Under the pieces are notes generated by a model. That model had not been told where the DNA came from. It saw only the letters and a list, made by a program, of their open reading frames with translations, and searched no databases. The position numbers and the translations under genes are program-made. A DNA stretch of 64,000 nt from Bixzunavirus cane17 (Duplodnaviria; Heunggongvirae; Uroviricota; Caudoviricetes): IMG/VR virus record IMGVR_UViG_2974759174_000001; one strand, 5' to 3'. Positions 1 to 64,000 of the stretch are shown here, in pieces. Each line of letters opens with the position of its first letter. The stretch's first letter is position 1.

Positions 1-14
1 GAGGAGCACGAGCT

Positions 15-269
15 GTGACCCACGAGCCGGTCCGCGTCGAGATCCCGAGCGAGCTGCTGCCCCTGATACACCTGGTGGCCGAGCATCATGGCGTCTCGCC
101 TCAGGCCATCGCTGTCGCCTGGATTACCTACGGCGCCGAGAACGCCTGCACCGAGGACGACATCAGGGACATGGCTGCCAAGCAGGGTGAGCGCATCCAT
201 GCCGGATTCCAGCGCTTCCTCAAAGATCACCTCGTCGGCAATCGCAAGAACCGGCTCGGCGGACGATGA
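15..269 (+). CDS. hypothetical protein (84 aa). GTG start. The frame is open to the window edge, so the gene may begin upstream.
   Basis: GAGGAG at 1-6 upstream of GTG 15; ATGA overlap with next gene; balanced composition unlike the overlapping Arg/Pro-rich frame. Confidence 0.5.
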   Translation: MTHEPVRVEIPSELLPLIHLVAEHHGVSPQAIAVAWITYGAENACTEDDIRDMAAKQGERIHAGFQRFLKDHLVGNRKNRLGGR

Positions 270-466
270 CCATGTCCTGTCAGCAGAAGGTCCAGATCGC
301 CTTCGCCATCGCTGTGTTGGCCCTCGTCATCGGCCTGATCGGGTGGGTGCACGAGACGTGCCTACAGGACGAGACAAATCAGAATCCTGGCGTGCAGCAC
401 ACCGACTACAATTGTCCTGTTGCCACACTGTCACACCCCTACACCCACACTGCAGGAGGACTATAG
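266..466 (+). CDS. small membrane protein (66 aa, one TM helix)
   Basis: hydrophobic stretch IAFAIAVLALVIGLIGWV; ATGA coupling to upstream gene. Confidence 0.5.
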   Translation: MTMSCQQKVQIAFAIAVLALVIGLIGWVHETCLQDETNQNPGVQHTDYNCPVATLSHPYTHTAGGL

Positions 467-469
467 GCT

Positions 470-2335
470 ATGAGTGTCAGGCCCACAGAAGAACTACAGC
501 CCCAGGATGTGCTCCACGAGCCGGTCCAGGGCGCCTTCGAAACCTCGCATTCGTCCTCACATCATCAGCAGATCGCCCTGGACGGGTTGATCTATCTGAG
601 CGAGGTGGGCTCGACCCTGCACGGGGTGAGCACCGATGCGACCAGCGACGATATCGACGAGATGGGCATCGCCATCGAGCCGCCCCGCTGCGTGATCGGC
701 TTCGAGCGCTTCGACCTCTACGAGTACCGGACCAAGCCGGTCAGCGTGCGCTCACAAGCAGGCGATATCGACCGGACCATCTACAGCCTGCGCAAGTACG
801 CCAAGCTGCTGGCCGACGGCAATCCGACCGTGCTCATGCCGATGTTCGCCCCGGCAGACAAGCTGCGCTATGTCCATCCGCTGGGCCAGGTCCTGCGTGA
901 GAACGTGGGGCACTTCCTGAGCAAGCAGACCGGTTGGCGCTTCCTGGGCTACCTCAATCGTCAGCGCTCTCGCTACCTGGACCCCGAGCGCGCCGACTCC
1001 ACCCACGGCGCCCGACCCGAGCTGATCGAGGCCTACGGCTGGGATTGCTACTTGGACGACACCGAGTTCCTCACCCGCCGGGGGTGGATGCTGGCTGATC
1101 AGGTGCAGGACGGCGAGGAGATCGCCACCATCAATCAGGTCACCGGGCGCATGGAGTTTCAGCACTTCACCGAGCGGGTGGACAAGCCCTACACCGGCCC
1201 CATGCTGGTGGGCAGCACCCAGTACAGCCAGTGGGTGGTGACGCCCAATCACCGCATGTGGGTGCAGAAGATGTCTCGCGGCGCGAACGGCAGGAATCCA
1301 CGTGCGTACAGCGTTGAGACCGCAGGGCTGCAGCACTTCCGGCGTGCCGACGAGGTGACCACCTTGGACTGGTACCAGCGGGTGGTTGCCGAGCCTGGCC
1401 AGGTCGAGTTTCCGGTCAGTGATGCGTATCTGGCGCTGGTGGGCGCGTACGTTTCCGAGGGGTACGTGTGCAAGCGTCGTCAGGACGGCACCGCCTCGGT
1501 GTTGCGTTTCGATCAGAAAGACGGTGGCAGGCTTCATGGGACCATGGCGCTCGTCGGCACCGAGTACGCCCTGCGTGCGTACCGCTACCCCGATCGCAGG
1601 CCGGTGACGACCTGGACCCTGGCCGACCGTGATGTCGCACAAGACCTCGACAAGTCCTGTGGTGTAGGTAGCGTCAATAAGCGGCTGCCATCGTGGGTGT
1701 TCGACTTGTCTGGCCGTCAGGCCGACGTGCTGCTGCAGCACCTACTCAACGGCGATGGCACGCTCTCTCCGCGTGGTTGGGTGTACTACACCCAGTCTCC
1801 TGGTTTGGCTGGTGACGTGCAGGCCTTGTCGATCCTGGCGGGACGACGGTCGATCATGCGTGGACCCTACGACCCGGCAGCCATGTACCAGATCTCGGTG
1901 CAGGAGCGAGGAGTCACGCACACCTCATTCCGTGGTCGAGATGTCGCCACCGAGCAGGTGGAGAATCGACGCATCGTGTGCTTCACCGTGCCCAACGAGA
2001 CGCTGGTGACGCGCAGGAACGGCAAGGTGGCCATGCACGGCAACACCAAGACCGGCTATCACGCGCTGCGCCTGGCCATCCAGGGCGCCGAGCTGATGAA
2101 GCATCGCACCATCACGCTGCCGATGGAGCCCGAGCGCCGAGAGTTCCTGCTCAACGTGCGCAATGGGCAGTTCACCAAGGACCAGGTGATCACGTGGCTG
2201 GAGAGCACCTTCGTCCCGCTGCTGGAGCACGAGATTGAGCAGTCCACGCTGCCCGAGCAGCCGGAGTGGCGCTACATCAACCATCTGCTGGTGCACCTGC
2301 ATCAGGAGTACTGGACCGACCACGGGTGGGTCTGA
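470..2335 (+). CDS. Pol-beta superfamily nucleotidyltransferase (RlaP/YcgL-like) interrupted by an intein; 621-aa precursor with an extein of about 288 aa
   Basis: N-extein motif LSEVGSTLHGVSTDATSDDID (GS...G.....SD.D NTase signature); intein starts CYLDDTEF, has two LAGLIDADG motifs (LALVGAYVSEGYV, LQHLLNGDGTLS), ends VAMHGN followed by T. Confidence 0.75.
   Translation: MSVRPTEELQPQDVLHEPVQGAFETSHSSSHHQQIALDGLIYLSEVGSTLHGVSTDATSDDIDEMGIAIEPPRCVIGFERFDLYEYRTKPVSVRSQAGDIDRTIYSLRKYAKLLADGNPTVLMPMFAPADKLRYVHPLGQVLRENVGHFLSKQTGWRFLGYLNRQRSRYLDPERADSTHGARPELIEAYGWDCYLDDTEFLTRRGWMLADQVQDGEEIATINQVTGRMEFQHFTERVDKPYTGPMLVGSTQYSQWVVTPNHRMWVQKMSRGANGRNPRAYSVETAGLQHFRRADEVTTLDWYQRVVAEPGQVEFPVSDAYLALVGAYVSEGYVCKRRQDGTASVLRFDQKDGGRLHGTMALVGTEYALRAYRYPDRRPVTTWTLADRDVAQDLDKSCGVGSVNKRLPSWVFDLSGRQADVLLQHLLNGDGTLSPRGWVYYTQSPGLAGDVQALSILAGRRSIMRGPYDPAAMYQISVQERGVTHTSFRGRDVATEQVENRRIVCFTVPNETLVTRRNGKVAMHGNTKTGYHALRLAIQGAELMKHRTITLPMEPERREFLLNVRNGQFTKDQVITWLESTFVPLLEHEIEQSTLPEQPEWRYINHLLVHLHQEYWTDHGWV
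1046..2044 (+). mobile_element. intein (333 aa) with LAGLIDADG homing-endonuclease domain inside the nucleotidyltransferase gene
   Basis: Cys1 at TGC 1046-1048; block B TPNHRMWV; C-terminal HGN then Thr+1; two LAGLIDADG-like motifs. Confidence 0.7.
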
Positions 2336-2344
2336 TGAAAGGAC

Positions 2345-2530
2345 ATGGAAATGGGTCTGTTCTGGATGGCTTCCGGCGTCGGCTTGGCGTTCTTCTTGGT
2401 GCTCTTGGGCCAAGGCGTTCAGTCCTGGCTGCGGTCAAGAGCCGCGCTGGCCAAGGCGCAGGCACTCAGGGAGCTGCGCGAGGCGGGGTATCCGGTGCCC
2501 GACGGAACGCAGTTCAACTTCCCCCTCTGA
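2345..2530 (+). CDS. small membrane protein (61 aa)
   Basis: AAAGGA upstream; TM segment LFWMASGVGLAFFLVLLGQGV. Confidence 0.45.
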   Translation: MEMGLFWMASGVGLAFFLVLLGQGVQSWLRSRAALAKAQALRELREAGYPVPDGTQFNFPL

Positions 2531-2624
2531 CCACCCGTGACGGCTGGACCGGCCCTGGTCCAGTACTGCATGAACCTGCGCCTGGCCGTGGCCCAGTCGC
2601 CTGCGAGGAAGGACTGACGCCAAC

Positions 2625-2834
2625 ATGAACCCGTTCGAGGTCTATGTCGCCATCGGCGCAATCATCGGCATCATCACCTGGACCGCCATACTCGTGCACG
2701 TGGCCCGTGAGGACGGCTTCGTCGAGACCATGCTCTTGGGCGTGATGCTCAACACGGTGGTCTCGGGGATGGTCGCCTTTGCGTGGCCGCTGTTCGCCTT
2801 CGGTGCCCTGATCTACTTGGGGGCGAACCGGTGA
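2625..2834 (+). CDS. small membrane protein (69 aa, 2 TM)
   Basis: two hydrophobic helices; AGGAAGGA upstream. Confidence 0.5.
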   Translation: MNPFEVYVAIGAIIGIITWTAILVHVAREDGFVETMLLGVMLNTVVSGMVAFAWPLFAFGALIYLGANR

Positions 2835-2926
2835 GCCCGTTCGACACCCTGTGCGTGGCGGTGCTGGTCTTCGGCGTGCTGGTGCAGACCATGCACGCGC
2901 TGGGGAGATGGATGATGAAGCGATGA
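2831..2926 (+). CDS. possible 31-aa membrane micropeptide (VSPFDTLCVAVLVFGVLVQTMHALGRWMMKR)
   Basis: GTGA overlap with upstream stop and ATGA overlap with downstream start; too short for the ORF track. Confidence 0.25.
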   Translation: MSPFDTLCVAVLVFGVLVQTMHALGRWMMKR

Positions 2927-3222
2927 CCGACACCCTGCTGGCGCCGAACCTGGCCGACCTCGTCGACATGAAGTCCCAGCCTGCTTGCGAGTGCAAGAGC
3001 AGTCTCGCCGACGAGGACGAGTGGGAAGAGTGCCCGCACGCGGCCACCTGGTGTGCTGTCAGCAGGTGCTGTGCGCTGACCCTGCTGATATGTGACGACC
3101 ATCGACTCTGGTATCTGGACTACGTCGCGAAGATGTCGGTGCACCAGTCGTGGGTATTCATTTGCGGGCGGTGCCGGGCCGCGATGCAGGGCAATCCGTT
3201 CGCTAGCCTGGAGCGCCTGTGA
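2923..3222 (+). CDS. Cys-rich small protein (99 aa), possible zinc binder
   Basis: 9 Cys including CECK, CPH, CC, CGRC; start chosen at ATG 2923 by ATGA coupling, alternative GTG 2851. Confidence 0.5.
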   Translation: MTDTLLAPNLADLVDMKSQPACECKSSLADEDEWEECPHAATWCAVSRCCALTLLICDDHRLWYLDYVAKMSVHQSWVFICGRCRAAMQGNPFASLERL

Positions 3223-3425
3223 CCGCCGCGATCGTTGTCACCTATCTGGTGGGCATTGTGGCCATGGCCGCGATCGTCCTGGCCACCGGGATACTCGACG
3301 AGCCGGTCTATGCCGACATGAGCGAGCTCAGGAAGCTCTATGCCCTGACCTGCATAGTGCTGGGTTGGCCGTTGATCATCATGGCCGCGCTGGCCCTGAC
3401 GCTGCTCTACTTGCTCAAACGCTGA
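3219..3425 (+). CDS. membrane protein (68 aa, 2 TM)
   Basis: GTGA overlap; hydrophobic helices. Confidence 0.5.
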   Translation: MTAAIVVTYLVGIVAMAAIVLATGILDEPVYADMSELRKLYALTCIVLGWPLIIMAALALTLLYLLKR

Positions 3426-3440
3426 AAACATCGAGCGCTC

Positions 3441-3513
3441 GGGAGTGAAATCCCCTGTAGATGCGCTATAGTAAGGTAGTCTGAACACGCACACACTCAC
3501 CAAGGGAGACCAT
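3441..3513 (+). promoter_or_regulatory. conserved intergenic promoter-leader element (variant box GGGAGTGAAATCCCC, -10 TATAGT, CA-rich leader, AAGGGAG RBS)
   Basis: member of the repeated element family; see findings. Confidence 0.5.
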
Positions 3514-4206
3514 ATGCCCAGACTCATCACGGACAAGCGCGGCGCCAAGCTGGCCCGCGAGATCCTCACCCAGATCGAGGCCGAAGTGGAGGCCCGACTG
3601 GTACGCGAGTCGTCTACTTCTACTGAAGGCCCGGTGTGGAACCAGAGCGTGTGGGTCATGGTCGACCTCGACCTGCTTCCTCCGCGTTCATCGGTCGAGC
3701 TGATCGATCCCGCCACGATCACCGCCCGTCGATCGCTTGACTATGTTCCGAACGGGCACGCCGTTCGGTCAGGCTTGGCGGCGGCGATCGACAGCGGGGT
3801 CGGTCCCTCCTGCGGCACGGCCCTGTGCTTTGCCGGGCATGCCTCGATCATGGCAGGCGACCGGTACCTCATCCCGGTGAGACCGGAGGTCGCCCAGAAG
3901 CTCAGGACCGGAAGGGTCCGGCGCAGTCTGCGGCACTTCGTGAACAACTATCGGCACAAGCTGCCTCCCTCCCTCTCCGACATCCTCGGTTCGACAGTGA
4001 TCACGCCGGACAACGAGGTGACGACGGTCGAGATCCGCGCGCGGGAACTGCTGGGCCTCACTGCAGGAGAGGCAGAAACGCTTTTCGCTGGCGGAAACAC
4101 CCTCTCCGACCTGCGCAGGTACGTGGAGATGATGGAGCGGGGCCAGAACCTGAGCACCGGCAAGCCGAAGCGAGGCGTGCGGCGGCGCACCTCGGGGGAG
4201 GACTGA
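3514..4206 (+). CDS. hypothetical protein (230 aa)
   Basis: long ORF with RBS AAGGGAG; high GC3. Confidence 0.7.
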   Translation: MPRLITDKRGAKLAREILTQIEAEVEARLVRESSTSTEGPVWNQSVWVMVDLDLLPPRSSVELIDPATITARRSLDYVPNGHAVRSGLAAAIDSGVGPSCGTALCFAGHASIMAGDRYLIPVRPEVAQKLRTGRVRRSLRHFVNNYRHKLPPSLSDILGSTVITPDNEVTTVEIRARELLGLTAGEAETLFAGGNTLSDLRRYVEMMERGQNLSTGKPKRGVRRRTSGED

Positions 4207-4373
4207 TGAACTGGCCAGCGGTCCTCGGTGTCCTGGCGGGAGCAGCGGGCATTGTCGCCTTCGTCTTGTTCATTATCAATCCGTTCCTGGAGGAACCCAA
4301 GAAGCGGCGGATGATGATCGTCGCGTTCGGCATCGGCGTGGTCTGTGCGGCGCTGGCCGCAGGCCTGTCATGA
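4206..4373 (+). CDS. small membrane protein (55 aa)
   Basis: TGATG overlap; MNWPAVLGVLAGAAGIVAFVLFII TM helix. Confidence 0.45.
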   Translation: MNWPAVLGVLAGAAGIVAFVLFIINPFLEEPKKRRMMIVAFGIGVVCAALAAGLS

Positions 4374-4389
4374 GGGGAGAGAGGGACGC

Positions 4390-4998
4390 ATGACCAACAC
4401 CATCACCCTGCACCAGGTCTCTGACGACGAGGTGGTGCGTCCGGCCACCGTCGACATCCGGCATATCCGCACCACCCGGTGGAACAAGCAGACCAAGCTC
4501 ACCGAGGTCGGGCTGGAGGCCGGGCTGCACAGCACCGCGCCCATCTGCGTGCTCGAACATCCTCGGCGCATCTCTCTGCTGATCAGGCGGGCCCACCAGG
4601 CCCAGGTTGTCAAGGAGAGCCTGAACAGGGTTGCGCGGACGCAGCCACAGTCAGGCGATACGCTGTTGCAGCGCAAGCTCAAGGAGGCCGTGACACAGGC
4701 TCAGGCGCCTCGTGACGACGCCGATCTGGCCAGCTATGAGGCCTACGCCCAGGACGTGGCCAACCAGCGCGCCGAGCGATCCGCGCGCAAGGCTGCCGCC
4801 GAGGAGCAGTGGAAGACCGATGTGAGCCAGCAGATCCGGGGCGTCATCGAGCGACTGGAGACCCTGCAGGCTGCGCGTCAGGTCGACGCCAACAACAACC
4901 GGGTCATCATGAGCACCATGAGCAACCTGCTGGCCGAGGTCAAGCAGACCAACGGCCTGCTCGCCGAGGTTGTCAAGCACCTGGCCAAGGAGGCCTGA
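4390..4998 (+). CDS. hypothetical coiled-coil protein (202 aa)
   Basis: RBS GGGAGAGAGGGACG before ATG 4390; C-terminal heptad-like region. Confidence 0.65.
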   Translation: MTNTITLHQVSDDEVVRPATVDIRHIRTTRWNKQTKLTEVGLEAGLHSTAPICVLEHPRRISLLIRRAHQAQVVKESLNRVARTQPQSGDTLLQRKLKEAVTQAQAPRDDADLASYEAYAQDVANQRAERSARKAAAEEQWKTDVSQQIRGVIERLETLQAARQVDANNNRVIMSTMSNLLAEVKQTNGLLAEVVKHLAKEA

Positions 4999-5318
4999 TG
5001 AACACCGCAGAGCGGTTTGTCACTCTCGACCGCGACGATGACGGCAAGAGTGTCCGCTTCGAGATGATCGAAGACGAGGACGGCGACGTCTTCTGGGCCT
5101 ACGGCCACGTGCCCAGCGAGTCCATGGTGGCCGAGGTCAACCGCTGGCTGACCCACTGCGAGCTGGAAGCCGACGTCCTGGCGCCCTCGTCGGCGACCGT
5201 CGACCACGTGTGGGCCCGGTTCACCGACAACGAGCGCTTCAGCCTGGAAGAGCCGATCGGCAAGGAGACCGACACCGAGCTGTTCCCCGTGACCCGTCTC
5301 TACTGGTTCGTGGCCTAG
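4998..5318 (+). CDS. hypothetical protein (106 aa)
   Basis: TGATG overlap; balanced composition. Confidence 0.6.
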   Translation: MNTAERFVTLDRDDDGKSVRFEMIEDEDGDVFWAYGHVPSESMVAEVNRWLTHCELEADVLAPSSATVDHVWARFTDNERFSLEEPIGKETDTELFPVTRLYWFVA

Positions 5319-5320
5319 CG

Positions 5321-5425
5321 ATGTCGCAGCCGAGCGAGACCCGCATCCCGCAGGTCCTCGGCTACGCCTGGGGCGAGGTGGACTCGGTGCTGCGCGGCTT
5401 CATCGACACCCTCAAGGGCGACTGA
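5321..5425 (+). CDS. possible small protein (34 aa)
   Basis: ATG right after upstream stop; weak RBS. Confidence 0.3.
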   Translation: MSQPSETRIPQVLGYAWGEVDSVLRGFIDTLKGD

Positions 5426-5460
5426 ATCCGACACGCCGATCGAGGAACAAGCCCGGGCGA

Positions 5461-5479
5461 CTGTAGGTTCACTACAGTA
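5461..5479. promoter_or_regulatory. inverted repeat ACTGTAG-gttca-CTACAGT abutting the start codon of the next gene (operator-like)
   Basis: perfect 7-bp arms seen directly. Confidence 0.4.
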
Positions 5480-5763
5480 TGACTATGAGCCTGGACTTGA
5501 ATTTTGTAGATCTGCCGGAGAAGAAGATGGGTGGCGAGCGCAACCGGTCGCGCATCCGTCTGGAGACTCTGGCCGACGCGCTTCGTGCGCAGCGCGGCAA
5601 GTGGGCCGAATGGCCCTGGCCGTCCTCGTCGCCGTATCAGACCGGCAATCACATCAACCAGGGCCGCTATGCCTCGCTGCCCAGCGAGGAGTTCCAGGCC
5701 ACGGTGCGCAACCGGGTGCTCTACGTACGTGCCCGCACCGAGGAAGAAATGAGGCAGCTGTGA
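5479..5763 (+). CDS. hypothetical protein (94 aa)
   Basis: ORF with high GC3 preceded by palindrome. Confidence 0.6.
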   Translation: MTMSLDLNFVDLPEKKMGGERNRSRIRLETLADALRAQRGKWAEWPWPSSSPYQTGNHINQGRYASLPSEEFQATVRNRVLYVRARTEEEMRQL

Positions 5764-5987
5764 TCAGACTCCTGCTCCGAGGCATCACCGTCGGCCTGTT
5801 CGGCATCGCGCTGGCCTTCAGCCTGCTCGCCATCTTTGCCGAGCTGACCGACTACAACCTGCCGCGTCCCGGCGGCTCGTCGTCCGGCATTGGCATCACG
5901 CGTAACGGCATCGGCATCGACATGGGCGGCGGCATCATGCTCGACCCGTCGTCCGGTCGGCTCACACCCGGGATTCCGCTGCCATGA
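5760..5987 (+). CDS. membrane protein (75 aa) with Gly-rich tail
   Basis: GTGA overlap; TM helix ITVGLFGIALAFSLLAIFA. Confidence 0.5.
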   Translation: MIRLLLRGITVGLFGIALAFSLLAIFAELTDYNLPRPGGSSSGIGITRNGIGIDMGGGIMLDPSSGRLTPGIPLP

Positions 5988-6012
5988 CCGCGTTGATCGC
6001 AGGCGGTGAGTG

Positions 6013-6156
6013 ATGGCCATGACCAATCCCCTGGTCGTCCCGATCCAGCGCGACTGCCCGCGCGCGGCCTGCGCGGCCATGGGCATCCAGTGCAAGGACC
6101 GCCGCGAGGGCCGGACGTGCGAGTCCGGCTACCAGCCGCCCGAGGAGGAGCCGTAG
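6013..6156 (+). CDS. possible small Cys-containing protein (47 aa)
   Basis: ATG after GTGAG; the competing 101-aa frame is Arg/Pro-rich and looks like an off-frame artefact. Confidence 0.25.
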   Translation: MAMTNPLVVPIQRDCPRAACAAMGIQCKDRREGRTCESGYQPPEEEP

Positions 6157-6290
6157 CCATGGACGCCGACGACCTCTGTCGCTTCCGCCGCCGCCGGACC
6201 GGGCATCACACCGCCTGGCAGTCCAGGCCGCACCGGGTCGACCCTCACCCGCAGACCGACGACAACACGCCTCAAGGCGAAATAAAACAG

Positions 6291-6378
6291 CCTGTAGTAC
6301 CGTTACAGTAGATGTAGTAAACTCCCAGGTATGGGAACACAAATCGCCCCACACACGCACACAGAAAGGCACACACAC
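6291..6378 (+). promoter_or_regulatory. AT-rich promoter-like region (CCTGTAGTACCGTTACAGTAGATGTAG, -10 TACAGT) with CA-rich leader
   Basis: local AT richness; the ACACACGCACACAGAAAGG leader resembles the element family. Confidence 0.4.
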
Positions 6379-6672
6379 ATGAAGAGCGCATTGGTGGCCG
6401 TCCTGGCCGCACCCGCACTGACCATCACCGGTCTGTTCTTCGTCGCACCGGCCAGCGCGAGCCCCAACTGGCAGAACGACGTCCTCTGTTCGTCCAACAT
6501 CGCCTACCGCAACGCACACAAGGCGCTGTGCACGGACATCTCCATCGGCAGCCACGGCGGCGGTGGTGGCTACCAGGAGCCCGAGGCAGAACCTGCCTCA
6601 GGCGGTGACACTGGCGGCGGTGACACTGGGGGCAGCACGGGCTCCGGAGGTGGAGGTGGGGACAGCGAGTAG
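6379..6672 (+). CDS. secreted Gly-rich protein (97 aa) with N-terminal signal peptide
   Basis: MKSALVAVLAAPALTITGLFFVAPASA then SPNW; start at ATG 6379 with RBS GAAAGG. Confidence 0.55.
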   Translation: MKSALVAVLAAPALTITGLFFVAPASASPNWQNDVLCSSNIAYRNAHKALCTDISIGSHGGGGGYQEPEAEPASGGDTGGGDTGGSTGSGGGGGDSE

Positions 6673-6751
6673 TTTGCTGTCCGCCCAGGGAGGCTGATTC
6701 CCTCCCTGGGTCCACATTCCCACCCACCTGCACAGAAGGAAACACGCCCAC

Positions 6752-7108
6752 ATGAAGAAAACCTTTGCTGCACTGGCCCTGGCCGCAGCCGCTGTCCTAT
6801 CTTCCGCCCCGATCGCCACCGCCGACGAGTACGTCCCGGGCTGCGAGCGCATCCGCTGGGGCTTCTTGGCCTCGGGCTACCGCACCATCTGCGACGGCCC
6901 GCGTCAGCCCGACGGCTCGTGGCTGCGCTGGCGCCGCGAGTGGACCCCGGCGGGCTACGTGCCCGGCTGGTGCTCGCGCTACTCCTGCTCGTCGGGCTAC
7001 TACCGCAGCGAGACCACCCAGCGCCAAGAGACCTACCCGGTCACCGACGCCACCGTGCTGCCCGGCGAACCTGGTTGGATTCCCCCTGGCACCATCCGCA
7101 TTCTCTGA
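6752..7108 (+). CDS. secreted Cys-containing protein (118 aa) with signal peptide
   Basis: MKKTFAALALAAAAVLSSAPIATA then DEY; RBS AGAAGGAAA. Confidence 0.65.
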   Translation: MKKTFAALALAAAAVLSSAPIATADEYVPGCERIRWGFLASGYRTICDGPRQPDGSWLRWRREWTPAGYVPGWCSRYSCSSGYYRSETTQRQETYPVTDATVLPGEPGWIPPGTIRIL

Positions 7109-7118
7109 GAGGCCGCAC

Positions 7119-7226
7119 ATGAACCGCCACGACCCCGAGCAGGACGAGCAGCAGTCCTCCGACGCCACCGCCTTCACCATCCCGCGCTGGGAGACCTTCA
7201 GCGTCGGCGAGGAGGACAGCAACTAG
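7119..7226 (+). CDS. small acidic protein (35 aa)
   Basis: RBS GAGAGG 6 nt upstream. Confidence 0.4.
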   Translation: MNRHDPEQDEQQSSDATAFTIPRWETFSVGEEDSN

Positions 7227-7426
7227 TGAGCTGGCATCTGACCCGCAGGGGCATCAAGCGCGTGCGCACCGGCTGGACCATCGTCGGCGAGGACCCGACT
7301 CCTGACGGTTACCGCGACCACCTGCTCTACAAGGGCATCTCGCGCTGGCAGGCCTTCAAGGCGGTGCGGGCCGCTCTCAAGGAGGACATGATCGTCACCA
7401 TCACCCCCTATCTCGTCACCAAGTAG
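7226..7426 (+). CDS. hypothetical protein (66 aa)
   Basis: GTG overlapping upstream TAG. Confidence 0.55.
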   Translation: MSWHLTRRGIKRVRTGWTIVGEDPTPDGYRDHLLYKGISRWQAFKAVRAALKEDMIVTITPYLVTK

Positions 7427-7458
7427 CTCCACCCCATCTCGACAGGAAAGAGATCCCC

Positions 7459-8403
7459 ATGGCAATGCTTGCCACTGTCGTACTGGCCCTGCTGGCCCTT
7501 GTCGTCATCGGAGCCGTCATCATCCTGCTGCTCACCAACGACAAGGACACCTGGGCCGGTTCGTTTCTCACCGCCGCTGGCGCCCTGGTGCTGTTCCTGA
7601 TCGTCGCCTTCTTCGCCACCTTCACCGTGGTCTCGACCCGCAACATCGGCGTGGTCACCACTTTCGGTCGCCCGGTCGGCACCCTGAGCAATGGCCCGCA
7701 CTTCGTCTGGCCCTGGCAGAGTGTCGAGGAGCTCGACGGCGCCATCCAGATCGACTGGCACAAGGACAACGATCCCAATGGGGACAACCATGACGGCGCG
7801 ATCGTGGTCCGTTTGGCCAACAACTCCAACGCTTGGGCCGACACCTCGGTGAGCTGGGAGATGAAGCAGGACAAGGCCGACGAGCTGTTCCTGCAGTACA
7901 AGACGTTCGACAACATCCGGACCAATCTGGTCACCCGCAACCTGCAGACCGCGATGAACGAGGTCTTCGCGACCTACAACCCGCTGGGTCAGATCAAGAC
8001 CGAGCAGACGCCCGAGGGTCCGAAGACCACCGTCGTGCCGGTGACCGAGTCGCAGCTGCCCACGCTGGCCACCCGGGTCCGCGACATCATGCAGAGCAAG
8101 GTCGGCGACTACGTCTCGATCAAGGAGGTCCAGATCCCCACGATCGCCTTCGACGGCAACACCCAGCAGCGCATCGACGAGCTCAACCAGCAGAAGGCCG
8201 CGACAGCGGTAGCCATCGAGAAGCAGGCCACGGCCAGCGCCGAGTCTCAGGCCAACGCCGAGATCGCCGCGTCGATCAACAAGGACCCCAACGTGCTGGT
8301 CAACAAGTGCCTCGACATCGTGCGCGAGAAGGGCGGCAACGTGCTGGGCTGCTGGCCGGGCACCAACGTCGTGCCGACCGTCCCGGCCAACCCGCAGGGA
8401 TGA
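7459..8403 (+). CDS. SPFH/band-7 (stomatin/prohibitin-like) membrane protein (314 aa)
   Basis: N-terminal TM helices then SPFH core STRNIGVVTTFGRPVGTLSNGPHFVWPWQSVEELD and a C-terminal coiled coil. Confidence 0.8.
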   Translation: MAMLATVVLALLALVVIGAVIILLLTNDKDTWAGSFLTAAGALVLFLIVAFFATFTVVSTRNIGVVTTFGRPVGTLSNGPHFVWPWQSVEELDGAIQIDWHKDNDPNGDNHDGAIVVRLANNSNAWADTSVSWEMKQDKADELFLQYKTFDNIRTNLVTRNLQTAMNEVFATYNPLGQIKTEQTPEGPKTTVVPVTESQLPTLATRVRDIMQSKVGDYVSIKEVQIPTIAFDGNTQQRIDELNQQKAATAVAIEKQATASAESQANAEIAASINKDPNVLVNKCLDIVREKGGNVLGCWPGTNVVPTVPANPQG

Positions 8404-8759
8404 TCATGGGTATCTCCAGGGGTGCGGTCGTCCAGATCGATGGCGCGTTCAGTATCGATCATCTGTCGGCTCTGGTGGACCGGATGAAGATGTCGGGCGT
8501 CGGCACGACGACGCCGATCGAACTCTGGGGTCAGGGCGATCAGTTAGTCCTGGTCCCGGCGTTCGTCGAGATGCATCTGCGTGAGCAGGGGTGGACGCTG
8601 CTGGTCGGCGTGCATGGTCCCGTCGGCGTCAGAGCTGCGGACCAGGCCAAGGCCAGAGCCCAGGACTCGAAGAAGACCACGACCACGCGTCGTGGCCCGA
8701 TCGGCTGGTTCCAGCGACACTGGAGCGGCGAGGCCTTCAAGGAGAAAGAGTCGTCATGA
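8400..8759 (+). CDS. hypothetical protein (119 aa)
   Basis: ATGA overlap with band-7 gene. Confidence 0.65.
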   Translation: MIMGISRGAVVQIDGAFSIDHLSALVDRMKMSGVGTTTPIELWGQGDQLVLVPAFVEMHLREQGWTLLVGVHGPVGVRAADQAKARAQDSKKTTTTRRGPIGWFQRHWSGEAFKEKESS

Positions 8760-8887
8760 ACTGTCCGAACTGCGACACCGAGCTGACCGACACCACTGAG
8801 AACACCATCATCGACGGCAAGGAGGCCCGTATGCGGGTGCTCGCCTGTCCCAACGGCTGTTTCCGCAGCGCCACACCCGCCCAGTAG
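8756..8887 (+). CDS. zinc-ribbon protein (43 aa)
   Basis: CPNC ... CPNGC; ATGA overlap. Confidence 0.5.
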   Translation: MNCPNCDTELTDTTENTIIDGKEARMRVLACPNGCFRSATPAQ

Positions 8888-9042
8888 CAAACAACCACCC
8901 GGACGAGGATGCCCAGGTCGCTGGGCAACTCGCTCCAGCAAACATGATGTGGATGAATAATCCGAGGTCGAATCCATTATGAGTTACCATTTAAAGATGG
9001 CCCGGATCAAACTGCCACCCACTCAGGCCGGGCGCCGACCGG

Positions 9043-9150
9043 ATGGACGAGGCTGCCAGCTGGACCTACAACCGGATCGGCTACGCCCTGACCGACGTCC
9101 GCAAGGACCTCAAGCGCTGGGACCAGACCGGCGAGTGGCTGGAGGACTGA
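9043..9150 (+). CDS. possible small protein (35 aa, MDEAASWTYNRIGYALTDVRKDLKRWDQTGEWLED)
   Basis: balanced composition versus the overlapping Arg/Pro-rich 8979 frame. Confidence 0.35.
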   Translation: MDEAASWTYNRIGYALTDVRKDLKRWDQTGEWLED

Positions 9151-9311
9151 TGCCCCACACCCCCGACTTTCGCGACCTCGTGATCGCCGACCTCTCCCAG
9201 TACCTGCGTGAGCGCTGTGGCATGAGCGAGGAGACGGCACGGAAGAAGGCCGACCAGCTGCTCGACCAGGCCGTGAAAGATTTTGAGAAATCTTTGGAAT
9301 CCGGGGAATGA
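9150..9311 (+). CDS. small protein (53 aa)
   Basis: RBS GGAGGA, TGATG coupling. Confidence 0.45.
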   Translation: MPHTPDFRDLVIADLSQYLRERCGMSEETARKKADQLLDQAVKDFEKSLESGE

Positions 9312-9375
9312 TCTCTCATACCGCTCCGTTATACTAGGTGTAAGACACAGACACACTCACACAAGGAGCCCCCAA
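9304..9375 (+). promoter_or_regulatory. conserved promoter-leader element (GGGGAATGA box, -10 TATACT, GTGTAAGAC, ACACTCAC leader, AGGAGCC RBS)
   Basis: family member; the box includes the stop codon of the upstream gene. Confidence 0.55.
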
Positions 9376-9624
9376 ATGAACGCCAAGACCGCCACCATCG
9401 TCCAGATCGACGAACTCGCCGCCGCCAACGGCTGGGTCCGCACCGACGAGTGGGACTCCCCCGGATTCCGCACCTGGCAGCGTGGCGAGGACAAGCTGTT
9501 CGTCTCGATCGGCGGCGACTACAGCAAGGTCCGCCCCGTGGTCATCTCGGGCATCCGCTTCAACAAGGCGCCGGTGCGCGGCGGCGACCGCCGGGCCAAG
9601 ATCATCGAGATCCTGAGCGCCTGA
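9376..9624 (+). CDS. hypothetical protein (82 aa)
   Basis: strong RBS AAGGAGCC. Confidence 0.7.
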   Translation: MNAKTATIVQIDELAAANGWVRTDEWDSPGFRTWQRGEDKLFVSIGGDYSKVRPVVISGIRFNKAPVRGGDRRAKIIEILSA

Positions 9625-9627
9625 CCC

Positions 9628-9699
9628 GGGAATGAATCCCCATAACGCGCCGTTATACTGAGTACACCACCACCACCACTCACCCACACAGGAGCCGAA
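9628..9699 (+). promoter_or_regulatory. conserved promoter-leader element (GGGAATGAATCCCC, TATACT)
   Basis: family member. Confidence 0.55.
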
Positions 9700-9963
9700 A
9701 TGTCCAAGGTCATCGTCAACAAGGTCGCCATCGCCCGCTTCCTGCGCGAGCGCGGCATCCCCGCCCGCGAGGCCATCTTCGCCTCGGTCATCCTGGGCGA
9801 CGCGGGCATCGACCTGCCCGAGATCGCCGACTCCTTCGACGTCGCGGTCGAGAACCCGCCCCGCTTCCAGGCGGTCTACGACGCCCTGGAGGCCGCGCAC
9901 GTGCAGGCCCAGTCCCCGACCGCGCTGGCCGACGAACTGGCGCTGAACCGAGTGGAGGTCTGA
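9700..9963 (+). CDS. hypothetical protein (87 aa)
   Basis: RBS CAGGAGCC. Confidence 0.7.
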   Translation: MSKVIVNKVAIARFLRERGIPAREAIFASVILGDAGIDLPEIADSFDVAVENPPRFQAVYDALEAAHVQAQSPTALADELALNRVEV

Positions 9964-10253
9964 TGCCTAACCAGATCCTGCGCAATCGCATCACCGTGGC
10001 CGGACCGGGCCAGCTGTTCGGCGCTATCGACGTCTCGACCGCCGACGCCAACAACTGGATGGTCTTCACCCCCGAGACCTGCCTGTTCTGGGGTCACGGC
10101 AACACCCTGGTCGTCGAGCGCTATGAGACCTGGGACGAGGCGATTTCCGGCCACAGCCGCTGGTACAACAACCCGGCGCGCTGCGTCGAACGCATCCTGG
10201 CCTACAACGCCGAGCGCGATCGGGCCTACCGAGAGGAGTACGAGAATGCGTGA
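9963..10253 (+). CDS. hypothetical protein (96 aa)
   Basis: TGATG coupling. Confidence 0.65.
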   Translation: MPNQILRNRITVAGPGQLFGAIDVSTADANNWMVFTPETCLFWGHGNTLVVERYETWDEAISGHSRWYNNPARCVERILAYNAERDRAYREEYENA

Positions 10254-10491
10254 ATGCAGCTGCCCGGTGCCGGTGATGAACTTCGCTATCCGGTGCTCGG
10301 AGACGGAGGGCCCGTACGGCGAGGATGAGAACTGCGAGGCGTCCTGGCACGCCGAGCCGCCGGTGATCCGGCACTCCTCCAGCGAGGAGGCCATGGCCGA
10401 GGACCTGGAGAACGACGGCTGGCTGGTGCTGCGCGAGCGGAATGGCTGGAGTCTGATCTGCCCGAACTGCCGCAAGCGAGAGGGCCTGTGA
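10246..10491 (+). CDS. Cys-rich zinc-ribbon-like protein (81 aa)
   Basis: CSCPVP ... CPNC; RBS GAGGAG 7 nt upstream. Confidence 0.55.
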   Translation: MRECSCPVPVMNFAIRCSETEGPYGEDENCEASWHAEPPVIRHSSSEEAMAEDLENDGWLVLRERNGWSLICPNCRKREGL

Positions 10492-10673
10492 TGGAAGGGA
10501 TGCATATCGGGCGCAGCTGGGTCGACCACCCTGTGGAAGACGCCTGCTCCTGCCCCAAGGCGCCGTGTGGCCTGGTCATCGCCAGCCAGGCTGTCTGCGA
10601 TGAGCACCGACTCGACGGCGGCAAGACCATGCGTCAGGGCCACTCGGCTGATCATTGCCCCGGGGAGTCCTGA
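10488..10673 (+). CDS. Cys/His-rich small protein (61 aa)
   Basis: GTGA overlap. Confidence 0.5.
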   Translation: MMEGMHIGRSWVDHPVEDACSCPKAPCGLVIASQAVCDEHRLDGGKTMRQGHSADHCPGES

Positions 10674-10924
10674 TGCGCTGGCCCTGGCAGAAGCGCCCGC
10701 TGACACCCGAGCAGCTGGAAGAGGATCGCCGGGTTGCAGTGATCCGGGAGCGATGCCCCCACGTCTCGCGCGCGACGGCCCTGCGCTGGTACGAGGAGGA
10801 CGTCGCGTTCGGACGTTTCGCCGCCGCCGTACTCGACGCCGCCAGCCGGGGCGTGGACACCTCGTTCCTGCACTCCTGCCCGGACCTGCACGCCCTGGCC
10901 CTCATGCACGCGAAAGGCCTGTGA
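10673..10924 (+). CDS. hypothetical protein (83 aa)
   Basis: TGATG overlap, RBS GGGGAG. Confidence 0.55.
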   Translation: MRWPWQKRPLTPEQLEEDRRVAVIRERCPHVSRATALRWYEEDVAFGRFAAAVLDAASRGVDTSFLHSCPDLHALALMHAKGL

Positions 10925-10942
10925 CGCAGAACACACCAGGTC

Positions 10943-11012
10943 GGGAATGATCTGCGGGCATATCCCGTTGATATGAGTGTAAGCGAAACACTCACTCACC
11001 CAGGAGCCCGAA
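10943..11012 (+). promoter_or_regulatory. conserved promoter-leader element (GGGAATGATCTGCGGGCATATCCC, TTGATAT, GTGTAAGCGAAACACTCACTCAC)
   Basis: near-identical to the copy at 11461. Confidence 0.55.
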
Positions 11013-11441
11013 ATGTCCAGCACCCGCAAGGTCCAGGCCACCAACCCCCACACCGGCGCCACCACCGTTCGCACCAGTAAGAGCAAGGTCTACACCCACG
11101 CGCTGGTCGTCAAGCAGAGTGCCCAGGAGTCCTTCATCCTCCCTGCCGGGACCTACACCGTGCCTGCCAAGCGTGTTCGGGGTCGTCACATCCGCTCCTA
11201 CCAGACCACTCTCAGCTTCGACGAGGTCGTGGAGGCCCGCGAGGAGAGCTGGGCCGTGTGGAGCTTCCACACCAGCTATGACGCCGCCGCCAAGGCCGGA
11301 CGCAGCGAGGTCTCGCAGTCTGTGACCCGCAACGACGAGGAGAAGGCCATCTACGGCGACCTGGCTGCCAAGCGGACCCCGTTCATCGGCGACTTCGAGG
11401 TCGTCGAGGTCGAGGTCCTCGACGAGGGCTTCAATGCCTGA
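11013..11441 (+). CDS. hypothetical protein (142 aa)
   Basis: RBS CAGGAGCC. Confidence 0.7.
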   Translation: MSSTRKVQATNPHTGATTVRTSKSKVYTHALVVKQSAQESFILPAGTYTVPAKRVRGRHIRSYQTTLSFDEVVEAREESWAVWSFHTSYDAAAKAGRSEVSQSVTRNDEEKAIYGDLAAKRTPFIGDFEVVEVEVLDEGFNA

Positions 11442-11460
11442 GACGCGGATCACATGCCCC

Positions 11461-11532
11461 GGGGAATGATCCTGAGGCATATCCCGTTGATATAAGTGTA
11501 AGCGAAACACTCACTCACTCAAGGAGCTCACG
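11461..11532 (+). promoter_or_regulatory. conserved promoter-leader element
   Basis: family member. Confidence 0.55.
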
Positions 11533-11820
11533 ATGATCACTCTCGCCGCCGCCCCCGCCAGCATCAACCTCGCCGACTACAACGAGGTCCGCCTCGTCGG
11601 CAACGTCCGCACCGGCGACATCCTGAGCCGCGATGGTCACCTGCTGGTGGTCACCAAGGTGGTCCGCACCGCCAAGACCATCGAGATCCGCGCCGAGAAC
11701 GCCAATGGCGAGGCCGAGTACGGCAAGCGCCTGTGGACCAGCAAGCACCGCAGCTCGACCCCGGTCGCCCGGGCCCTCGGCGACACCACTCACATCTTCC
11801 GGAAGGCGGTATGGGCGTGA
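11533..11820 (+). CDS. hypothetical protein (95 aa)
   Basis: RBS AAGGAGC. Confidence 0.7.
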   Translation: MITLAAAPASINLADYNEVRLVGNVRTGDILSRDGHLLVVTKVVRTAKTIEIRAENANGEAEYGKRLWTSKHRSSTPVARALGDTTHIFRKAVWA

Positions 11821-12086
11821 GCACCAAGACCAACACCGAACTGGCTCAGATGATCGACGCGTTCGCCCTGAACGCCGTCACGACCTCCGACGCTCTCGAC
11901 AACGTCCTGGAGTCCCTCGACGACCTGCTCTACCAGGCCGCGTATGCCAGCGACACCGGCCTGCCGATCAACCGCGACCAGGCTGGCGGCGCCGTCATCG
12001 AGGTCCAGGACGGCCTGACCCGGCTGCGCCAGGCGATGGAGCAGCTGCGCGACGAGCTGCGGCCCCACCTCGGGGACCGGTCCTGA
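11811..12086 (+). CDS. hypothetical protein (91 aa)
   Basis: 10-nt overlap with upstream gene. Confidence 0.6.
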   Translation: MGVSTKTNTELAQMIDAFALNAVTTSDALDNVLESLDDLLYQAAYASDTGLPINRDQAGGAVIEVQDGLTRLRQAMEQLRDELRPHLGDRS

Positions 12087-12262
12087 TGGCCCTCAAGAAC
12101 CTCCAGCACTACAGTCCGGAGGAGTTACGCCTGATTCTCGACGTGCTCGTCGACGTCCACGAGTACGGTCAGCAGAACGACCGTGAGGAGATCATGGGAT
12201 ACCTGACCCAGCGCAAGCGCACCGTGCGCAACCGGCTCAAGGCCGTCAAGAATCGGGAATGA
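12086..12262 (+). CDS. hypothetical protein (58 aa)
   Basis: TGATG overlap; its stop lies inside the next GGGAATGA box. Confidence 0.55.
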   Translation: MALKNLQHYSPEELRLILDVLVDVHEYGQQNDREEIMGYLTQRKRTVRNRLKAVKNRE

Positions 12263-12326
12263 ATACCCATACCACTGCGTTATATTCAGTGTAAGACACA
12301 CTCAGTCACCCAGAAAGGCCAGAGCC
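12255..12326 (+). promoter_or_regulatory. conserved promoter-leader element (GGGAATGAATACCC, -10 TATATT)
   Basis: family member. Confidence 0.55.
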
Positions 12327-12692
12327 ATGACCCAGACCTTCGTCCGCATCAACGCCCGTCGCGCCGAGCTCCGCGAGTTCGCCGAGGCCCACGGCTGGAC
12401 CAACGTGAGCATCTACCAGTACCACGACCGGTTCGAGCGGACGATCACTCTCGACGCCGACGAGCCGATGGCCAGGGTTGCCGCGTCCATGGGCTGGGAG
12501 CTCAAGGAGTCGCTCTACGTCGGCTACACCCACGACAACCGCGTTCACGACGTCGCCTACCACTCGCCCGCCGACCAGGCCGCACTCGACGGCAGCTTCG
12601 TCACCAGCCACGTCGCCAAGGGCACCAACAAGCGCGACAAGGCCTTCGCCCACCTGGCCCAGCCCGCCTGGACCCCCGCGCGAGACGCCTAG
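12327..12692 (+). CDS. hypothetical protein (121 aa)
   Basis: ORF after element. Confidence 0.7.
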   Translation: MTQTFVRINARRAELREFAEAHGWTNVSIYQYHDRFERTITLDADEPMARVAASMGWELKESLYVGYTHDNRVHDVAYHSPADQAALDGSFVTSHVAKGTNKRDKAFAHLAQPAWTPARDA

Positions 12693-12728
12693 CCCACACA
12701 TCACTCATTCACGCAGTCAGGAGTCATC

Positions 12729-12989
12729 ATGAAGGTCACCGTCACTGCCGAATGGCAGGAGTTTCATCGCAACGACGTCCACGGTCATAGGATCGAAGTC
12801 GCCGGATACACCGCCGTCGTCGAGCAGGTGTCCAAGGCTGACTGGAAGAACGGTGACTACTCGCCGGTCTGGCAGTTCACCGTACTGCAAGACCATCTGC
12901 GCATCGTCGAGGTCGGACAGCGTGACGCCCTGCAGGACGCCAAGAGCGCCGCCGAGGCCGTCATTCAGGCTGACATCCAGAGGAATTAA
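12729..12989 (+). CDS. hypothetical protein (86 aa)
   Basis: RBS CAGGAG. Confidence 0.65.
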   Translation: MKVTVTAEWQEFHRNDVHGHRIEVAGYTAVVEQVSKADWKNGDYSPVWQFTVLQDHLRIVEVGQRDALQDAKSAAEAVIQADIQRN

Positions 12990-13052
12990 CTGAGATACCC
13001 ACGTGTTATACTCAGTGCACACCACCACACAGACACCCACAGGAGAATGACA
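12982..13052 (+). promoter_or_regulatory. promoter-leader element variant (GGAATTAA box, TATACT)
   Basis: family member. Confidence 0.45.
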
Positions 13053-13292
13053 ATGGCGCTCCCTACCCTCACCTGGCGCACCGAGACCAACGGGCGCAAG
13101 AAGGTCGCCACCACCCACCTGCGCACCAAGTACATCCTGGAGAAGATCGACGGCACCTGGGTCGCCCTGGTAACCGTCCCCCAGACCCGCAACCGCATCG
13201 GCGGAGGCACCGAGACCCTGGTGTCCGGCGTGACCTTCGCCCAGGCCCGCGCTGCCGCTCTGGACGACTACAAGCGCAACGGAGGCAACTGA
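13053..13292 (+). CDS. hypothetical protein (79 aa)
   Basis: second ATG chosen (AGGAGA spacing 6); the first ATG at 13047 abuts the RBS. Confidence 0.65.
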   Translation: MALPTLTWRTETNGRKKVATTHLRTKYILEKIDGTWVALVTVPQTRNRIGGGTETLVSGVTFAQARAAALDDYKRNGGN

Positions 13293-13293
13293 G

Positions 13294-13599
13294 ATGGCCA
13301 AGATCACCGAGAGCCCGCTGGGCATCTACCTCAAGCGTGGCGTGAGCGTCAGCATGGACGTCTTCTACCACGACCTGGGTCTGGTGATTCCGCAGAAGCA
13401 TGTCGGCCAGCCCAAGCACGACTGGGTCGAGGTGTCCCGAGCCCGTGTCTTCCGCCCCCGCATCGTCACGATGCCCCAGGGGGAGGACTGGGTGCCGGTC
13501 GGCGGTGTCGAGCACGCCCGCACCGATGCCACCATCACCACCGACGAGCTGGCCTACCAGCTTCGTCGGGTCGCGCGCGCCCTGATGCCCAAACACTGA
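13294..13599 (+). CDS. hypothetical protein (101 aa)
   Basis: RBS GGAGGC. Confidence 0.65.
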   Translation: MAKITESPLGIYLKRGVSVSMDVFYHDLGLVIPQKHVGQPKHDWVEVSRARVFRPRIVTMPQGEDWVPVGGVEHARTDATITTDELAYQLRRVARALMPKH

Positions 13600-13613
13600 A
13601 AGGACTTACCCAC

Positions 13614-14054
13614 ATGGCTTACTATCGACTGCCCGCCGACGCCGACCCTGAGACTCGAATGGTCCCCGGCCCGGTCTACTACAAGATCAACAAGACCCCG
13701 GCCAGCTATCGGGACGATTACAACCTGTTCTACATGGACCTCGGTCGGCTCGACGGCTACAAGAATCCCAGTGCCTGGCTGGGCTTTGACACCCGCGCCG
13801 AGGCCGTCGAGTACGCCGAGAGCCGGGGCTGGATCAAGGTGGACAGCTGGAAGCAGGCCAGGGAGCTGGCCAAGCCCCACCTCGAAGAGCGGGCCCGGCT
13901 GCGGGAGGAGCGTGCCCGCGAGCGCGACCGTCAGACCTTCACCAATCCTGCTGCCGTCGGCATCGCCGTGAGCGACCTGGTCGCCGGAGGCCCCGGGATC
14001 AGGGTCTGGGTCGGCGCGGACGGCCAGATGCGCATGATCAAGGAGAAGAGCTGA
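13614..14054 (+). CDS. hypothetical protein (146 aa)
   Basis: RBS GAAAGGA. Confidence 0.7.
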   Translation: MAYYRLPADADPETRMVPGPVYYKINKTPASYRDDYNLFYMDLGRLDGYKNPSAWLGFDTRAEAVEYAESRGWIKVDSWKQARELAKPHLEERARLREERARERDRQTFTNPAAVGIAVSDLVAGGPGIRVWVGADGQMRMIKEKS

Positions 14055-14269
14055 TGCCCAAGCTGTCCGAGCTGTCCAACGAATCGGTCTACCATGCCGC
14101 CGAGGTCGCGCTGAAGCAGTACCGGCTGCTGACTGAGGGGGGATCTTCCTCGCCGCGCCTCTGGGAGGCCTACCGCGTCAGCGCCGAGGAGTGGACCGCG
14201 CTGGCCCTGGAGCGGCTGCGTGCGGCCAAGGACGGCGGCACGATCGATCTACCCACCAGGGAGACCTGA
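14054..14269 (+). CDS. hypothetical protein (71 aa)
   Basis: TGATG overlap. Confidence 0.6.
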   Translation: MPKLSELSNESVYHAAEVALKQYRLLTEGGSSSPRLWEAYRVSAEEWTALALERLRAAKDGGTIDLPTRET

Positions 14270-14466
14270 TGCCCGCCACGAGGATGCAGATGGTTCGGGG
14301 CGGCAGGACCGTCCTGAAGTACTCGGTCAGCATCCCGGGACACTGGGACCAGGTCGACGATGAGGTGCGTGCGGCCTGGAACCGGGCCACCCACGCCCTG
14401 GGCGAACTGGCCGCACTGATCGAAGAACGCGCTGCCGACGAAGCTGAGGAGGAGTTCAACTCATAG
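14269..14466 (+). CDS. hypothetical protein (65 aa)
   Basis: TGATG overlap. Confidence 0.55.
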   Translation: MPATRMQMVRGGRTVLKYSVSIPGHWDQVDDEVRAAWNRATHALGELAALIEERAADEAEEEFNS

Positions 14467-14471
14467 CATCC

Positions 14472-14538
14472 GGGAATGGATGCGGCTATAGTCGCGTTAC
14501 GCATCACGTATCGCCCACCACACACGCAGGAGCACCCC
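14472..14538 (+). promoter_or_regulatory. promoter-leader element variant (GGGAATGG, -10 TATAGT)
   Basis: family member. Confidence 0.5.
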
Positions 14539-14769
14539 ATGTTCGTTCTCTCCCTCACCCCGACCGGCACCGTCGACACTCAGCGCACCGAGCACCCCAA
14601 CCTCGTCGAGGCCCGCCGGGCCCTGACCGAGTTCGCCCGGGCGCGCGGGCTGCGCCTCAACACCAACGACACCGGCGCCGGTGTGGGCCGGGGCTCGCTG
14701 AGCTACTCGCCCTCCGGCACCTTCCACCAGGCCACCCATACCTGGGTCATCGACGAGAAGGAGGCCTGA
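14539..14769 (+). CDS. hypothetical protein (76 aa)
   Basis: RBS GCAGGAGC before ATG 14539. Confidence 0.65.
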   Translation: MFVLSLTPTGTVDTQRTEHPNLVEARRALTEFARARGLRLNTNDTGAGVGRGSLSYSPSGTFHQATHTWVIDEKEA

Positions 14770-14868
14770 GCACCGCGAGGTCCTCAACCGGATGGCTCGC
14801 GAGCTGCGCGAGCGGTTCGTTCCCGACGAGACCGCCTGACCCCTCACCCACGAGAGAAGGAGAAACTC

Positions 14869-15171
14869 ATGGCCCGATCCAAGGTGGTGTCCATCCAGGC
14901 CACCCCGCGCCGGTCCTACAAGTCCTCGACGGCCAAGATCCAGGCCGAGACCCTGCGTAAGGCCTCGCGCGCCGGGCTGCCCTGGGAGGACGACGAGGTC
15001 GCCCGCCTGGCCCAGGGCATCGCTGCCGACGAGACCAGCCGCGAGATCGCGCTGTCGCTCGGGCGCACCTATTACGGCGTGATGGGCGCGCGCACCCACG
15101 TGCGCTTCGCGCTGGACCACTGGGACGCGCTGGCGCCGGTGGCCAAGGACGCCCGGAAGAAGGTGCGCTAG
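14869..15171 (+). CDS. hypothetical protein (100 aa)
   Basis: RBS GAGAGAAGGAGAAA. Confidence 0.7.
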   Translation: MARSKVVSIQATPRRSYKSSTAKIQAETLRKASRAGLPWEDDEVARLAQGIAADETSREIALSLGRTYYGVMGARTHVRFALDHWDALAPVAKDARKKVR

Positions 15172-15311
15172 TGGACCCGAACCAAACCCTCGGCGACCTG
15201 CGCGACTGCATCGAAGGCGAGCGCTGGGACGAGGCTGCCGAGTACTTCCAGGCCCTCGACACCTGGCTGACTCAGGGCGGCTTTCTGCCGACAGATTGGG
15301 CGCGTCGATGA
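15171..15311 (+). CDS. small protein (46 aa)
   Basis: GTG overlapping TAG; ATGA coupling downstream. Confidence 0.4.
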   Translation: MDPNQTLGDLRDCIEGERWDEAAEYFQALDTWLTQGGFLPTDWARR

Positions 15312-15559
15312 CCATCACCAATCCCAAGCATCAGTTTCGCCTGGTCTTCAAGACCTGGCTGGGCAACTACAAGGGCGAGCAGCCGTTCACCAGCGCGCCG
15401 CAACGCAACCTCGACGAGGTGATCGACCTGGTCCGCCAGACTCAGGCCAGCGCGCTGCATCCGCACATCCGCAGCTATGTCGTGCAGGAGAACCTCGGCA
15501 CTACCCACGCCCCGCACTGGGTCACCCTGGACCTCTCAGACTGGATGGACCTGCTGTGA
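15308..15559 (+). CDS. hypothetical protein (83 aa)
   Basis: ATGA coupling. Confidence 0.6.
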   Translation: MTITNPKHQFRLVFKTWLGNYKGEQPFTSAPQRNLDEVIDLVRQTQASALHPHIRSYVVQENLGTTHAPHWVTLDLSDWMDLL

Positions 15560-15882
15560 GTAAACCCCCACTTCGCTACATCACCGCCGACGGCGTCCTT
15601 TGGTACCCGGTCAGTGCCGAGCACGGCGGTTCGATGGCTTTCGCCCGGGTGAGTGACGTCGACGCAGGCCTGGGGCCGGGTTACCTGTCGCTCAACGAGG
15701 TCCTTCGACAACATGGCGCCCTGGAGATCTATGACCCGATCGTGCATACAGCGCGAATCCTGATGGCCGCTGCCGAGGAGGTCGGTCGCGAGATGTCGCA
15801 GTCAACTGCCGAGGACCTCGTCGTAGGCCTGAAGAACCTGGGCCGGGAGATCGTCAAAGTGACCGACGACACGCCGGATTAG
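15556..15882 (+). CDS. hypothetical protein (108 aa)
   Basis: GTGA coupling. Confidence 0.6.
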   Translation: MSKPPLRYITADGVLWYPVSAEHGGSMAFARVSDVDAGLGPGYLSLNEVLRQHGALEIYDPIVHTARILMAAAEEVGREMSQSTAEDLVVGLKNLGREIVKVTDDTPD

Positions 15883-15894
15883 GTCATGGCAGCG

Positions 15895-15962
15895 GGGAAT
15901 GAACCCAGGTAAAGTGTGGTTGTAGAAGGTGTAAGGCACTCACACACACAAGGAGCCCCGAA
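15895..15962 (+). promoter_or_regulatory. conserved promoter-leader element (GGGGAATGAACCC, TAAAGT)
   Basis: family member. Confidence 0.5.
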
Positions 15963-16250
15963 ATGAACGCCACCACCACCTCCCCCGCCGTCACCATCAA
16001 CGCGCTGCAGGTTGCCGCAACTGCCTTTGGCTGGCACGCGCAGTCTGCCCGTTTCGACAGCTACTACGAGGAGACCTCCTACGGATTCGTCCGGGGGGCC
16101 GAGAAGGTCGTGGTGATCGTCAACGGTTCCGACGTGGTCACCCACTACAGCTGGACCGACAGCGCCAGCGATAGCTGGACGGTCGCTGGCGAGAACAGCG
16201 ACGTCCCGCCCTCCCATCTGGCGCTGGTTCGACTGAGCCAGGTCGACTGA
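15963..16250 (+). CDS. hypothetical protein (95 aa)
   Basis: RBS AAGGAGCC. Confidence 0.7.
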   Translation: MNATTTSPAVTINALQVAATAFGWHAQSARFDSYYEETSYGFVRGAEKVVVIVNGSDVVTHYSWTDSASDSWTVAGENSDVPPSHLALVRLSQVD

Positions 16251-16256
16251 TCTCCG

Positions 16257-16295
16257 CCTCCCCACCCCGGGTGATACGGCCCCGGGGCGGGGAGG
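16257..16295 (+). terminator. GC-rich hairpin (CCTCCCCACCCCGGG-loop-CCCCGGGGCGGGGAGG), likely an intrinsic terminator without a U-tract
   Basis: 15-bp stem with one mismatch. Confidence 0.5.
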
Positions 16296-16340
16296 TCACC
16301 AACCTACCGAATACCCACTTCACACGAAGGAGCCACCACC

Positions 16341-17036
16341 ATGGGCGCACGAGCCAACTTCCTCCAGACCGTCCGGGTCCACGGCTGGGAGCCCGACCCC
16401 CGCCAGACCGTCACGCGTAACTGGTCGGACCGGGAGCGGGTGCAGGACCCGCATGCGTTCACCAAGCCCGCCGCCCACGGCGGCACCTGGCACATCTACC
16501 TGGACTACCGCAATCGGTCCAGCTACCACCAGAACTACGACGACACGCTGCGCAAGGTCGAGGTCCGTCACCGCGATGCCGAAGGCGAGGTCACCCTGCA
16601 ACGCACGCTGGTGCGGCCTGACAGCTACTACACCTCTGTCCCGTTGTGGACGGCCACCGATGACCCGGCCAAGCCCAATGGCGGGTCGCTGCGCGAGCAT
16701 GCCACCCTGCTGGTGGCCGACGTCGACCTGGTGGCGTGGCTGGCCGAGGAGGTCCAGCACAGGATCGAACTGCAAGACCGGGCCGAGCGGGAGCGCCGCA
16801 AGCAGGATCGCCGTGAGCGCGCACGTCCGCTGCCGCTGACCCCGGAGGGCCAGCAGGACTGGCGGCGACGCAAGAGCGAGTTCAAGGACGCCGCCAGCAA
16901 GATCTGGGATGCCGACGGCAAGAGCGATCTGGCCGAGCTGATCGTGGCCGCGCGCCGGGCCCTGGCCCGCGTCGAGGACGCCGTTGACGCCGACGTGCAG
17001 GCGCGCATCGAGGCCCTGGAGACGGTGAACGTCTAG
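16341..17036 (+). CDS. hypothetical protein (231 aa)
   Basis: RBS GAAGGAGCC. Confidence 0.75.
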   Translation: MGARANFLQTVRVHGWEPDPRQTVTRNWSDRERVQDPHAFTKPAAHGGTWHIYLDYRNRSSYHQNYDDTLRKVEVRHRDAEGEVTLQRTLVRPDSYYTSVPLWTATDDPAKPNGGSLREHATLLVADVDLVAWLAEEVQHRIELQDRAERERRKQDRRERARPLPLTPEGQQDWRRRKSEFKDAASKIWDADGKSDLAELIVAARRALARVEDAVDADVQARIEALETVNV

Positions 17037-17347
17037 TGGGCGCCCAGCTGACCTCCGACGAGCTGGCAGGAGCGGCGATGAGGCCGCGCTACCAGCAGTT
17101 GACGCCGGTGATCGACTACGAGGCCGCGCTGCGCCGGTTTCTCGCCGAGGAACTGCCGCCGGACACCATCTTCGACGCCGAACACCTCAACCTGGGCCTG
17201 CAGCTCGTCATCGAGTTCAATCGCGACATCTGGCAGCACCGCGTCCCGAGCACCTGGGAGATGGTGCTCGCCGACCGGGCCGGACGTCTCGAAGAGCACA
17301 TCGCCGAGATCGAGGCCGAGTACCAACGAAGCAAGGAGAAGAAATGA
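17036..17347 (+). CDS. hypothetical protein (103 aa)
   Basis: GTG overlapping TAG. Confidence 0.6.
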   Translation: MGAQLTSDELAGAAMRPRYQQLTPVIDYEAALRRFLAEELPPDTIFDAEHLNLGLQLVIEFNRDIWQHRVPSTWEMVLADRAGRLEEHIAEIEAEYQRSKEKK

Positions 17348-17550
17348 CAACCAGCGTTGTCCACAATCAGCTGCAGGTCGAGCTGATCCACAAGGTCACC
17401 GAGGGCATGGAGGCCAACGGGTGGTCTCAGGGCGATCTGGAGCGCCATTCGGGCGTGGCCCAGCCCAACATCAGCAACCTGCTGTCCGGCAAGCGTCTGG
17501 GCACCCTGAGCACGTGGAATAAGTTGCTCAGAGCGGTCGAGGCGCCATGA
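17344..17550 (+). CDS. helix-turn-helix (XRE-like) DNA-binding protein (68 aa)
   Basis: GWSQGDLERHSGVAQPNISNLLSGKR is a typical HTH_3 signature. Confidence 0.7.
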   Translation: MTTSVVHNQLQVELIHKVTEGMEANGWSQGDLERHSGVAQPNISNLLSGKRLGTLSTWNKLLRAVEAP

Positions 17551-17855
17551 GCGGGCTGACACCGACCCAGGAGCTCGTCCTGGAGGTGCTCGCCGCCCGC
17601 ACCCGGCTGGGAGAGCAGGCCTGGACCTTCCTGTCCCGCCCGGCGGTCGTGAGCGCGGCCAAGGCTCTGGACGAGCGGGGTCTGGTCTGGTGGAAGTACG
17701 CCTCGACGCCGCACGCCATCCTGGTCGGGCTCACCGACCAGGGCAGGCTGGCCTGCATCGATCCCGGTTACGTTCCGCCCGTCGAGCGCACCGACCGCGA
17801 GGCCATCCGTAAGCGGATGCACGAGATGATCGACAACGTCTTGGACGGTGTCTGA
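17547..17855 (+). CDS. hypothetical protein (102 aa), possible winged-helix
   Basis: ATGA coupling to the HTH gene. Confidence 0.6.
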   Translation: MSGLTPTQELVLEVLAARTRLGEQAWTFLSRPAVVSAAKALDERGLVWWKYASTPHAILVGLTDQGRLACIDPGYVPPVERTDREAIRKRMHEMIDNVLDGV

Positions 17856-18190
17856 TGGTGGAGCTTGTCCTCTTCGACGAGTTGACCCCGCAGCAGCAGG
17901 AGGCCTGGCTGCACGACGAGGCCCTGGATATGGCGCACCGCTGGCTGCGCGGTCGGCGCCAGCGCGAGATGCTGGCCAAGATGTACCGCCACGAGCGCGT
18001 CTACGGCCCGCGCGGCTCGCGCTGGGGCTACAGTGCCGACCCGCGTCGGATACTCATCGCGCTGCTCAGCCGTGGTCTGGTGATCAAGTGCGACAGCGCG
18101 GTCCCGCCGCCGCGTCCGGGCCTGCAGCTCTGGCGTCTGAGCGACATGGGCCGTCGCACTGCCAAGATCATCGTCGAGGAGAAACTGTGA
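17855..18190 (+). CDS. hypothetical protein (111 aa)
   Basis: TGATG coupling. Confidence 0.6.
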   Translation: MVELVLFDELTPQQQEAWLHDEALDMAHRWLRGRRQREMLAKMYRHERVYGPRGSRWGYSADPRRILIALLSRGLVIKCDSAVPPPRPGLQLWRLSDMGRRTAKIIVEEKL

Positions 18191-18216
18191 AGATGTGGCA
18201 CGGGTCACATAACTCC

Positions 18217-18260
18217 GAGGAATGAGTCGCCCTACAGCAAGGTTATAGTGGGTGTAGCAC
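18217..18260 (+). promoter_or_regulatory. orphan copy of the promoter element (GAGGAATGAGTCGCCC, -10 TATAGT) with no CA-rich leader, RBS or ORF behind it
   Basis: family box plus TANNNT; downstream 450 bp is non-coding. Confidence 0.5.
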
Positions 18261-18700
18261 CGAACATCGACAACTCAAGAGAGCATCTGGACCACCGAGG
18301 CACCGTGCAAGTACCCCTGTGAAACATCCCCTGACGGCTAACGACCACGACCTCACCCCAGAGACCGGACCGAAAGGCCCCATCGCGATATACCCCAGCC
18401 ACGTGTGGCGGGGCCGGTGGGAACCAGCCCCAGAGAAGCCGGAGACGGGTGTGAGGCGACCCCTGAACGAAGGGATGTGGAGGGCGAAATCCGCCGCGAG
18501 AGAAGGTGAGGCCAAGAGCCATCGAGCGCGCCGACGGGCGCGGGAAGGATGGACAAGCGCCGCGTCAAACAGACAGGTCTAGTACCGATGGGAACCGGGG
18601 AGTGCGCACGAACCGGGGAGACTAGGGAACGAAACCGGCTGGCCAGATGCCCCCTTGGGTTGTCGATGTCGGCACCCACTACCACCACCCACCGAAAGGA
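18260..18700 (+). ncRNA. candidate non-coding RNA: 440-bp purine-rich non-coding stretch downstream of the orphan promoter
   Basis: the only ORF here (18319-18582) has about 24% A at codon position 3 versus under 10% in flanking genes; GA-rich with repeated GAACCGGGGAG units. Confidence 0.35.
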
Positions 18701-18707
18701 GGGCCGC

Positions 18708-18938
18708 ATGGCCCACAATGATCTGGTCAAGCTGGCCAGCGACCTCAACGAGAAGGCGTTCTCGGTCCGCGAGGACCTCGAACACCGGGTCGGCGACGTT
18801 CCTGCCGATCTGCTCGCCCTGCTGGCCGCTGTCGACGCCCTGACCGGCGCCGTGGTCGAGCTGGCCGCGACTGACGACGTCGCCACCGAACTCGAAGAGC
18901 TCAAGGCCAAGTTCGATCGCGTGCGGACCTGTCGGTGA
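18708..18938 (+). CDS. hypothetical protein (76 aa)
   Basis: RBS GAAAGGAGGG before ATG 18708. Confidence 0.6.
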   Translation: MAHNDLVKLASDLNEKAFSVREDLEHRVGDVPADLLALLAAVDALTGAVVELAATDDVATELEELKAKFDRVRTCR

Positions 18939-19402
18939 GAGTCTTCTTCGGCGCCCGCGAGGTTACCGAGGAGGAGGCCAAGGCCCTCGAAGCCGAGGGC
19001 CGGGCCCACTTCTCCTACGTCGACGACGAGGGCAACTTCATCCTGGAGCGTGGGCCGGGCAACAAGTGGCTGGAGACCCAGCCCACCTGGGAGGAGACCA
19101 ATGCGCCGGGCACGATGCTCTACCACGTCCGGCTCAACAGTGGCCGCGTGGTGACCATCACCGACAGTGCCGACGGACGTGTGGCTGTCCGGGTGGATCA
19201 TCAGCACGTCTACCGGGAGACCAACCGGATGCGCAACGGCCAGCGTGAGCGGGCCGTCACCCAACTGCAGTCACAAGAAGCCTACGAGCGCGAGCTCGCT
19301 CAGGAGGAGCGCAGGGAGGCCCTGCGGGCCAAGCTGGGCACCGACATCATTCACTCACCCACACAGGAGCATCATGACCAAGATCCTCGCCACGATCGCT
19401 AG
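18935..19402 (+). CDS. hypothetical protein (155 aa)
   Basis: GTGA coupling. Confidence 0.55.
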   Translation: MRVFFGAREVTEEEAKALEAEGRAHFSYVDDEGNFILERGPGNKWLETQPTWEETNAPGTMLYHVRLNSGRVVTITDSADGRVAVRVDHQHVYRETNRMRNGQRERAVTQLQSQEAYERELAQEERREALRAKLGTDIIHSPTQEHHDQDPRHDR

Positions 19403-19580
19403 CGTGGCCGTCCTCTCCGCCTGCGCCGTCCAGGCGCCCGCTGCCCCGGAAGTCTCGACCCCGCAGGGCAGGCCGTTCATCGAGAAGCTGATCGAAGACC
19501 TCAAGAACCCGCCGACGACCACCGTGGTCCAGCCGACCACCATCGCCGACATGCTGTTGCCGCCCGACTACAAAGGTTGA
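19374..19580 (+). CDS. lipoprotein (68 aa)
   Basis: MTKILATIASVAVLSAC lipobox; RBS CAGGAG. Confidence 0.6.
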   Translation: MTKILATIASVAVLSACAVQAPAAPEVSTPQGRPFIEKLIEDLKNPPTTTVVQPTTIADMLLPPDYKG

Positions 19581-19598
19581 GTTCAGAAGAAAAACTTG

Positions 19599-19690
19599 CC
19601 TATAGCGGAATTAAAGTCGTAGAGTCTCGGTTGTACGGTTTGTACGACGCTCACCCAGAGCACCACCACCCACCCACACAAGGAGTACCT
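19599..19690 (+). promoter_or_regulatory. promoter-leader element variant (CCTATAGCGGAATTAA, -10 TAGAGT, CACCCACACAAGGAG leader)
   Basis: shares the 10-mer CCTATAGCGG with the copy at 22411. Confidence 0.45.
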
Positions 19691-20926
19691 ATGAGCACCA
19701 TCACCAACCTCCCCGAGGTCCCCGCCCAGGTTCTGCGCAGCGCCGACCTGGCCCAGGCCGTCAAGGTCCTGCGGTCGCGCCGAGCCCAGAAGCTCGACGT
19801 GGTCGTCCCGACCAACCAGCTCTCGCTGCAGAGCGGCAACCTGCTCGTGCAGGGTCTGGACTCGGTCCAGGTTCCCGAGCACACCGTGCTGCGCGAGGAC
19901 GGCGTGGAGACCATCCCGGGCTTCACCTATAACCCCTCGGGCCTGTACCGCCCGACCTCGATCGTCGACCAGCACATCGCCTCGCTGTTCGAGATCCCGG
20001 TCCGCTACATCCGCAAGCTGCGAGACCAGGACGTCGAGCTGCTCGACATCAACGTCAACCGGCACGCCGAGCGGGCGACCGGCTCGAACCTGGTCCGGCT
20101 GATCTGGGGCCAGACCCCCGGTGACGAGGTCACCACCGGCATCGTGCGCGCGGTGCTCTCGGACCGCTACGCGATCATCGACCACCTGGACACGGTGATG
20201 TCGATCCTGGCCGGTCTCGACGAGCTGGGTATCTCCGGCGACAGCCTGATCCGCCTGGATCTCTCCGAGCGCAAGCTCTACATGGAGATCGACGCCCCGC
20301 AGATCGCGGTGCACGGGCGCGAGCTGGTGCAGAACTACCGCTCGCCGTTCACCGGTCAGACCGGCGCCGAGCTGCCGCTGATCAACGCGGGCATCAAGAT
20401 CACCAACTCGGAGATCGGCCACGGCGCCTTCGAGGTCAAGCCTTTCGCCCGGTTCCAGGTCTGCATGAACGGTGCGACCATCGACGCGATCGGTCAGGAC
20501 AAGGTGGGCCTGCGCAAGGTGCACGTCGGCAAGCAGCTGGACTCCGGCGTCATCAACTGGAGCCAGGACACCATGCGCGCAGCCAACGAGCTGGTCCGCA
20601 GCCAGGTCAAGGACGCCGTCGGCCAGTACCTGTCGGTGGACTTCCTGCAGGCCGCTGTCGACGAGTGGCGGGCCCTGGCCGGTGTCGAGGTCAAGCGTCC
20701 CGCCGACACGATCAAGGTCGTCGCCGACGAGCTGTCGTGGACCGAGGCCGAGATGGACAACATCCTCAACAAGTTCACCACCGGTGGGCAGACCCACGCC
20801 TTCGGTGTCGGCCAGGCGGTCACCGCCGCCGTGCAGGACATCACCGACCCCGACCGGGCCCACGAGCTGGGCGAGCAGCACCTCAAGGCTGCAACCATCG
20901 CCGCCCGCGAGGCTGCGAAGGCCTGA
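19691..20926 (+). CDS. hypothetical protein (412 aa)
   Basis: long high-GC3 ORF; start at ATG 19691 with RBS AAGGAG. Confidence 0.8.
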   Translation: MSTITNLPEVPAQVLRSADLAQAVKVLRSRRAQKLDVVVPTNQLSLQSGNLLVQGLDSVQVPEHTVLREDGVETIPGFTYNPSGLYRPTSIVDQHIASLFEIPVRYIRKLRDQDVELLDINVNRHAERATGSNLVRLIWGQTPGDEVTTGIVRAVLSDRYAIIDHLDTVMSILAGLDELGISGDSLIRLDLSERKLYMEIDAPQIAVHGRELVQNYRSPFTGQTGAELPLINAGIKITNSEIGHGAFEVKPFARFQVCMNGATIDAIGQDKVGLRKVHVGKQLDSGVINWSQDTMRAANELVRSQVKDAVGQYLSVDFLQAAVDEWRALAGVEVKRPADTIKVVADELSWTEAEMDNILNKFTTGGQTHAFGVGQAVTAAVQDITDPDRAHELGEQHLKAATIAAREAAKA

Positions 20927-20935
20927 GGCCTGACG

Positions 20936-20963
20936 GGAGGGCCGGAAGATCCCGGCCCTCCCT
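20936..20963 (+). terminator. perfect hairpin GGGAGGGCCGG-aagat-CCGGCCCTCCC
   Basis: 11-bp stem directly after stop. Confidence 0.55.
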
Positions 20964-20997
20964 CCCCTCACCCACTCACACAGGACAGGAATTTCAG

Positions 20998-21243
20998 ATG
21001 GCCACCGAGATCTATATCAACTACCGCATCGAGTGGGACATCCCCGAAGATGACCCCACTGTTCAGCTGGGACGTCCGTCGCACCTGGAGGTCGTCTTCG
21101 ATGGCGCCGAGGGACAGAGTCAAGGCGAAGAGCGCCTGCAGATCCTGCGCGAGGCCGAGAAGCGCGGCATGTGCTCCAACATCAAGGTGGCCCACCGCCG
21201 GGTCACCGTCGAGACCGAAGAGTGGAAGGACGGTCAGCCATGA
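20998..21243 (+). CDS. hypothetical protein (81 aa)
   Basis: ORF after terminator. Confidence 0.6.
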   Translation: MATEIYINYRIEWDIPEDDPTVQLGRPSHLEVVFDGAEGQSQGEERLQILREAEKRGMCSNIKVAHRRVTVETEEWKDGQP

Positions 21244-21923
21244 CCCTCAACACCAACATCGCCGTACGCCTGCCCGCCGAACACAACCTCACCCCGCGTC
21301 AGGTCTTCGACGAACTGGTCAAGGCGCTGATCCACGCCGGTGGCCCCTGGTCCAGAGATCTCTCGGAGAACATCTTCGACCCCGATCCGACCCTGGCCCC
21401 GGCTAGCATCGAAATGCCGAAGACCGAGGAATCCAAGGGCAAGGAGACCGGAAGTATCTACACCGTGCTCGGTCAGGGCTTCCACGGCATCACCGACATC
21501 GAATATCGTGTCGACGGCTCGCCGCTCTACCCCAAGGACGTAACCAACGGGGAGTTGTATCCGGAGGACTACGATCCGAACGACCCCGACGACGTCAGGT
21601 GCGCCCAGAACCTGGCCTATCCGGCCTGCTGGTATCTGCTCTCGGTTGACACCGCTTACGGCTACCGGCCTGATGCGGGCCACATGCCCGGGGTGACCGG
21701 CTGCACCAGCCTGCATGCGGCGGCGATCGGCGTCTTCAACGAGTGGGTGGTCGCCCAGGGTGGCTCGGTGATCTGGGAGAACGAGTACGCCGGGACCTGG
21801 CACACCATGGACGACGAAGAGGGCTGGGTCGACTTCACCGGGAACGGCAGCGAGGCCATGAGCTGGTTCCGTGGCACAGCCCTGCCCGCCATCGCGGCCC
21901 AGATTGCCGCCGACAAAGACTGA
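21240..21923 (+). CDS. hypothetical protein (227 aa)
   Basis: ATGA coupling. Confidence 0.7.
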   Translation: MTLNTNIAVRLPAEHNLTPRQVFDELVKALIHAGGPWSRDLSENIFDPDPTLAPASIEMPKTEESKGKETGSIYTVLGQGFHGITDIEYRVDGSPLYPKDVTNGELYPEDYDPNDPDDVRCAQNLAYPACWYLLSVDTAYGYRPDAGHMPGVTGCTSLHAAAIGVFNEWVVAQGGSVIWENEYAGTWHTMDDEEGWVDFTGNGSEAMSWFRGTALPAIAAQIAADKD

Positions 21924-22053
21924 TCACGTGGTGGTGGTCACAGAGGAGCCCCGGGGCTGCGGCCTCGGGGTCTCCTCGCCTTCACTGGAGACAAGTACGA
22001 CGTGCCGGTCCACGTCATTGTCAGGGTGGAGCGGGCGACTTACAGTTGACGCC

Positions 22054-22428
22054 ATGACCGCCAGCGGCATCGCGTTTCCCGCGACGCACCCGATTCACGA
22101 GAAGGTGCGTGCGTACCGCGAGGAACGCGAGCGTCAAGAACGGGAGCTGGACGAGGCCACCGGAGGGTATGACGCCGACAAGGCCGACTACTTCGCCCGG
22201 GGAGGCCAGCCGCTGATCACGTTCAAGGACTGGCTCAAGAGCACCAAGGCCTCCGACGTCGAGCAGGCCGAGCGCGCCGGACCGGTCACCAACGAGACTT
22301 ACATCCCCGACGTTGACGCCTGGGGGTCCGATGACGACATTCCCGAATGGGCCAAGATGGCGCGTCGTCGTCGTTTCGCCATCCGCATCCGGTCTGCCGA
22401 AACAAATCGCCCTATAGCGGTGTTATAG
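22054..22428 (+). CDS. hypothetical protein (124 aa)
   Basis: ORF with basic C-terminus overlapping the next promoter element. Confidence 0.65.
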   Translation: MTASGIAFPATHPIHEKVRAYREERERQERELDEATGGYDADKADYFARGGQPLITFKDWLKSTKASDVEQAERAGPVTNETYIPDVDAWGSDDDIPEWAKMARRRRFAIRIRSAETNRPIAVL

Positions 22429-22465
22429 TAGAAGTCACTCACTCACTCACTCAAAGGAGCCCGCC
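22411..22465 (+). promoter_or_regulatory. promoter-leader element variant (CCTATAGCGG, -10 TATAGT, CACTCACTCACTCA leader, AAAGGAGCC RBS)
   Basis: family member. Confidence 0.45.
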
Positions 22466-23200
22466 ATGGGACAGTATTACCGCCCGACCGTCGTCGATCA
22501 GCACAACAACATCCTGTTCACCGCCTACAGCCACGAGTTCGACAGCGGACTCAAGCTTATGGAACACAGCTGGATCGGCAATGACTTCGTCCAGGCCTTT
22601 GAGACCCTGCTCGTCGCCGACGGGCCGGTACGCGTGGTGTGGGCCGGTGACTACGCCGACCCCGAGACCGACGCCGAGGGCAACCCACGGAAGGTGACCG
22701 GCACAGATGGCAACGAGTACGACGCCAACCTGCACGACCTGGCCGCACGCGCCGAGGACAAGCACTACCGTCCCGACATACCGGCCTGGAACCGTCGGCG
22801 GAATTACAGCTGGACCTACGCCAACGGCAGGCGCCGCGAGGAGCCCAAGATCACCTACGGTCTGTACGACGAGGACCTCAAGCCCAACGCCTTCCCGGCA
22901 GTGTTGCCCACGATGACCAGCCACCCGTATCTGCTCAACCACGACAAGGGTCTGGCCGTCGACAAGCGCCGGGTCCCCAAGGATGCGAACGGCTGGCGCA
23001 TCCACCCGCTGCCGCTACTCACCGTGGAGGGCAACGGTCGCGGCGGCGGCGACTTTCACGTCGACCCGGACTACTTCCGCACCGGTGGCAATCGGGGCAA
23101 TTTCGACCTGATCGGCTCGTGGTCGCGCGATCGGATCTCGTTGTCCAAGACTCTGCCCAAGGGTTTCGAGCGGACCGACTTCGACTTGGTGGAAGGGTGA
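22466..23200 (+). CDS. hypothetical protein (244 aa)
   Basis: long ORF. Confidence 0.75.
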   Translation: MGQYYRPTVVDQHNNILFTAYSHEFDSGLKLMEHSWIGNDFVQAFETLLVADGPVRVVWAGDYADPETDAEGNPRKVTGTDGNEYDANLHDLAARAEDKHYRPDIPAWNRRRNYSWTYANGRRREEPKITYGLYDEDLKPNAFPAVLPTMTSHPYLLNHDKGLAVDKRRVPKDANGWRIHPLPLLTVEGNGRGGGDFHVDPDYFRTGGNRGNFDLIGSWSRDRISLSKTLPKGFERTDFDLVEG

Positions 23201-23409
23201 TCTTCGCCAGGCCCGTCTGGGCAGACAACAGGAAGTCGCCACTGCCCGATGTCATTCCGCTGCGCGAGGCCCCGTTTGCCGGAGATGGCATTCGGTTGCA
23301 AAACGGGGCCGAGTTGCTCGTAATCCGTCGTACATTCCTGGAGTTGCCTGACGATCCCGCACAGGCGTCCGGCCATGTCGACTTAATTCTGACCGTAAGG
23401 GAGAAGTGA
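23197..23409 (+). CDS. possible small protein (70 aa)
   Basis: GTGA coupling. Confidence 0.4.
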   Translation: MIFARPVWADNRKSPLPDVIPLREAPFAGDGIRLQNGAELLVIRRTFLELPDDPAQASGHVDLILTVREK

Positions 23410-23411
23410 GA

Positions 23412-23606
23412 ATGTCCGACTCTGTCTACAGGTGGGACCAGCGTGTAAAGGAATGGCGTGAGGAGCAGCTGGCGAAAGGACTCTGTCTGACGTCGTACGA
23501 CCATCAGGTGTGCCGTGCCGCCGAGGAGATCATGGACGAGGACGATCCGGCGCCGGACTGGCCCAAGGACATGGACGCCTATCGCAAGCTCACGCAGGAA
23601 GATTGA
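23412..23606 (+). CDS. hypothetical protein (64 aa)
   Basis: RBS AAGGGAG 8 nt upstream. Confidence 0.55.
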   Translation: MSDSVYRWDQRVKEWREEQLAKGLCLTSYDHQVCRAAEEIMDEDDPAPDWPKDMDAYRKLTQED

Positions 23607-23616
23607 CCCTGCACAC

Positions 23617-23657
23617 GGCCCTCCCGGTCCCTCGAATAGGTAGAGGGATGGGAGGGC
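23617..23657 (+). promoter_or_regulatory. stem-loop with conserved loop TCGAATAGGTAGAG (hairpin family B) upstream of GTG 23662
   Basis: GGCCCTCCCGGTCCCTC / GAGGGATGGGAGGGC imperfect stem. Confidence 0.45.
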
Positions 23658-23661
23658 TGTT

Positions 23662-23988
23662 GTGAGCAACGACGACGACAAGGTCAAGGTCTGGGTGCAC
23701 CTGTACGGGGGCGAGCAGGACGGCTGGCGGCGCCAGATCGAGCTCGGCGACACCGACCCGGACAGGGCTCCGCAGATGTTCTACGTGTGCCGGATCAAGG
23801 ATGAGTCCAAGATTGCCGAGGCCGGGTCACAGACCGCCCGGATGGCCCTGCAGAACAAGCTCTCCCAGCTCGCCTACGAGCTCTACGACGACGTCGCGAT
23901 CTCGTGCGCCGGAGGCCGTTCCGAGCGCGAGTTGCGCTATCGCCGCCTGGCGTCCGCCGACAAGGTCGTGCCCAACGCAATGGGATAG
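23662..23988 (+). CDS. hypothetical protein (108 aa)
   Basis: GTG start after hairpin. Confidence 0.6.
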   Translation: MSNDDDKVKVWVHLYGGEQDGWRRQIELGDTDPDRAPQMFYVCRIKDESKIAEAGSQTARMALQNKLSQLAYELYDDVAISCAGGRSERELRYRRLASADKVVPNAMG

Positions 23989-23997
23989 GGTCATTTT

Positions 23998-24020
23998 CCT
24001 CCTCTAACAGGTAGAGGAGG
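23998..24020 (+). promoter_or_regulatory. RBS-sequestering hairpin CCTCCTCTA-acagg-TAGAGGAGG (family B)
   Basis: perfect 9-bp stem; the 3' arm is the Shine-Dalgarno GAGGAGG for ATG 24027. Confidence 0.55.
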
Positions 24021-24026
24021 TCACCC

Positions 24027-24737
24027 ATGTTCCGTTCCGCATCGGTCGTCGAGGCCGAGGCCGCTCAGCGCAAGCTGGACAAGCTGCGCGAGGATTGGCA
24101 ACGCACGGCCAACACCTGGTTTGACGGCTCTGCCGAATCGGTGGAGCGCCGCATCGCCCAGATCGATCGGGTGATCGCGTTCGCATCGCGCACCGCCCAG
24201 CGTTCCGGTGACCCGGCCAAGTTCTGCCTGGCCGCGCTGCCCACGCTCAAGGCCAACCGGGAAGAACTCGTCGAGCTGCACCGCCAGCTGGTCGGCGGGT
24301 CCTGGTACACCGGCCCGGAGGACCACGGGTTCCCCGTGAATCCGCACGACTATCCCAGCATGCGTGAGTGGATGGACGCGTCCAACATGCGCAGCTATAT
24401 CCAGGACGCGCACGAGAAGCACCCGCAAGAGGGCTGGGACCGCGCCAAGGGCGACTATGCCGTCGACGAGAGCTGGATGGACCCGCACGGGCCCATGCTC
24501 AACCACGCCGCGCTCGACTTCATCGCCGAGCAGGACACCACCGACCCCGGAGAGCTCAGAATCCGGGCTCAGCGCCTCGTGGCGGCACGAACTTCCACAT
24601 GGTCACGTGAGGCATCGGCCCGGGCAGTCCAGGCCTTTGTGAAGGCCGTGGAGGACAACAGTCCCCGACCGGTTCGGACAGCATCGGCTCCAGTACGGCA
24701 GCTGCCCGACTTCGAGGACCACCTCATGTTCAGTTGA
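24027..24737 (+). CDS. hypothetical protein (236 aa)
   Basis: ORF after hairpin-RBS. Confidence 0.75.
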   Translation: MFRSASVVEAEAAQRKLDKLREDWQRTANTWFDGSAESVERRIAQIDRVIAFASRTAQRSGDPAKFCLAALPTLKANREELVELHRQLVGGSWYTGPEDHGFPVNPHDYPSMREWMDASNMRSYIQDAHEKHPQEGWDRAKGDYAVDESWMDPHGPMLNHAALDFIAEQDTTDPGELRIRAQRLVAARTSTWSREASARAVQAFVKAVEDNSPRPVRTASAPVRQLPDFEDHLMFS

Positions 24738-24750
24738 GCCAGAGAGGCTG

Positions 24751-24960
24751 GTGGGTCCGATGATGTCACCAGAAGAAAAGTGGGAGATCAAGCAACTGGT
24801 CCACCAGGAGCTTGCCGCCATCGAGTACGAGATTGCGCACAACGCGGGGAGCTATCGGTACCTGTGTGCGCTGGGCGGAGTCACGTTTTTTAGTCACACC
24901 CCCGTCGGGACGGTAGTGCGCAGCATTCCGCCCCGAACGCACTTGCCGGTCAATGTGTGA
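24751..24960 (+). CDS. hypothetical protein (69 aa)
   Basis: GAGAGG upstream of GTG. Confidence 0.5.
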   Translation: MGPMMSPEEKWEIKQLVHQELAAIEYEIAHNAGSYRYLCALGGVTFFSHTPVGTVVRSIPPRTHLPVNV

Positions 24961-24997
24961 CCGAGCTAAGTGAGTGTCGTGATAAGGAGAAACCGTA

Positions 24998-25294
24998 GTG
25001 GCGAGCTGGCGCAATCCGCTCCGAGACATCAGGCCGCTGACCGTCACGATGTTTCTGATCCTTGGCATGTGGGCGACCTTCCAGGCTCTGGACCCCACGC
25101 CTCCGCCCGTGCTGGACCAGATTCTCATCGCCATCTTCGGCGCCTGGATTGCTCGTGAGACGGTTGATCGGAAAAACGAGCGGACAAAGGGCGACGAGCC
25201 GAAAGATGATACCGCTGCTCCCGCGTCAATAAGTAATGATGGGGAGAAGGGCAAAGTCGGGGACAAGCAGACCGAAGAGGATGAGACGGGCTGA
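24998..25294 (+). CDS. membrane protein (98 aa) with charged C-terminus, holin-like
   Basis: RBS TAAGGAGAAA; TM helix PLTVTMFLILGMWATF and IAIFGAWIA. Confidence 0.6.
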   Translation: MASWRNPLRDIRPLTVTMFLILGMWATFQALDPTPPPVLDQILIAIFGAWIARETVDRKNERTKGDEPKDDTAAPASISNDGEKGKVGDKQTEEDETG

Positions 25295-25455
25295 TGATCG
25301 AGCTGGTCGCAGATCTCTTGGGCGGGTTGTGGACATGGCAGACGCCAGTCTCCTTCCTGGCCGGTATTGGGGCGACCAAGATTTACGACGCTTGCCTCGA
25401 CGCCTACCGACGACGCCCTGAGGGGGAGCAAATTCATGTTCAGAAGGAAGAGTGA
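25294..25455 (+). CDS. possible small membrane-associated protein (53 aa)
   Basis: TGATG coupling; not in track. Confidence 0.4.
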   Translation: MIELVADLLGGLWTWQTPVSFLAGIGATKIYDACLDAYRRRPEGEQIHVQKEE

Positions 25456-25924
25456 CGGCACCTACGCGCTGTCGGCGCGGTTCTGGACCTACGCCGTCAT
25501 CGCGACGCTGATCATCGTCTGGATCGGTATCCGGACTCAGCGCACGGCCAACATGCAAGAAGAGCAGGCCAAGAGCACCACGGCCTTCGCCGAGGCCACC
25601 AACAAATGCCTCAACCAGGTGATCGACGTACTGACCACCCGTGTGGGGTACAACGACCAGATCGCCGAGCTCGACCGCCGGTGGTCGGTGCTCGACGCCC
25701 GCCGTCAGGCCATCTGGGACCAGCTGGTGTTCGACCTGGCCCAGGCCAACAACTCCGACGGCCTCAACAAGCAGGCTCTCGACCGCTTTCTGACCTCCAA
25801 CGCCCAGCTCAAGGACGAGATCGGCGCCATCCGCAGCGAGCAGGCCAAGCTCGGCGACCGCCGCGAAGAGGTCCAGTACCCTGACTGCGCAGCGGCGCTG
25901 GCAGCCGACGGCCCCGGGAAGTAA
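25436..25924 (+). CDS. membrane-anchored coiled-coil protein (162 aa)
   Basis: RBS GAGGGGGAG; TM FWTYAVIATLIIVWIGI. Confidence 0.65.
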   Translation: MFRRKSDGTYALSARFWTYAVIATLIIVWIGIRTQRTANMQEEQAKSTTAFAEATNKCLNQVIDVLTTRVGYNDQIAELDRRWSVLDARRQAIWDQLVFDLAQANNSDGLNKQALDRFLTSNAQLKDEIGAIRSEQAKLGDRREEVQYPDCAAALAADGPGK

Positions 25925-25926
25925 CG

Positions 25927-27441
25927 ATGTGCTACGGCTGCCAGCAGGTCCTCGCTGACTTGCAGGACTACTACGAGGGCGCACGGATCACCGCCGCCGA
26001 GTGCCAGGTCCCGCCGGAGTGGCAGCGCTACTACGACCACATGAGCGGTCAGCCGGATCGCTCGCAGGCCGCGCACCTGATGATGCCGACCGAGCTGGTG
26101 CACCACTACCGCGAGTACGACCGTGACCCTGCCGACCCGAACTACCAGGTGCTCAAGAAGGTCATCCGGGAGCACGGCAATCAGATCCGTCAGCCGCTGG
26201 TAATCAACGCCGACGACACCCACGGCGTGCTAACCGAGGGCAATCACCGCGCGGCCATCGCGCGCGAGCTGGGCATCACTCATCTGCCAGTGCGGGTCCA
26301 GTACGGCCCCAAAGCCCAGGCCAACGAGGGCACCCCGGTGCCGCACCATCCTGCATTCAAGCAGTGGCTGGACGCTAACATCGGAGGACTGCAGCGTCAG
26401 GCTGGGGCCAATGGCGATATGCCTGCGGGCATCAGGATTCAGCAATTGCCCCGGATTCAACGCAAGCAACAGATTGAACCGTGGCTCGGGTTGAAAGAGA
26501 ATGGCGTTCACGCCTTGCATCCGGACGGAACTGAGTTGGGTCACTTGACCTGGTGGGAGCCGGATGGCGAAATTGCCGGAGTTGAAGTTCATCCCGATTA
26601 CCGTCGACGCGGCATTGCCGACGCGCTGTTAGACTACGCACGGTCAAACTTCAATCCGGAGGTGCATCATTCAGAGACTCTGACAGCTGATGGCAGAGCT
26701 TGGTCCAAGCAACGCCAGGCCGGTGTCGACCCGGAGATGACGTCGCTGGTGCACTTCACCAAGCCGCACATCCGCGACAAGATCATCCAGGAGCAGCGGT
26801 TCCAGCAGCATCCGCAGGGTGCTCACAACGACCATTCGTTCTTCACCACCTATGACAACCGTCACGACCCCGACTTCCGGGGCAAGTGGGGATACGGCGA
26901 TGTCGGCGTTGTCGTGGACGTCCCGTCGCACCTGGTGAAGCCGGACGGAGACTGGCCGCATCCCAAGTCGTTCATGGTGCATCGGGACGACTTGGCCGGA
27001 CTGCCGATCCGTTCGCTGGACCGACACGCCGCCGAGGACCGGTGGGACCACCCTGCCGAGGGTGAGGGCTTTGACGCCTGGCGCAACCGGCTGTGGGACG
27101 GTCTGGCCGAGGGTAAGACCTTCCACCCGAACGCCCCGGGCAGCCACTACCGGGCGATGAGCGACGAGGAGTTCAAGGCCGGTATTGCCAACGGCGGCTT
27201 TCACACCCTGCCGGGCAACAAGAGCCTGTTCGTCACCGACGACCCCGATCGGCTGGCCGGTGGCGCCTACGGCGGCAAGGGTGGCGGACACATCGTCGAG
27301 TTCGCCCCGCAGGAGACTCACGACGTCTCCAGCTACTACGTCAACGGCCTCAACGAGAAGGGCGTCAGTCACATCCCGCTCGACGCGGTGCGCCGGGTCT
27401 GGAGCTGGAACGGATCGGACCACCATCCGGCCCCCTACTGA
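25927..27441 (+). CDS. ParB-like nuclease (sulfiredoxin-fold) and GNAT acetyltransferase fusion protein with a 230-aa C-terminal domain of unknown function (504 aa)
   Basis: ParBc motif QPLVINADDTHGVLTEGNHRAAIARELGITHLPV; GNAT motif A VEVHPDYRRRGIADALLDYA. Confidence 0.8.
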   Translation: MCYGCQQVLADLQDYYEGARITAAECQVPPEWQRYYDHMSGQPDRSQAAHLMMPTELVHHYREYDRDPADPNYQVLKKVIREHGNQIRQPLVINADDTHGVLTEGNHRAAIARELGITHLPVRVQYGPKAQANEGTPVPHHPAFKQWLDANIGGLQRQAGANGDMPAGIRIQQLPRIQRKQQIEPWLGLKENGVHALHPDGTELGHLTWWEPDGEIAGVEVHPDYRRRGIADALLDYARSNFNPEVHHSETLTADGRAWSKQRQAGVDPEMTSLVHFTKPHIRDKIIQEQRFQQHPQGAHNDHSFFTTYDNRHDPDFRGKWGYGDVGVVVDVPSHLVKPDGDWPHPKSFMVHRDDLAGLPIRSLDRHAAEDRWDHPAEGEGFDAWRNRLWDGLAEGKTFHPNAPGSHYRAMSDEEFKAGIANGGFHTLPGNKSLFVTDDPDRLAGGAYGGKGGGHIVEFAPQETHDVSSYYVNGLNEKGVSHIPLDAVRRVWSWNGSDHHPAPY

Positions 27442-27553
27442 TCGGCCCGATAGGCGCGACTCGCAGATACCCGCAGACAAGCTCGACAAAGCCTGATACA
27501 GTCATCCCTATGTTCGCTTTCCGCCTGAGTTTGTCCTCATCGCTACTTAGCTA

Positions 27554-27574
27554 GCGGAGGGCTCACTCCTCCGC
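27554..27574 (+). other. hairpin GCGGAGG-gctcact-CCTCCGC immediately 5' of tRNA-Ser (acceptor-stem-like remnant or processing signal)
   Basis: perfect 7-bp stem; the CCTCCGC motif recurs four times in the tRNA region. Confidence 0.35.
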
Positions 27575-27580
27575 GTCTAA

Positions 27581-27663
27581 GGAGGGTGAGCATCAGGTGA
27601 TGCAGCGAGATTGCTAATCCCGTACGGTAACCACCCCGTGAGGTTCGAATCCTCCTCCCTCCG
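27581..27663 (+). tRNA. tRNA-Ser (anticodon GCU) with long variable arm
   Basis: acceptor GGAGGGT/TCCCTCC, T-arm GAGG-TTCGAAT-CCTC, anticodon loop TTGCTAA, variable arm ACGG-taaccacc-CCGT. Confidence 0.6.
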
Positions 27664-27689
27664 CGTAGTACATCCATGGAGGATGAAGC

Positions 27690-27735
27690 AGCCGCGTAGT
27701 GCGGCGACCGGATTCGAAACCCGGGTAGCGCGTCA
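27690..27735 (+). other. tRNA-like remnant (T-arm-like CCGGATTCGAAACCCGG) without a foldable acceptor stem
   Basis: T-loop-like sequence seen; no complementary acceptor found on either strand. Confidence 0.25.
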
Positions 27736-27856
27736 TGGCGCTTGGGGAGCGTGCCCTCCTTCCTCCGCTTGGGAGAAGAAACCGTCAAGGCTGACGGGAC
27801 CGCTTGGAAAGCGGCTCGTGGGTAACACCATGAGGATCGTGCCCTCTCTTCTCCGC

Positions 27857-27942
27857 GCCTCGGTGACGTAATGGAAGCCGTGCTGCACTCAGACTGCAGT
27901 GTCCGAAAGGGCGTGAGGGTTCGACTCCCTCCCGAGGTACCA
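27857..27942 (+). tRNA. tRNA-Leu (anticodon CAG) with long variable arm and encoded CCA
   Basis: acceptor GCCTCGG/CCGAGGT (G-U at 1-72), anticodon stem CTGCA/TGCAG perfect, loop CTCAGAC, T-arm GAGGG-TTCGACT-CCCTC, 3' ACCA. Confidence 0.7.
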
Positions 27943-27943
27943 A

Positions 27944-28016
27944 GCCCCTGTATCCCAACGGCAGAGGAAGCGGTCTGAGAGGCCGTTCAGTGAGGGTTCG
28001 AATCCCTCTGGGGGCA
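27944..28016 (+). tRNA. tRNA, type I (short variable arm); the anticodon loop reads CTGAGAG (GAG), so the isotype is ambiguous
   Basis: acceptor GCCCCTG/TGGGGGC, T-arm GAGGG-TTCGAAT-CCCTC; a Leu anticodon without a long arm is anomalous. Confidence 0.5.
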
Positions 28017-28017
28017 C

Positions 28018-28091
28018 GCCGCAGTATGCAAACCGGAAAAGCAGCCGTACTCAAAATGCGGTGCGTGCGGGTTCGATCCCCGCCTGCGGTA
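28018..28091 (+). tRNA. tRNA, type I; the anticodon loop reads CTCAAAA (CAA), so the isotype is ambiguous
   Basis: acceptor GCCGCAG/CTGCGGT, T-arm GCGGG-TTCGATC-CCCGC. Confidence 0.5.
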
Positions 28092-28458
28092 CTTTGGCTC
28101 GTTGACGTTGCTGCGCCTGGGTGTTGGCGGCAGTGCAGGCCTTGCACCGGCACTTGATCTTGGGGTTGCGATACCTCCCCACAGTTCCATGCTGGTGATA
28201 TCCCATGTCGTTCGCCGTCTTCTCCTGATGACAGGGCTCGCAAAGCACCTGACACTTGGTCAGCTCAGCTTCTCGCCGTGCGGCGCTCCAAGACCAGATC
28301 TTGTGGTCGACTTTCTGAGTCGGGTCGATGTGATCAAGTCGGAGATCTTCTGTGGCACCGCACTCCACACAGGACTTCCCTGCGAAGTACTCGGTTCGCC
28401 GTCGCGCCACCCATTCACGTTGATACTGGCGCTGGGCTTCGGGGTCCTTGTAGGGCAC
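28051..28458 (-). CDS. HNH homing endonuclease (135 aa); its 3' end overlaps the last tRNA on the opposite strand
   Basis: CVECG ... LDHIDP ... KCQVLCEPCH HNH motif; GTG start with GGGATAGGA RBS. Confidence 0.8.
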   Translation of the reverse strand: MPYKDPEAQRQYQREWVARRRTEYFAGKSCVECGATEDLRLDHIDPTQKVDHKIWSWSAARREAELTKCQVLCEPCHQEKTANDMGYHQHGTVGRYRNPKIKCRCKACTAANTQAQQRQRAKVPQAGIEPARTAF

Positions 28459-28504
28459 GGGTTCATCCTATCCCTGAGTACACATGGCGCAGTGCCGGTC
28501 TACA

Positions 28505-28514
28505 ACCTGTAGAA
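28505..28514 (+). promoter_or_regulatory. copy 1 of conserved motif tCAACCTGTAG, 68 bp upstream of the giant acidic-protein gene
   Basis: identical 10-mer also at 36596 and 39576. Confidence 0.35.
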
Positions 28515-28572
28515 AACCTACCGACCTGTTCTAACCAGTAGGAGCAACACCTTCTATCTGGCAGGAGCAGGG

Positions 28573-31500
28573 ATGAGTGACTTTGGTCTGTTCGAGGCGG
28601 CAGCTGACGCCGAACAGGAGCCGAGCCGTAAGCACCGGATCGCCGCGCGCAAAATGGCCGCAGCGCTGGTCGACGTGCACGCCAAGTTCGGGTCGTTCAT
28701 GACCAACGCTGACGGCGTCGACAACTTCGAGGACCGGTTCTCGATGAGTCGTCGTGACATCGCCAAGGTCATGGTGGCCCACGGTGTGGGCGCCTATCCG
28801 GCGGTGATGCGTGAGGTCCACGGCAGCCTCAAGAGCGCTTGGTACGAGAAGCACGCTGAGTTCGACGAAGACGCGGGCACCACCGAGGAGTCCAACTTCG
28901 AGGACGGCGATGACTCCGGCTCGGACAAGCCCGGCGGCAAGGAGGCCCGGCGCCGCAAGGTCGCTGAGGACCGCGACGCCCCGGTACAGGCCATCCAGGA
29001 GACCTACGCCCCGTCGGGCGGCAACTTGGTCCCCGAGGGTGACTTCGACGGCTACCTGGACCGAGTTGACCAGGGTGGTCCTGAGAACGTCAGTGGCCAC
29101 GACTTCACCCCCGGCGGCGACTCGGGTGTGGACTCCCACCACCACGAGGCCCGCCAGCTGGTGGCCGACCTCTACACCGACTGGGCCGAGAGCAATGGCC
29201 TCCGTGTCGCGTCGATGAACACCCTCGACGTCTACGCGGCCAACGGCCTGCACGACGACGACTACTACCTGCTGGCCGCGATGATCCGCAAGGCCGAGTG
29301 CGAGTGCGAGGACGACGACAAGGAAGAGTCCGACTCGGACGATTCCGACTCGGACAGCGATAGTGACTCGGACAGCGACTCGGACGACGACGTCGACGAG
29401 GACGGCCCCGAGGGTCCGGACACCGACAGCGACGGCCCGCCTGCGGGTGCTGCCGAGAAGGGCGGCGAGATCTCCGACGAGGGCGGATCCGAGGACGACT
29501 CCAATCCGTTCGACGGCGAGGATGAGGCCCCCGAAGAGGATGGCGAGGACTTCCCGGCAGACCCCAATGGCCTGGAGGACGCCGGTCCTCAGGACGCGCC
29601 CGTCGACGACGGCAGCGCTGGTGGCCAGGAGTTCACCGTCCCCGAGCAGGCCCCTGAGCTGCCACAGGACGAGATGAGCCAGCTGCAGGACTCCGGTCCA
29701 CAGAGCGTGCCGCCGGAGGTTATCGACGACATCCTGGGCCTGCCTCCGGGCACCCTGGAGCAGCTCATCGCCGAGGAACTCGGTCAGGCTGGCGGCGGCA
29801 CTCCGCCGCAAGGGTCGCCTCCGCAGTTGGCCCGCCGACGTCGTCAGGCGGCAGAGGACCCCACCGGGGCCGCTGAGTCTGCCGACCAGGGTGACGCAGC
29901 GGCGGCAGCAGCCCCGGCAGCCGCAGGCGCGGGCAGTGCTGGAGCCATCCCGCCGCCTGGATCGGCCTCGGTCGCTCCTCCGCCCGCACCGGCGCCGCTG
30001 GAGAACCAGCCCGCCGAGGACGCACTGCTGGACACCGCCGTCCAGTCGGTCACCCAGATGATCGACCGCGAGACCCAGGAGTACCAGCAGATCATCGACC
30101 CGCTGACGCAGGCCCTGCAGGCGATCGAGTTCGCCCAGCAGGTCGAGCAGGCCGAGAATCCGCTCGACGTCACCCCGCCCGAGGGCACCGTCGATGCCAG
30201 CCCGGCAGCAGCCCCTGGTGGCGCCAACAGCCTGCAGCAGCAGGCCAGCCACGCGCGGCGCATGATGGCGCGCACGGCAGGCATCGCCAAGCAGTTCGGC
30301 CTGACCAAGCGGGCCGAGGCCATGATGATCCACGCGATGAGCCGCAAGCACTACGAGCACGTGGCCGAGGCCATCCGTATGGTGCCGCCGGAGATGCGCG
30401 GTCCGGTCGCCGAGCACATTGGCGCGATGTTCCGTGAGGACAACCCCCGGTTCAACCACGACCTGTGGATGCAGCACGTCGCCGGAAACAGGCGCGCCAA
30501 GAGCACCGACGACTTCCACACCTACAACGACCGTGGCGGCGAGCCGGGTGATTACGAGCGCAACAACCGGGGCTACAGCGAGATCGGCAACGGCATGGTG
30601 CAGGACTGGGAGACCGGCGAGGTCTACCCGCACCCCGGACGCACTGCGGGCCGCTGGAACACCCCGCCGGGCGGGACGCCGTGGCTGGATGCCACCCCAG
30701 CGAGCCGCCGCCCTTTCGTCGTTAGCCGTACCGCCGGGGAGACCTGGAAGAACACGCCCACCATGGACGCGTTCGAGTTCCCCGGCCACGGCGAGACGCC
30801 GGAGATCTCCGACAACATGAAGATCAACGACCTGCCGAAGACGACCAAGAACGCCGCCCTCGACGTCGAGGCCAAGGGCGTGCTCGACATGTTCGACGAC
30901 TTCACCAAGAAGCGCACCGACAAGGGCCTGAACCTGGGCCCTGCGGCCAACGTCGAGACGTTCAAGCAGGAGAAGGGCGACAAGGTCGGTCCCAAGGCTC
31001 TCGACAAACTGGAGAAGACCATCGAGGCCAACCGCAAGGCGGCGTCGTTCTTCACCCGCAAGGTGCCGGGTTGGACCTGGAACGACCACCTGGCCGGGTA
31101 TGTCACCGACGCCCGTCGGCAGTTCATCTGCTCGTGCGGCGCCGGTATTGAGACGCCGAGCTATACCATGTGCCACTGCGGCAAGATCTGGAACAGCTAC
31201 GCGATCGGCGACACCCAGCACCTGGCCAGCGACTCCGCCGAGCAGTTCATCACCCGCGAGATCCCGGTCCGCAAGGACGTGATCCTGGCCAACCGTCAGA
31301 TGGCCGATGGGCCGCTTACCGGCGACGAGAGGCTGCCTCAGGACGACCCTGAGAGTCTGGCCTATCAGGACCGCCAGGGGATCTCGAACGCCCCTGGGTG
31401 GGGCACCTGGCCGCAGCATCAGATGAAGATGATCGTCGACAGCCCGGAGTTCCGTGTCCCGGAGCACTACTTGCCGGGTCGTGACCGAATGAGCCACAAG

Positions 31501-31995
31501 CAGGCCTGGACCTCTGACAGTGGCTGGACCCCGCCGGACCAGCGCGACGTCGACTGGGTCGAGGACGAGGACCGCGAGGACGCCGATGGCCCGCAGGCCC
31601 CGGGCAAGACTGCCGGTGCCTTCGACACCTACATGAACGGCCTGTCGCAGCTGCCGGAGTTCGACGAGTGGGCCATGGGCAGTGATCATGTCCCGGCGCC
31701 GGAGTCCACACCTGCTCCTCCAGCACCAGCACCGGCTCCCTCGCTCAAGGACCGGGTCCGCCAGCATCTGATCGACCGGATGAACCGCACCGGTCCTCCC
31801 GGAGGCTTCGCCGGTGGCCGCTCGGCCAAGCTCAAGGACGAGGACTACATCGTCAAGTACACCGACGATGAAGATCCGGCGCGTCGGTCCGGCCCAAAGA
31901 AGCCTCCGTCCACCACGATCAAGGGTGGAGATCAGAAGTGGCACTCTCGCGGTGATGGAGGGAAGTTCACGTCCACTTCTCCATTCGGTGAGTGA
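28573..31995 (+). CDS. giant acidic low-complexity protein (1140 aa) with an (SD)n repeat, Pro/Ala-rich linkers and a C-terminal SWIM-type zinc finger
   Basis: DSDDSDSDSDSDSDSDSDDD at about 29330-29390; CSCGAGIETPSYTMCHCG fits CxCxnCxH; high GC3; the opposite-strand 1190-aa ORF is a shadow. Confidence 0.8.
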   Translation: MSDFGLFEAAADAEQEPSRKHRIAARKMAAALVDVHAKFGSFMTNADGVDNFEDRFSMSRRDIAKVMVAHGVGAYPAVMREVHGSLKSAWYEKHAEFDEDAGTTEESNFEDGDDSGSDKPGGKEARRRKVAEDRDAPVQAIQETYAPSGGNLVPEGDFDGYLDRVDQGGPENVSGHDFTPGGDSGVDSHHHEARQLVADLYTDWAESNGLRVASMNTLDVYAANGLHDDDYYLLAAMIRKAECECEDDDKEESDSDDSDSDSDSDSDSDSDDDVDEDGPEGPDTDSDGPPAGAAEKGGEISDEGGSEDDSNPFDGEDEAPEEDGEDFPADPNGLEDAGPQDAPVDDGSAGGQEFTVPEQAPELPQDEMSQLQDSGPQSVPPEVIDDILGLPPGTLEQLIAEELGQAGGGTPPQGSPPQLARRRRQAAEDPTGAAESADQGDAAAAAAPAAAGAGSAGAIPPPGSASVAPPPAPAPLENQPAEDALLDTAVQSVTQMIDRETQEYQQIIDPLTQALQAIEFAQQVEQAENPLDVTPPEGTVDASPAAAPGGANSLQQQASHARRMMARTAGIAKQFGLTKRAEAMMIHAMSRKHYEHVAEAIRMVPPEMRGPVAEHIGAMFREDNPRFNHDLWMQHVAGNRRAKSTDDFHTYNDRGGEPGDYERNNRGYSEIGNGMVQDWETGEVYPHPGRTAGRWNTPPGGTPWLDATPASRRPFVVSRTAGETWKNTPTMDAFEFPGHGETPEISDNMKINDLPKTTKNAALDVEAKGVLDMFDDFTKKRTDKGLNLGPAANVETFKQEKGDKVGPKALDKLEKTIEANRKAASFFTRKVPGWTWNDHLAGYVTDARRQFICSCGAGIETPSYTMCHCGKIWNSYAIGDTQHLASDSAEQFITREIPVRKDVILANRQMADGPLTGDERLPQDDPESLAYQDRQGISNAPGWGTWPQHQMKMIVDSPEFRVPEHYLPGRDRMSHKQAWTSDSGWTPPDQRDVDWVEDEDREDADGPQAPGKTAGAFDTYMNGLSQLPEFDEWAMGSDHVPAPESTPAPPAPAPAPSLKDRVRQHLIDRMNRTGPPGGFAGGRSAKLKDEDYIVKYTDDEDPARRSGPKKPPSTTIKGGDQKWHSRGDGGKFTSTSPFGE

Positions 31996-32002
31996 GGGAC
32001 GA

Positions 32003-32473
32003 ATGACAGCTGTCGAGGATCGCTTTTGGTCCAAGATCGATGCATCTGATGGATGTTGGCTCTGGACGGGGTCTCTCACGCACAACGGATACGGTCGATT
32101 CAAGGTTGACGGGAAGATGGTCCGAGCACATAGGTTCGCCTATCAGATGATGATCGGCGACATCCCTGAAGGCATGGAGCTGGACCATCGGCACACCTGT
32201 CCCAAGAGGTGCGTCAATCCAGAACACCTGCGACTTGTAACGCACAAACGCAATCAGGAGAACCGGTCAGGAGCCATGAGAAACAGCTCCACCGGCATTC
32301 AAGGGGTGTATTGGGACAAGAGGAACTCCTGCTGGCATGCGCGGGTGGGACATCACGGCAAGCGCGTCCACGTGGGGCGTTTCTTGACCTCGGAAGAGGC
32401 TGAGGCTGCCGTTGTTGCCAAGAGGCTGGAACTCTTCACTCATAACGACGCAGACCGGTTGGTGACCGTATGA
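32003..32473 (+). CDS. HNH endonuclease with C-terminal AP2 DNA-binding domain (156 aa)
   Basis: DGCWLWTGSLTHNGYGRF ... ELDHRHTCPKRCVNPEHLRLVTHKRNQ (HNH_3); GIQGVYWDKRNSCWHARVGHHGKRVHVGRF (AP2). Confidence 0.8.
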   Translation: MTAVEDRFWSKIDASDGCWLWTGSLTHNGYGRFKVDGKMVRAHRFAYQMMIGDIPEGMELDHRHTCPKRCVNPEHLRLVTHKRNQENRSGAMRNSSTGIQGVYWDKRNSCWHARVGHHGKRVHVGRFLTSEEAEAAVVAKRLELFTHNDADRLVTV

Positions 32474-32838
32474 GGGACTTGTGCTTCGGGTGTAAGGGCT
32501 TCAAGGAGATCGTCCACACCGAGGGTGGGACGGGCCATCCTTACTGCCAGGACTGCGCCCTGATGCAGCCGCCGACGTCTGACGAGTGGGCGCTGGTCTT
32601 GCTCAACGCCCCTTGGTCGCCGTACTCGGCCCCGTTCAAGCCGGGCGACAAGGTGGAGGCCCGCACTGCGGGTCAGATCTTCGACGGGGTCGGCGAAGTC
32701 GTCGACATGTCCGTCTCGCTGGAACACGGGGGAACTCCCGTGTATCCGACGTTCAAAGTGGTCCTGGCAGAGAAGGCACACGACTTGGCCCCGGATGAGG
32801 CTTGGTACACCGAATGCTGCCTTACACGAGTGGAGTGA
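32470..32838 (+). CDS. hypothetical zinc-ribbon protein (122 aa)
   Basis: CFGCKG ... CQDC; ATGA coupling. Confidence 0.65.
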   Translation: MRDLCFGCKGFKEIVHTEGGTGHPYCQDCALMQPPTSDEWALVLLNAPWSPYSAPFKPGDKVEARTAGQIFDGVGEVVDMSVSLEHGGTPVYPTFKVVLAEKAHDLAPDEAWYTECCLTRVE

Positions 32839-32841
32839 TAC

Positions 32842-35800
32842 GTGAGTAGCCCCATCTACAAGGCCGGGTCCAACTGGTCGGCAGAGGTCAATCGCCTGCG
32901 CAAGGCGGGCGTGAACATGCCGAACAGCCCCACCATGGCCCGCGCCCAGGCTGCTGCGCTCCAGAACACCGTGGACAACAAGCCGCTGATCGACTACTTC
33001 CAGGGGCGCCGCCGCGCCGCCGAGGCCAACCGCCAGCGCCTGGCCAGCTACCGCAAGCAGGGCAACTTCGGCTCCAACATGCAGATCGCCATGCCCAAGA
33101 TCCGCCAGCCGCTGGGCACGCTGGCCGACAAGGGCATTCCGTTCAATGTCGAGGACGAAGAAGAGCTTCGGGTCATCAGACACTGGTGCAGACTCTTCTA
33201 TGCCACCCACGACCTGGTCCCGCTGCTCATCGACATCTACTCGAAGTTTCCGGTCGTCGGCATGGAGTTCGACTCCAAGGACCCGCTGATCAAGACGTTC
33301 TACGAGGACCTGTTCTTCGGCGAAGACCTCAACTACCTGGAGTTCCTGCCCGACCAGTTCGCGCGCGAGTACTTCACCGTCGGTGAGGTCACCTCGCTGG
33401 CGCACTTCAACGAGTCACTTGGCGTCTGGAGCTCCGAGGAGATCCTTAACCCCGACATGCTGCGTGTCAGCCGGTCGATGTTCGTCCAGCGCGAGCGTGT
33501 GCAGCTCATGGTCAAGGACCTCGTCGACCACCTGCGTCAGGGGCCGACCACGGCGGGCGGCAACATGTCGACCGTCGAGGAGACGCCGTCGGAGCGTGAG
33601 CAGCGGATGCGCGAGTTCCAGGACCTGCAGCGCCGCTACCCCGAGATCATCCAGGCCGCGATGCAGAACGACGGCCTCGACATCTCCGAGGCCCTGATCA
33701 GCCGCGTGGTCAACCGGCCCACCGCCTGGGCCACCCGGGGCGCCCCGCACCTGCTGCGCAGCTTCCGGACCCTGATGGCCGAAGAGTCGCTCAACGCCGC
33801 CCAGGACGCGGTGGCCGATCGCCTCTACAGCCCGCTGGTGCTGGCCACCCTGGGCATCGAGGACATGGGCGACGGCGAGCCGTGGATTCCCGACCAGGGC
33901 GAGCTCGACGAGGTCCGCGACGACATGCAGTCGCTGCTGGCCGCTGACTTCCGCCTGATGGTGCACAACTTCGGCCTCAAGGTCGAGAACGTGTTCGGGC
34001 GCGAGAGCGTGCCCAACCTCGACGCCGACTACGACCGCATCGAGCGCAAGCTGCTGCAGGCCTGGGGCATCGGTGAGGCGCTGATCTCCGGCGGCACCGG
34101 TGGCGCCTACGCCTCCAGCGCGCTCAACCGTGAGTTCGTCACCCAGATCATGACAGGCTTCCAGAACGCTCTCAAGCGCCACATCCGGCGCCGGTGCGAG
34201 GTGGTCGCCGAGGCGCAGGGTCACTATGACTACGACCTCAAGGGCGGGGTCCGCGTCCCGATCTACCGCGAGATCGTCGAGTACGACGAGGAGACCGGCC
34301 AGGAGTACATCCGCAAGGTCCCCAAGCTGCTCATCCCGGAGATCAAGTTCTCCTGCGTGGTTCCTGGCACCCAGGTTCTCACCCCGACCGGCCAGCGCAG
34401 CGTCGAGGACATCCAGCCTGGCGACGAGGTCATCGCCTGGGACGGCACCGGCTACGTCATCGACACCGCCCTACACACCGGCATCGAGCATCGCGACCGT
34501 CTGGTCGAGGTGACCACTGCGACCGGACGCACGGTGCGCTGCACCGCCGATCACCCGTTCTGGACTGACCGGGGATGGGTGCTGGCTGAGAACCTCACTA
34601 CCGACAGTCTGATTCGCACGTCTGCCGGTCAGTTGGCGGCGCACATCGAGTCTGATGACGACCTGGACATGCTGCGGTTTCTGGGTCTGCTGGTTGGTGA
34701 CGGCAACTACTCGACCACCCATGTGTCGCTTTCGGTCAGCGACCCCGAGGTGGATGCGTTCGTCTGCGAGCAGGCCGAGCGGATGGGCCTGACCGCCCGA
34801 CGGAAGGCCGATGCTCGCACCGACAAGGTGTGGTACCGGACGTTCGTCCGGCCCGCGCCGTGGAAGGGCAACGCGCTCCGCAACCCGCTGCACACGCTGC
34901 TGCGCGAGCAGGGCATGTGGGGCAAGAATGCCCACACCAAGCGGGTGCCGCCGATGGTGTGGGCGGCGGGGGCCAAGGGGCGCGCGGCGTTCCTGTCCGG
35001 CTACTTCGACGCGGACGGCTACGCCTGCCGCACCTCCGGCCTCAAGATCACGTCGGTCAACCGCCTCCTGCTGGACGACTGCCAGGTGCTGTTTGAGTCG
35101 CTGGGCATCCGCGCCCAGGTGCGCTCTTACGCCTACCGCTACGACGGCCAGAAGAACCCCGGCGTGCAGTCGGTCAACCACTTGACGGTCAGCAACAACC
35201 ACTACTTCCAGATGCTGCGGGACACCCTGTCGCCGGTAATCGGCAGCAAAACCGCCGCACTAGACGACATGGCCCGCCCGTCCACGCGGGGCCGGAAGGC
35301 TCCGCGCCCGGTGGAGTGGGATCAGGTCACGTCGGTGACCCACCTGGCTGAGGGCGGCGACATCGTCACCCTGGGCATCACCAGCACCCATACTCATGTC
35401 ACGGCGGGCCTGGTGTCGCACAACACGCTCAACCTGCGTGACGAGGCCCAAGAGCGTGCCTTCATCGCCCAGCTCAAGGGCATGGGCGTGCCGGTCAGCG
35501 ACAAGACGCTGGCGGTCAACATCGACATGAAGTTCGACCAGGAGCTGGAACGTCAGGCCGACGAGACCGTGCAGAAGCTCATGGCCACCGCACAGGCCAT
35601 GAAGAAGGTCCAGGACCTGTGCGACGCGCAGAACCTGCCCTACCCGCCGGAGCTGGCCCAGCACCTGCAGTCCACTCTGGCGCTGCGCCAGGGCAAGACC
35701 CAGACCGAGCTGGGCGAGGCCCAGGCGGTCGCGGGCGGGGCTCAGGCCGAACTGCAGACCAAGCAGATCGAGATGCAGGAAATGATGATGGACCAGCAGA

Positions 35801-36537
35801 TGGCCGGTGGGGTGATGCCCGGCCAACCGATGCTGCCCCCGGGCGCTGCCGGTCCGCCTCCGGGTGCTCCCGGCGATCCTGCTGCCGGTGGCCCGCCCCC
35901 GCCCGCCGGTGGTCCGATGGGCGGTCCTCCGGTGGCCCCGGCGCCTGGCGTCGCCGGGCCGGGCAACGCCCCGGCGAGCTTCTACGCGGCCAGCCTGCGC
36001 ACGGCGGACGCCATCAACGGCCCGACCGGCACCGGCCCGTCGGCAGACGGCCCGCTGGGTCCGACCGGCCCCGAGTTGCCGCCCGGTGTGCCCGAGCCGA
36101 CTGAGGTCCCGCGTAACCGTCAGCGTCCGGCGGAGTCCGACGACAACCATCCGGGTGGCAACCTCAAGCCCGCCAGCCGGAACCGCAAGCGCACCCGCAA
36201 AGGCCAGGAGGAGCCCCGTCGGCTCACCCGCTGGGAGAAGGGTCCCTCCAGCTACGGCAAGAGCAAGATGGCTTCCGAGGAGCATGTGGTTGCTCAGATC
36301 CGTCGGCGCGAGGTCGTTGCCAACTGGGACTGGTCACAGTTTGGTAACGCTCCCCGCGTTGCTGACTTGGTAGCTGACCCGCACTTTTACCAGGCCACCA
36401 ACATGCAGGCGTATCAGGGACAGTTGCAGGCTGACTGGCCCGAGATCCAGGCCGGTGGCGCCGAGGAGAGCCGCCGGATTCTGGACGATATGCTCAGCCA
36501 GTTTCAAGAGATCTTTGGTGTCGAACCGCAGTGGTAA
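32842..36537 (+). CDS. putative portal (head-tail connector) protein interrupted by an intein; 1231-aa precursor, 874-aa extein; no Walker A motif, so not a terminase
   Basis: intein starts CVVPGTQVLT after EIKFS and ends VSHN followed by T; Pro/Gly-rich C-terminus; the portal call is an inference from size and position. Confidence 0.6.
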   Translation: MSSPIYKAGSNWSAEVNRLRKAGVNMPNSPTMARAQAAALQNTVDNKPLIDYFQGRRRAAEANRQRLASYRKQGNFGSNMQIAMPKIRQPLGTLADKGIPFNVEDEEELRVIRHWCRLFYATHDLVPLLIDIYSKFPVVGMEFDSKDPLIKTFYEDLFFGEDLNYLEFLPDQFAREYFTVGEVTSLAHFNESLGVWSSEEILNPDMLRVSRSMFVQRERVQLMVKDLVDHLRQGPTTAGGNMSTVEETPSEREQRMREFQDLQRRYPEIIQAAMQNDGLDISEALISRVVNRPTAWATRGAPHLLRSFRTLMAEESLNAAQDAVADRLYSPLVLATLGIEDMGDGEPWIPDQGELDEVRDDMQSLLAADFRLMVHNFGLKVENVFGRESVPNLDADYDRIERKLLQAWGIGEALISGGTGGAYASSALNREFVTQIMTGFQNALKRHIRRRCEVVAEAQGHYDYDLKGGVRVPIYREIVEYDEETGQEYIRKVPKLLIPEIKFSCVVPGTQVLTPTGQRSVEDIQPGDEVIAWDGTGYVIDTALHTGIEHRDRLVEVTTATGRTVRCTADHPFWTDRGWVLAENLTTDSLIRTSAGQLAAHIESDDDLDMLRFLGLLVGDGNYSTTHVSLSVSDPEVDAFVCEQAERMGLTARRKADARTDKVWYRTFVRPAPWKGNALRNPLHTLLREQGMWGKNAHTKRVPPMVWAAGAKGRAAFLSGYFDADGYACRTSGLKITSVNRLLLDDCQVLFESLGIRAQVRSYAYRYDGQKNPGVQSVNHLTVSNNHYFQMLRDTLSPVIGSKTAALDDMARPSTRGRKAPRPVEWDQVTSVTHLAEGGDIVTLGITSTHTHVTAGLVSHNTLNLRDEAQERAFIAQLKGMGVPVSDKTLAVNIDMKFDQELERQADETVQKLMATAQAMKKVQDLCDAQNLPYPPELAQHLQSTLALRQGKTQTELGEAQAVAGGAQAELQTKQIEMQEMMMDQQMAGGVMPGQPMLPPGAAGPPPGAPGDPAAGGPPPPAGGPMGGPPVAPAPGVAGPGNAPASFYAASLRTADAINGPTGTGPSADGPLGPTGPELPPGVPEPTEVPRNRQRPAESDDNHPGGNLKPASRNRKRTRKGQEEPRRLTRWEKGPSSYGKSKMASEEHVVAQIRRREVVANWDWSQFGNAPRVADLVADPHFYQATNMQAYQGQLQADWPEIQAGGAEESRRILDDMLSQFQEIFGVEPQW
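34354..35424 (+). mobile_element. intein (357 aa) with LAGLIDADG homing endonuclease domain inside the putative portal gene
   Basis: Cys1 TGC 34354; block B TADHPFWT; LAGLIDADG motifs LRFLGLLVGDGNYS and AAFLSGYFDADGYA; terminal HN 35419-35424, +1 Thr. Confidence 0.75.
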
Positions 36538-36595
36538 TTGTCTTCCTCGTCAATGAAACTTTAGGGTGACCTGGCCAGGGGTGGAGTGCTATTCT

Positions 36596-36605
36596 CAACC
36601 TGTAG
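36596..36605 (+). promoter_or_regulatory. copy 2 of motif tCAACCTGTAG in the low-GC intergenic island
   Basis: identical 10-mer. Confidence 0.35.
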
Positions 36606-36643
36606 TCGAATCAAAGTGATCGACGGTTCGAGGGGTCAGTTCA

Positions 36644-37003
36644 TTGCACGCAGACGTAGACGTCGTGGCCGAATTTGAGATCGGTCTCGAATTGCCAGAC
36701 GGCACACAGATATTTCCACCCGAAACCTTCCGAGGCAGGTCGCTAGCCACTCCTGAAGACCGAAAGGTCATTCATGACTCTTTGCTGGTGGCCATGGATA
36801 ACATGGGTTATCCCCGGTCTCGAGCCCTGGAGGACTACCACTGGGTCCGGCGCGAGACCGAGGTTGTAACCATCAGGCGCTCTATAGCGATCAACCGGTT
36901 GGCGATCGACGACGGGTTCGTCATCTCCAGTCCCGAGAGCGCCGATGCGATCGTTGAAAACGAGACTTCTGGACCGCCGGGTCCGGACGGAGATAGTGGC
37001 TGA
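36644..37003 (+). CDS. hypothetical protein (119 aa) with atypical codon usage (low GC3); possible recently acquired moron
   Basis: TTG start with GAGGGG RBS; many A/T-ending codons, unlike neighbours. Confidence 0.45.
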   Translation: MHADVDVVAEFEIGLELPDGTQIFPPETFRGRSLATPEDRKVIHDSLLVAMDNMGYPRSRALEDYHWVRRETEVVTIRRSIAINRLAIDDGFVISSPESADAIVENETSGPPGPDGDSG

Positions 37004-37073
37004 GACCCTCCTAACCACTCGCTGAGCGGCTCGAATAGATGTCCACTTCTCCATCTATTTGAGAGGACGACCT

Positions 37074-37229
37074 CATGCTCGTTCTTGGCATCATCCTGCT
37101 GCTCCTGGGCTACCTGCTCGGAGTTCACGTCCTGTTCATCATCGGCGCCATCCTTGCGGCTGTCGGCGCCCTGCTGCTGGTTCTCGGCGGTCTGGGACGC
37201 CCGGTCGGCGGTCGCCGGTACTGGTACTA
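37074..37229 (+). CDS. small membrane protein (51 aa, two TM helices)
   Basis: RBS GAGAGGA; MLVLGIILLLLGYLLGVHVLFIIGAILAAVGALLLVLGGL; the track's alternative frame is Cys/Ser-rich off-frame. Confidence 0.45.
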
Positions 37230-37294
37230 ACCACCGGCCCGGGAATAGTTCCTGGGCCCCTTCCACCCACACCAAGTGAAGAAACGGGAGCAAA

Positions 37295-38761
37295 GTGCTC
37301 GATATTCAGTTCACCGATGAGATTGTCGTCGAGGTGCTCGACAGCAACTTCTCCGACAGCCGGGTCTGCGTGGCAGCCCGGACGTCGACAGCAGGTGCTG
37401 GCGCCGATGACAGCGAGCGCTACGGGCTGATCAACGCCCTGATGCGTGACCGTCACGGCACGCCGTTCGAGCACATGAACGCGACCTTCCGGGTGACCGC
37501 GCCGATCTTCGTCTGGCGCGAGCACCACCGGCACAGGTCGGGCTTCTGCGTTGCAGGGTCCACCCGCGTGCCTGTTGGTTCCGGCAAGGACGGCAGGACC
37601 AAGACCATCGAGGACATCTACCGTGACTGGCACCTGGGGGTCCCCGATTCGTTGGGGAGGAACAGGAAGCTGCCAAGCTGTCGCAACCTTGCTACCCGAA
37701 CGGTCAACCTCGACACCGGATTGGTGGAAGCCGCCCGCATGGTCGACGTCTTCCAGTCAGGCGTCAAGCCGATGATCTGGCTGCGGTGGGAGAACGGCAA
37801 GGGGCTCCGGTGTACTCGGGAGCATCGAGTGTGGACTCCCGAGGGTTGGGTCAAAGCGGGCGACCTGCAGGTCGGTGACTTGGTCGGTCGCATCGGTCTG
37901 GTCGCCTACGGCGAGGCTCCCCGCTTCTACTCCAAGAAGCTGCGCGAGGGTATCGGCATCTGGACTTCGCAGCAGCGCGATCTGATCCAGGAGGTGGACA
38001 CCTGTCATCGCTGCGAGGGGGTGTTCTCCAAGAGTGATCTGGAACTCGATCATGTCATTCCGGTCTGTGAAGACCTCAAGCTGGCGCTGGACAGGGATAA
38101 TCTCGCTCCGATCTGTGCTCCCTGCCATGACGTCAAGTCTCGTGAGGAGACGTCACGCAATTACGAGAACCGCCGCCAGCGTGCCAATGGTGTGCGATTC
38201 GAGAAGGTGACGTCCATCGAGGACGGCGGCGAGGAGATGACTTACGACCTGGAGATGCCGGGTCCGTATCACAACTTCATTGCCAATGGTCTGGTTGTTC
38301 ACAACAGCTACAACGAGGAGTCCGGGCGCTACAAGCAGCTCGATCCGGTCTTCTACGTCCCCGGAGAGACCCGACCGATCGCCAAGGTCGAGGGCACCCG
38401 AAACATGGACTACGTCCTGGAGAAGGGCACTGCCGACCAGCACGCCCTGATCGCCAACGCGATGTGGGCCACCTGTTCTGGTGCCTATCGCCAGTACGAG
38501 GCCATGCTCGACGCGGGCATCGTGCGCGAGGTCGCACGCATGGTCCTCCCGGTGAACATCATGAGCACCTGCATCGTGACCTGCAACGCGCGGTCGCTGA
38601 TGCACTTCCTGTCGTTGCGGCAGCGCCACGACGACGCCAAGTTCCCCAGCAAGCCCCAGTACGAGATCAACTTGGTCGCCAATGGGTACGAGCGGCTGCT
38701 GGCCGAAGAAGCACCGTTGGTGCACCGCAGTTATGTCGAAAACGGGCGAGTCGCCCCGTAG
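37295..38761 (+). CDS. thyX: flavin-dependent thymidylate synthase ThyX interrupted by an HNH-type intein (488-aa precursor, 235-aa extein)
   Basis: ThyX signature REHHRHRSGF then intein then SYNEESGRY (RHR-x7-S motif split by the intein). Confidence 0.85.
   Translation: MLDIQFTDEIVVEVLDSNFSDSRVCVAARTSTAGAGADDSERYGLINALMRDRHGTPFEHMNATFRVTAPIFVWREHHRHRSGFCVAGSTRVPVGSGKDGRTKTIEDIYRDWHLGVPDSLGRNRKLPSCRNLATRTVNLDTGLVEAARMVDVFQSGVKPMIWLRWENGKGLRCTREHRVWTPEGWVKAGDLQVGDLVGRIGLVAYGEAPRFYSKKLREGIGIWTSQQRDLIQEVDTCHRCEGVFSKSDLELDHVIPVCEDLKLALDRDNLAPICAPCHDVKSREETSRNYENRRQRANGVRFEKVTSIEDGGEEMTYDLEMPGPYHNFIANGLVVHNSYNEESGRYKQLDPVFYVPGETRPIAKVEGTRNMDYVLEKGTADQHALIANAMWATCSGAYRQYEAMLDAGIVREVARMVLPVNIMSTCIVTCNARSLMHFLSLRQRHDDAKFPSKPQYEINLVANGYERLLAEEAPLVHRSYVENGRVAP
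37547..38305 (+). mobile_element. mini-intein with HNH endonuclease domain (253 aa) inserted in the ThyX active-site motif
   Basis: Cys1 TGC 37547; HNH CHRCEGVFSKSDLELDHVIPV ... CAPCH; ends LVVHN then Ser+1. Confidence 0.8.
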
Positions 38762-38781
38762 CCGCTTTGGAGGACACAGTC

Positions 38782-39030
38782 ATGCCTATCATCCGCAACA
38801 TCAGCTACCACACCATCCAGACTCACCATGCCGACGAAGCCGAGTCCCTGGCGTTCTATCTCAACGAGCACGGAGTTTGTGCTCAAGCCAAGGGTGACGC
38901 CATCGACGTCCCGGTGCCGGACCGAGAGACCTTCGACAAAGTCGAGAAGCTCAAGGAGACCTGGGAGATGTTCTGGGAGACCTCGGACTCGGGTTTGTTC
39001 GGCCTGCCTCTTTATGTAAAGGAGGGCTAG
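38782..39030 (+). CDS. hypothetical protein (82 aa)
   Basis: RBS GGAGGA. Confidence 0.6.
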   Translation: MPIIRNISYHTIQTHHADEAESLAFYLNEHGVCAQAKGDAIDVPVPDRETFDKVEKLKETWEMFWETSDSGLFGLPLYVKEG

Positions 39031-39585
39031 GTGGAGTTCGTTGCCGACGACCGAATCCCGCCGGGCTATCACATCCCATCATCGTGGATGTTGCGTTCTG
39101 CCGACGCCGAACAGGCCAAGCAGACCGGCGGCATGGTCGCGCTCTATCCCTCGACGGAGTCGGCGCAGAAGATCGTGGTGCCCGGCGGGGAACCGATCGA
39201 CGACCTGCACCTGACGGTCACCTACTTCGGGCAGGACGTCACCGGGCAGGACCCGACCGAGCTGGTCGACTTCCTGTACTACCTGGCCCCGCAGTTCCCG
39301 CCGATCGAGGCGAACATCTTCGGCACGGCGGTGTTCAACTCGACCGGCGAGGACCCCTGCATCGTCTACCTGGTCGGCAACTCTCCGCACCTGACGCCGC
39401 TCTTCCAGCAACTCAAGCGGTTCGCGCTGGAACACTACCCCGGCGCTGCCGAGCAGCACGATCCGTGGATTCCGCACATCACTGCGGCCTACGGCTCAGG
39501 GGCGATGATCGACTACGAGGGCCCGGTGGTCTTCGACCGCATCGGCATCCGCTGGCCTGGCGCTGATCAGGACTTCAACCTGTAG
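39031..39585 (+). CDS. 2H-phosphoesterase superfamily protein (LigT-like 2'-5' RNA ligase / cyclic phosphodiesterase), 184 aa
   Basis: two H-x-T/S-x motifs HLTVTY and HITAAY at the expected spacing; RBS AAAGGAGGG. Confidence 0.7.
   Translation: MEFVADDRIPPGYHIPSSWMLRSADAEQAKQTGGMVALYPSTESAQKIVVPGGEPIDDLHLTVTYFGQDVTGQDPTELVDFLYYLAPQFPPIEANIFGTAVFNSTGEDPCIVYLVGNSPHLTPLFQQLKRFALEHYPGAAEQHDPWIPHITAAYGSGAMIDYEGPVVFDRIGIRWPGADQDFNL
39576..39585 (+). promoter_or_regulatory. copy 3 of motif tCAACCTGTAG (overlaps the LigT stop codon)
   Basis: identical 10-mer. Confidence 0.35.
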
Positions 39586-39595
39586 TAGGCCCAAG

Positions 39596-39631
39596 TTCCT
39601 CCTCGAATGGATAGGAGCCTTCGAGGAGGAA
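39596..39631 (+). promoter_or_regulatory. RBS-sequestering hairpin TTCCTCCTCGAA-tggataggagcc-TTCGAGGAGGAA (family B) upstream of ATG 39634
   Basis: 12-bp perfect stem; the 3' arm is the SD. Confidence 0.5.
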
Positions 39632-39633
39632 CA

Positions 39634-42600
39634 ATGGCGACGGTTTACACCGATTACGGTCCGGGCGAGATCATCGCATCGGAGACCGTGCGGGGCCGCA
39701 CTCAGTACCAGGTTCGAGTGGCCGGGTACGGGGAGTTCTGGCTGGACGCGACCAAGGTGGGCAGCGTCCACGAAGCGTGGGCCCCGCTGGACACCGACAA
39801 CTCGGTCAACCTTCCGTACGACCCCTCTCCGCAGTACCCCGCGCTGCCGGGCGACACCGAGAGCACCATTCAGCCGATCCACGAGATCGACGCCGACGAG
39901 CGGCTGTCCCCGGCGGACTCGATCACCTTCGAGGACCGCAGTGACGACGAGTCGATCATCGACGGCCACAGCGACAACTTCGCCAAGAGCGCTGCCTACG
40001 GCGACCCCACCACAAGCGAGCCCGGCTACAGCCACGGCCTGGAATGGGACGCCCCGGAGCGCAGCGAGTACGCGCACCCCGACTTCAAGCACTTTCACGA
40101 CGACCAGTACGAGGAAGAGGACCCGCTTCAGCAGGCCATGGCCGAAGAAGACGGCGCCCCCGACTGGCACCCCAGCGACCAGTACGGCGACCTGAACAAG
40201 CCGTACCCGGCGGACACCTGGCGCGGGTCGCATCCGGACCTGCCCGGCCACATGGCCAGCTCACACGAGGCCGCTGCCTTCCTCATCCCGCTCATGGGCG
40301 CCGGAGCCGGTGCTGCCGCTGGTGGAGCCGGGGCCGGTCTGGGCGGCGCGGTCGCCGGAGGCGTGGCCCGTGGCGTCGGCATGGGCGTGGCTCAGGACAT
40401 GCTCGGTGGTGGCGGCGACGGTCAGCAGGAGCCCGGCATGGTCGACCAGGCGATCGACACCATTCAGCCCGGACCCGGCTGGGGAGAGCTGCAGAAGGGC
40501 GCCGCTCTGGATCGGTGGCTGTCCGGACAGGACCAGGGGACCGGCACTGCTGCTGGACTCGGCGATCGCTACATCGACGTCACCGCTGCCGTCGACCCCA
40601 GCGACCCGATCTCGATGTTCCGGCACGACCCGGTCGCCTACATCAGCCGCACCGGCCACGTCCACGACGAGCCGGTCAGCGAAGAGATGCAGCACTACGG
40701 CCAGCTGGTCGAGGCCAACCCGCAGATCCGCGAGGCCGCGTGGAAGGACGTCCGGGCCAAGGCGATGCGTCTGCGCCGCGAGGGCCGGGTGCATGTCAAG
40801 GACGTCGCGCCGGACCGGATCTACGCCAGTGTCGACGGCGACCACGGCACCTATGAGGTGATGATCGCCAAGGGCGGTGCCTTCGGTGGCCTCGGTGGCG
40901 GTCACGCGATCAGCAACTGGCGTTGCGCGTGCGAGTGGGGCAAGTGGGCCTTCCAGCGCCGGATGACCTACGTCGGTCGTCTGTGCAGCCACGGCTACGC
41001 CGCTTACCTCACCATGCAGTCCGAGCACATGAAGGGCAAGCCGAGCCAGCGTCGTCGCTCGCCGTACCGCAAGCGTGCCGACGCGCTGCAGAACGGCCCG
41101 CAGCGCTTGGTGCCCGAGCTGGCCGTCAACGACCTCGACGACGCGCACACCTTCCTCGACGTCACCGAGGACGAGCGCAAGGAGACCGGGCCGGACGACA
41201 TCGTCAGCGAGAAGGACATCGTCCACTTCTCCCGGCTGATGGCCAAGTGCGACGCCGAACGTCTGCCCTACCCCCGGACCCTGGTGGCCTTCCTGGAGCG
41301 TTACGCCGACGACCAGTCCAAGGAGGACTGGAAGATCGAGGACACCGGCAAGGCGGGACCGGCGCTCGAAGAGCTGCGCGACTGGGCCGACACCTCGCAG
41401 GAGGACTACCTCGGCAACATGGAGGAGCGCGTCGAGGACATCCGCGACGCCGTCGACACCGCGCGCGAGCACGGCGTGGACGCCTCGCAGCTGACCGCCG
41501 GAGTGCACTTCCGCACCGCCGCCCCGAAGCCCGAGGTGACCTCGGATGGTTCGGGCGGCAAGATTCAGCAGACCCGGCAGTTCTCCCGTGACCCGGGAAC
41601 CTCGATCAGCGACTGGCTGGGTGTCGGCGGGACCCCCGGTGCCGCTGGCACCCGGTCCAACGGCGCAGGCCAGTCGATGAACCAGAGCCGTGACTCCGGA
41701 GGAGTTCAGGACACCGATTCCACCCAGGCCAAGTCGAGCGGCGGTGGCTTCGACCCGAACATGAACGACCGCAGCAACCGTCCGGTCTCCGAGGGCGGCG
41801 GTGCCACCAACGGCACTCCGGCAGGATGGTCGGCGGCTGACGCGGCCAGCCCGGGCAGCAACAACGGCCCGCATGGTGCGGCAGGCAGCGCGACCAACCC
41901 GACACCGGGCCAGCCGGGCAACAACACCCCGGCTGTGCCGGGTGCGGCCCCGAAGAACAACCTGGCCGGACCGGCAGGGACCAACACCCCCAGCGCTACC
42001 CCTCCCGGCGGCGGACAGATCGGCCAGGGTGAGTACCAGATCCAGTCCGGCGACACCCTGAGCGACATCGCGCAGCGTGCCGGATACGGCGGCGATTACA
42101 ACTCGCTGGCTCAGCAGAACAACATCGCCGACCCCGACAAGATCTTTGCGGGCGACACGATCAACATCGGCACCCCGGGCGGCGGAGCGACGACACCGGA
42201 CGTCGACCTCTCGGCAGCGACGCCGGGCGGCGGAGCGGATGCCAACAACACCGCCTCGGACTTCGCGGGCACGAGCACCAGCGGCGCGACCGACTCCATG
42301 GGGACGAACAACACCCCGACCGACAACGCGGCGGCGCAGACCACCACCGAGACCAACAAGACAGGCCGTCGTCGGCGCCAGGCGGCGCCGTCGGGCAGCT
42401 CGGCCACTCCGGCTCCGTCCACCACGCCGGATGACGAGGGTCTGGTCGACTCGATGGACAACCCGGCAGCGCCGACCGGAGGCACCCCGGCCAGCAACAC
42501 CGCGCTCAGCTCGCCGAACAACGATCTGGGTGACCCGAGCAGTGCGATCGACACCGGAGCGACCACCGGCGGTACGCCGGACGCCACCGGTGCGGGCACA

Positions 42601-43437
42601 GACGCCTCCACTCCGGGCGGGTTCGACCTGAGCCAGTTCAACGACACCATCAGCGGTGTCGGGGACGCGGTGAACACCGGCGTCGGTATCGCCAGCGACA
42701 TCGCCGGTGGTGTGGGTGACGTGGTCAGCGGCATCGGCTCGATCTTCAGCTCGCGTCAGGACTACGACGACTGGCACCGCTACGCCTACCCCGAGGCGGG
42801 CGACCACAAGCCGTTCGCCGGTTCGGGCCCGCAGGAGCCGCTGAAGTTCACCCCGTCGACCGAGTACGCCGACAAGGCCCGCCGGAAGATGGACGACGTC
42901 ACCGACCTGGACTACGACCACAGCAAGCCGGTCAATCCCCGACAGTCGTCGGCGGGCGGCGGCATCCAGCGCGCCGGACGTGGCGCGCGCCGGACGGTCG
43001 AGCCGGTGGTGGTCCGCGAGCAGCGTCCGGGTGGGCGTGTAGCCGCGCAGCAGCCCCACGTGCCGGACGACTTCGACCCACTGGCCCCGCGCACGGCGGC
43101 GAGCTTCGACGACCCGTACGACGCTCCTGATGTCGATCAGGCCGCAATGCGCATCGCGGCCAACACCGAGGGCGACATCGTCGCGGCCTTCCAGCGCAGC
43201 GCCGGAGCCGAAGCCATCATGTCCAGCTCGGGTGGCGGCGCAGCGAGCCAGTACGACGACTTCTCCTCGTCGCCTGCGGTGATCGCGGCCATGCAGCGCA
43301 CCGCCGGACGGCACTACTCGCCATCGGAGCAGGCCGAGCTGATCCGCGAGGGCGACCGTGGCGGGGCCGGAAACCTCGACGCGCTGGACCTGCGCGGAAC
43401 TCACTACGAGGCAGAGCACAGCGTCGGCCTGTGGTGA
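39634..43437 (+). CDS. giant virion-associated-like protein (1267 aa) with Gly/Ala-rich hydrophobic segment, SWIM zinc finger and LysM peptidoglycan-binding domain; candidate internal/ejection protein
   Basis: SWIM CACEWGKW ... RLCSHGYAA; LysM YQIQSGDTLSDIAQRAGYGGDYNSLAQQNNIADPDKIFAGDTINIG; GAGAGAAAGGAGAGLGGAVAGG. Confidence 0.8.
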   Translation: MATVYTDYGPGEIIASETVRGRTQYQVRVAGYGEFWLDATKVGSVHEAWAPLDTDNSVNLPYDPSPQYPALPGDTESTIQPIHEIDADERLSPADSITFEDRSDDESIIDGHSDNFAKSAAYGDPTTSEPGYSHGLEWDAPERSEYAHPDFKHFHDDQYEEEDPLQQAMAEEDGAPDWHPSDQYGDLNKPYPADTWRGSHPDLPGHMASSHEAAAFLIPLMGAGAGAAAGGAGAGLGGAVAGGVARGVGMGVAQDMLGGGGDGQQEPGMVDQAIDTIQPGPGWGELQKGAALDRWLSGQDQGTGTAAGLGDRYIDVTAAVDPSDPISMFRHDPVAYISRTGHVHDEPVSEEMQHYGQLVEANPQIREAAWKDVRAKAMRLRREGRVHVKDVAPDRIYASVDGDHGTYEVMIAKGGAFGGLGGGHAISNWRCACEWGKWAFQRRMTYVGRLCSHGYAAYLTMQSEHMKGKPSQRRRSPYRKRADALQNGPQRLVPELAVNDLDDAHTFLDVTEDERKETGPDDIVSEKDIVHFSRLMAKCDAERLPYPRTLVAFLERYADDQSKEDWKIEDTGKAGPALEELRDWADTSQEDYLGNMEERVEDIRDAVDTAREHGVDASQLTAGVHFRTAAPKPEVTSDGSGGKIQQTRQFSRDPGTSISDWLGVGGTPGAAGTRSNGAGQSMNQSRDSGGVQDTDSTQAKSSGGGFDPNMNDRSNRPVSEGGGATNGTPAGWSAADAASPGSNNGPHGAAGSATNPTPGQPGNNTPAVPGAAPKNNLAGPAGTNTPSATPPGGGQIGQGEYQIQSGDTLSDIAQRAGYGGDYNSLAQQNNIADPDKIFAGDTINIGTPGGGATTPDVDLSAATPGGGADANNTASDFAGTSTSGATDSMGTNNTPTDNAAAQTTTETNKTGRRRRQAAPSGSSATPAPSTTPDDEGLVDSMDNPAAPTGGTPASNTALSSPNNDLGDPSSAIDTGATTGGTPDATGAGTDASTPGGFDLSQFNDTISGVGDAVNTGVGIASDIAGGVGDVVSGIGSIFSSRQDYDDWHRYAYPEAGDHKPFAGSGPQEPLKFTPSTEYADKARRKMDDVTDLDYDHSKPVNPRQSSAGGGIQRAGRGARRTVEPVVVREQRPGGRVAAQQPHVPDDFDPLAPRTAASFDDPYDAPDVDQAAMRIAANTEGDIVAAFQRSAGAEAIMSSSGGGAASQYDDFSSSPAVIAAMQRTAGRHYSPSEQAELIREGDRGGAGNLDALDLRGTHYEAEHSVGLW

Positions 43438-43472
43438 CCACGACGACCGCCTAGAAGAAGAGAGGAGGTGTC

Positions 43473-46400
43473 GTGGCTACCAAGCACGTACTGCACGCCG
43501 AACGCCGGGATGTGACGACCCGGCCTACGGACAAGGCGATCCGGCGCAAGCTGAAGCACGCCGAGACTCTCGGCGACTTCAAGATGCGCCCGGGTTACCT
43601 CTACACCGTGGTCAGGGCCATCTCGGCGCGAGTTAACCAGAACTACGATGGTTGGCCATCAGACGAGCTAAAGAAGGCCGCGCACACCTTCATCGGAAAG
43701 CCGGTCTTCGTCAACCACGAGAACTACGACCCCAAGAAGGCCCGGGGAGTTGTTGTCGCGGCTCGTTACGTCGAGAACGGCAATGACAAGTTCATCGAGG
43801 TCATTCAGGAAATCGATGCCAAGCGTTTCCCAAAGCTGGCCCACGAGATCCGCACCGGCGGACTTGACTCTGTGTCGATGGGCGCCGAGGCCGGATTCAC
43901 GATCTGCTCGTACTGCGGCAACAAGGCGACCGATGTCCCCGAGATGTGCGACCACGTCCTGTACCACAAGGGCGAGCGTTTGCCACGGCACAACCGCAAG
44001 ACGGGCAAGGTCGAGGACGTTCTCGTCTACGAGTCCTGCCACAAGATCAGCTTCTTCGAGTTGAGCTACGTCTTCGACCCCGCCGACGAGACCGCTGTGG
44101 CTTCGCGCGTGCTGGTGGCCAACAACAAGACCGCCGGTGACTGCCCGCCCGGCCAGGACTGCACGGTCGGCGGCAATCCCGAGGACCAGATCACTCCGGA
44201 CTCGGCCAACAATCCGGTCAACGGCGGCAGCAACGACAGCAGCAGCACCGGCGGCGGTGCTGGAGCGAGCGCGGCCACCACGGTTTCTGGCGGCGAATTG
44301 GGCGAGCCTGGCGAGTCGGTGTCCGCCGGAGGAGGAGCCGGGGCCGACGGCATCATGGACGCCTCGCGCCCGCTCTATGACCAGCTCAAGACGATCGACC
44401 CGAACGCCGATATCGGCGGCTACCGCCCTGGCGGCGACGGCTACGACGAGCACAACAACGGCGCGCTCGACTACATGACCACCGATCCGGCAGTGGCCGA
44501 GCAGGTCAAGCAGAAGGCGTTCGAGAACGGCGCTCCGTACGTCATCTGGCAGCAGCAGCTGCACTACCCCGACGGCTCCACCAAAGCGATGGAGGACCGA
44601 GGTAGTCCGACGCAGAACCACATGGACCACGTGCACACGGGCCCGCTGACCGGACCGAAGGCTGCCCGGATCGAGCACACGGTTCTGGTTACCGCCGGGT
44701 TCGTCGATCCGGCTGTCGACTGCACCGTGTGCCGTCAGGCCCGGGTGGCCACCAAGTGCCACTACTGCGCCGGAGACGCCGAGGAGGGCTTCTCCTCGTG
44801 TGCCGCGCATCGGCCCATGGAAGAGAAGAAGTTCAGGGCCGCACAGCGAGAGGAGGCCGCGATGACATTCGAGGCTAGCGTGATTCGTGAGTTCCTCGGT
44901 GGCCCGCCACCCCCGGCCCGTCCGATGACCGGCATCGAGCACCAGCCTGGTCTCAATCCCGAGGACTATGTCGTGCCGTACAAGGGGCGCGGCTACCAGC
45001 CCGGCATGCCGGTAGACGTCTACCGCAACTTGCACTCGGAGAAGACCGGCACCGGTCTGTGGTCAGTCCGGCACAAGGGTCAGGTGGTCGGTCACGCCGA
45101 CTTCATCCACATGCCGCAGGGCAAGTTCTTCGTGGGCGAGGGCGGCAACGCCAAGGTTCAGGAGACCGGCCAGAAGAACGTGCACGCCGGTGCGCGTGGC
45201 GTGCTGGGCCCGGTCCCGCACGACCACGACCCGTCGCAGTACGTCGGCATCACCTACAACCCCAAGGCCGGAGACACCAGCTTCTACCAGCGCGAGACCA
45301 AGGAGCCGGTCTGGGAGGCCGATCATGTGCACCTGGGTCCCGACGGCAAGGCCTACACCCTCGGTCCGCGCAGCGGCATGGCCAGCGCCGACCAGAAGGT
45401 GTTCGAGGCCATGGTCCTGCAGGCCTACGGCGAGACCGAGGCGCCCACCCGTGTGGACACCCTGCGTGAAGAGGGCTCGGCGCCCGAGGACGACAACAAC
45501 GACTTCTACCACTACGTCGAGCCGCCCAAGGAGCTGCAGACCCCGGATCTGTCCGAGGCCGCACAGATCGACCGTCAGCAGGCCGAGAACCAGGGCGACA
45601 CGATGGACGTCGACGGCGACCCCGGACCGCACAGCGTGATGAACCAGGAGCCCGTCCCGGGCGCCGGTGGGGCCCCGCAGCAGCAGTTCATGACGCTGCA
45701 GATCCCGATCCCGCCACAGGGCCAGGCGCCCGGCGTGCCGATGCAGTCGTTCGCGCCGCCCGCGCCCGCCCCGGCGCCACCCATGCCTCCCCAGCAGATC
45801 GCCGCGTCGACGCTGGACTTCTTCGACCGGTACTACGGGCGCCGCGTGGCCAACTGGCTCGACGCCATTGAGGCCGGACGCGAGTTCACCGCCGAGGAGG
45901 CCTCGGACTACAGGCGGGAAGCAATGAAGCTGTCGACCCTGCAAAAAGCACCCTCAGCTTCAACAACAAGTAGGAACCCCATGAAAGGAACCGCCAACAT
46001 GGCACGCAGCAATCTCGCCTCGCGCGGCAAGGTGGTGACGGCTGGTCGTCGGCAGCACTTCGCCGAGGGTCCGTTGGTGGACTCGGGCGACCAGAGCCGT
46101 AACGACCAGGGCGAGCAGGAAGAGGCCTTCATCTCGACCACGCCGCCCGAGGAGTCCGTGGTGGCTCCCACCGACGACACCCCCAACATCTCGAACACCG
46201 AGCAGAACCTCGTCGCCCGCGTGAAGCGAGGCCGTGCCCAGCTCATGGCCGACGCGCAGAAGCTGGCTCAGCTCCAGGCTCAGCGCCAGCGCCGCATGGC
46301 CAACGAGGCCGGTGGCCCGGTGGCTACCGAGGTCAACCCGACGGTGAACTCGGGCCCCGGCGCCGAGGAGCTCACCGGCGATGACTTCGAGTCGGCCAAC

Positions 46401-47195
46401 CCCAACGACGGTGTCGTCGAGACTCAGCCCAAGGATGCGAGCCTGCATGCGTTCCGCACCTTCGACTCGTGGCTGAAGCGCAAGACGGGCAAGTCGGCGC
46501 GGTACCACACCAGCGCGACCATTCGCCGTGCGGCGGACGACTTCAGCCGTCAGTCGAACGTCTCGGTCCAGGCCCTGTTCCCGGCCCTGGGAATCGTGCT
46601 GCGAGAAGCACGAAAGAACGAAAAGGCAGCAGCCAACACCAAGGGAGCCAACATGCGCAAGCGTGCCGACGAGAAGCTGGAAGTCGCAGCTCCGGATGGA
46701 CGTGTTGACGTCGAGGCTCCGACCCGAGGAACGACTGACGCCGAGGCGCAGGCCTCGCAGTTCGACCTCAACGACTTCGGCAACAACGCCGGAGACGACA
46801 TCGCCGATCCGGATCTGAGCACCGATCAGAACTGGGCCCCCGGTGAGGCCAAGAAGTCCAGCAAGGTCAAGACGGCAGGTGGCGTTCTCGCCTTCCGTCT
46901 GGCGGAAGCCATGATCGCTGCTGGCATCGAGCCGAACACCGTCGAGCGGAAGTATGCGCTGGCGGCAGAGTTCGAAAACATGAATCGCGGTGCGGTCCAG
47001 GACCGTATCGCACTGTGCGAGCGCTTCGTGCCGGTTCTGGCCGCAGCTCGCCGACAGGTCGCCAGCGGTAGTACTCGCGGGGCCGCACTGAAGTCCCCCA
47101 TCCCTTCGGGCCTGGTGCAGGGCGCACAGCGCACCGCCGGACGCGCAGTGGTGGCGGCAAACGACCCCCGTAACGACGCTTCGCTCTTCATCTAA
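43473..47195 (+). CDS. giant fusion protein (1240 aa): N-terminal prohead-protease-like domain (S78/U35-like), M15-family zinc peptidase domain, zinc ribbons, Pro-rich and coiled-coil C-terminus
   Basis: VNHENYDPKKARGVVV ... GGLDSVSMGAEAGF (His/Ser protease-like); GGYRPGGDGYDEHNNGALDYMTTD ... DHVHTG (M15 SxHxxGxAxD ... DHxH); GTG with GAGGAGG RBS. Confidence 0.8.
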   Translation: MATKHVLHAERRDVTTRPTDKAIRRKLKHAETLGDFKMRPGYLYTVVRAISARVNQNYDGWPSDELKKAAHTFIGKPVFVNHENYDPKKARGVVVAARYVENGNDKFIEVIQEIDAKRFPKLAHEIRTGGLDSVSMGAEAGFTICSYCGNKATDVPEMCDHVLYHKGERLPRHNRKTGKVEDVLVYESCHKISFFELSYVFDPADETAVASRVLVANNKTAGDCPPGQDCTVGGNPEDQITPDSANNPVNGGSNDSSSTGGGAGASAATTVSGGELGEPGESVSAGGGAGADGIMDASRPLYDQLKTIDPNADIGGYRPGGDGYDEHNNGALDYMTTDPAVAEQVKQKAFENGAPYVIWQQQLHYPDGSTKAMEDRGSPTQNHMDHVHTGPLTGPKAARIEHTVLVTAGFVDPAVDCTVCRQARVATKCHYCAGDAEEGFSSCAAHRPMEEKKFRAAQREEAAMTFEASVIREFLGGPPPPARPMTGIEHQPGLNPEDYVVPYKGRGYQPGMPVDVYRNLHSEKTGTGLWSVRHKGQVVGHADFIHMPQGKFFVGEGGNAKVQETGQKNVHAGARGVLGPVPHDHDPSQYVGITYNPKAGDTSFYQRETKEPVWEADHVHLGPDGKAYTLGPRSGMASADQKVFEAMVLQAYGETEAPTRVDTLREEGSAPEDDNNDFYHYVEPPKELQTPDLSEAAQIDRQQAENQGDTMDVDGDPGPHSVMNQEPVPGAGGAPQQQFMTLQIPIPPQGQAPGVPMQSFAPPAPAPAPPMPPQQIAASTLDFFDRYYGRRVANWLDAIEAGREFTAEEASDYRREAMKLSTLQKAPSASTTSRNPMKGTANMARSNLASRGKVVTAGRRQHFAEGPLVDSGDQSRNDQGEQEEAFISTTPPEESVVAPTDDTPNISNTEQNLVARVKRGRAQLMADAQKLAQLQAQRQRRMANEAGGPVATEVNPTVNSGPGAEELTGDDFESANPNDGVVETQPKDASLHAFRTFDSWLKRKTGKSARYHTSATIRRAADDFSRQSNVSVQALFPALGIVLREARKNEKAAANTKGANMRKRADEKLEVAAPDGRVDVEAPTRGTTDAEAQASQFDLNDFGNNAGDDIADPDLSTDQNWAPGEAKKSSKVKTAGGVLAFRLAEAMIAAGIEPNTVERKYALAAEFENMNRGAVQDRIALCERFVPVLAAARRQVASGSTRGAALKSPIPSGLVQGAQRTAGRAVVAANDPRNDASLFI

Positions 47196-47225
47196 GCGAA
47201 GCAAGGACCCAGGAGGACAACGGAA

Positions 47226-47768
47226 ATGACTTTCCGTCCACCAGCGTCCAATCCCGGCCAGAAGCGGACGCTCGTTCCGCGCTACGCCAACACTCAGGCC
47301 ACGCCCTGGGCAGGCTTTCTGGACCCGGATCTGGACGTTGACTTCGACATCCTGCCCGGCACCGTGATGCAGCGGCTGTACGGCGACGTGTTCGCTCCGT
47401 ACACCGGTGAAGCGGGCACCGTGCCCTTCGGCCTGTCGGCCCTGTTCCACGCTCCTCGTCTGGGCGTGACCGAGGTCTCCAGCGCGGGCACCGGCCTGTT
47501 CACCGTGTGGGTGGGCGACAGCCAGGCCGTCTTCGACGTGCTGGCACCAGCATTCGACGTGGAAGCCGACTGGCCCGCCGCAGGCGAGACCGGCCCGGCC
47601 CGCGTCATGTTGACGGCGAACAGCAAGGGACGACTGACTCCCGAGGGCGTGACCCCGGAGAACGTCATCGCCGAGCTGATCGACATCCCGTCGACGGACA
47701 AGATCACCATCCGCCTCAACCGCCTCGACCTGGCGGCGACCGGCGGTGGTCTGGCGGGAGGCAGCTAA
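47226..47768 (+). CDS. hypothetical structural protein (180 aa), possible scaffold or decoration protein
   Basis: RBS CAGGAGGA; position just upstream of the capsid gene. Confidence 0.65.
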   Translation: MTFRPPASNPGQKRTLVPRYANTQATPWAGFLDPDLDVDFDILPGTVMQRLYGDVFAPYTGEAGTVPFGLSALFHAPRLGVTEVSSAGTGLFTVWVGDSQAVFDVLAPAFDVEADWPAAGETGPARVMLTANSKGRLTPEGVTPENVIAELIDIPSTDKITIRLNRLDLAATGGGLAGGS

Positions 47769-47771
47769 GCC

Positions 47772-48773
47772 ATGACTCTTCCAGTTGCAGTCGGTAGCGG
47801 CCTCGGTCGCTTCGCCAAGGCATCCGACGACTACGTGGCCGACATTGTCGAGGCCAAGCAGCGCATGGGCGGACGCAAGCTCAGCGCTCGCGAGAAGCAG
47901 GCCAAGCTCGCTCACATCCTGAGCGACAAGGTCGGCGGCATCCAGCGCCTGGGCCAGTCGATGATCGGCCCGATCCAGCTCCAGCTGCGTTACCAGGGCA
48001 TCCTGCGTAACGTCCTGCTGGAGGACACGCTGACCCCCGGCGTGCCGATCCAGTACGACGTGCTGGACGACCTGGGCCAGGCCTACATGCTGCACGGCAA
48101 CGAGGGCGAGATCCGCATCACCCCCTTCGAGGGCAAGCGCATCGAGGTCCAGCTGTTCCGCATCGCGAGCTTCCCGCAGATCAAGAAGGAAGACCTGTAC
48201 TACCTCCGCAGCAACATCGTGGAGTACACGCAGGACATGACCAAGCAGGCCATCATGCGCCAGGAGGACTCGCGCCTCGTGACGCTGCTGGAAGCTGCAG
48301 CGGTCTCCTACCGCGTCGTGGACAGCTCGGCTCAGCCGGGCGTCGGCGCACTGCCCAACGAGATCACCATCGCAGGCTCGCACCTGATGCCCGATGATCT
48401 CTACACGGCGGTGACCTACACCGACCAGCGTCAGCTGGACAGCTCGCGCCTGCTGGCGAACCCGCAGGAGTACCGCGACCTGTACCGGTGGGACATCAAC
48501 ACGACCGGTTGGGCCTTCAAGGACTCGGTGGTCGCTGGCGAGCGCATCGTCCAGTTCGGCGAGTTCCAGATCGGCAAGTCGATCATCATCCCGCGTGGCA
48601 CCGTCTACCTGACCCCGGAGCCCGAGTTCCTCGGCGTCTTCCCGGTCATGTACTCCCTCGATGTCGAGGAGGACAACAAGGTGGAGCGGTTCAACAAGGG
48701 CTGGGTCATGGACGAGCTGGTCGGCATGGCCGTGCTCAATCCAAGAGGCATAGTCATCCTTAGGAAAGCCTGA
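47772..48773 (+). CDS. putative major capsid protein (333 aa, HK97-fold-like)
   Basis: size, position after protease/scaffold, followed by the strongest terminator in the window; fold assignment is an inference. Confidence 0.6.
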   Translation: MTLPVAVGSGLGRFAKASDDYVADIVEAKQRMGGRKLSAREKQAKLAHILSDKVGGIQRLGQSMIGPIQLQLRYQGILRNVLLEDTLTPGVPIQYDVLDDLGQAYMLHGNEGEIRITPFEGKRIEVQLFRIASFPQIKKEDLYYLRSNIVEYTQDMTKQAIMRQEDSRLVTLLEAAAVSYRVVDSSAQPGVGALPNEITIAGSHLMPDDLYTAVTYTDQRQLDSSRLLANPQEYRDLYRWDINTTGWAFKDSVVAGERIVQFGEFQIGKSIIIPRGTVYLTPEPEFLGVFPVMYSLDVEEDNKVERFNKGWVMDELVGMAVLNPRGIVILRKA

Positions 48774-48820
48774 CCTAACCGGTCATAGGTGAATCCTACA
48801 GGAACACCTGGTCAAAGACT

Positions 48821-48850
48821 AGACCCCCTCCTTCGGGAGGGGGTCTTTTC
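48821..48850 (+). terminator. rho-independent terminator AGACCCCCTCC-ttcg-GGAGGGGGTCT plus TTTTC
   Basis: perfect 11-bp stem with U-tract. Confidence 0.8.
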
Positions 48851-48993
48851 TTATGCAGTAGGTACGCTTTACTTAACAAACCCAAACCCAGATTAGGAAT
48901 GACCATAACGACCAGTTCATTCTTGTTTGCCCCAAAAAGAATCTCCCTGCATACTGAGGATTGTTCAGGTCCATCAGCAGCAGGGAGATCTTC

Positions 48994-49932
48994 GTGAGTG
49001 TATGCGCCAACCCCGAGTGCGGCAAAGAGTTCGAGCAGCCCAACAAGTACCGCACCACCAAGACATGCTCCAAGGAGTGCCGATACGCGGTCTCGGCCAG
49101 CACCACCAAGGCCTCCAGTGGCCGGTGGGAGACCAAGGTCTGCCCATGTGGAGTCGAGTTCCAGAGCGCCGTCAATAAGCCCAAGACGTATCACGACTGG
49201 GACTGCATGATGAAGCATCGGCAGGAAGACGCTCGGGCGTCTCGGACGTGCGAGAATCCTGAATGCGGCAAGGAGTTCACTTACTTCAAGCGCCAGAATC
49301 AGCGGACCTGCTCGCCGGAGTGCCGCAACAAAGTCACCGCCATGAAGCGTGAGAACAACTATCCCGAGTGCCAGACGTGCGGTGTCTCCACCGGCTCCTA
49401 CAACCGGATCTACTGCGACGAGCACCGCCCTAATCGTCCGGGCCGCAAGCCCGCACCTCGGATCACTGCGACCTGCCTGTGCTGTGGTGAGGAGTTCACT
49501 CGCCCGGAGAACTACCCCGGCAAGATGAAGTACTGCTCGAACGCCTGCAGTCATCGTCAGGTGAAGAAAGTCCGGGACAAGTTCATCGCCGACCTCCCCG
49601 AGGGTGCGATCGTCTTCCACAGCATGTGGGAGGTGCGCTTCGTCGCTGCCTGTGAGCGGTTCGACATCCCCTGGCGCTCCTACGACGGTCCCGACATCGA
49701 GACCTCTCAAGGCGTCTACCGTCCTGACTTCATCATCGGCAAGCCGGGCGAGGAGCGCGTGGTCGACGTCAAGGGATGGCTGCGGCCTGAGTCCGAGGTC
49801 AAGTGCCGCGAGGCCGGGGTGCATCTGGTGACCAAGCAGGAGCTGCTGCGGCTGGAGTCCGGTGACAGCTTGGACGCGCATCGCGCATTGCTATGGAACT
49901 CGGGAATGAATGCCCATACCGGTCTGTTATGA
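48994..49932 (+). CDS. zinc-ribbon-repeat protein with C-terminal PD-(D/E)XK nuclease-like domain (313 aa)
   Basis: four repeats of C.NPECGKEF ... RTCS.ECR; C-terminal PDFIIGKPGEERVVDVKGW (D ... E.K); GTG 48994 with AGGGAG RBS. Confidence 0.7.
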   Translation: MSVCANPECGKEFEQPNKYRTTKTCSKECRYAVSASTTKASSGRWETKVCPCGVEFQSAVNKPKTYHDWDCMMKHRQEDARASRTCENPECGKEFTYFKRQNQRTCSPECRNKVTAMKRENNYPECQTCGVSTGSYNRIYCDEHRPNRPGRKPAPRITATCLCCGEEFTRPENYPGKMKYCSNACSHRQVKKVRDKFIADLPEGAIVFHSMWEVRFVAACERFDIPWRSYDGPDIETSQGVYRPDFIIGKPGEERVVDVKGWLRPESEVKCREAGVHLVTKQELLRLESGDSLDAHRALLWNSGMNAHTGLL

Positions 49933-49971
49933 TGAGTACACGACACGCACTCACACACGAAAGGCAGACCG
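49902..49971 (+). promoter_or_regulatory. conserved promoter-leader element (GGGAATGAATGCCC, -10 TATGAT, CACTCACACACGAAAGG leader), partly inside the upstream coding sequence
   Basis: family member. Confidence 0.5.
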
Positions 49972-50604
49972 ATGAACACCTACCCCGCCTCCGACGCCCA
50001 GATCCGCTTCATCAACACCCTGCTCGCCGAGCGCGACGTCCCGCAGGCCTCCCGCGACTACGTCGCTCACCTGCTGGACACCGGCATCAGCAGTAAGCGT
50101 GCCAGCGACGCCATCGCCCACCTGAAGGGCTTCGTCAAGATCCAGGCCCAGCAGGAGCTGGCCGTCGCGGCCATCGCTCGTCCCCGTCCCACCGAGCCCG
50201 GCTTCTACCTGGTCGACGGCGAGGTCTTCAAGGTCGTCGAGACCCGTGACGGCGAGCGGCTCTACGCCAAAAAGACCACCGCCCACGGCCTGGAGTACGT
50301 CCCCGGCGCCATGGCCCGGATCTTCGCCGACCAGAAGCTCTCGCCCGAGCAGATCGCCGAGCAGGGTCTGACCCAGGGCTTCTGCATCGTGTGCTCCTCG
50401 GAGTTCGAGGACCCGACCTCCAAGCACATCGGCATCGGCCCGGTCTGCGGCAAGAAGATCCTGGGCGCCGAGGCCTACAAGGACCTGCGCCTGAGCGTGG
50501 CCGATCGTCCCGACGTCATCGCCTTCGAGGCGGCGAAGAAGGCAGCGGCCAAGGCCCGCCGCGAGGCCAAGAAGGCCGAGAGCGAGCAGCTCTCCCTGGT
50601 GTGA
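49972..50604 (+). CDS. hypothetical protein (210 aa), possible tail component
   Basis: ORF after element; followed by terminator. Confidence 0.75.
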   Translation: MNTYPASDAQIRFINTLLAERDVPQASRDYVAHLLDTGISSKRASDAIAHLKGFVKIQAQQELAVAAIARPRPTEPGFYLVDGEVFKVVETRDGERLYAKKTTAHGLEYVPGAMARIFADQKLSPEQIAEQGLTQGFCIVCSSEFEDPTSKHIGIGPVCGKKILGAEAYKDLRLSVADRPDVIAFEAAKKAAAKARREAKKAESEQLSLV

Positions 50605-50615
50605 CCCACCAGCCC

Positions 50616-50645
50616 AGAGGCCCCTTCTCCGGAGGGGGTCTCTTC
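50616..50645 (+). terminator. hairpin AGAGGCCCC-ttctccgga-GGGGGTCTCT then TTCG
   Basis: 9-bp stem. Confidence 0.55.
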
Positions 50646-50686
50646 GCATGTCCGAGGTCCATGAATAGGTGAGGAGGACTTTCCCC

Positions 50687-52300
50687 ATGACTTTGCCTGG
50701 ACCGCCGCTGACCCCGCCGGGCGCGGACTCCCCCGCATGGCCTCCGGTCATTCGCGGCAACCCGGACCACGTCCCGCCGGAGAGCATCCCCACCCACAAG
50801 GAGATTCCGATCTCGGCTGTCGACGGCCTCCAGGAGGCCCTGGAGAGCCTGCAGGGCGGCACGGACAGCGGCGTGCAGCCGCGAGTTCTGTACGGACCGC
50901 GCGTTGTTCTCGATGGCGATTCGATTACTCTTGGCTCGACTACTACAGGAACCTGGAATCAAGGTCGCGGCGGCTGGGGGATGGAGCTGGCCCGACTGTC
51001 CGGCGGACGCATCGACATCGTCTACAACGCAGCCATCGGCGGCACGGGCATCGACACGCGGCTGGAGAACTTCGACAGCAAAGTCGCACCACATAACCCG
51101 CAGACGGTCATCTTGTCCAACGGGACAAACGATGTGGCCAGCATGCCTCTGACCGAATATCTGACCAAGCTGACGACCTACTATCAGAAGGCGCGGGCCA
51201 TCGGTGCCCACCTGGTGTTAGGCGGCATCTATCCGAAGAACACGAATGCCTCGACCATCGCTCGGTGGAATGTCGCCCTGCAGGAGTGGGCTGCATCGCG
51301 GGGCGTGGTCGTGATTCCGTTCTGGAGTCTGGCAGACCCGGCCACCGGAGCCTGGCCATCCGGATGGAGTTCGGACGGCACGCACCCTCTGCGAGAGACG
51401 CCCGCGTACGCCGCTCTCGGGCGGCTGGCCTGGGACACTCTGGCCTCCTCGTTCACCGAGCCGGTGGCGCCGACGGCCTTCTATGCGGGCGAGGGCCTCT
51501 ACACGAACTTCTTCACCGACCTCGCGGCGACGATCACCGGCACGGCCACGATCTCGGTGATCGCGACGACGACAGGGTCCCTGGCGCCCGGAGAGTATTC
51601 GTACCGGGTGGTTCCGAGGAACTACTGGGGCAAGAACAACAACTTCGACGACGACACCATCACGCTTTCAGAAACAGGCGGGGTGTCGCTCACGGTGACC
51701 GGATCGGGCACGTACACACGCCGCGCGGTGTACCGCAAGGGGCCTGGCGACACGACGTTCCGATACATCGGTCAGATCACCGCCACTGGCACGCAGACGT
51801 TCACCGACGGCGGTCTGACGGCAGGGTACGACTGGGAGGACGGAGACAGCTCCCGCATTCCCAACGGACTGGCCAACGGCGCCACTCAGGACCTCCGCAC
51901 CCTGGCGTACGGTCCGCCGGTCCGACCCGGCAACGGCGAGGTCCGGGGAAACATTCTGCGACTCACACGGCACGAGGGATCAGGCGTCTCGCACATCGAC
52001 CGATTCACCGTCACCGGCCTGACGGCAGGGCAGAAGATCACTGTCTCCTGCAAGTGTCGAGGAGCGAACACCACAAACGCGACAGAGCGCATTCAGGTGT
52101 ACTTCCGCGACCCCGCCGATGCCACCAACGTCGAACTGGTCCCCCTGATCTTTCATCGACTCTCGGCGGACTGGGGCCTGGTGTTCAAGACCATGGTCGT
52201 TCCCGCCGGATCGGACCGTCTTCGAGTTTCGTTCGAGGGGGACGCGACGTCGCCGTACATCGACGTCGCCGAGCTGTATGTAGCCCAGACCGCTGTCTAA
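50687..52300 (+). CDS. tail-fibre-like protein with SGNH/GDSL hydrolase (esterase) domain (537 aa)
   Basis: GDSL blocks VVLDGDSITLG, ILSNGTNDVAS, DGTHP; N-terminal MTLPGPPLTPPGADSPAWPPV module shared with the next gene; RBS GAGGAGGA. Confidence 0.8.
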   Translation: MTLPGPPLTPPGADSPAWPPVIRGNPDHVPPESIPTHKEIPISAVDGLQEALESLQGGTDSGVQPRVLYGPRVVLDGDSITLGSTTTGTWNQGRGGWGMELARLSGGRIDIVYNAAIGGTGIDTRLENFDSKVAPHNPQTVILSNGTNDVASMPLTEYLTKLTTYYQKARAIGAHLVLGGIYPKNTNASTIARWNVALQEWAASRGVVVIPFWSLADPATGAWPSGWSSDGTHPLRETPAYAALGRLAWDTLASSFTEPVAPTAFYAGEGLYTNFFTDLAATITGTATISVIATTTGSLAPGEYSYRVVPRNYWGKNNNFDDDTITLSETGGVSLTVTGSGTYTRRAVYRKGPGDTTFRYIGQITATGTQTFTDGGLTAGYDWEDGDSSRIPNGLANGATQDLRTLAYGPPVRPGNGEVRGNILRLTRHEGSGVSHIDRFTVTGLTAGQKITVSCKCRGANTTNATERIQVYFRDPADATNVELVPLIFHRLSADWGLVFKTMVVPAGSDRLRVSFEGDATSPYIDVAELYVAQTAV

Positions 52301-52317
52301 GCGAAGGAAACGTCTCC

Positions 52318-52857
52318 ATGACCATGCCTGGACCCCCGCACACCCCGCCCGGCGCCGATTCTCCGGCCTGGCCTCCGGTCGTCTCTGCCAACGGTTACGT
52401 GCCGCCCGAGAGCATTCCGACCCGCACCACGGTGACCTCGGTCGAGGGTCGGTCCGGTGATGTCGACGTCACCATGGACGACATCGAGGGTCTGCAGGAA
52501 GCGCTGGACGAAGCGAGCGCCCCGGCGACGTGGGACACCCTGTCCGGCAAGCCTGCCGTGATCGCTGCTGGGGCCACCCAGGCCGCTGCTCGGTCGGCCA
52601 TCGGCGCGGGTACTTCCAGCCTGGCCCTGGGCACCACGGCCTCCACCGCACTGGCGGGCAACACCGCGCTGGTGCCGCCCACGCGCACCGTCAACGGCAA
52701 GGCCCTCAGTGCCAACGTGACGCTCGGTGGTGGTGATGTGGCACTGACTGGCTACGCCGCCGGGACCGCCGAACCGGTGTCCGCCACCGACACGGTCAAC
52801 GCGGCCATCGCCAAGCTGGAGGCGAGGATCGCCGCCCTGGAGGCCGGACAGCCGTAA
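52318..52857 (+). CDS. tail-fibre-like protein (179 aa) sharing the N-terminal anchor module, Ala/Gly-rich with C-terminal coiled coil
   Basis: MTMPGPPHTPPGADSPAWPPV ... VPPESIPT paralogous to the 50687 gene N-terminus. Confidence 0.7.
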   Translation: MTMPGPPHTPPGADSPAWPPVVSANGYVPPESIPTRTTVTSVEGRSGDVDVTMDDIEGLQEALDEASAPATWDTLSGKPAVIAAGATQAAARSAIGAGTSSLALGTTASTALAGNTALVPPTRTVNGKALSANVTLGGGDVALTGYAAGTAEPVSATDTVNAAIAKLEARIAALEAGQP

Positions 52858-52859
52858 GT

Positions 52860-52926
52860 GGGAATGAATCCCCATATCCCTGTGTTATACTAGGTGCACA
52901 TTCACCCACACACAGAGGAGTCCGGC
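52860..52926 (+). promoter_or_regulatory. conserved promoter-leader element (GGGAATGAATCCCC, TATACT, CACCCACACACAGAGGAG)
   Basis: near-consensus copy. Confidence 0.55.
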
Positions 52927-53145
52927 ATGATCATCGACGATCTCAACGGAGAACTGGTCGACATCGAGGACGGCGGCGTCTCGAACGAGAAGCTCGTCGA
53001 AATGGAGCGCGAGTACTTCTCGCACCTGATCGATCCGCACACCGCGCGCTACTGGGGCAAGGACTACCTGCGCCACTTGGGCCAGGACTACGACTCGATC
53101 GTCGAGGAGATCGGCTACCGTCGACGCGACCGGGAATGGGTGTGA
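52927..53145 (+). CDS. hypothetical protein (72 aa)
   Basis: RBS AGAGGAG. Confidence 0.6.
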   Translation: MIIDDLNGELVDIEDGGVSNEKLVEMEREYFSHLIDPHTARYWGKDYLRHLGQDYDSIVEEIGYRRRDREWV

Positions 53146-53160
53146 GGAGGTGACCATGAG

Positions 53161-53325
53161 ATGGAGCGCTACCTGTTCGCCGGAAGCGAGTTGACCCGCG
53201 ACGAACTGGAGAAGGCTTTGGCTCCAGAGCTGGACGAACTTAACGCCGCCCAGGGCACCAAGATCGGCTTCGACGAATACCTGGCCGCAGCTCTGAACAC
53301 CGGCACCATCACCGAGATCCTGTAA
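53161..53325 (+). CDS. possible small protein (54 aa)
   Basis: GAGGAGG upstream; not in track. Confidence 0.4.
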   Translation: MERYLFAGSELTRDELEKALAPELDELNAAQGTKIGFDEYLAAALNTGTITEIL

Positions 53326-53337
53326 GGCGGGGCGGGA

Positions 53338-53359
53338 CCTCCTCTAATAGGTGAGGAGG
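53338..53359 (+). promoter_or_regulatory. RBS-sequestering hairpin CCTCCTCTA-atagg-TGAGGAGG (family B) upstream of ATG 53369
   Basis: stem plus conserved loop. Confidence 0.55.
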
Positions 53360-53368
53360 CCTGTCCTG

Positions 53369-55252
53369 ATGCGAATCACCACTGCTCGCGAGCAGTTCGA
53401 AATGCTCTTGCCCTGGCGAGAGGCCGACGTCGCTATTCGCCCAGACGCCGTTCCGCCAGGAGTTCCTGGTGCTGGCAATCAGCCTCAGATCCCGGCCCGA
53501 GGGAAGAACATCGGCGAAAACACGCCATGGTCGCAGGTCGACTGGCGTACCGCCGACGATTACGGGGCGCATCGGTCCACCAGTCGACCACCGATGTCTT
53601 CCGACATCCCGCACCCGACCGAGCTGCTCGATCCCCGCAAGGCCGGTCATCGTGCACGCTTGGAGCGTGCGACGGCCAGCGAAGACCCGGTGAACGATCC
53701 ATGGAACGTCCTCGGCGGCACACCCTGGACATTCGAAGACCTGGTCCAGAACCACATGAGCCACCACCAGAACATGAATCCCGAGCAGGAGTTTCAGGGG
53801 CGTGTCTGGTACCCAGCGGCCCATGACTCCACCAAGGACGTGGCCCAGCGGACCATCGGTGACCACGAGCGCACGGTGGCCGTCGATTCGGCGCTGTCGC
53901 CGGTCAAGGACTGGGACCTCAACAACGAGCAGATGATCCACTACCTGACCAACTACGAGGGCCAGGAGGGATACAAGTCTCCGACGAAGAACTGGAAGGG
54001 ATTCAGCCGCGACGCGCCCGAGCGCGACCCTGAGAACCGGTTCCGGATCAAGGCGCCCGACGATCAGAACGAGAAGGCTCATCGGCTGATGGACGCCCCG
54101 GCAGGATCGCTGGGGCGAGAGGACTACCTCAACATCCTGTCCGGCCCCAAGACCAGCTCCTTCTTCAACAACATCCTCGACGAGACCCCGCTGCGCGAAC
54201 CGCGCTCAGGCGTGCCGGACGACGAGGGGTTCTACGAGCACCAGATCAATCCGAACACCGGCAAGCCGGACTGGCGCTACGGCGATCAGGACGTCACCGT
54301 GGACACCCATCACGCCCGGGTTCAGACGATCCCGCACGGCGCCGATCTCAGCCAGGTGGGGTACGTGGTGCCCGACCACTTCGGCGAGAAGCTCACGGTC
54401 AACAAGAAGGCCTACCACCCCGGTTACGACCTGCACGCTCGTGCGTCGGCGGAAGCAACCCGTCGGCTCAACGCCATGCAGGAGGACGACCTGCGGACTT
54501 TGAAGCCCAAGCAGGCTCAGGCCGGTCCGTGGGTCAAGTTCAAGAAGGACGTCGTCGACGCCGGTGTGTCGCCGAACATGCCCGAGCCCGGCCAGATGCC
54601 CAAGTCTTTCAATCCCGACAAGCCGACCCAGCTGAGGGGCCCGTATCCGAACACTCCGGACCAGCCTCGTTATCAGCGTGACGTTGGCGACTTCTGGGTA
54701 CATCCAGACCGTCCGGACCCGGACCTGCGCCGGGCTCCGAACTGGAACAACCGCACGCCCAGCTGGCGTAGTGAGAAGAATCGTCGACAATCGTCGGTGC
54801 GAGTGGGCTTCGTCGAGGAATGGATCGCTCAGCACTTCCCGCATCGGGCTCATAGTCCCGAAGACGGCAGCGTCCAGCAGGTGGTTCAGGCCAGCTTCAG
54901 CGACGACTTCGAACCGATCGCGATTCATCCCGAGCCGCACAAGATCCACCCGGACTGGGGCGGCGGAGAGCCAGACATCGAACATCGTGGCTACTGGCAG
55001 CACGGCCCGTCCGAGATGTCGGTGATGAGCGACTGGGGTGACGAGAACGGGAACATCAACTACTCGCTCATCCACCAGGGCGACACGATCGACGTCGCGC
55101 AGGACCCGCACGAGTTCCTCTCGCGGTCTCCGCAGGAGCTGGCTGACATGTTCGGCCTGAATCCGGAGACGCACGACGATCGCGGTCACTACGGGTCTCG
55201 GCTGACTGCTGAGACTCTCTCCTTCGCCGATGAGGTGCTCAAGAATGTGTAA
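53369..55252 (+). CDS. hypothetical large protein (627 aa) with conserved N-terminal RITTAREQFEMLLPW module
   Basis: long ORF; N-terminus paralogous to the next gene. Confidence 0.8.
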   Translation: MRITTAREQFEMLLPWREADVAIRPDAVPPGVPGAGNQPQIPARGKNIGENTPWSQVDWRTADDYGAHRSTSRPPMSSDIPHPTELLDPRKAGHRARLERATASEDPVNDPWNVLGGTPWTFEDLVQNHMSHHQNMNPEQEFQGRVWYPAAHDSTKDVAQRTIGDHERTVAVDSALSPVKDWDLNNEQMIHYLTNYEGQEGYKSPTKNWKGFSRDAPERDPENRFRIKAPDDQNEKAHRLMDAPAGSLGREDYLNILSGPKTSSFFNNILDETPLREPRSGVPDDEGFYEHQINPNTGKPDWRYGDQDVTVDTHHARVQTIPHGADLSQVGYVVPDHFGEKLTVNKKAYHPGYDLHARASAEATRRLNAMQEDDLRTLKPKQAQAGPWVKFKKDVVDAGVSPNMPEPGQMPKSFNPDKPTQLRGPYPNTPDQPRYQRDVGDFWVHPDRPDPDLRRAPNWNNRTPSWRSEKNRRQSSVRVGFVEEWIAQHFPHRAHSPEDGSVQQVVQASFSDDFEPIAIHPEPHKIHPDWGGGEPDIEHRGYWQHGPSEMSVMSDWGDENGNINYSLIHQGDTIDVAQDPHEFLSRSPQELADMFGLNPETHDDRGHYGSRLTAETLSFADEVLKNV

Positions 55253-56546
55253 CCGCCGTCGCATCATCACCGCCCGCGAGCAGTTCGAGATGCTGCAACC
55301 CTGGCACCGCGAAGCTGCTGCGCACCCGGAGGCTCACCCGGATCTGCACCACAGCTTCGCCACGCACGGCTCGGTGCACACCACCGGTGGCCGCGTGCTG
55401 CCGCAGCGCACCGCCAACTCGCCGACCTTCCAGGATCCGGCGGGATGGACCTTCCATAAGTCCTTCGAGCCCAGCCAGCACGCATTGCAGGGCGCACGGG
55501 CCTACGCCTCGCTGGTCGGCCTGCCGGACCCGCACTCCGGTCATGTGGACTACCTCAACGCCCGCCGGACGCCCGACAGCGTGGCCAAAGTGGCCAAGGC
55601 CTACGACAGCCTGCCGGACATGGACCGCAGTGCCGTCCCGCACTTCCAGGCGATGGCCGACGAGGTGGCCAAGCAGCACGACTTCATGACCAATCGTCTG
55701 GGCATCAAGACCCAGTCGGTGGACTACGACCCGTACACCGACGTGCACGAGATGCTGCACGACATCAACCACAACAAGACCCTCAAGGTGATGGGCACCC
55801 ATGTCACCGGCGGGCATCCCTTGTTCAGCAACAAGCAGAACGACATGTTCCGCGCTGTGCACGACTTCTTCGGTCATGCCGCGACCGGGCGCAGCTTTGA
55901 CCGACATGGCGAGCAGGCTGCATACCTGGCGCACGCGCAGATGTTCTCTCCGCACGCGCTGCCCGCGCTGGCCAGCGAGACCAAGGGTCAGAACAGCTCG
56001 CTGATCTACAACGGCCAGTTCGGTCCGCAGAAGGTCGGCATCATGTCGCCGGAGCACTACACCGACGGCCTGGCGCTGCATCGACCGCGTGTGTCATCCT
56101 ATAGAACAGCTGTAGGAGATCCACAGTGGCAGAACGAGGTAGAGAAGGCCGTGCGCGAGACGGGCGGGTACACCTTCCGCGATCGTCCTGGTGACGGCCC
56201 GCAGAGCGGATTCATGGTGGCCCTGCCGGGCGCCGAGAAGATCGTTCCGCGTGACGAGTTCTCCGGGGAGGATGCCGCCCGCTACCGCCAGGAGTGGGAC
56301 GACAGGATCCGGGAGGATCCCGATCGCTATCAGGGTGGCTGGGACGACGTCGAGTCGGGCAACTTCTACCACGACGTGGCCAAGCACTACGACGACCTCT
56401 GGGAGTCGGGTGTGGCCGGACGCGCCGAGAACGACGAAGATGCCCAGCACGGTATCTACCATCTCGACTCCGACACCACGTTCAGCCCTCTGGAGGTCAA
56501 CTACGGCGGCACGCCGGGATACATGATGGCCAGGAGGGAAGACTGA
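55245..56546 (+). CDS. hypothetical protein (433 aa) with paralogous N-terminal RIITAREQFEMLQPW module, His-rich
   Basis: 8-nt overlap with the upstream gene. Confidence 0.75.
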   Translation: MCNRRRIITAREQFEMLQPWHREAAAHPEAHPDLHHSFATHGSVHTTGGRVLPQRTANSPTFQDPAGWTFHKSFEPSQHALQGARAYASLVGLPDPHSGHVDYLNARRTPDSVAKVAKAYDSLPDMDRSAVPHFQAMADEVAKQHDFMTNRLGIKTQSVDYDPYTDVHEMLHDINHNKTLKVMGTHVTGGHPLFSNKQNDMFRAVHDFFGHAATGRSFDRHGEQAAYLAHAQMFSPHALPALASETKGQNSSLIYNGQFGPQKVGIMSPEHYTDGLALHRPRVSSYRTAVGDPQWQNEVEKAVRETGGYTFRDRPGDGPQSGFMVALPGAEKIVPRDEFSGEDAARYRQEWDDRIREDPDRYQGGWDDVESGNFYHDVAKHYDDLWESGVAGRAENDEDAQHGIYHLDSDTTFSPLEVNYGGTPGYMMARRED

Positions 56547-56758
56547 TGGCGCTGGACATGGAGAAGCTGCGCGCGTTCGCCAGCGAGGTGGGTTACTGGC
56601 CTGCCACCGACGATGACGATGAGCTGGAGGCCCGGCGCCAGGCGCACGCTGCCGACACCGGCTCGCTGGAGCGCACTCACGCCAAGTACGGCCATCTGCG
56701 TGAACACAAGCGTCAGGTCGAGGCTGAGGCTGCCGCGCGGCGCGATCTCAAGGACTGA
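56546..56758 (+). CDS. hypothetical protein (70 aa)
   Basis: RBS CAGGAGGGAAG; TGATG coupling. Confidence 0.6.
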   Translation: MALDMEKLRAFASEVGYWPATDDDDELEARRQAHAADTGSLERTHAKYGHLREHKRQVEAEAAARRDLKD

Positions 56759-56760
56759 CC

Positions 56761-57132
56761 ATGACGATGCCCACCGAGGAAAGCGGCAAGCCGGGTCTGT
56801 TCGACCGGTTTGCCGACCTCATCAACCAGTTCACCTCGCGCGCGTGGTTCTTCCTCGCTTGCGTTTTGCTCGTGCTGATATGGGCACCCAGCTTTCTGGT
56901 GGTGGGCAACATCGACACCTGGCAGCTGCTGATCAACACCCCGACGACGGTGATCACGTTTCTGCTGGTGGCCCTGCAGGCCAACACCTCCAAGCGCTCC
57001 GACGCGTCGGAGCAGGCCAAGCTCAACGCGATCGCCGACGGACTGGCCGACCTCATGGAGCACTTCGAGGTCACTGAGCACGCCCACGAACTACGAGAGG
57101 CCGTGGGACTGGAAGAGAAGGAGTCCACCTGA
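56761..57132 (+). CDS. membrane protein (123 aa, two TM helices), holin-like candidate
   Basis: WFFLACVLLVLIWAPSFLVVG and TTVITFLLVALQ. Confidence 0.65.
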   Translation: MTMPTEESGKPGLFDRFADLINQFTSRAWFFLACVLLVLIWAPSFLVVGNIDTWQLLINTPTTVITFLLVALQANTSKRSDASEQAKLNAIADGLADLMEHFEVTEHAHELREAVGLEEKEST

Positions 57133-57362
57133 TGCCGAACGAGACTGATACCGTCCGGGGAATCCAGGGCCACCCGGAGCTTCCGGGTCCGCCCAACACC
57201 CCGCCGACGACCCAGGTCCCGCCGGAGTACTGGCGCAAGAACCCCGAGGGCGACCCTGACCACGGCCAGTACCAGACCGTGGAGCGTGGCCGCGACGACG
57301 TCGTCAAGGTGCCGGTCGAGCCGGGCTGGGACAACAACGTGGTCATCGGCGGATTCGAGTAG
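57132..57362 (+). CDS. small protein (76 aa) with VRGIQGHPELPGPP motif
   Basis: paralogue of next gene. Confidence 0.6.
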   Translation: MPNETDTVRGIQGHPELPGPPNTPPTTQVPPEYWRKNPEGDPDHGQYQTVERGRDDVVKVPVEPGWDNNVVIGGFE

Positions 57363-57364
57363 CC

Positions 57365-57586
57365 ATGCCCGAGATCGATCACGTGCGGGGCATCGAGGGA
57401 CATCCGGAGCTCCCCGGCCCGCCGTACGACCCGCCGACCCACACCTGGGCGGTGCCGGTCAACGACCTGGTGCGGACCCCGAAGGGTGACCCCGACGGTA
57501 AGCGCAAGCAGTACATCGAGATCCGTGGACCGCAGCTGGAGTTCATCGAGGCGCGCGACGACGCGCCCGAGGACGACGGAAACTGA
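57365..57586 (+). CDS. small protein (73 aa) with VRGIEGHPELPGPP motif
   Basis: tandem paralogue. Confidence 0.6.
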   Translation: MPEIDHVRGIEGHPELPGPPYDPPTHTWAVPVNDLVRTPKGDPDGKRKQYIEIRGPQLEFIEARDDAPEDDGN

Positions 57587-57848
57587 CGATCCTCCCCGAC
57601 GGGGCTACACTGTTTTTGCAGCACTCCTTTGCGAGTGCAAAGTCTTCTCATGTGGGTGAGAAGTGGTGGAGGGCAAAGGGACTCAATTCCCCGTCAGCCC
57701 CCAGAGGATCTGTGCTGGCTAGGGCGTGGCTGGCACAGGTCCTCTTACTTTTTGTACCGTTCGACACCAGCGGTTTCCGCTTCCTTGCCAATCTCCTGCA
57801 AACAAACAACAATGAGTTATAGACGACCTACAGGAGACTGACCTCACG

Positions 57849-58115
57849 ATGGGAGGACCACGGGTGAACACCTATCTTGTCCGCCTGGCCGACCGCCACA
57901 CCGGCGAGGGCCAGCGGATTCTTGTCCAGGACCGTAACCCGAGCACCGACCCCGCGACGGCGCTCGATGACATGCAGCGCTGGGTGGACGCTCACAAGGA
58001 GAGCTTCGACCCGCCGCTGCAGATCGCCGATCCCATGGTGATCGACATCCATCTGCTCAAGATGAAGCGTCCGGCGCGGACGGTCCTGCCGACCGCGACC
58101 CGTGTTCCTCTGTGA
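57849..58115 (+). CDS. hypothetical protein (88 aa)
   Basis: RBS CAGGAGA. Confidence 0.6.
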   Translation: MGGPRVNTYLVRLADRHTGEGQRILVQDRNPSTDPATALDDMQRWVDAHKESFDPPLQIADPMVIDIHLLKMKRPARTVLPTATRVPL

Positions 58116-58134
58116 GCGCGATCACATAACGGAG

Positions 58135-58203
58135 CGGAATGATCCTCCACCGGGTGCGGTTGTAAGGAGTGTTCGACACTCACACAATCACCCAGGAGGA
58201 ATC
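58135..58203 (+). promoter_or_regulatory. promoter-leader element variant (CGGAATGATCC, GTTGTAAGGAG, ACACTCACACAATCACCCAGGAGG)
   Basis: family member. Confidence 0.45.
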
Positions 58204-58323
58204 ATGAACCCCAAGGCCCAGATGATGAGCGCCACCGGCTACGTGAAGCGACCCAACAAGGCCACCCGCGCCAAGGAGGCTCGCGCCTGGAAGCGTGATC
58301 AGGAGGTCGCCCGCTACCGCTGA
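58204..58323 (+). CDS. small basic protein (39 aa)
   Basis: strong RBS CAGGAGGAA; follows the element. Confidence 0.5.
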   Translation: MNPKAQMMSATGYVKRPNKATRAKEARAWKRDQEVARYR

Positions 58324-58331
58324 ACACCCTG

Positions 58332-58380
58332 CCGAAGGCCCCTTCAGCCACTCGAATTAATGAGTGGAAGGAGGGGCCTT
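58332..58380 (+). terminator. nested hairpins GAAGGCCCCTTC ... CCACTC-gaattaat-GAGTGG ... GAAGGAGGGGCCTTC whose 3' arm carries the next RBS
   Basis: inverted repeats. Confidence 0.4.
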
Positions 58381-58384
58381 CGTC

Positions 58385-58879
58385 GTGTCTGACCAGCAGC
58401 AGATCATCGAGGTCGAACTCGACCCGATCGGGTACGTGCCGCGACCCGATCTTTTCGTGCGCAACCTCTCCCCGCAAACGATCACCTTCAACATGGGCAA
58501 GATCCGGTGGACCCTACCACCGTTCCCCAACCCGGACTACGAACAGCCGCTGCCCTGGACTGTCGCACGCTCGTCTGGCTTTGGTCGACTCTGGGCCCGA
58601 GGGCAAGTCCTGGTTGCTGGCGATGAAGAGTTCACCCTCATCGTCAACGACCTGCCTGAGGGCGGATCGCTCTTCCGTCCCTTCGTGCACCGCCAGGAGG
58701 TCGCACAGTCTGTCGTCGACATTGACCACGACTTGAACCGCCGGGGTCCGGTCATGGTCTCGGTCTTCAGCCTTGACGGACAGACCGAGTACTTCAACTT
58801 CCACACCGAGATGCTCACCGAGAACCGGTGCCGCGTCTCGTTCGACGACCCGATCTCGTTCGTGGCCACCATTTTCTAA
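58385..58879 (+). CDS. hypothetical protein (164 aa)
   Basis: GTG 58385 chosen over GTG 58364, which lies inside the RBS. Confidence 0.65.
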   Translation: MSDQQQIIEVELDPIGYVPRPDLFVRNLSPQTITFNMGKIRWTLPPFPNPDYEQPLPWTVARSSGFGRLWARGQVLVAGDEEFTLIVNDLPEGGSLFRPFVHRQEVAQSVVDIDHDLNRRGPVMVSVFSLDGQTEYFNFHTEMLTENRCRVSFDDPISFVATIF

Positions 58880-58896
58880 GAGGGAGATAGCCCAGC

Positions 58897-59802
58897 ATGA
58901 CTGCACGCAGGTCCGCTTCGCAGCTGGACATGAACAGCAAGAAGATCATCGAAGTCGGTGCTCCTTCGAACCCCAACGACGCAGCCCGCAAGGCCGACGT
59001 CGACACCTCCTACAACAACGCGATCTCGCGTGCCAACCACACCGGCACGCAGACCGCGTCGACCATCAGCAACTTCGACACCCAGGTCCGGGCCAACCGG
59101 CTCGACCAGATGAGCGCGCCGACGGCGCCGGTGTCGATGAACAGTCAGCGGGTGACCTCGGTGGCCGCGCCTACCGTCGACGGCGACGCGGCCAACAAGA
59201 AGTACGTCGACGACGCGCTGGCCGGTCTGGTCTCCGGCATGGAGCGCAAGGGCGGCGTCAAGGTGGCCGTCGGGGAGAACGTCAACATTGCCAACCCGGG
59301 CACCTCGACCCTCGACGGCGTCAGCGTGAGCAGTGGCGACATCGTCCTGCTCTACGGCCAGACCGACGGCACTCAGAACGGCCCGTACGTCTTCAACGGC
59401 TCCGGTGTGGGCATGACCCGCGCGGCCAACTGGGACACCGCCGGTGAGGCCGTCATCGGCTCGTTCTGGATCGTGGCGCAAGGGTCCAAGGCCGACCACT
59501 TCGCCCTGATGACCAATGACAGCTTCGTGCTGGGCAGCGATGAGATGGACGTCCAGTTCGTCGGCGTGGCCCCGACGGCCAGCGCGCCGTTCGAGGCCGA
59601 CCTCGGCGACGGCTCGGCGACGGTCTTCAACTGCGATCACAACTTCAACACCCGCGCGGTGCACGTGACCGTCTACCGCAATGCCAGCCCGTACGACGAG
59701 CCGCTGGTCTACATCGCCCACCCGACAGTCAACCGGGTGACCATCGAGCCTGACGACGTCTGGTCCAGCGGCCAGTATCACGTGGTGATTTCTCGCGCGT
59801 GA
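58897..59802 (+). CDS. tail fibre protein (301 aa)
   Basis: repeated fibre motifs KKIIEVGAPSNPNDAARKADVD and QRVTSVAAPTVDGDAANKKYVDDA. Confidence 0.8.
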   Translation: MTARRSASQLDMNSKKIIEVGAPSNPNDAARKADVDTSYNNAISRANHTGTQTASTISNFDTQVRANRLDQMSAPTAPVSMNSQRVTSVAAPTVDGDAANKKYVDDALAGLVSGMERKGGVKVAVGENVNIANPGTSTLDGVSVSSGDIVLLYGQTDGTQNGPYVFNGSGVGMTRAANWDTAGEAVIGSFWIVAQGSKADHFALMTNDSFVLGSDEMDVQFVGVAPTASAPFEADLGDGSATVFNCDHNFNTRAVHVTVYRNASPYDEPLVYIAHPTVNRVTIEPDDVWSSGQYHVVISRA

Positions 59803-59833
59803 CCTGGGCAAATAGAGCGAAAGCAGGCTCTTC

Positions 59834-60652
59834 ATGACAACTCGCGCCAGTGCGTCGCGGCTCTCGGTCACCCACGCCCCCACCGCCAATGAGCACGTCG
59901 CCAACAAGCAGTACGTCGACCAGGCAATCGCGGCGGTGCTGGCCAACGACGGCATCACCATGGGTGCCATCGACGGCCTCGAGGAGGCCCTCAACACCAA
60001 GATGGACAAGTCGCTGGTCGACGCCAAGGGTGACCTCGTCATCGGCACGGCGAACAACTCCCCGGGCATCTTGTCCGTCGGCGCCGACCGGACGTTCCTG
60101 ACGCCCAAGGCGGCGAATCCGACCGGCCTGGAGTGGACAACCATTCAGGCCTCCGACATCTCCGGCCTGAGCGACCTGTTGGCCCTGCGTGCCCCGATCA
60201 ACAACCCGACGTTCACCGGCACCGTCTCGGGCATCACCAAGGCCATGGTGGGTCTGGGCAACGTCGACAACACCTCCGACGCCACCAAGAACTCCGCCAC
60301 GGCCACCCTGACCAATAAGCGGATCACCAAGCGGGTCCACGATCAGAACGCGCCGGGCGCCACGCCCACGTTGGCCTGGAACTCCTACGACATGATCGTG
60401 CTGCGTGGCATCAACGCGGCCATCACGTCGTTGTCCTCGGGCATCACCGGCACGCCGACCCAGGGCCAGCCCTGGCTGCTGCGGTTCAAGGACGACGGCA
60501 CCGCTCGGGCGCTTACTTGGGGCGCCTCCTATCGGGCGATCGGAGTCGCTCTGCCTACCACAACCACGGTCGGCAAGACGCTCTACGTGGGCGGCTTCTA
60601 CAACGCCACGGACTCGCTTTACGACGTGCTCGCCGTCGGTCAGGAGGCCTGA
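59834..60652 (+). CDS. tail fibre protein (272 aa)
   Basis: ANEHVANKQYVDQA; PTFTGTVSGITKAMVGLGNVDNTSD classic fibre motif. Confidence 0.8.
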   Translation: MTTRASASRLSVTHAPTANEHVANKQYVDQAIAAVLANDGITMGAIDGLEEALNTKMDKSLVDAKGDLVIGTANNSPGILSVGADRTFLTPKAANPTGLEWTTIQASDISGLSDLLALRAPINNPTFTGTVSGITKAMVGLGNVDNTSDATKNSATATLTNKRITKRVHDQNAPGATPTLAWNSYDMIVLRGINAAITSLSSGITGTPTQGQPWLLRFKDDGTARALTWGASYRAIGVALPTTTTVGKTLYVGGFYNATDSLYDVLAVGQEA

Positions 60653-61260
60653 TGCCGGTCACCTTCTCCCGGTCCAACGGCAACTGGGGCGCCAGCAACC
60701 CCGGTCACGCCATCACGGTCGAGCCCGGAGAGTCCATCGTGGTCTGGCAGTCCTGCCAGAACCCGAACGCCAACCCGCACACCTGCACGATTGCCGGAGT
60801 GTCCGTCCCCTTGATCGGCCAGGATCTCAACGGCTCGCTGTCCAACACCTACTGCTTTGCTCTGCTCAATCCCCCGGTGGGCACCAATCTGACGGTCGCC
60901 TTCCCGGTCATCGGCTCCTACGACGCTGCCTGCACGATCGTGCTCAAGGGCGTGGGCAGCTTCGGCACATCGGTGCAGCACACCACCGGCAACAGTATTA
61001 CGGCGTCAACCGAGGCCGGATGGTACCTCACCTCCGGCTGGTGCAACCGTGGTTCGTTCACCGCCACCAACGGCGTGCAGCGGTTCCGACGTGACACGGC
61101 GGGCTTCGTCAACCTGGCACTGTATGTCGCCGACTTGACCTCAACGACCAGTCCGACGTCGACCATTGAAATTACGGCGTCGGACACCACTATCACCGGC
61201 CTTGCGCTTCCGGTTTTGCCCAAAGCCGAGCAGAACTTCTTCCCGCTCATCGCAGCGTGA
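60652..61260 (+). CDS. tail fibre-associated protein (202 aa)
   Basis: TGATG coupling to the fibre gene. Confidence 0.7.
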   Translation: MPVTFSRSNGNWGASNPGHAITVEPGESIVVWQSCQNPNANPHTCTIAGVSVPLIGQDLNGSLSNTYCFALLNPPVGTNLTVAFPVIGSYDAACTIVLKGVGSFGTSVQHTTGNSITASTEAGWYLTSGWCNRGSFTATNGVQRFRRDTAGFVNLALYVADLTSTTSPTSTIEITASDTTITGLALPVLPKAEQNFFPLIAA

Positions 61261-61331
61261 ACCCTGTGGGAAGCGGTCGCAGGATTCTGAACCAGTGAGG
61301 GCAGTAAACCCCCACTAGTGAAGGAGTCAAG

Positions 61332-61958
61332 GTGACTACACCTACTGCGCAGCGGAAGTCCCTGCGCGAACTGCGTGAATCGACCGGCACCCTGTTCGCC
61401 AAGAACAACACCAGGAACAAGATCACGTGCAACACCGACAAGATCCGCTTTGAGCTGGAGCCCGCCGGTACGGACGACTCGATCCGCATCGTGCCCAAGG
61501 AGTGCCTCAACGAGCCCGGCTTCCAGCGCCTGTGGATGCGCGGACGCATCTCAATCTCCGACGACGAGGCCATGGAGAATGAGGTCATCCTGCTCATGAG
61601 CGGGCAGGTCGAGACCAAGCCCAAGATCTACTCGACCGACAAGGACGGCAATCAGATCGAGGTTGCCCCGCAGCTCACCGAGTCGGCGGAGAGCCGCGAC
61701 ATCGTCTTCCGCGAGCAGGGCGATCCCACCCAGCGCGGCTACACCATCCAGAGCGGCAACACCTGCATCTGGACCGGCTGTGGGGCGCCTGTGCTCATCG
61801 CACAGAAGTTCCTGGACCAGGGCGAGCCGCCGCTGTGCCAGGATCATTCAGACCGTAAGGGCCAGGTGGCATCGACGCCGCAGCCCGACGGCACCTGGAC
61901 CCACCAGGTGATCAGCATGCAGCCGGTACAGAAGAGCGATCTTCCCGCCGGGGGCTAA
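61332..61958 (+). CDS. hypothetical protein (208 aa)
   Basis: GTG with GAAGGAG RBS. Confidence 0.7.
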   Translation: MTTPTAQRKSLRELRESTGTLFAKNNTRNKITCNTDKIRFELEPAGTDDSIRIVPKECLNEPGFQRLWMRGRISISDDEAMENEVILLMSGQVETKPKIYSTDKDGNQIEVAPQLTESAESRDIVFREQGDPTQRGYTIQSGNTCIWTGCGAPVLIAQKFLDQGEPPLCQDHSDRKGQVASTPQPDGTWTHQVISMQPVQKSDLPAGG

Positions 61959-61976
61959 CGAGGAGAAGAGAACACC

Positions 61977-62267
61977 ATGGCAAACGACCTGCCACTCGGA
62001 CCGTTCAGTGACTCGGTGTACGCCCGACCGGGCATGACGCACCAGGTCCGTCAGTTCGACCGCAATCCCGGCAAGGGGGAGACCATCCTCACCGCCGTGG
62101 CCAATCCGTCGGAGATGGCACTGCAGGCCGAGCAGGACTCGCTGGACCGCGCGCGGGAGACCGGCGTCGACGAGCCGCGCAACCCGCGTCCCGAGGTGTA
62201 CGCGCATCGGGATTACTACAAGGAGCAGATGGAGTCGACCTCCATCGACCGCAGCTACGACGGCTGA
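61977..62267 (+). CDS. hypothetical protein (96 aa)
   Basis: RBS GAGGAGAAGAG. Confidence 0.6.
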   Translation: MANDLPLGPFSDSVYARPGMTHQVRQFDRNPGKGETILTAVANPSEMALQAEQDSLDRARETGVDEPRNPRPEVYAHRDYYKEQMESTSIDRSYDG

Positions 62268-62353
62268 GTTCACCTGCTCTCGTTATTCCCCCGACCCCGT
62301 CCGCCCTCGCTCTGAGGGCGGCGGGGAGCGTCGCTGCAATCTAGGAGGGCGGC

Positions 62354-63964
62354 ATGCCAACCGGTTACCCCGAGGACTTCGACACCTTCATCGAGCCCAC
62401 CCTGCCCGAGGAGACCACCCTGTCGTCGTCGGGCACCGGCGACCGCAACCACGTCGAGCACCACCGCGACATGGGCGACGCGATCGAGGCACTGCAGCGC
62501 GGCGCGGCCTACCGTGACCACGACCACGGCGGCGATCCCGACGACATCCGGCACGGTCGCAAGCTCGATCAGGCCAACACCCACGAGAACGCCGACACCG
62601 ACACCGTCGAGGGCATCCACCACACCCTCGGTGAGGGCGCAGGCCAGGCCGCGCCGGGCAACCACACCCACGACTACGCCGGGCCCTCGATCATCAACAA
62701 GGCCCTGGAGATCTGCACCTCCAGCTCGCGTCCGCCGAATCCGAACCCGGGCAAGCTGATCTGGGAGGTCGACACCAACCGGATGCGCGTCTGGGCCCAG
62801 TTCCCCGGCGAGCGCCAGGCGGTGCAGGGCCTGTACTCGATCGACAAGCTGGAGCGGACCAGCAGTGTCGACCTCGGCCCCACCCTGTGGGACCAGTGGT
62901 ACCAGTTCCCCACCGGCAAGGGTGTGATGGCCACCCCCAGCGGACATTCGGCCAGCTGGATCAAGGCCAGCGCTGACGCCAACCGCTGCATCGCGCGGCG
63001 CATCTTCCCGGCGGACCGCTACACCCAGAGCTACGACCAGGTCATCACCTTCACCACCAACGACCACGTCGCCGACTGGACCAACCCGAGTGCGGACAAC
63101 CCGGCCACCAACGACGCCTACTTCCGGATGTCCGACGACGGCCAGTCCTATGTCCGGGCGGCGCTGACCTGGTGGAAAGGCTCGACCGGCGCCATCATGC
63201 TGACCTACACCACCACCGGCCCGACCGGTGAGGTGCTCATCGGCCAGCTTCCGGCGCAGACCAACGCGGCCAACATCATGTGGCAGCTGCGCCTGGTCGG
63301 CAACAAGTTCGAGGTCTACCGAGGTGTTGAGTACATCGGCAGCATCCTCGATAACGAGGGTGTGACCACGCTGCCGTACAAGGGCTGGGGCTTTGGCATG
63401 CAGGCCGGTGACGGCGGCTCGCAGCAGTCGCTGCCCAACGAGATCTCTGAGGTCGGCATCGCCGATGCGACCTACTACACCAGCAACGCGGCCTGGCAGC
63501 TGCTCACGGCGGGCGACATCCCGCGCGTGGGCCTCGGCGCGGCGCGGGCCCAGCCGATCAACCCCACCGGCACCATGATCGAGTGGACTGAGATCGGCGA
63601 AGACAACTTCGACATGTTCAAGCTGGAGAACCCGACTCACGTGGTGATTAAGGAGGCGGGCATCTACCACGTGCACGCCTCGGTCGCCTGGGCCACCCAG
63701 CTGCGCGGCGACCGTGCGGCCACCATCATCACGGTCAACGATCAGCCGACCCCGCACATGCACTGGGAGTTCGTGCGCGGCCAGAACTACGTGCCCGGCT
63801 TCTCCCAGACTGTCGACGTCACGGCCTTCCTGCGCCTCAAGGAAGGTGACCGGGTCGGCGTCGCAGCAGCGCACAACGGTCCGGTCCCTCAGCATACCGG
63901 GGCCAAGAAGAACGCCGAGATCACCCAGGTGAGCCGGTTCTTCCTGTGCTTCCAGAGCCCGTAA
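62354..63964 (+). CDS. tail fibre / receptor-binding protein (536 aa) with C-terminal jelly-roll-like (C1q/TNF-like) domain
   Basis: His-rich N-terminus; the C-terminal 140 aa, AGIYHVHASVAWAT ... RVGVAAAHN, resembles C1q-like domains; RBS AGGAGGG. Confidence 0.75.
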   Translation: MPTGYPEDFDTFIEPTLPEETTLSSSGTGDRNHVEHHRDMGDAIEALQRGAAYRDHDHGGDPDDIRHGRKLDQANTHENADTDTVEGIHHTLGEGAGQAAPGNHTHDYAGPSIINKALEICTSSSRPPNPNPGKLIWEVDTNRMRVWAQFPGERQAVQGLYSIDKLERTSSVDLGPTLWDQWYQFPTGKGVMATPSGHSASWIKASADANRCIARRIFPADRYTQSYDQVITFTTNDHVADWTNPSADNPATNDAYFRMSDDGQSYVRAALTWWKGSTGAIMLTYTTTGPTGEVLIGQLPAQTNAANIMWQLRLVGNKFEVYRGVEYIGSILDNEGVTTLPYKGWGFGMQAGDGGSQQSLPNEISEVGIADATYYTSNAAWQLLTAGDIPRVGLGAARAQPINPTGTMIEWTEIGEDNFDMFKLENPTHVVIKEAGIYHVHASVAWATQLRGDRAATIITVNDQPTPHMHWEFVRGQNYVPGFSQTVDVTAFLRLKEGDRVGVAAAHNGPVPQHTGAKKNAEITQVSRFFLCFQSP

Positions 63965-63975
63965 GGAGCACGACG

Positions 63976-64000
63976 TGACCACCATGGAGATGCCTGGCAG
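63976..64000 (+). CDS. start of next gene, truncated by the window edge
   Basis: GTG after AAGGAGCACGAC. Confidence 0.3.

What the first reader, a model, noticed from the sequence alone, without database searches (positions are those of the whole stretch)
1046..38305. Three inteins of three different architectures in one 64-kb segment
Three host proteins carry inteins. The nucleotidyltransferase (1046-2044) and the putative portal (34354-35424) carry full LAGLIDADG inteins, and ThyX (37547-38305) carries an HNH-type intein. All three show canonical Cys1, block B T-x-x-H and a terminal (H/G)N followed by Ser or Thr. Two free-standing HNH endonucleases (28051-28458 on the minus strand, 32003-32473) also lie nearby. 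This is an unusually high density of selfish splicing and homing elements for a phage.
Basis: partly seen in the sequence, partly recalled or inferred. Interest (0 to 1): 0.65.

Follow-up and report, generated by a model that had tools for sequence, protein, structure and literature searches.

The report
Three known inteins in phage Cane17

Summary
The window is bases 1-64000 of Mycobacterium phage Cane17 (cluster C1, Bixzunavirus). Alignment with intein-free alleles in sister phages gives clean in-frame insertions at 1046-2044 (gp3 nucleotidyltransferase), 34354-35424 (gp79 portal) and 37547-38305 (gp82 ThyX). All three are class 1 inteins: Cys1, block B TxxH, terminal HGN/SHN/VHN, and +1 Thr/Thr/Ser. 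Two carry LAGLIDADG endonucleases and one carries an HNH endonuclease, so there are two architectures from three unrelated lineages, not three architectures. Both free-standing HNH genes are real. One of them (28051-28458, minus strand) is missing from the GenBank annotation.

None of this is new. Pope 2011 and Kelley 2016 described the C1 nucleotidyltransferase, portal and ThyX inteins. A 2025 preprint lists these three Cane17 inteins and names Cane17 the most intein-rich actinobacteriophage, with seven inteins.

- Each of the three sites holds two deeply diverged intein lineages (69-80% nucleotide identity) in ~97-99% identical host genes.
- dN/dS is 0.07-0.29 across both the splicing and the nuclease domains.
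- The ThyX-HNH intein also occurs in phage StAugustine and in many Streptomyces chromosomal thyX genes.

The parts
470..2335 (+). gp3, RlaP-family nucleotidyltransferase precursor (621 aa; spliced product 288 aa)
   Evidence: Pfam RlaP 2.3e-49, split into two stretches. The intein-free Bxz1 gp3 matches phrog_388 nucleotidyltransferase at 2e-95. GenBank annotation.
1046..2044 (+). NT intein, 333 aa. Class 1, with a two-motif LAGLIDADG endonuclease (motifs at nt 1430-1468 and 1727-1765). Block B TPNH lies within nt 1235-1261. Ends HGN, with +1 Thr.
   Evidence: Exact 999-bp in-frame insertion relative to Bxz1. Profile hits to PI-PkoII (1.8e-17) and an NrdHF intein (4e-8). AF2 pLDDT 95.8, and Foldseek matches to endonuclease-bearing inteins. 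Listed as class 1 / LAGLIDADG, intein cluster 1, in the preprint's Supplemental Table 1.
28051..28458 (-). Free-standing HNH endonuclease (135 aa, GTG start). Not annotated in GenBank. Its 3' end overlaps tRNA-Leu(caa) 28018-28092 on the opposite strand.
   Evidence: phrog_4234 at 1.3e-51, full length. Pfam HNH 2e-4. 59.6% amino-acid identity to annotated HNH endonucleases at ~94 kb in most C1 phages. No CDS is annotated at this position in Cane17. It lies in a variable tRNA cassette, 27672-28500.
32003..32473 (+). gp77, free-standing HNH_3 + AP2 homing-type endonuclease
   Evidence: Pfam HNH_3 3.7e-11 and AP2 4.4e-6. phrog_3593 at 2.1e-70. Clean ~472-bp intergenic insertion relative to Bxz1, Bigswole, ET08 and Rabinovish. 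Only 4 records hold a copy at >=99% identity; the next best is 51.6%.
32842..36537 (+). gp79, portal protein precursor (1231 aa; spliced product 874 aa)
   Evidence: The intein-free Breeniome gp90 matches phrog_2833 portal at E=0, plus two more distant portal PHROGs. GenBank annotation.
34354..35424 (+). Portal intein, 357 aa. Class 1, with a LAGLIDADG endonuclease (motifs at nt 34672-34710 and 34984-35025). Block B TADH lies within nt 34534-34563. Ends SHN, with +1 Thr.
   Evidence: Exact 1071-bp insertion. LAGLIDADG_3 1.3e-12, Hom_end, Hint_2 and TIGR01445. PDB sequence hits to PI-SceI, PI-PfuI and PI-PkoII. Preprint intein cluster 54.
37295..38761 (+). gp82, ThyX (flavin-dependent thymidylate synthase) precursor (488 aa; spliced product 235 aa)
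   Evidence: Pfam Thy1 4.2e-37 and TIGR02170 thyX 5.4e-43, both split in two.
37547..38305 (+). ThyX intein, 253 aa. [quoted passage not shown] Inserted three residues after RHR, inside the ThyX RHR...S motif. Ends VHN, with +1 Ser.
   Evidence: Exact 759-bp insertion. Intein_splicing 9.8e-15, HNH 1.2e-8, and TIGR01445 and TIGR01443 above their cut-offs. PDB hits to DnaB and RecA mini-inteins and to HNH endonucleases. The preprint's supplementary file 2 carries 'Cane17_679:37547-38305', and Supplemental Table 1 lists it as class 1 / HNH.

Best explanation
Three independent class 1 inteins sit in three Cane17 genes: the nucleotidyltransferase, the portal and ThyX.

How they work. Each gene is translated as one precursor. 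The intein's Hint domain then excises itself: an N-S acyl shift at Cys1, trans-esterification to the +1 Thr or Ser, cyclisation of the terminal Asn, and an O-N shift. This leaves a seamless host protein. Each intein carries a homing endonuclease nested in its splicing domain. It is LAGLIDADG in gp3 and gp79, and HNH in gp82.

How they spread. During co-infection the endonuclease cuts the intein-free allele of a related phage at the insertion site. Repair then copies the intein, together with a short tract of flanking extein, into that allele. This produces the patchy presence and absence seen across C1 phages. The two free-standing HNH genes are ordinary intergenic homing-type endonuclease genes.

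What is shown and what is inferred. Shown here: the identity of the elements, their boundaries, their motifs, their fold, the allele polymorphism and purifying selection. Inferred: splicing and DNA cleavage, which were not assayed for these three.
For: - Precise in-frame presence/absence at all three sites among phages whose exteins are ~96-99% identical.
- The full set of class 1 residues is present, and the +1 nucleophile is already there in the empty alleles.
- HMM, profile and fold matches to inteins and to LAGLIDADG or HNH nucleases.
- Nuclease catalytic motifs are intact: E/D at the ends of both LAGLIDADG helices, and CxxC...DH...N...CxxCH in the HNH domain.
- Purifying selection acts on both the splicing and the nuclease parts. 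Between the two lineages at each site, dN/dS is 0.07-0.29 with dS ~0.75-1.4.
- Changes next to the junctions look like co-conversion. In the portal there are three substitutions within 16 bp upstream. In ThyX the -1 codon is TGG (Trp) in empty alleles and TTC/TTT (Phe) in occupied ones, and a Ser codon is AGT or TCC four codons downstream.
- The inteins assort independently even though the portal and ThyX sites are only 2.1 kb apart. ET08 has the portal intein only, Roots515 has the ThyX intein only, and Colt mixes lineages.
- Published catalogues list these very inteins.
- A penultimate Gly, as in gp3's HGN, is known in mycobacteriophage class 1 inteins. In the tested Bethlehem RDF intein it still allows complete splicing.
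- Inference: Cane17 forms plaques and the portal is essential, so the portal intein must splice.
Against: - No splicing or cleavage assay exists for the NT, portal or ThyX inteins. Kelley 2016 tested only the terminase and RDF inteins.
- The gp3 intein is missed by every curated intein HMM when searched alone.
- The portal intein's Pfam Intein_splicing score (32.5) is below the gathering cut-off of 35.8.
- The flanking substitutions could reflect ordinary recombination rather than endonuclease-driven co-conversion.
Confidence: 0.93

Rival explanations
1. The inserts are inteins whose endonucleases no longer home. They would be splicing-competent but immobile passengers, inherited vertically and moved only by general recombination among C1 phages.
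For: - No cleavage data exist for these three.
- The Cane17-type portal intein is found in only 2 phages and the Cane17-type ThyX intein in only 3, so neither has swept the population.
- The 2025 survey does record decaying endonucleases in other phage inteins.
Against: - The nuclease domains show dN/dS of 0.07-0.21 at dS ~1.0-1.4, as low as or lower than the splicing domains.
- Catalytic motifs are intact.
- Intein lineages differ by 20-31% in nucleotide sequence inside exteins that are ~97-99% identical. This needs repeated site-specific import.
- Neighbouring sites assort independently.
Confidence: 0.1
2. The inteins have been co-opted as post-translational switches. Splicing would be conditional (on redox state, temperature or DNA damage) and would time the supply of active ThyX, portal or nucleotidyltransferase during infection.
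For: - The insertions sit in functional centres. The ThyX intein is inside the RHR...S motif (motif from general knowledge of ThyX).
- Kelley 2016 showed that the penultimate residue tunes precursor accumulation in a phage intein, and proposed splicing-based regulation.
- gp3 has the non-canonical HGN ending.
Against: - Most C1 phages do without each of these inteins and have near-identical exteins. No regulatory role is therefore needed.
- Insertion in conserved motifs is equally expected from homing-site conservation.
- There are no data on conditional splicing for these inteins.
Confidence: 0.05
3. The inserts are not inteins. They would be in-frame fusions of endonuclease genes, or annotation or assembly artefacts. 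RefSeq, for example, labels gp82 and some gp3 homologues simply 'HNH endonuclease'.
For: - RefSeq and some GenBank records call gp82 or gp3 homologues 'HNH endonuclease'.
- The gp3 insert has no direct intein HMM hit.
Against: - Hint-domain blocks A, B, F and G flank the nuclease in all three.
- The host domains are split exactly and are restored by removing the insert.
- The same insertions recur in independently sequenced phages.
- gp3 contains no HNH motif, so that label is a mis-annotation.
Confidence: 0.01

Closest known systems
Cluster C1 mycobacteriophage inteins 'NT', 'PORT' and 'TdS-a' (Pope et al. 2011, PMC3029335; Kelley et al. 2016, PMC5050341; bioRxiv 10.1101/2025.01.02.630785, Supplemental Table 1)
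   Same: These are the same elements. Cane17 gp3 (class 1, LAGLIDADG, intein cluster 1), gp79 (class 1, LAGLIDADG, cluster 54) and gp82 (class 1, HNH, cluster 12) are listed by name, and the ThyX intein has identical coordinates. Pope 2011 already noted that the ET08-type and Cali-type gp3 inteins share 67% amino-acid identity. I measured 67.5% for Cane17 against Colt.
   Different: Nothing essential differs. The published 70% clustering puts the Cane17/Blubba portal intein together with the ET08/Gizmo/Colt one, and the Cane17/Colt/Blubba ThyX intein together with the Gizmo-type one. I find these to be distinct sublineages, at 79.6% and 77.7% nucleotide identity.
Streptomyces chromosomal ThyX inteins at site TdS-a, groups 1 and 2 (Kelley et al. 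2016, Fig. 4B)
   Same: Same insertion point (RHRxGW|C...HN|SYNEESGRY), same class 1 + HNH layout, and 50-58% amino-acid identity for the 253-aa type. The example inspected lies beside dapA and the RNase J gene, which is a chromosomal context.
   Different: The host is a bacterial chromosome rather than a phage. The -1 residue is Trp, as in intein-free phage alleles, whereas the occupied C1 phage alleles have Phe. The more common 303-aa type is only ~40% identical.
PI-SceI, PI-PfuI, PI-PkoII and TliVMA (structurally solved LAGLIDADG inteins)
   Same: A Hint splicing domain interrupted by a single-chain, two-motif LAGLIDADG nuclease. These are the top fold matches for the gp3 intein model (E 1e-15 to 3e-11) and sequence matches for the portal intein.
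   Different: Sequence identity is only 8-12%. The phage inteins are smaller (333 and 357 aa against 430-540 aa). gp3 ends in HGN rather than HN preceded by His.
Bethlehem gp51 RDF intein (class 1, penultimate Gly; Kelley et al. 2016)
   Same: A mycobacteriophage class 1 LAGLIDADG intein with a Gly before the terminal Asn, as in gp3. It splices completely in a reporter assay.
   Different: Different host protein, different phage cluster (A1) and an unrelated sequence. gp3 itself was never assayed.

Membership tests
Intein (Hint-domain protein-splicing element), class 1 | In-frame insertion in a conserved host protein whose removal restores the uninterrupted homologue | tested here: met
   Alignments with Bxz1 gp3 and Breeniome gp90 and gp93 give exact 333-, 357- and 253-aa insertions. 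DNA-level gaps of 999, 1071 and 759 bp agree.
Intein (Hint-domain protein-splicing element), class 1 | Block A nucleophile at position 1 (Cys/Ser), block B TxxH, terminal Asn, and a +1 Cys/Ser/Thr | tested here: met
   C1 in all three. TPNH at 66-69, TADH at 64-67 and TREH at 90-93. Endings HGN|T, SHN|T and VHN|S. The penultimate His is replaced by Gly in gp3, a variant already described for phage class 1 inteins.
Intein (Hint-domain protein-splicing element), class 1 | Statistically significant match to Hint or intein profiles, or to the Hint fold | tested here: met
   ThyX: PF14890 9.8e-15, with TIGR01445 and TIGR01443 above their cut-offs. Portal: TIGR01445 26.2 against a cut-off of 24.5, but PF14890 32.5 is below its cut-off of 35.8. 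NT: no hit alone, but a family profile hits an NrdHF intein at 4e-8, and the AF2 model matches solved inteins at E down to 1e-15.
Intein (Hint-domain protein-splicing element), class 1 | Actual protein splicing (precursor converted to ligated exteins plus free intein) | not testable with these tools
   No assay for these three was found in the literature searched. Splicing is inferred from the viability of a phage whose portal carries the insert.
Class 3 inteins (WCT triplet, no position-1 nucleophile) | No nucleophile at position 1, and an internal block F Cys that starts splicing | tested here: not met
   All three start with Cys. The preprint also scores them class 1, whereas Cane17's helicase and Cas4 inteins, which lie outside the window, are class 3.
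LAGLIDADG homing endonuclease (single-chain, two-motif) | Two LAGLIDADG helices, each ending in an acidic catalytic residue, in an alpha-beta-beta-alpha-beta-beta-alpha pseudo-dimer fold | tested here: met
   Portal: LRFLGLLVGDGNY and AAFLSGYFDADGYA; PF14528 at 1.3e-12. NT: LALVGAYVSEGYV and VLLQHLLNGDGTL; 16 of the 26 aligned sequences hit PF14528; PI-PkoII at 1.8e-17; I-DmoI fold matches at ~1e-5; model helices 126-138 and 223-237 are each followed by strands.
HNH (beta-beta-alpha-Me) endonuclease | HNH motif with its catalytic His, a conserved Asn, and zinc-binding CxxC pairs | tested here: met
   ThyX intein: PF01844 at 1.2e-8, above its cut-off. C153, C156, D168, H169, N185, C190, C193 and H194 are invariant across the phage and Streptomyces homologues. 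The free-standing 28051-28458(-) ORF matches phrog_4234 at 1.3e-51. gp77 matches PF13392 at 3.7e-11 and phrog_3593 at 2.1e-70.
Homing (mobile) genetic element | Site-specific cleavage of the empty allele and copying of the element into it | not testable with these tools
   Only indirect evidence is available: patchy distribution, intein/extein divergence mismatch, flank changes, and purifying selection on the nuclease.

The most novel reading that the evidence does not exclude
At each of the three sites, C1 phages carry two intein lineages whose synonymous divergence is near saturation (dS ~0.9-1.2), inside host genes that are ~97-99% identical. The most novel reading still open is that occupied sites are not a dead end. 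Under this reading, divergent inteins repeatedly displace one another at the same site, by intein-to-intein replacement through flanking homology or through nucleases with shifted specificity. Phage ThyX would then serve as a two-way bridge for the HNH intein between mycobacteriophages of different clusters (C1 and StAugustine) and Streptomyces chromosomes. This would extend the classical gain, fixation, decay and loss homing cycle. Much of the raw pattern is already published: the two gp3 lineages (Pope 2011) and the phage-Streptomyces TdS link (Kelley 2016). Only the portal and ThyX sublineages, the StAugustine copy and the replacement interpretation would be new.
Probability: 0.2. Interest if true: 0.4.

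Novelty: already known. Interest (0 to 1): 0.2.

Why it matters
The result is useful mainly as a check on the scan. Reading raw sequence alone, the first stage found three inteins with base-exact boundaries, plus an HNH gene that the GenBank annotation lacks. Biologically, Cane17 is the published extreme case of intein load in actinobacteriophages. That makes it a convenient natural system for studying homing, intein turnover at a fixed site, and phage-host intein exchange through ThyX. Nothing here changes current understanding.

Tried and rejected
- More inteins in the window. Pfam scans of the ten other large ORFs found none. These included gp76, gp85 and gp86, each about 1140-1270 aa. The whole-window comparison with Bxz1 showed no other clean in-frame insertion in a large gene. 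The preprint's other four Cane17 inteins are in genes with numbers well above 110, outside the window: the helicase gp179, the Cas4 gp205, the terminase, and the 'integrin-like' protein.
- Direct HMM and PDB searches with the gp3 intein alone. Pfam and NCBIfam gave no intein family, and PDB gave only PI-PkoII at E=0.041. This was resolved with a homologue profile and a structure model.
- The three inteins as diverged copies of one another. Rejected: only weak local BLASTP matches.
- Horizontally acquired DNA detectable by base composition. Rejected: intein GC of 0.64, 0.67 and 0.61 against extein GC of 0.64, 0.67 and 0.64.
- The Streptomyces ThyX link as a new finding. Rejected: Kelley 2016 Fig. 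4B already reports TdS-a groups 1 and 2 and their relation to the Gizmo and ZygoTaiga inteins.
- A phrase search of the preprint's supplement for 'Cane17 <gene number>' returned nothing because of tab separators, so I read the table parts instead.
- Not done: a wide homologue search for the portal intein, and a check on whether Bxz1 gp98 (the homologue of Cane17 gp89), labelled 'HNH endonuclease' in RefSeq, is one. Pfam shows no HNH domain in gp89.

Full report
**Identity of the window.** A megablast of 32842-38761 against the phage collection returned Mycobacterium phage Cane17 (MH697579.1 / NC_054716.1) at 100% identity and in the same coordinates. The window is therefore bases 1-64000 of this 160,330-bp cluster C1 myovirus (genus Bixzunavirus). 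GenBank annotates 470-2335 as gp3 nucleotidyltransferase, 32842-36537 as gp79 portal, 37295-38761 as gp82 ThyX-like thymidylate synthase, and 32003-32473 as gp77 HNH endonuclease. Nothing is annotated between tRNA-Leu(caa) at 28018-28092 and gp76 at 28573.

**Check of the observation.** I aligned the three Cane17 proteins with intein-free alleles from sister phages: Bxz1 gp3, and Breeniome gp90 and gp93. Each alignment shows one clean in-frame insertion.
- gp3: residues 193-525 (nt 1046-2044), between ...YGWD and TK(T/A)GYH....
- gp79: residues 505-861 (nt 34354-35424), between ...KFS and TLNLRDE....
- gp82: residues 85-337 (nt 37547-38305), between ...RHRSG(W/F) and SYNEESGRY....

A blastn of the whole window against the first 70 kb of Bxz1 gave the same three gaps of about 999, 1071 and 759 bp. 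The claimed motifs are present. All three begin with Cys1. Block B is TPNH (66-69), TADH (64-67) and TREH (90-93). The endings are HGN|T, SHN|T and VHN|S.

**Are they inteins, and of what kind?**
- *ThyX insert.* It matches Pfam Intein_splicing (9.8e-15) and HNH (1.2e-8), and passes the NCBIfam intein N- and C-terminal models. The Thy1/thyX match is split in two. PDB sequence hits are DnaB and RecA mini-inteins and HNH endonucleases.
- *Portal insert.* It matches LAGLIDADG_3 (1.3e-12), Hom_end, Hint_2 and TIGR01445, and PI-SceI, PI-PfuI and PI-PkoII. Its Intein_splicing score (32.5) is below the gathering cut-off of 35.8.
- *gp3 insert.* It matched no curated intein model on its own, and only PI-PkoII at E=0.041. 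I collected 33 homologues from metagenomes, most of them inside RlaP nucleotidyltransferases, and aligned the query with 25 of them. 16 of these 26 sequences hit LAGLIDADG_3. The profile hits PI-PkoII at 1.8e-17 and an NrdHF intein at 4e-8. An AlphaFold2 model (pLDDT 95.8, pTM 0.93) has endonuclease-bearing inteins (TliVMA, PI-SceI, PI-PkoII, PI-PfuI) and then I-DmoI as its best PDB matches.

Both LAGLIDADG inteins have two motifs with the acidic residue in place. These are LALVGAYVSEGYV and VLLQHLLNGDGTL in gp3, and LRFLGLLVGDGNY and AAFLSGYFDADGYA in gp79. The HNH residues C153, C156, D168, H169, N185, C190, C193 and H194 are invariant across phage and bacterial homologues.

All three are therefore class 1 inteins. 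Two carry LAGLIDADG nucleases and one carries an HNH nuclease. That makes two domain architectures, not three. The three inteins are nevertheless unrelated lineages.

**Host proteins and insertion sites.** The spliced portal matches portal PHROGs at E=0 and the spliced gp3 matches a nucleotidyltransferase PHROG at 2e-95. The ThyX intein sits three residues after RHR, inside the RHR-X8-S-x-R-Y ThyX signature (sequence; the motif is from general knowledge of ThyX). Other C1 phages such as Rahel carry a different portal intein at a second site, IRHW|C...KN|CRLFY, which Cane17 lacks.

**Free-standing endonucleases.**
- gp77 (HNH_3 + AP2; phrog_3593 at 2.1e-70) is a clean ~472-bp intergenic insertion relative to Bxz1, Bigswole, ET08 and Rabinovish. 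It occurs at >=99% identity in only four records.
- The minus-strand ORF at 28051-28458 is a full-length HNH endonuclease (phrog_4234 at 1.3e-51). It is 59.6% identical to the HNH annotated at ~94 kb in most C1 phages. It is not annotated in Cane17, Bigswole, or apparently Colt and Essence. Its last 42 nt overlap tRNA-Leu(caa).
- That ORF lies in a cassette (27672-28500) that replaces the ET08/Bxz1 tRNA-Leu trio with a diverged trio.

**Evidence bearing on mechanism.** Presence and absence are patchy among ~200 C1 genomes. The inteins assort independently even though the portal and ThyX sites are only 2.1 kb apart: ET08 has the portal intein only, Roots515 has the ThyX intein only, and Breeniome has neither. 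Each site also holds two deeply diverged intein lineages inside nearly identical host genes:

| Site | Lineages compared | Intein nt identity | Extein nt identity |
|---|---|---|---|
| gp3 | Cane17 vs Colt | 69.3% | 99.2% |
| Portal | Cane17/Blubba vs Colt/Gizmo/ET08 | 79.5-79.7% | 99.2-99.4% |
| ThyX | Cane17/Colt/Blubba vs eight others | 77.7-77.9% | 96.5-96.8% |

Nei-Gojobori estimates between lineages give whole-intein dS of 0.9-1.2 and dN/dS of 0.10-0.23. The nuclease segments score 0.07-0.21. Both activities have therefore been under purifying selection. Junction-proximal differences look like co-conversion tracts. The portal has three substitutions within 16 bp upstream. In ThyX the -1 codon is Trp in empty alleles and Phe in occupied ones, and a Ser codon is AGT or TCC four codons downstream. 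Splicing and cleavage themselves are inferred and were not tested. The strongest indirect argument is that a plaque-forming phage cannot have a non-functional portal.

**What is already known.** Pope et al. 2011 described inteins in ET08 gp3 and gp79. They also noted that the Cali/LRRHood gp3 intein is only 67% identical to ET08's, which matches my 67.5%. Gizmo's 2013 GenBank record notes putative inteins in the portal and in ThyX. Kelley et al. 2016 catalogued C1 inteins in NT (23), PORT (6) and TdS (2), among others. They showed that the penultimate His is often replaced, for example by Gly, in phage class 1 inteins without blocking splicing. They also reported that the phage TdS inteins group with a rare 'group 1' of Streptomyces TdS-a inteins. 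A 2025 preprint surveying 784 actinobacteriophage inteins states that Cane17 has the most, seven. Its tables list gp3, gp79 and gp82 with the same class and nuclease calls that I reached, and give the ThyX intein as 37547-38305. The other four Cane17 inteins lie outside this window.

**Independent reproduction of the ThyX link.** The big protein database holds only five relatives of the ThyX intein. One is in a Streptomyces thyX next to dapA and the RNase J gene. A scan of species-representative genomes found 157 actinobacterial genomes encoding a relative. In 79 of the 80 retained loci the intein sits in thyX at RHRxGW|C...HN|SYNEESGRY. It occurs either as a 253-aa type (50-58% identity, about 19 species) or as a 303-aa type (about 40% identity). 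These are Kelley's groups 1 and 2. One item not in the published tables: the non-C1 phage StAugustine carries the same HNH intein at the same ThyX site, at 49% identity.

**Verdict.** However, every main element is already published for this very genome. Interest is low. The residual value lies in small additions: the sublineages at the portal and ThyX sites, the selection estimates, the StAugustine copy, and an unannotated HNH gene in a tRNA cassette.

Noticed in passing
window 27672-28500 (including 28051-28458 on the minus strand and the tRNAs at 27857-28092): A full-length HNH endonuclease gene is missing from the GenBank annotation of Cane17 and Bigswole, and apparently of Colt and Essence. 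Its 3' end overlaps tRNA-Leu(caa) on the opposite strand. The surrounding ~830 bp replace the tRNA-Leu(cag/gag/caa) trio of ET08/Bxz1 with a diverged trio (about 65-70% matches). This looks like a homing-endonuclease-plus-tRNA cassette swap. Rabinovish has a 73%-identical HNH in the opposite orientation at the tRNA-Ser position.
   Followed up: partly
window 31999-32470 (gp77, 32003-32473): The HNH_3+AP2 endonuclease gene is a clean intergenic insertion between the gp76 and gp78 homologues. At >=99% identity it is found in only four phage records. The nearest other relative is 51.6% identical (YungJamal). Cane17 holds a second, weaker match elsewhere in its genome.
   Followed up: partly
window 50796-52309 (gp91, 50687-52300): A 537-aa GDSL-lipase/acylhydrolase gene is a ~1.5-kb insertion relative to Bxz1, between the homologues of Bxz1 gp99 and gp100 (head fibre). 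About 114 bp of flank appear duplicated in the blastn tiling.
   Followed up: no
L016 1063-2532 (Mycobacterium phage StAugustine PV251870, gp63): A 101-kb non-C1 mycobacteriophage has a ThyX with a homologous HNH intein at the same site (RHRIA|C...VVHN|SYNEESGRY; the intein is 49% identical to Cane17's). It does not appear in the thymidylate synthase list of the 2025 preprint.
   Followed up: partly
L018-L097 (for example L017 9653-11149, L036, L062): 79 of 80 retained actinobacterial loci carry an intein in chromosomal thyX at the same site as Cane17 gp82. The genera are Streptomyces, Streptosporangium, Actinacidiphila and a Frankiales MAG. There is a 253-aa type (50-58% identity) and a commoner 303-aa type (about 40%). 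Many of these loci lie about 4 kb from a contig end. The two types match Kelley 2016's TdS-a groups 1 and 2.
   Followed up: partly
L006 301-3729 (phage Rahel gp89) compared with window 32842-36537: The C1 portal gene has a second, unrelated intein insertion site (IRHW|C...KN|CRLFY, near residue 115). It is occupied in Rahel and about 25 other phages and is empty in Cane17.
   Followed up: no
window 44135-44740 (inside gp86, 43473-47195): A variable stretch inside the 1240-aa gp86. Bxz1 has about 444 extra bp and a diverged ~350-420-bp block here. There are no intein or Hint signatures, so this is ordinary mosaicism in a large structural-region gene.
   Followed up: no

What the first reader, a model, noticed from the sequence alone, without database searches (positions are those of the whole stretch)
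3441..58203. Family of about 16 conserved intergenic promoter-leader elements (GGGAATGAATCCCC box, TANNNT, GTGTAAG, CA-rich leader, AGGAGCC)
At least 16 intergenic regions share a 65-85 bp modular element, listed as features. Its parts, in order, are: (1) an imperfectly palindromic box GGGA-N5-7-TCCC, most often GGGAATGAATCCCC, centred about -33, which in several copies contains the stop codon of the upstream gene; (2) a TANNNT -10 hexamer (TATACT, TATAGT, TATATT, TATGAT) preceded by CGTT; (3) AGTGTAAG(A/C); (4) a CA-repeat leader ACACTCAC(T)CAC; (5) the RBS AGGAGCC(C) 5-8 nt before ATG. It resembles the start-associated sequences described in some mycobacteriophage clusters, but with its own box. 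This is a dedicated early-gene transcription and translation signal set. It is probably recognised by a phage or host factor at the box, and the CA-rich leaders probably enhance translation. Two near-identical copies at 10943 and 11461 suggest duplication of whole element-gene cassettes.
Basis: seen in the sequence. Interest (0 to 1): 0.8.

Follow-up and report, generated by a model that had tools for sequence, protein, structure and literature searches.

The report
Phage promoter family matching host SigH
A large mycobacteriophage carries about 16 copies of a stereotyped promoter-plus-leader element whose two invariant parts, GGAATG and GTT 17 bases apart, are exactly the recognition sequence of the host's stress sigma factor SigH, whereas sister phages of the same host use ordinary housekeeping-type promoters at the same places.

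Summary
The window is bases 1-64000 of Mycobacterium phage Cane17 (Bixzunavirus, cluster C1). The repeated element is real. GGAAT-N18-GTT occurs 13 times in the window (1.9 expected). Every copy is on the gene strand at exactly this spacing, mostly 66-73 nt before a start codon. It is the top spaced dyad of the 160-kb genome.

The conserved core is not a palindromic box with a TANNNT -10. It is GGAATG-N17-GTT, the published consensus of actinobacterial SigH/SigR promoters. T at the fifth position is SigH-type rather than SigE-type. A purine at the sixth position (11 of 13 copies) is the SigH preference.

Across six C1 genomes the eight core bases never change, while spacers and flanks do. Three Myrnavirus genomes and Rhodococcus phage E3 lack the motif and use TTGCN-N16-19-TAnnnT instead. 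No canonical sigma factor was found in the phage. The CA-rich, unstructured leader is real but is a separate, more widespread module. The near-identical copies at 10943 and 11461 precede unrelated genes.

Best reading (about 0.6): host SigH-type ECF promoters. No transcript mapping or sigH-mutant data exist, so this is untested. It is a known promoter class in an unreported phage context.

The parts
9305..9375 (+). Element 1: GGAATG-N17-GTT promoter, then rGTGTA, a CA-rich leader and AGGAG, before gene 27 (ATG 9376). The TGA stop of gene 26 lies inside GGAATGA.
9629..9699 (+). Element 2, before gene 28 (ATG 9700)
10944..11012 (+). Element 3, before gene 33 (ATG 11013). The -10 region is GTTGATAT, with no TANNNT at the fixed register.
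11463..11532 (+). Element 4, before gene 34 (ATG 11533). It is 90% identical to element 3 over 60 nt, but the downstream protein is unrelated.
12256..12326 (+). Element 5, before gene 37 (ATG 12327). The stop of gene 36 lies inside the box.
12982..13052 (+). Element 6 (GGAATT), before gene 39 (ATG 13053). The TAA stop of gene 38 lies inside the box. Its -35 box forms the 3' end of the 29-bp repeat that flanks the repressor cassette in Koguma.
14473..14538 (+). Element 7, before gene 44 (ATG 14539). The -10 region is GTTACGCA, with no TANNNT in any of the genomes examined.
15896..15962 (+). Element 8, before gene 49 (ATG 15963). The -10 region is GTTGTAGA.
18219..18318 (+). Element 9. The promoter core is intact, but the 100-nt downstream stretch has no CA tract or SD. 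The annotated GTG start of gene 55 is doubtful.
19607..19690 (+).
49903..49971 (+). Element 11, before gene 90 (ATG 49972). It lies inside the 3' end of the annotated HNH gene 89.
52861..52926 (+). Element 12, before gene 93 (ATG 52927)
58136..58203 (+). Element 13, before gene 103 (ATG 58204). The -10 region is GTTGTAAG.
3442..3513 (+). Degenerate relative: GGAGT-N18-GCTATAGT, before gene 9. Both ECF core halves are broken and a sigma-A-like TATAGT is kept.
6279..6330 (+).
22399..22465 (+). Degenerate relative: GAAAC-N18-GTTATAGT with a CACTCACTCACTCA leader, before gene 63

Best explanation
The elements are promoters of the extracytoplasmic-function (ECF) sigma class recognised by actinobacterial SigH/SigR. 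The -35 element is gGGAATG(a). Exactly 17 nt separate it from the -10 element (c)GTT. They are most likely read by Mycobacterium smegmatis RNA polymerase carrying host SigH, or a SigH paralogue.

Each promoter sits within 30 nt of the preceding stop codon, sometimes overlapping it.

Inferred, not shown: transcription starts about 7-10 nt after GTT, inside the conserved rGTGTA block. This would give a 30-40 nt 5' UTR that is about 78% C+A and nearly structure-free, which keeps the AGGAG Shine-Dalgarno accessible.

About half the copies also carry a TAnnnT hexamer overlapping GTT, so they could additionally be used by the housekeeping sigma A.

The promoter module and the CA-rich leader module are separable. 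The leader is shared with other genes and with sister phages, whereas the GGAAT...GTT core is specific to Bixzunavirus (cluster C1).

Shown: sequence family, spacing, position, orientation, purifying selection, match to the published consensus, lineage specificity, and absence of a recognisable phage sigma.
For: 1. **Enrichment.** 13 of 13 window copies and 15 of 15 + strand genome copies are at N18. Other spacings give 0-2. It is the top spaced dyad of the genome.
2. **Match to published consensus.**
   - M. tuberculosis SigH from ChIP-seq and 5'-RACE is GGAAYR-N17-GTT. 19 of 25 promoters have N17, and SigH prefers a purine at hexamer position 6 where SigE prefers a pyrimidine (PMC4803200).
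   - C. glutamicum SigH is gGGAAta / t/cGTTgaa, i.e. GGAAT-N18-19-GTT. SigE needs GGAAC (PMC10012870).
   - S. coelicolor SigR is GGAATN18GTT (PMC2375139).
   - The phage has T at the fifth position in 15 of 15, G at position 6 in 13 of 15, G at -1 in 11 of 15, and C before GTT in 7 of 15.
3. **TANNNT is not universal.** It is absent in 7 of 15 copies. Element 14473 lacks it in every genome examined, and the Tonenili-like orthologue of element 10944 reads GTTGAA.
4. **Purifying selection.** Five further C1-type genomes carry 7-12 copies each at N18 only. Within orthologue groups there are 0 substitutions in the 8 core columns, against 1.2-1.9 per column in spacer and flanks. My Poisson estimate for this is about 6e-6. 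All orthologues located through a downstream anchor keep the core.
5. **Lineage contrast.** Myrna, Phabba, ScoobyDoobyDoo and Rhodococcus phage E3 have 0 copies in their syntenic left arms. They have 4-12 TTGCN-N16-19-TAnnnT sites instead. Cane17 has 3 (+) and 3 (-) such sites in the whole 160-kb genome and 1 (+) and 1 (-) in its first 40 kb, which is chance level. A gene shared at 96.5% nucleotide identity sits behind the GGAAT type in C1 and the TTGC type in ScoobyDoobyDoo.
6. **No competing signals.** There are no sigma-70-consensus promoters or terminators above chance in 9-20 kb.
7. **No phage sigma.** No Sigma70_r2 or r4 match was found among 176 phage proteins, apart from a sub-threshold r4_2 match in gp208. 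The gp208 recognition helix is invariant in phages with and without the motif.
8. **Leader.** C+A is 78%. Mean folding energy is -6.1 kcal/mol against -15.8 for random genomic 55-mers.
Against: - There are no transcription start-site, RNA-seq, sigH-mutant or in vitro transcription data. The library search found no study of cluster C transcription.
- SigH is normally held inactive by the anti-sigma factor RshA. A lytic phage that depends on it needs SigH to be released on infection, and that is unexplained.
- Positions 26-30 (ATAcT) are also under constraint, at 0.4 substitutions per column. In addition, 8 of 15 copies have TAnnnT with a G at -14, so sigma A use cannot be excluded.
- The conserved spacer TA (+14/+15) and the rGTGTA block are not features of known SigH promoters and remain unexplained.
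- The invariance of GGAAT and GTT in the primary set comes partly from how the set was collected.
- Phage sigma factors can be too divergent for Pfam to detect.
Confidence: 0.6

Rival explanations
1. These are sigma A promoters with a -35-independent, extended -10-like element (G-14, T-12, A-11, T-7, i.e. cGtTAnnnT). The GGAATGA box is the binding site of a phage or host activator. This is essentially the first reader's model.
For: - TAnnnT overlaps GTT in 8 of 15 copies, and positions 26-30 are constrained.
- Sister phages have sigma-A-type promoters with a very similar -10 context (GCTATACT, GCTATAGT) and a similar spacer motif.
- Degenerate family members with a poor -35 mostly keep TATAGT or TACAGT.
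- Several HTH proteins are encoded in the same region.
Against: - 7 of 15 copies lack A-11 and/or T-7 at the register. Orthologues keep GTT while losing the TA-rich extension.
- The box has no dyad symmetry.
- A full match to the SigH consensus in both halves, the spacing and the flanking preferences would be a coincidence.
- An activator site would not be expected to require the T at -13 that distinguishes GTT from the GCT of the sister phages.
Confidence: 0.2
2. The promoters are read by a phage-encoded specificity factor that Pfam does not recognise: a divergent sigma, or a sigma-region-4-like protein such as gp208 replacing sigma A region 4.
For: - gp208 has a sub-threshold Sigma70_r4_2 match (E 7e-5). 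Its homologues in Rhodococcus phages E3 and Finch are annotated as sigma factor or region 4.
- Many phages encode highly divergent sigma factors (established knowledge).
Against: - gp208 has no region 2.
- Its family occurs, with an invariant recognition helix, in Myrnavirus and Gordonia phages, and the Myrnavirus genomes examined lack the GGAAT motif.
- No other sigma-like protein was found among 176 proteins.
- A divergent sigma would not be expected to reproduce the canonical SigH consensus exactly.
Confidence: 0.1
3. The elements are mainly recombination or mobile-cassette junction sequences, meaning repeats that mediate gene shuffling. Their promoter resemblance is incidental.
For: - In Koguma a 1356-bp repressor cassette is flanked by a 29-bp exact repeat that ends in the -35 box, and by an inverted element copy. 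The same repeat was described for LRRHood (PMC3029335).
- The Tonenili-like genome carries a different family member before the same gene.
- Elements 3 and 4 are 90% identical yet precede unrelated genes.
Against: - Co-orientation with genes is strict, and the distance to start codons is fixed.
- Selection falls on exactly the sigma-contact positions while the rest drifts.
- Recombination at dispersed repeats is an expected by-product of having them.
Confidence: 0.05

Closest known systems
SigH/SigR-dependent promoters of actinobacteria (M. tuberculosis SigH GGAAYR-N17-GTT; C. glutamicum SigH gGGAAta...t/cGTTgaa; S. coelicolor SigR GGAATN18GTT)
   Same: - The -35 and -10 core letters match.
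- The dominant spacing matches.
- The base at position 5 (T) and the purine preference at position 6 match.
- The G preceding GGAA matches.
- Transcripts are leadered.
(searches compared)
   Different: - The elements are in a lytic phage genome, as about 15 near-consensus copies that drive small genes of unknown function rather than thiol, heat or proteostasis genes.
- They have extra conserved features: a TA in the spacer, an ATAnT extension of the -10, an rGTGTA block, and a CA-rich leader.
- SigH dependence is untested.
Sigma-A-type promoters of sister phages (Myrnavirus Myrna, Phabba and ScoobyDoobyDoo; Rhodococcus phage E3): TTGCN-N16-19-TAnnnT with a TTCTAG or CCTAYAG spacer
   Same: - They occupy the same genomic niche: left-arm small genes, immediately after the preceding stop codon.
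- The -10 neighbourhood is similar (G-14, TATACT or TATAGT), and so is the pyrimidine-TA-purine spacer motif.
- CA-rich leaders are present in many.

   Different: - The -35 is TTGC rather than GGAAT.
- They have GCT rather than GTT.
- Many Myrnavirus transcripts would be leaderless.
- The two classes are mutually exclusive between the genera.
Start-associated sequences (SAS/ESAS) of Cluster K mycobacteriophages (recalled from memory: 13-bp GGGATAGGAGCCC just upstream of start codons)
   Same: - Both are a repeated, gene-proximal, co-oriented intergenic motif family in a mycobacteriophage.
- Some copies share AGGAGCC(C).
   Different: - The recalled consensus is not enriched here: 22 matches against 25.8 expected at up to 3 mismatches.
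- AGGAGCC occurs in only 4 of 13 elements.
- The conserved part here lies 40-70 nt upstream and has promoter geometry.
CA-rich or unstructured translational leaders (established knowledge that C/A-rich, G-poor leaders reduce structure around the SD)
   Same: The leaders are 78% C+A. Mean folding energy is -6.1 kcal/mol, against -15.8 for random genomic segments.
   Different: No enhancer function has been tested. The same leaders occur without the promoter module.

Membership tests
SigH/SigR-type ECF sigma promoters | -35 hexamer GGAAYR, with T or C at position 5 and a purine at position 6 | tested here: met
   GGAAT in 15 of 15 copies. G at position 6 in 13 of 15; the other two have T. Consensus taken from PMC4803200.
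SigH/SigR-type ECF sigma promoters | -10 trimer GTT, often cGTT | tested here: met
   GTT in all copies, and in all orthologues located independently by a downstream anchor. C precedes GTT in 7 of 15.
SigH/SigR-type ECF sigma promoters | Restricted spacing: 17 (16-18) nt between the hexamer and the trimer | tested here: met
   All 15 copies have N17 between hexamer and trimer, which equals GGAAT-N18-GTT. There are 0-2 hits at other spacings and 0 at N14-17 or N19-22 in five relatives.
SigH/SigR-type ECF sigma promoters | Located upstream of genes and co-oriented with them | tested here: met
   15 on the + strand against 2 on the - strand. The distance to the annotated start is 66-73 nt in 13 of 15.
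SigH/SigR-type ECF sigma promoters | Transcription starts a few nt downstream of GTT | not testable with these tools
   No transcript data were found for any cluster C phage.
SigH/SigR-type ECF sigma promoters | Transcription depends on SigH (mutant, ChIP or in vitro) | not testable with these tools
   This needs an experiment.
Sigma A (housekeeping) mycobacterial promoters | -10 hexamer TAnnnT | tested here: inconclusive
   Present at the fixed register in 8 of 15 copies (7 of 13 in the window) and absent in the rest.
Sigma A (housekeeping) mycobacterial promoters | -35 resembling TTGACA or TTGCNN at 16-19 nt | tested here: not met
   The hexamer at that position is GAATGA or AATGAA. The sigma-70 scan of 9-20 kb finds 1 site against 1.1 expected. 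TTGCN-N16-19-TAnnnT is at chance level in Cane17.
Cluster K start-associated sequences | 13-bp consensus immediately upstream of start codons (recalled from memory as GGGATAGGAGCCC) | tested here: not met
   22 matches at up to 3 mismatches, against 25.8 expected. None lies in the elements.
Palindromic operator / dimeric-factor box | Dyad symmetry GGGA-N-TCCC conserved across copies | tested here: not met
   7 matches against 10.7 expected. Only 3 elements have it. Positions 8-12 are variable.
Known RNA leader families (Rfam) | Match to a curated covariance model | tested here: not met
   Only three tRNAs reach gathering score in the window.

The most novel reading that the evidence does not exclude
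Bixzunavirus (cluster C1) mycobacteriophages have rewired a whole class of their promoters from the housekeeping sigma A type, which their sister genus Myrnavirus keeps, to the host's stress sigma factor SigH. To use these promoters, the phage would actively free SigH from its anti-sigma factor RshA on infection. One possible route is the phage Ser/Thr kinase gp250, because PknB is reported to phosphorylate RshA and SigH (PMC7491931). Infection-induced thiol stress is another route. Phage development would then be coupled to, or would exploit, the host stress response.
Probability: 0.15. Interest if true: 0.85.

Novelty: new member of a known kind. Interest (0 to 1): 0.6.

Why it matters
If these are SigH promoters, more than 200 sequenced cluster C1 phages would drive a large block of genes through a host stress sigma factor instead of sigma A or a phage sigma. 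This group includes the transducing phages Bxz1 and I3.

This leads to simple, decisive tests:
- plating and transcript mapping on sigH and rshA mutants;
- measuring the effect of heat or oxidants on infection.

It would also provide:
- a natural set of about 15 near-consensus SigH promoters of graded sequence, useful for mycobacterial genetics;
- a clean example of promoter-class switching between sister phage genera on the same host.

For annotation, the motif marks transcription-unit boundaries and mosaic junctions in C1 genomes.

Tried and rejected
- **Palindromic box.** Not enriched.
- **AGTGTAAG as a loose motif.** Not enriched.
- **Scan of IMG/VR for GGGAATGA-N15-GTTATA.** It returned only scattered single chance hits and was uninformative.
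- **A phage-encoded ECF sigma.**
  - Pfam and NCBIfam scans of 176 proteins found none.
  - phmmer with E. coli RpoE against the six-frame translation found nothing, but that search is insensitive.
  - The NCBIfam list for the second protein set was truncated and so uninformative.
Rejected, because the family and its recognition helix are conserved in phages that lack the motif.
- **Duplication of element-gene cassettes.** Rejected.
- **A 5'-terminal hairpin (rGTGT pairing with ACAC of the leader).** There is only a weak tendency: -4.1 against -2.6 kcal/mol for shuffles, and the pairing is lost in some orthologues.
- **Rfam.** No family matched in the leaders.
- **SAS consensus.** Absent.
- **Literature.** Searches found no description of cluster C promoters or transcriptomes.

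Full report
**Identity of the window.** The window is bases 1-64000 of Mycobacterium phage Cane17 (NC_054716.1). This is a 160,330-bp myovirus of the genus Bixzunavirus, cluster C1, and the match is 100%. I fetched the whole genome with its annotation and rebuilt a table of 222 coding genes, all of which translate cleanly.

- The supposed palindrome GGGA-N4-8-TCCC is not enriched: 7 found, 10.7 expected.
- Reading the copies side by side shows two invariant parts, GGAAT and, exactly 18 nt later, GTT.
- GGAAT-N17-19-GTT gives 13 matches in the window, all N18 and all on the + strand. Expected 1.86; no shuffle in 100 reaches 13.
- In the whole genome there are 15 on the + strand and 2 on the - strand at N18, and 0-2 at N16, N17, N19 or N20.
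- An enumeration of every 5-mer/4-mer dyad with spacers of 8-24 ranks GGAAT-N18-GTTA first in the genome: 9 observed, 0.03 expected.
- A weight matrix shows these conserved blocks: gGGAATGA; a TA at +14/+15 in the spacer; GTT followed by r-T-A-n-T; and an rGTGTA block at +33 to +37.
- Scanning with that matrix, with or without the core columns, recovers degenerate relatives. In the window these are 3442, 6279 and 22399. Outside it they are 91891, 92102 and the minus-strand site 91207.
- GGAAT lies 66-73 nt before the annotated start in 13 of 15 copies. The element begins between 29 nt after and 7 nt before the previous stop codon, and three copies contain that stop.

**What the core is.**
- The M. 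tuberculosis SigH consensus, defined by ChIP-seq and 5'-RACE, is GGAAYR-N17-GTT. 19 of 25 promoters have N17. SigH prefers a purine at hexamer position 6, whereas SigE prefers a pyrimidine (PMC4803200).
- In Corynebacterium glutamicum, SigH-specific promoters are gGGAAta...t/cGTTgaa, i.e. GGAAT-N18-19-GTT. SigE requires GGAAC (PMC10012870).
- Streptomyces coelicolor SigR recognises GGAATN18GTT (PMC2375139).
- The phage elements read GGAATG-N17-GTT. T is at position 5 in 15 of 15, G at position 6 in 13 of 15, G before GGAA in 11 of 15, and C before GTT in 7 of 15.
- The match therefore covers both halves, the spacing and the flanking preferences. It points to SigH rather than SigE.

**Why not simply a sigma A promoter with TANNNT?**
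- The hexamer that overlaps GTT fits TAnnnT in only 8 of 15 copies (7 of 13 in the window).
- The others read TGATAT, TACGCA, TGTAGA, TGTACG or TGTAAG.
- The position where a sigma A -35 would lie reads GAATGA or AATGAA.
- A sigma-70 consensus scan of the densest region, 9-20 kb, finds 1 site against 1.1 expected. It finds no + strand terminators.
- The rival cannot be dismissed. Positions 26-30 are constrained (below), G of GTT would be the -14 G of an extended -10, and the degenerate members with poor -35 boxes mostly keep TATAGT or TACAGT.
- I therefore think about half the copies could be dual-use.

**Conservation.**
- I fetched the syntenic regions of five other C1-type genomes: an IMG/VR contig, a Tonenili-like contig, Dandelion, Bigswole and Koguma.
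- Each has 7-12 GGAAT-N18-GTT sites on the gene strand. Three have none at any spacing from N14 to N22 other than N18. The Tonenili-like contig has single hits at N20 and N21, the IMG/VR contig has none for GGAAT (one to three if GGAAC is allowed), and Koguma has one inverted copy.
- Orthologous sites located only through their downstream leader and gene sequence all keep the core. The 10 apparent exceptions are register shifts caused by indels in the leader.
- Within 15 orthologue groups the minimum substitution counts per column are:

| Region | Substitutions per column |
|---|---|
| 8 core columns | 0 |
| Spacer | 1.2 |
| Upstream flank | 1.9 |
| Leader | 1.8 |
| Positions 26-30 | 0.4 |

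- With about 1.5 substitutions per neutral column, zero in eight columns has a Poisson probability of about 6e-6 (my calculation).
- Two telling cases: the Tonenili-like orthologue of element 10944 reads GTTGAAAT, which is the corynebacterial SigH -10 extension with no TA-rich hexamer. Element 14473 lacks TAnnnT in every genome.

**Lineage contrast.**
- These syntenic left arms contain no GGAAT-N18-GTT at all: Myrna (50 kb), Phabba (40 kb) and ScoobyDoobyDoo (21 kb), all Myrnavirus and all isolated on the same host strain, and Rhodococcus phage E3 (50 kb).
- They carry 4-12 TTGCN-N16-19-TAnnnT sites, almost all on the gene strand. These have a characteristic TTCTAG or CCTAYAG spacer and, in Myrnavirus, are often leaderless.
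- Cane17 has only 3 (+) and 3 (-) such sites in the whole genome, and 1 (+) and 1 (-) in its first 40 kb. This is chance level.
- Gene 34 of Cane17 is 96.5% identical at nucleotide level to ScoobyDoobyDoo gene 25. The similarity begins at the start codon. Upstream, C1 has a GGAAT element and ScoobyDoobyDoo has a TTGCGC...TATAGT promoter. Promoter type is therefore a property of the phage lineage, not of the gene.
- The -10 neighbourhoods are alike (GCTATACT against GTTATACT). The C1 class looks derived from the sigma A class by replacement of the -35 and a C-to-T change at -13. These are exactly the two changes needed for SigH recognition. This last point is an inference.

**Who reads it?**
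- Pfam scans of 176 Cane17 proteins of 55-460 aa found no Sigma70_r2 and no region-4 match at or above Pfam's cut-off. NCBIfam found none in the first set.
- The only lead is gp208 (124781-125650, outside the window). It has a sub-threshold Sigma70_r4_2 match: E 7e-5, 22.8 bits against a cut-off of 25.7.
- Its homologues in Rhodococcus phages are annotated as sigma factor or region 4.
- The family is a core gene of the wider lineage. Its putative recognition helix (STxVQQYSD) is invariant in C1, Myrnavirus and Gordonia phages.
- It therefore cannot explain a C1-specific motif. It more probably serves a signal common to all of them.
- By elimination, and from the exact consensus match, host SigH or a paralogue is the most likely reader.
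- The open problem is how SigH would be active, because it is normally held by RshA.
- A speculative route: the phage encodes a Ser/Thr kinase (Pkinase, E 4.4e-9), and PknB is reported to phosphorylate RshA and SigH (PMC7491931).

**The leader.**
- Between -35 and -14 relative to the start codon, the leaders behind these promoters are 34% A, 44% C, 12% G and 10% T. The genome is 19, 33, 31 and 16%.
- 87% contain CAC[CT]CAC-type tracts. The region from -40 to +15 folds at -6.1 kcal/mol on average, against -11.7 for other intergenic leaders and -15.8 for random genomic 55-mers.
- However, the same tracts occur in 29% of other intergenic leaders and in Myrnavirus. The leader is therefore a separate module.
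- AGGAGCC is present in only 4 of 13 elements.
- No Rfam family matches.

**Duplications and mosaicism.**
- Elements 10943 and 11462 are 90% identical over 60 nt, but gp33 and gp34 share no similarity.
- No two element-driven proteins are paralogues.
- In the Tonenili-like genome the gp34 orthologue is preceded by a different family member.
- In Koguma the 1356-bp repressor cassette is flanked by a 29-bp exact repeat whose 3' end is the -35 box GGAATTA of the 12982-type element. The first copy is fused to an inverted 9305-type element.
- This is the repeat described for LRRHood (PMC3029335). The dispersed promoters therefore also act as recombination substrates, a secondary consequence.

**Novelty.**
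- The promoter class is well known. Its presence as a near-consensus regulon of about 15 sites in a lytic phage, and the genus-level switch between promoter classes, were not found in the held literature.
- That is absence from one library, not proof of novelty.
- Everything about function rests on sequence inference, and a start-site map or a sigH mutant would settle it.

Noticed in passing
window 23635, 24006, 37034, 50664, 53346 (variants near 39610 and 58350); outside the window at Cane17 139325 and 145822: A second recurrent signal sits before structural or late-type genes. It is a short hairpin whose loop reads (C/T)NAATAGGT and whose 3' arm is the Shine-Dalgarno GAGGAGG, for example CCTCCTC-GAATAGGT-GAGGAGG. 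Rhodococcus phage E3 has CATCAATAGG or ATCAATTGG before its structural genes. This could be a late promoter or a translational control element.
   Followed up: partly
Cane17 124781-125650 (L003:24781-25647), outside the window: gp208 has a sub-threshold sigma-70 region-4 HTH (Pfam Sigma70_r4_2, E 7e-5) and no region 2. It is 100% conserved in C1 phages. Its putative recognition helix is invariant in Myrnavirus, Gordonia-phage and metagenomic relatives. It is a candidate late-transcription factor for the whole lineage.
   Followed up: partly
L131 (Koguma) 4732-4760 and 6088-6116; corresponds to window about 12960-12988: The 29-bp direct repeat flanking the 1.35-kb immunity-repressor cassette, described for LRRHood by Pope et al. 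2011, ends in the -35 box GGAATTA of a family member. The first copy abuts an inverted copy of the 9305-type element. The cassette junctions therefore lie in these promoters.
   Followed up: yes
window 18219-18582: The promoter at 18219 is followed by 100 nt with no CA tract or Shine-Dalgarno before the annotated GTG start of gene 55. Dandelion annotates no gene there. The start may be mis-called, or the transcript may have a long leader or be a small RNA.
   Followed up: no
L126 (Myrna), L132 (ScoobyDoobyDoo), L133 (Phabba): Myrnavirus left-arm promoters are TTGCN-N16-19-TAnnnT with a TTCTAG spacer. In many, the ATG lies 6-7 nt after the -10, so the mRNAs would be leaderless. Some annotated starts appear inconsistent with this; for example Myrna gene 10 is annotated with a TTG start at 4578.
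   Followed up: partly
window +33 to +50 of each element, e.g. 10976-10999 and 58167-58185: The rGTGT at the predicted 5' end can pair with ACAC(TC) of the leader, for example GAGUGU-UCG-ACACUC. The tendency is weak (mean -4.1 against -2.6 kcal/mol for shuffles) and is lost in some orthologues.
   Followed up: partly
window 48994-49932: The annotated HNH endonuclease gene 89 runs through the -35 and -10 of the element at 49903 and ends only 39 nt before gene 90. A 220-nt AT-richer gap precedes the gene.
   Followed up: no
Cane17 154124-155197 (L004:4124-5194), outside the window: The phage encodes a Ser/Thr protein kinase (Pfam Pkinase, E 4.4e-9). PknB is reported to phosphorylate RshA and SigH in mycobacteria, so this is a speculative way for the phage to release SigH.
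   Followed up: no
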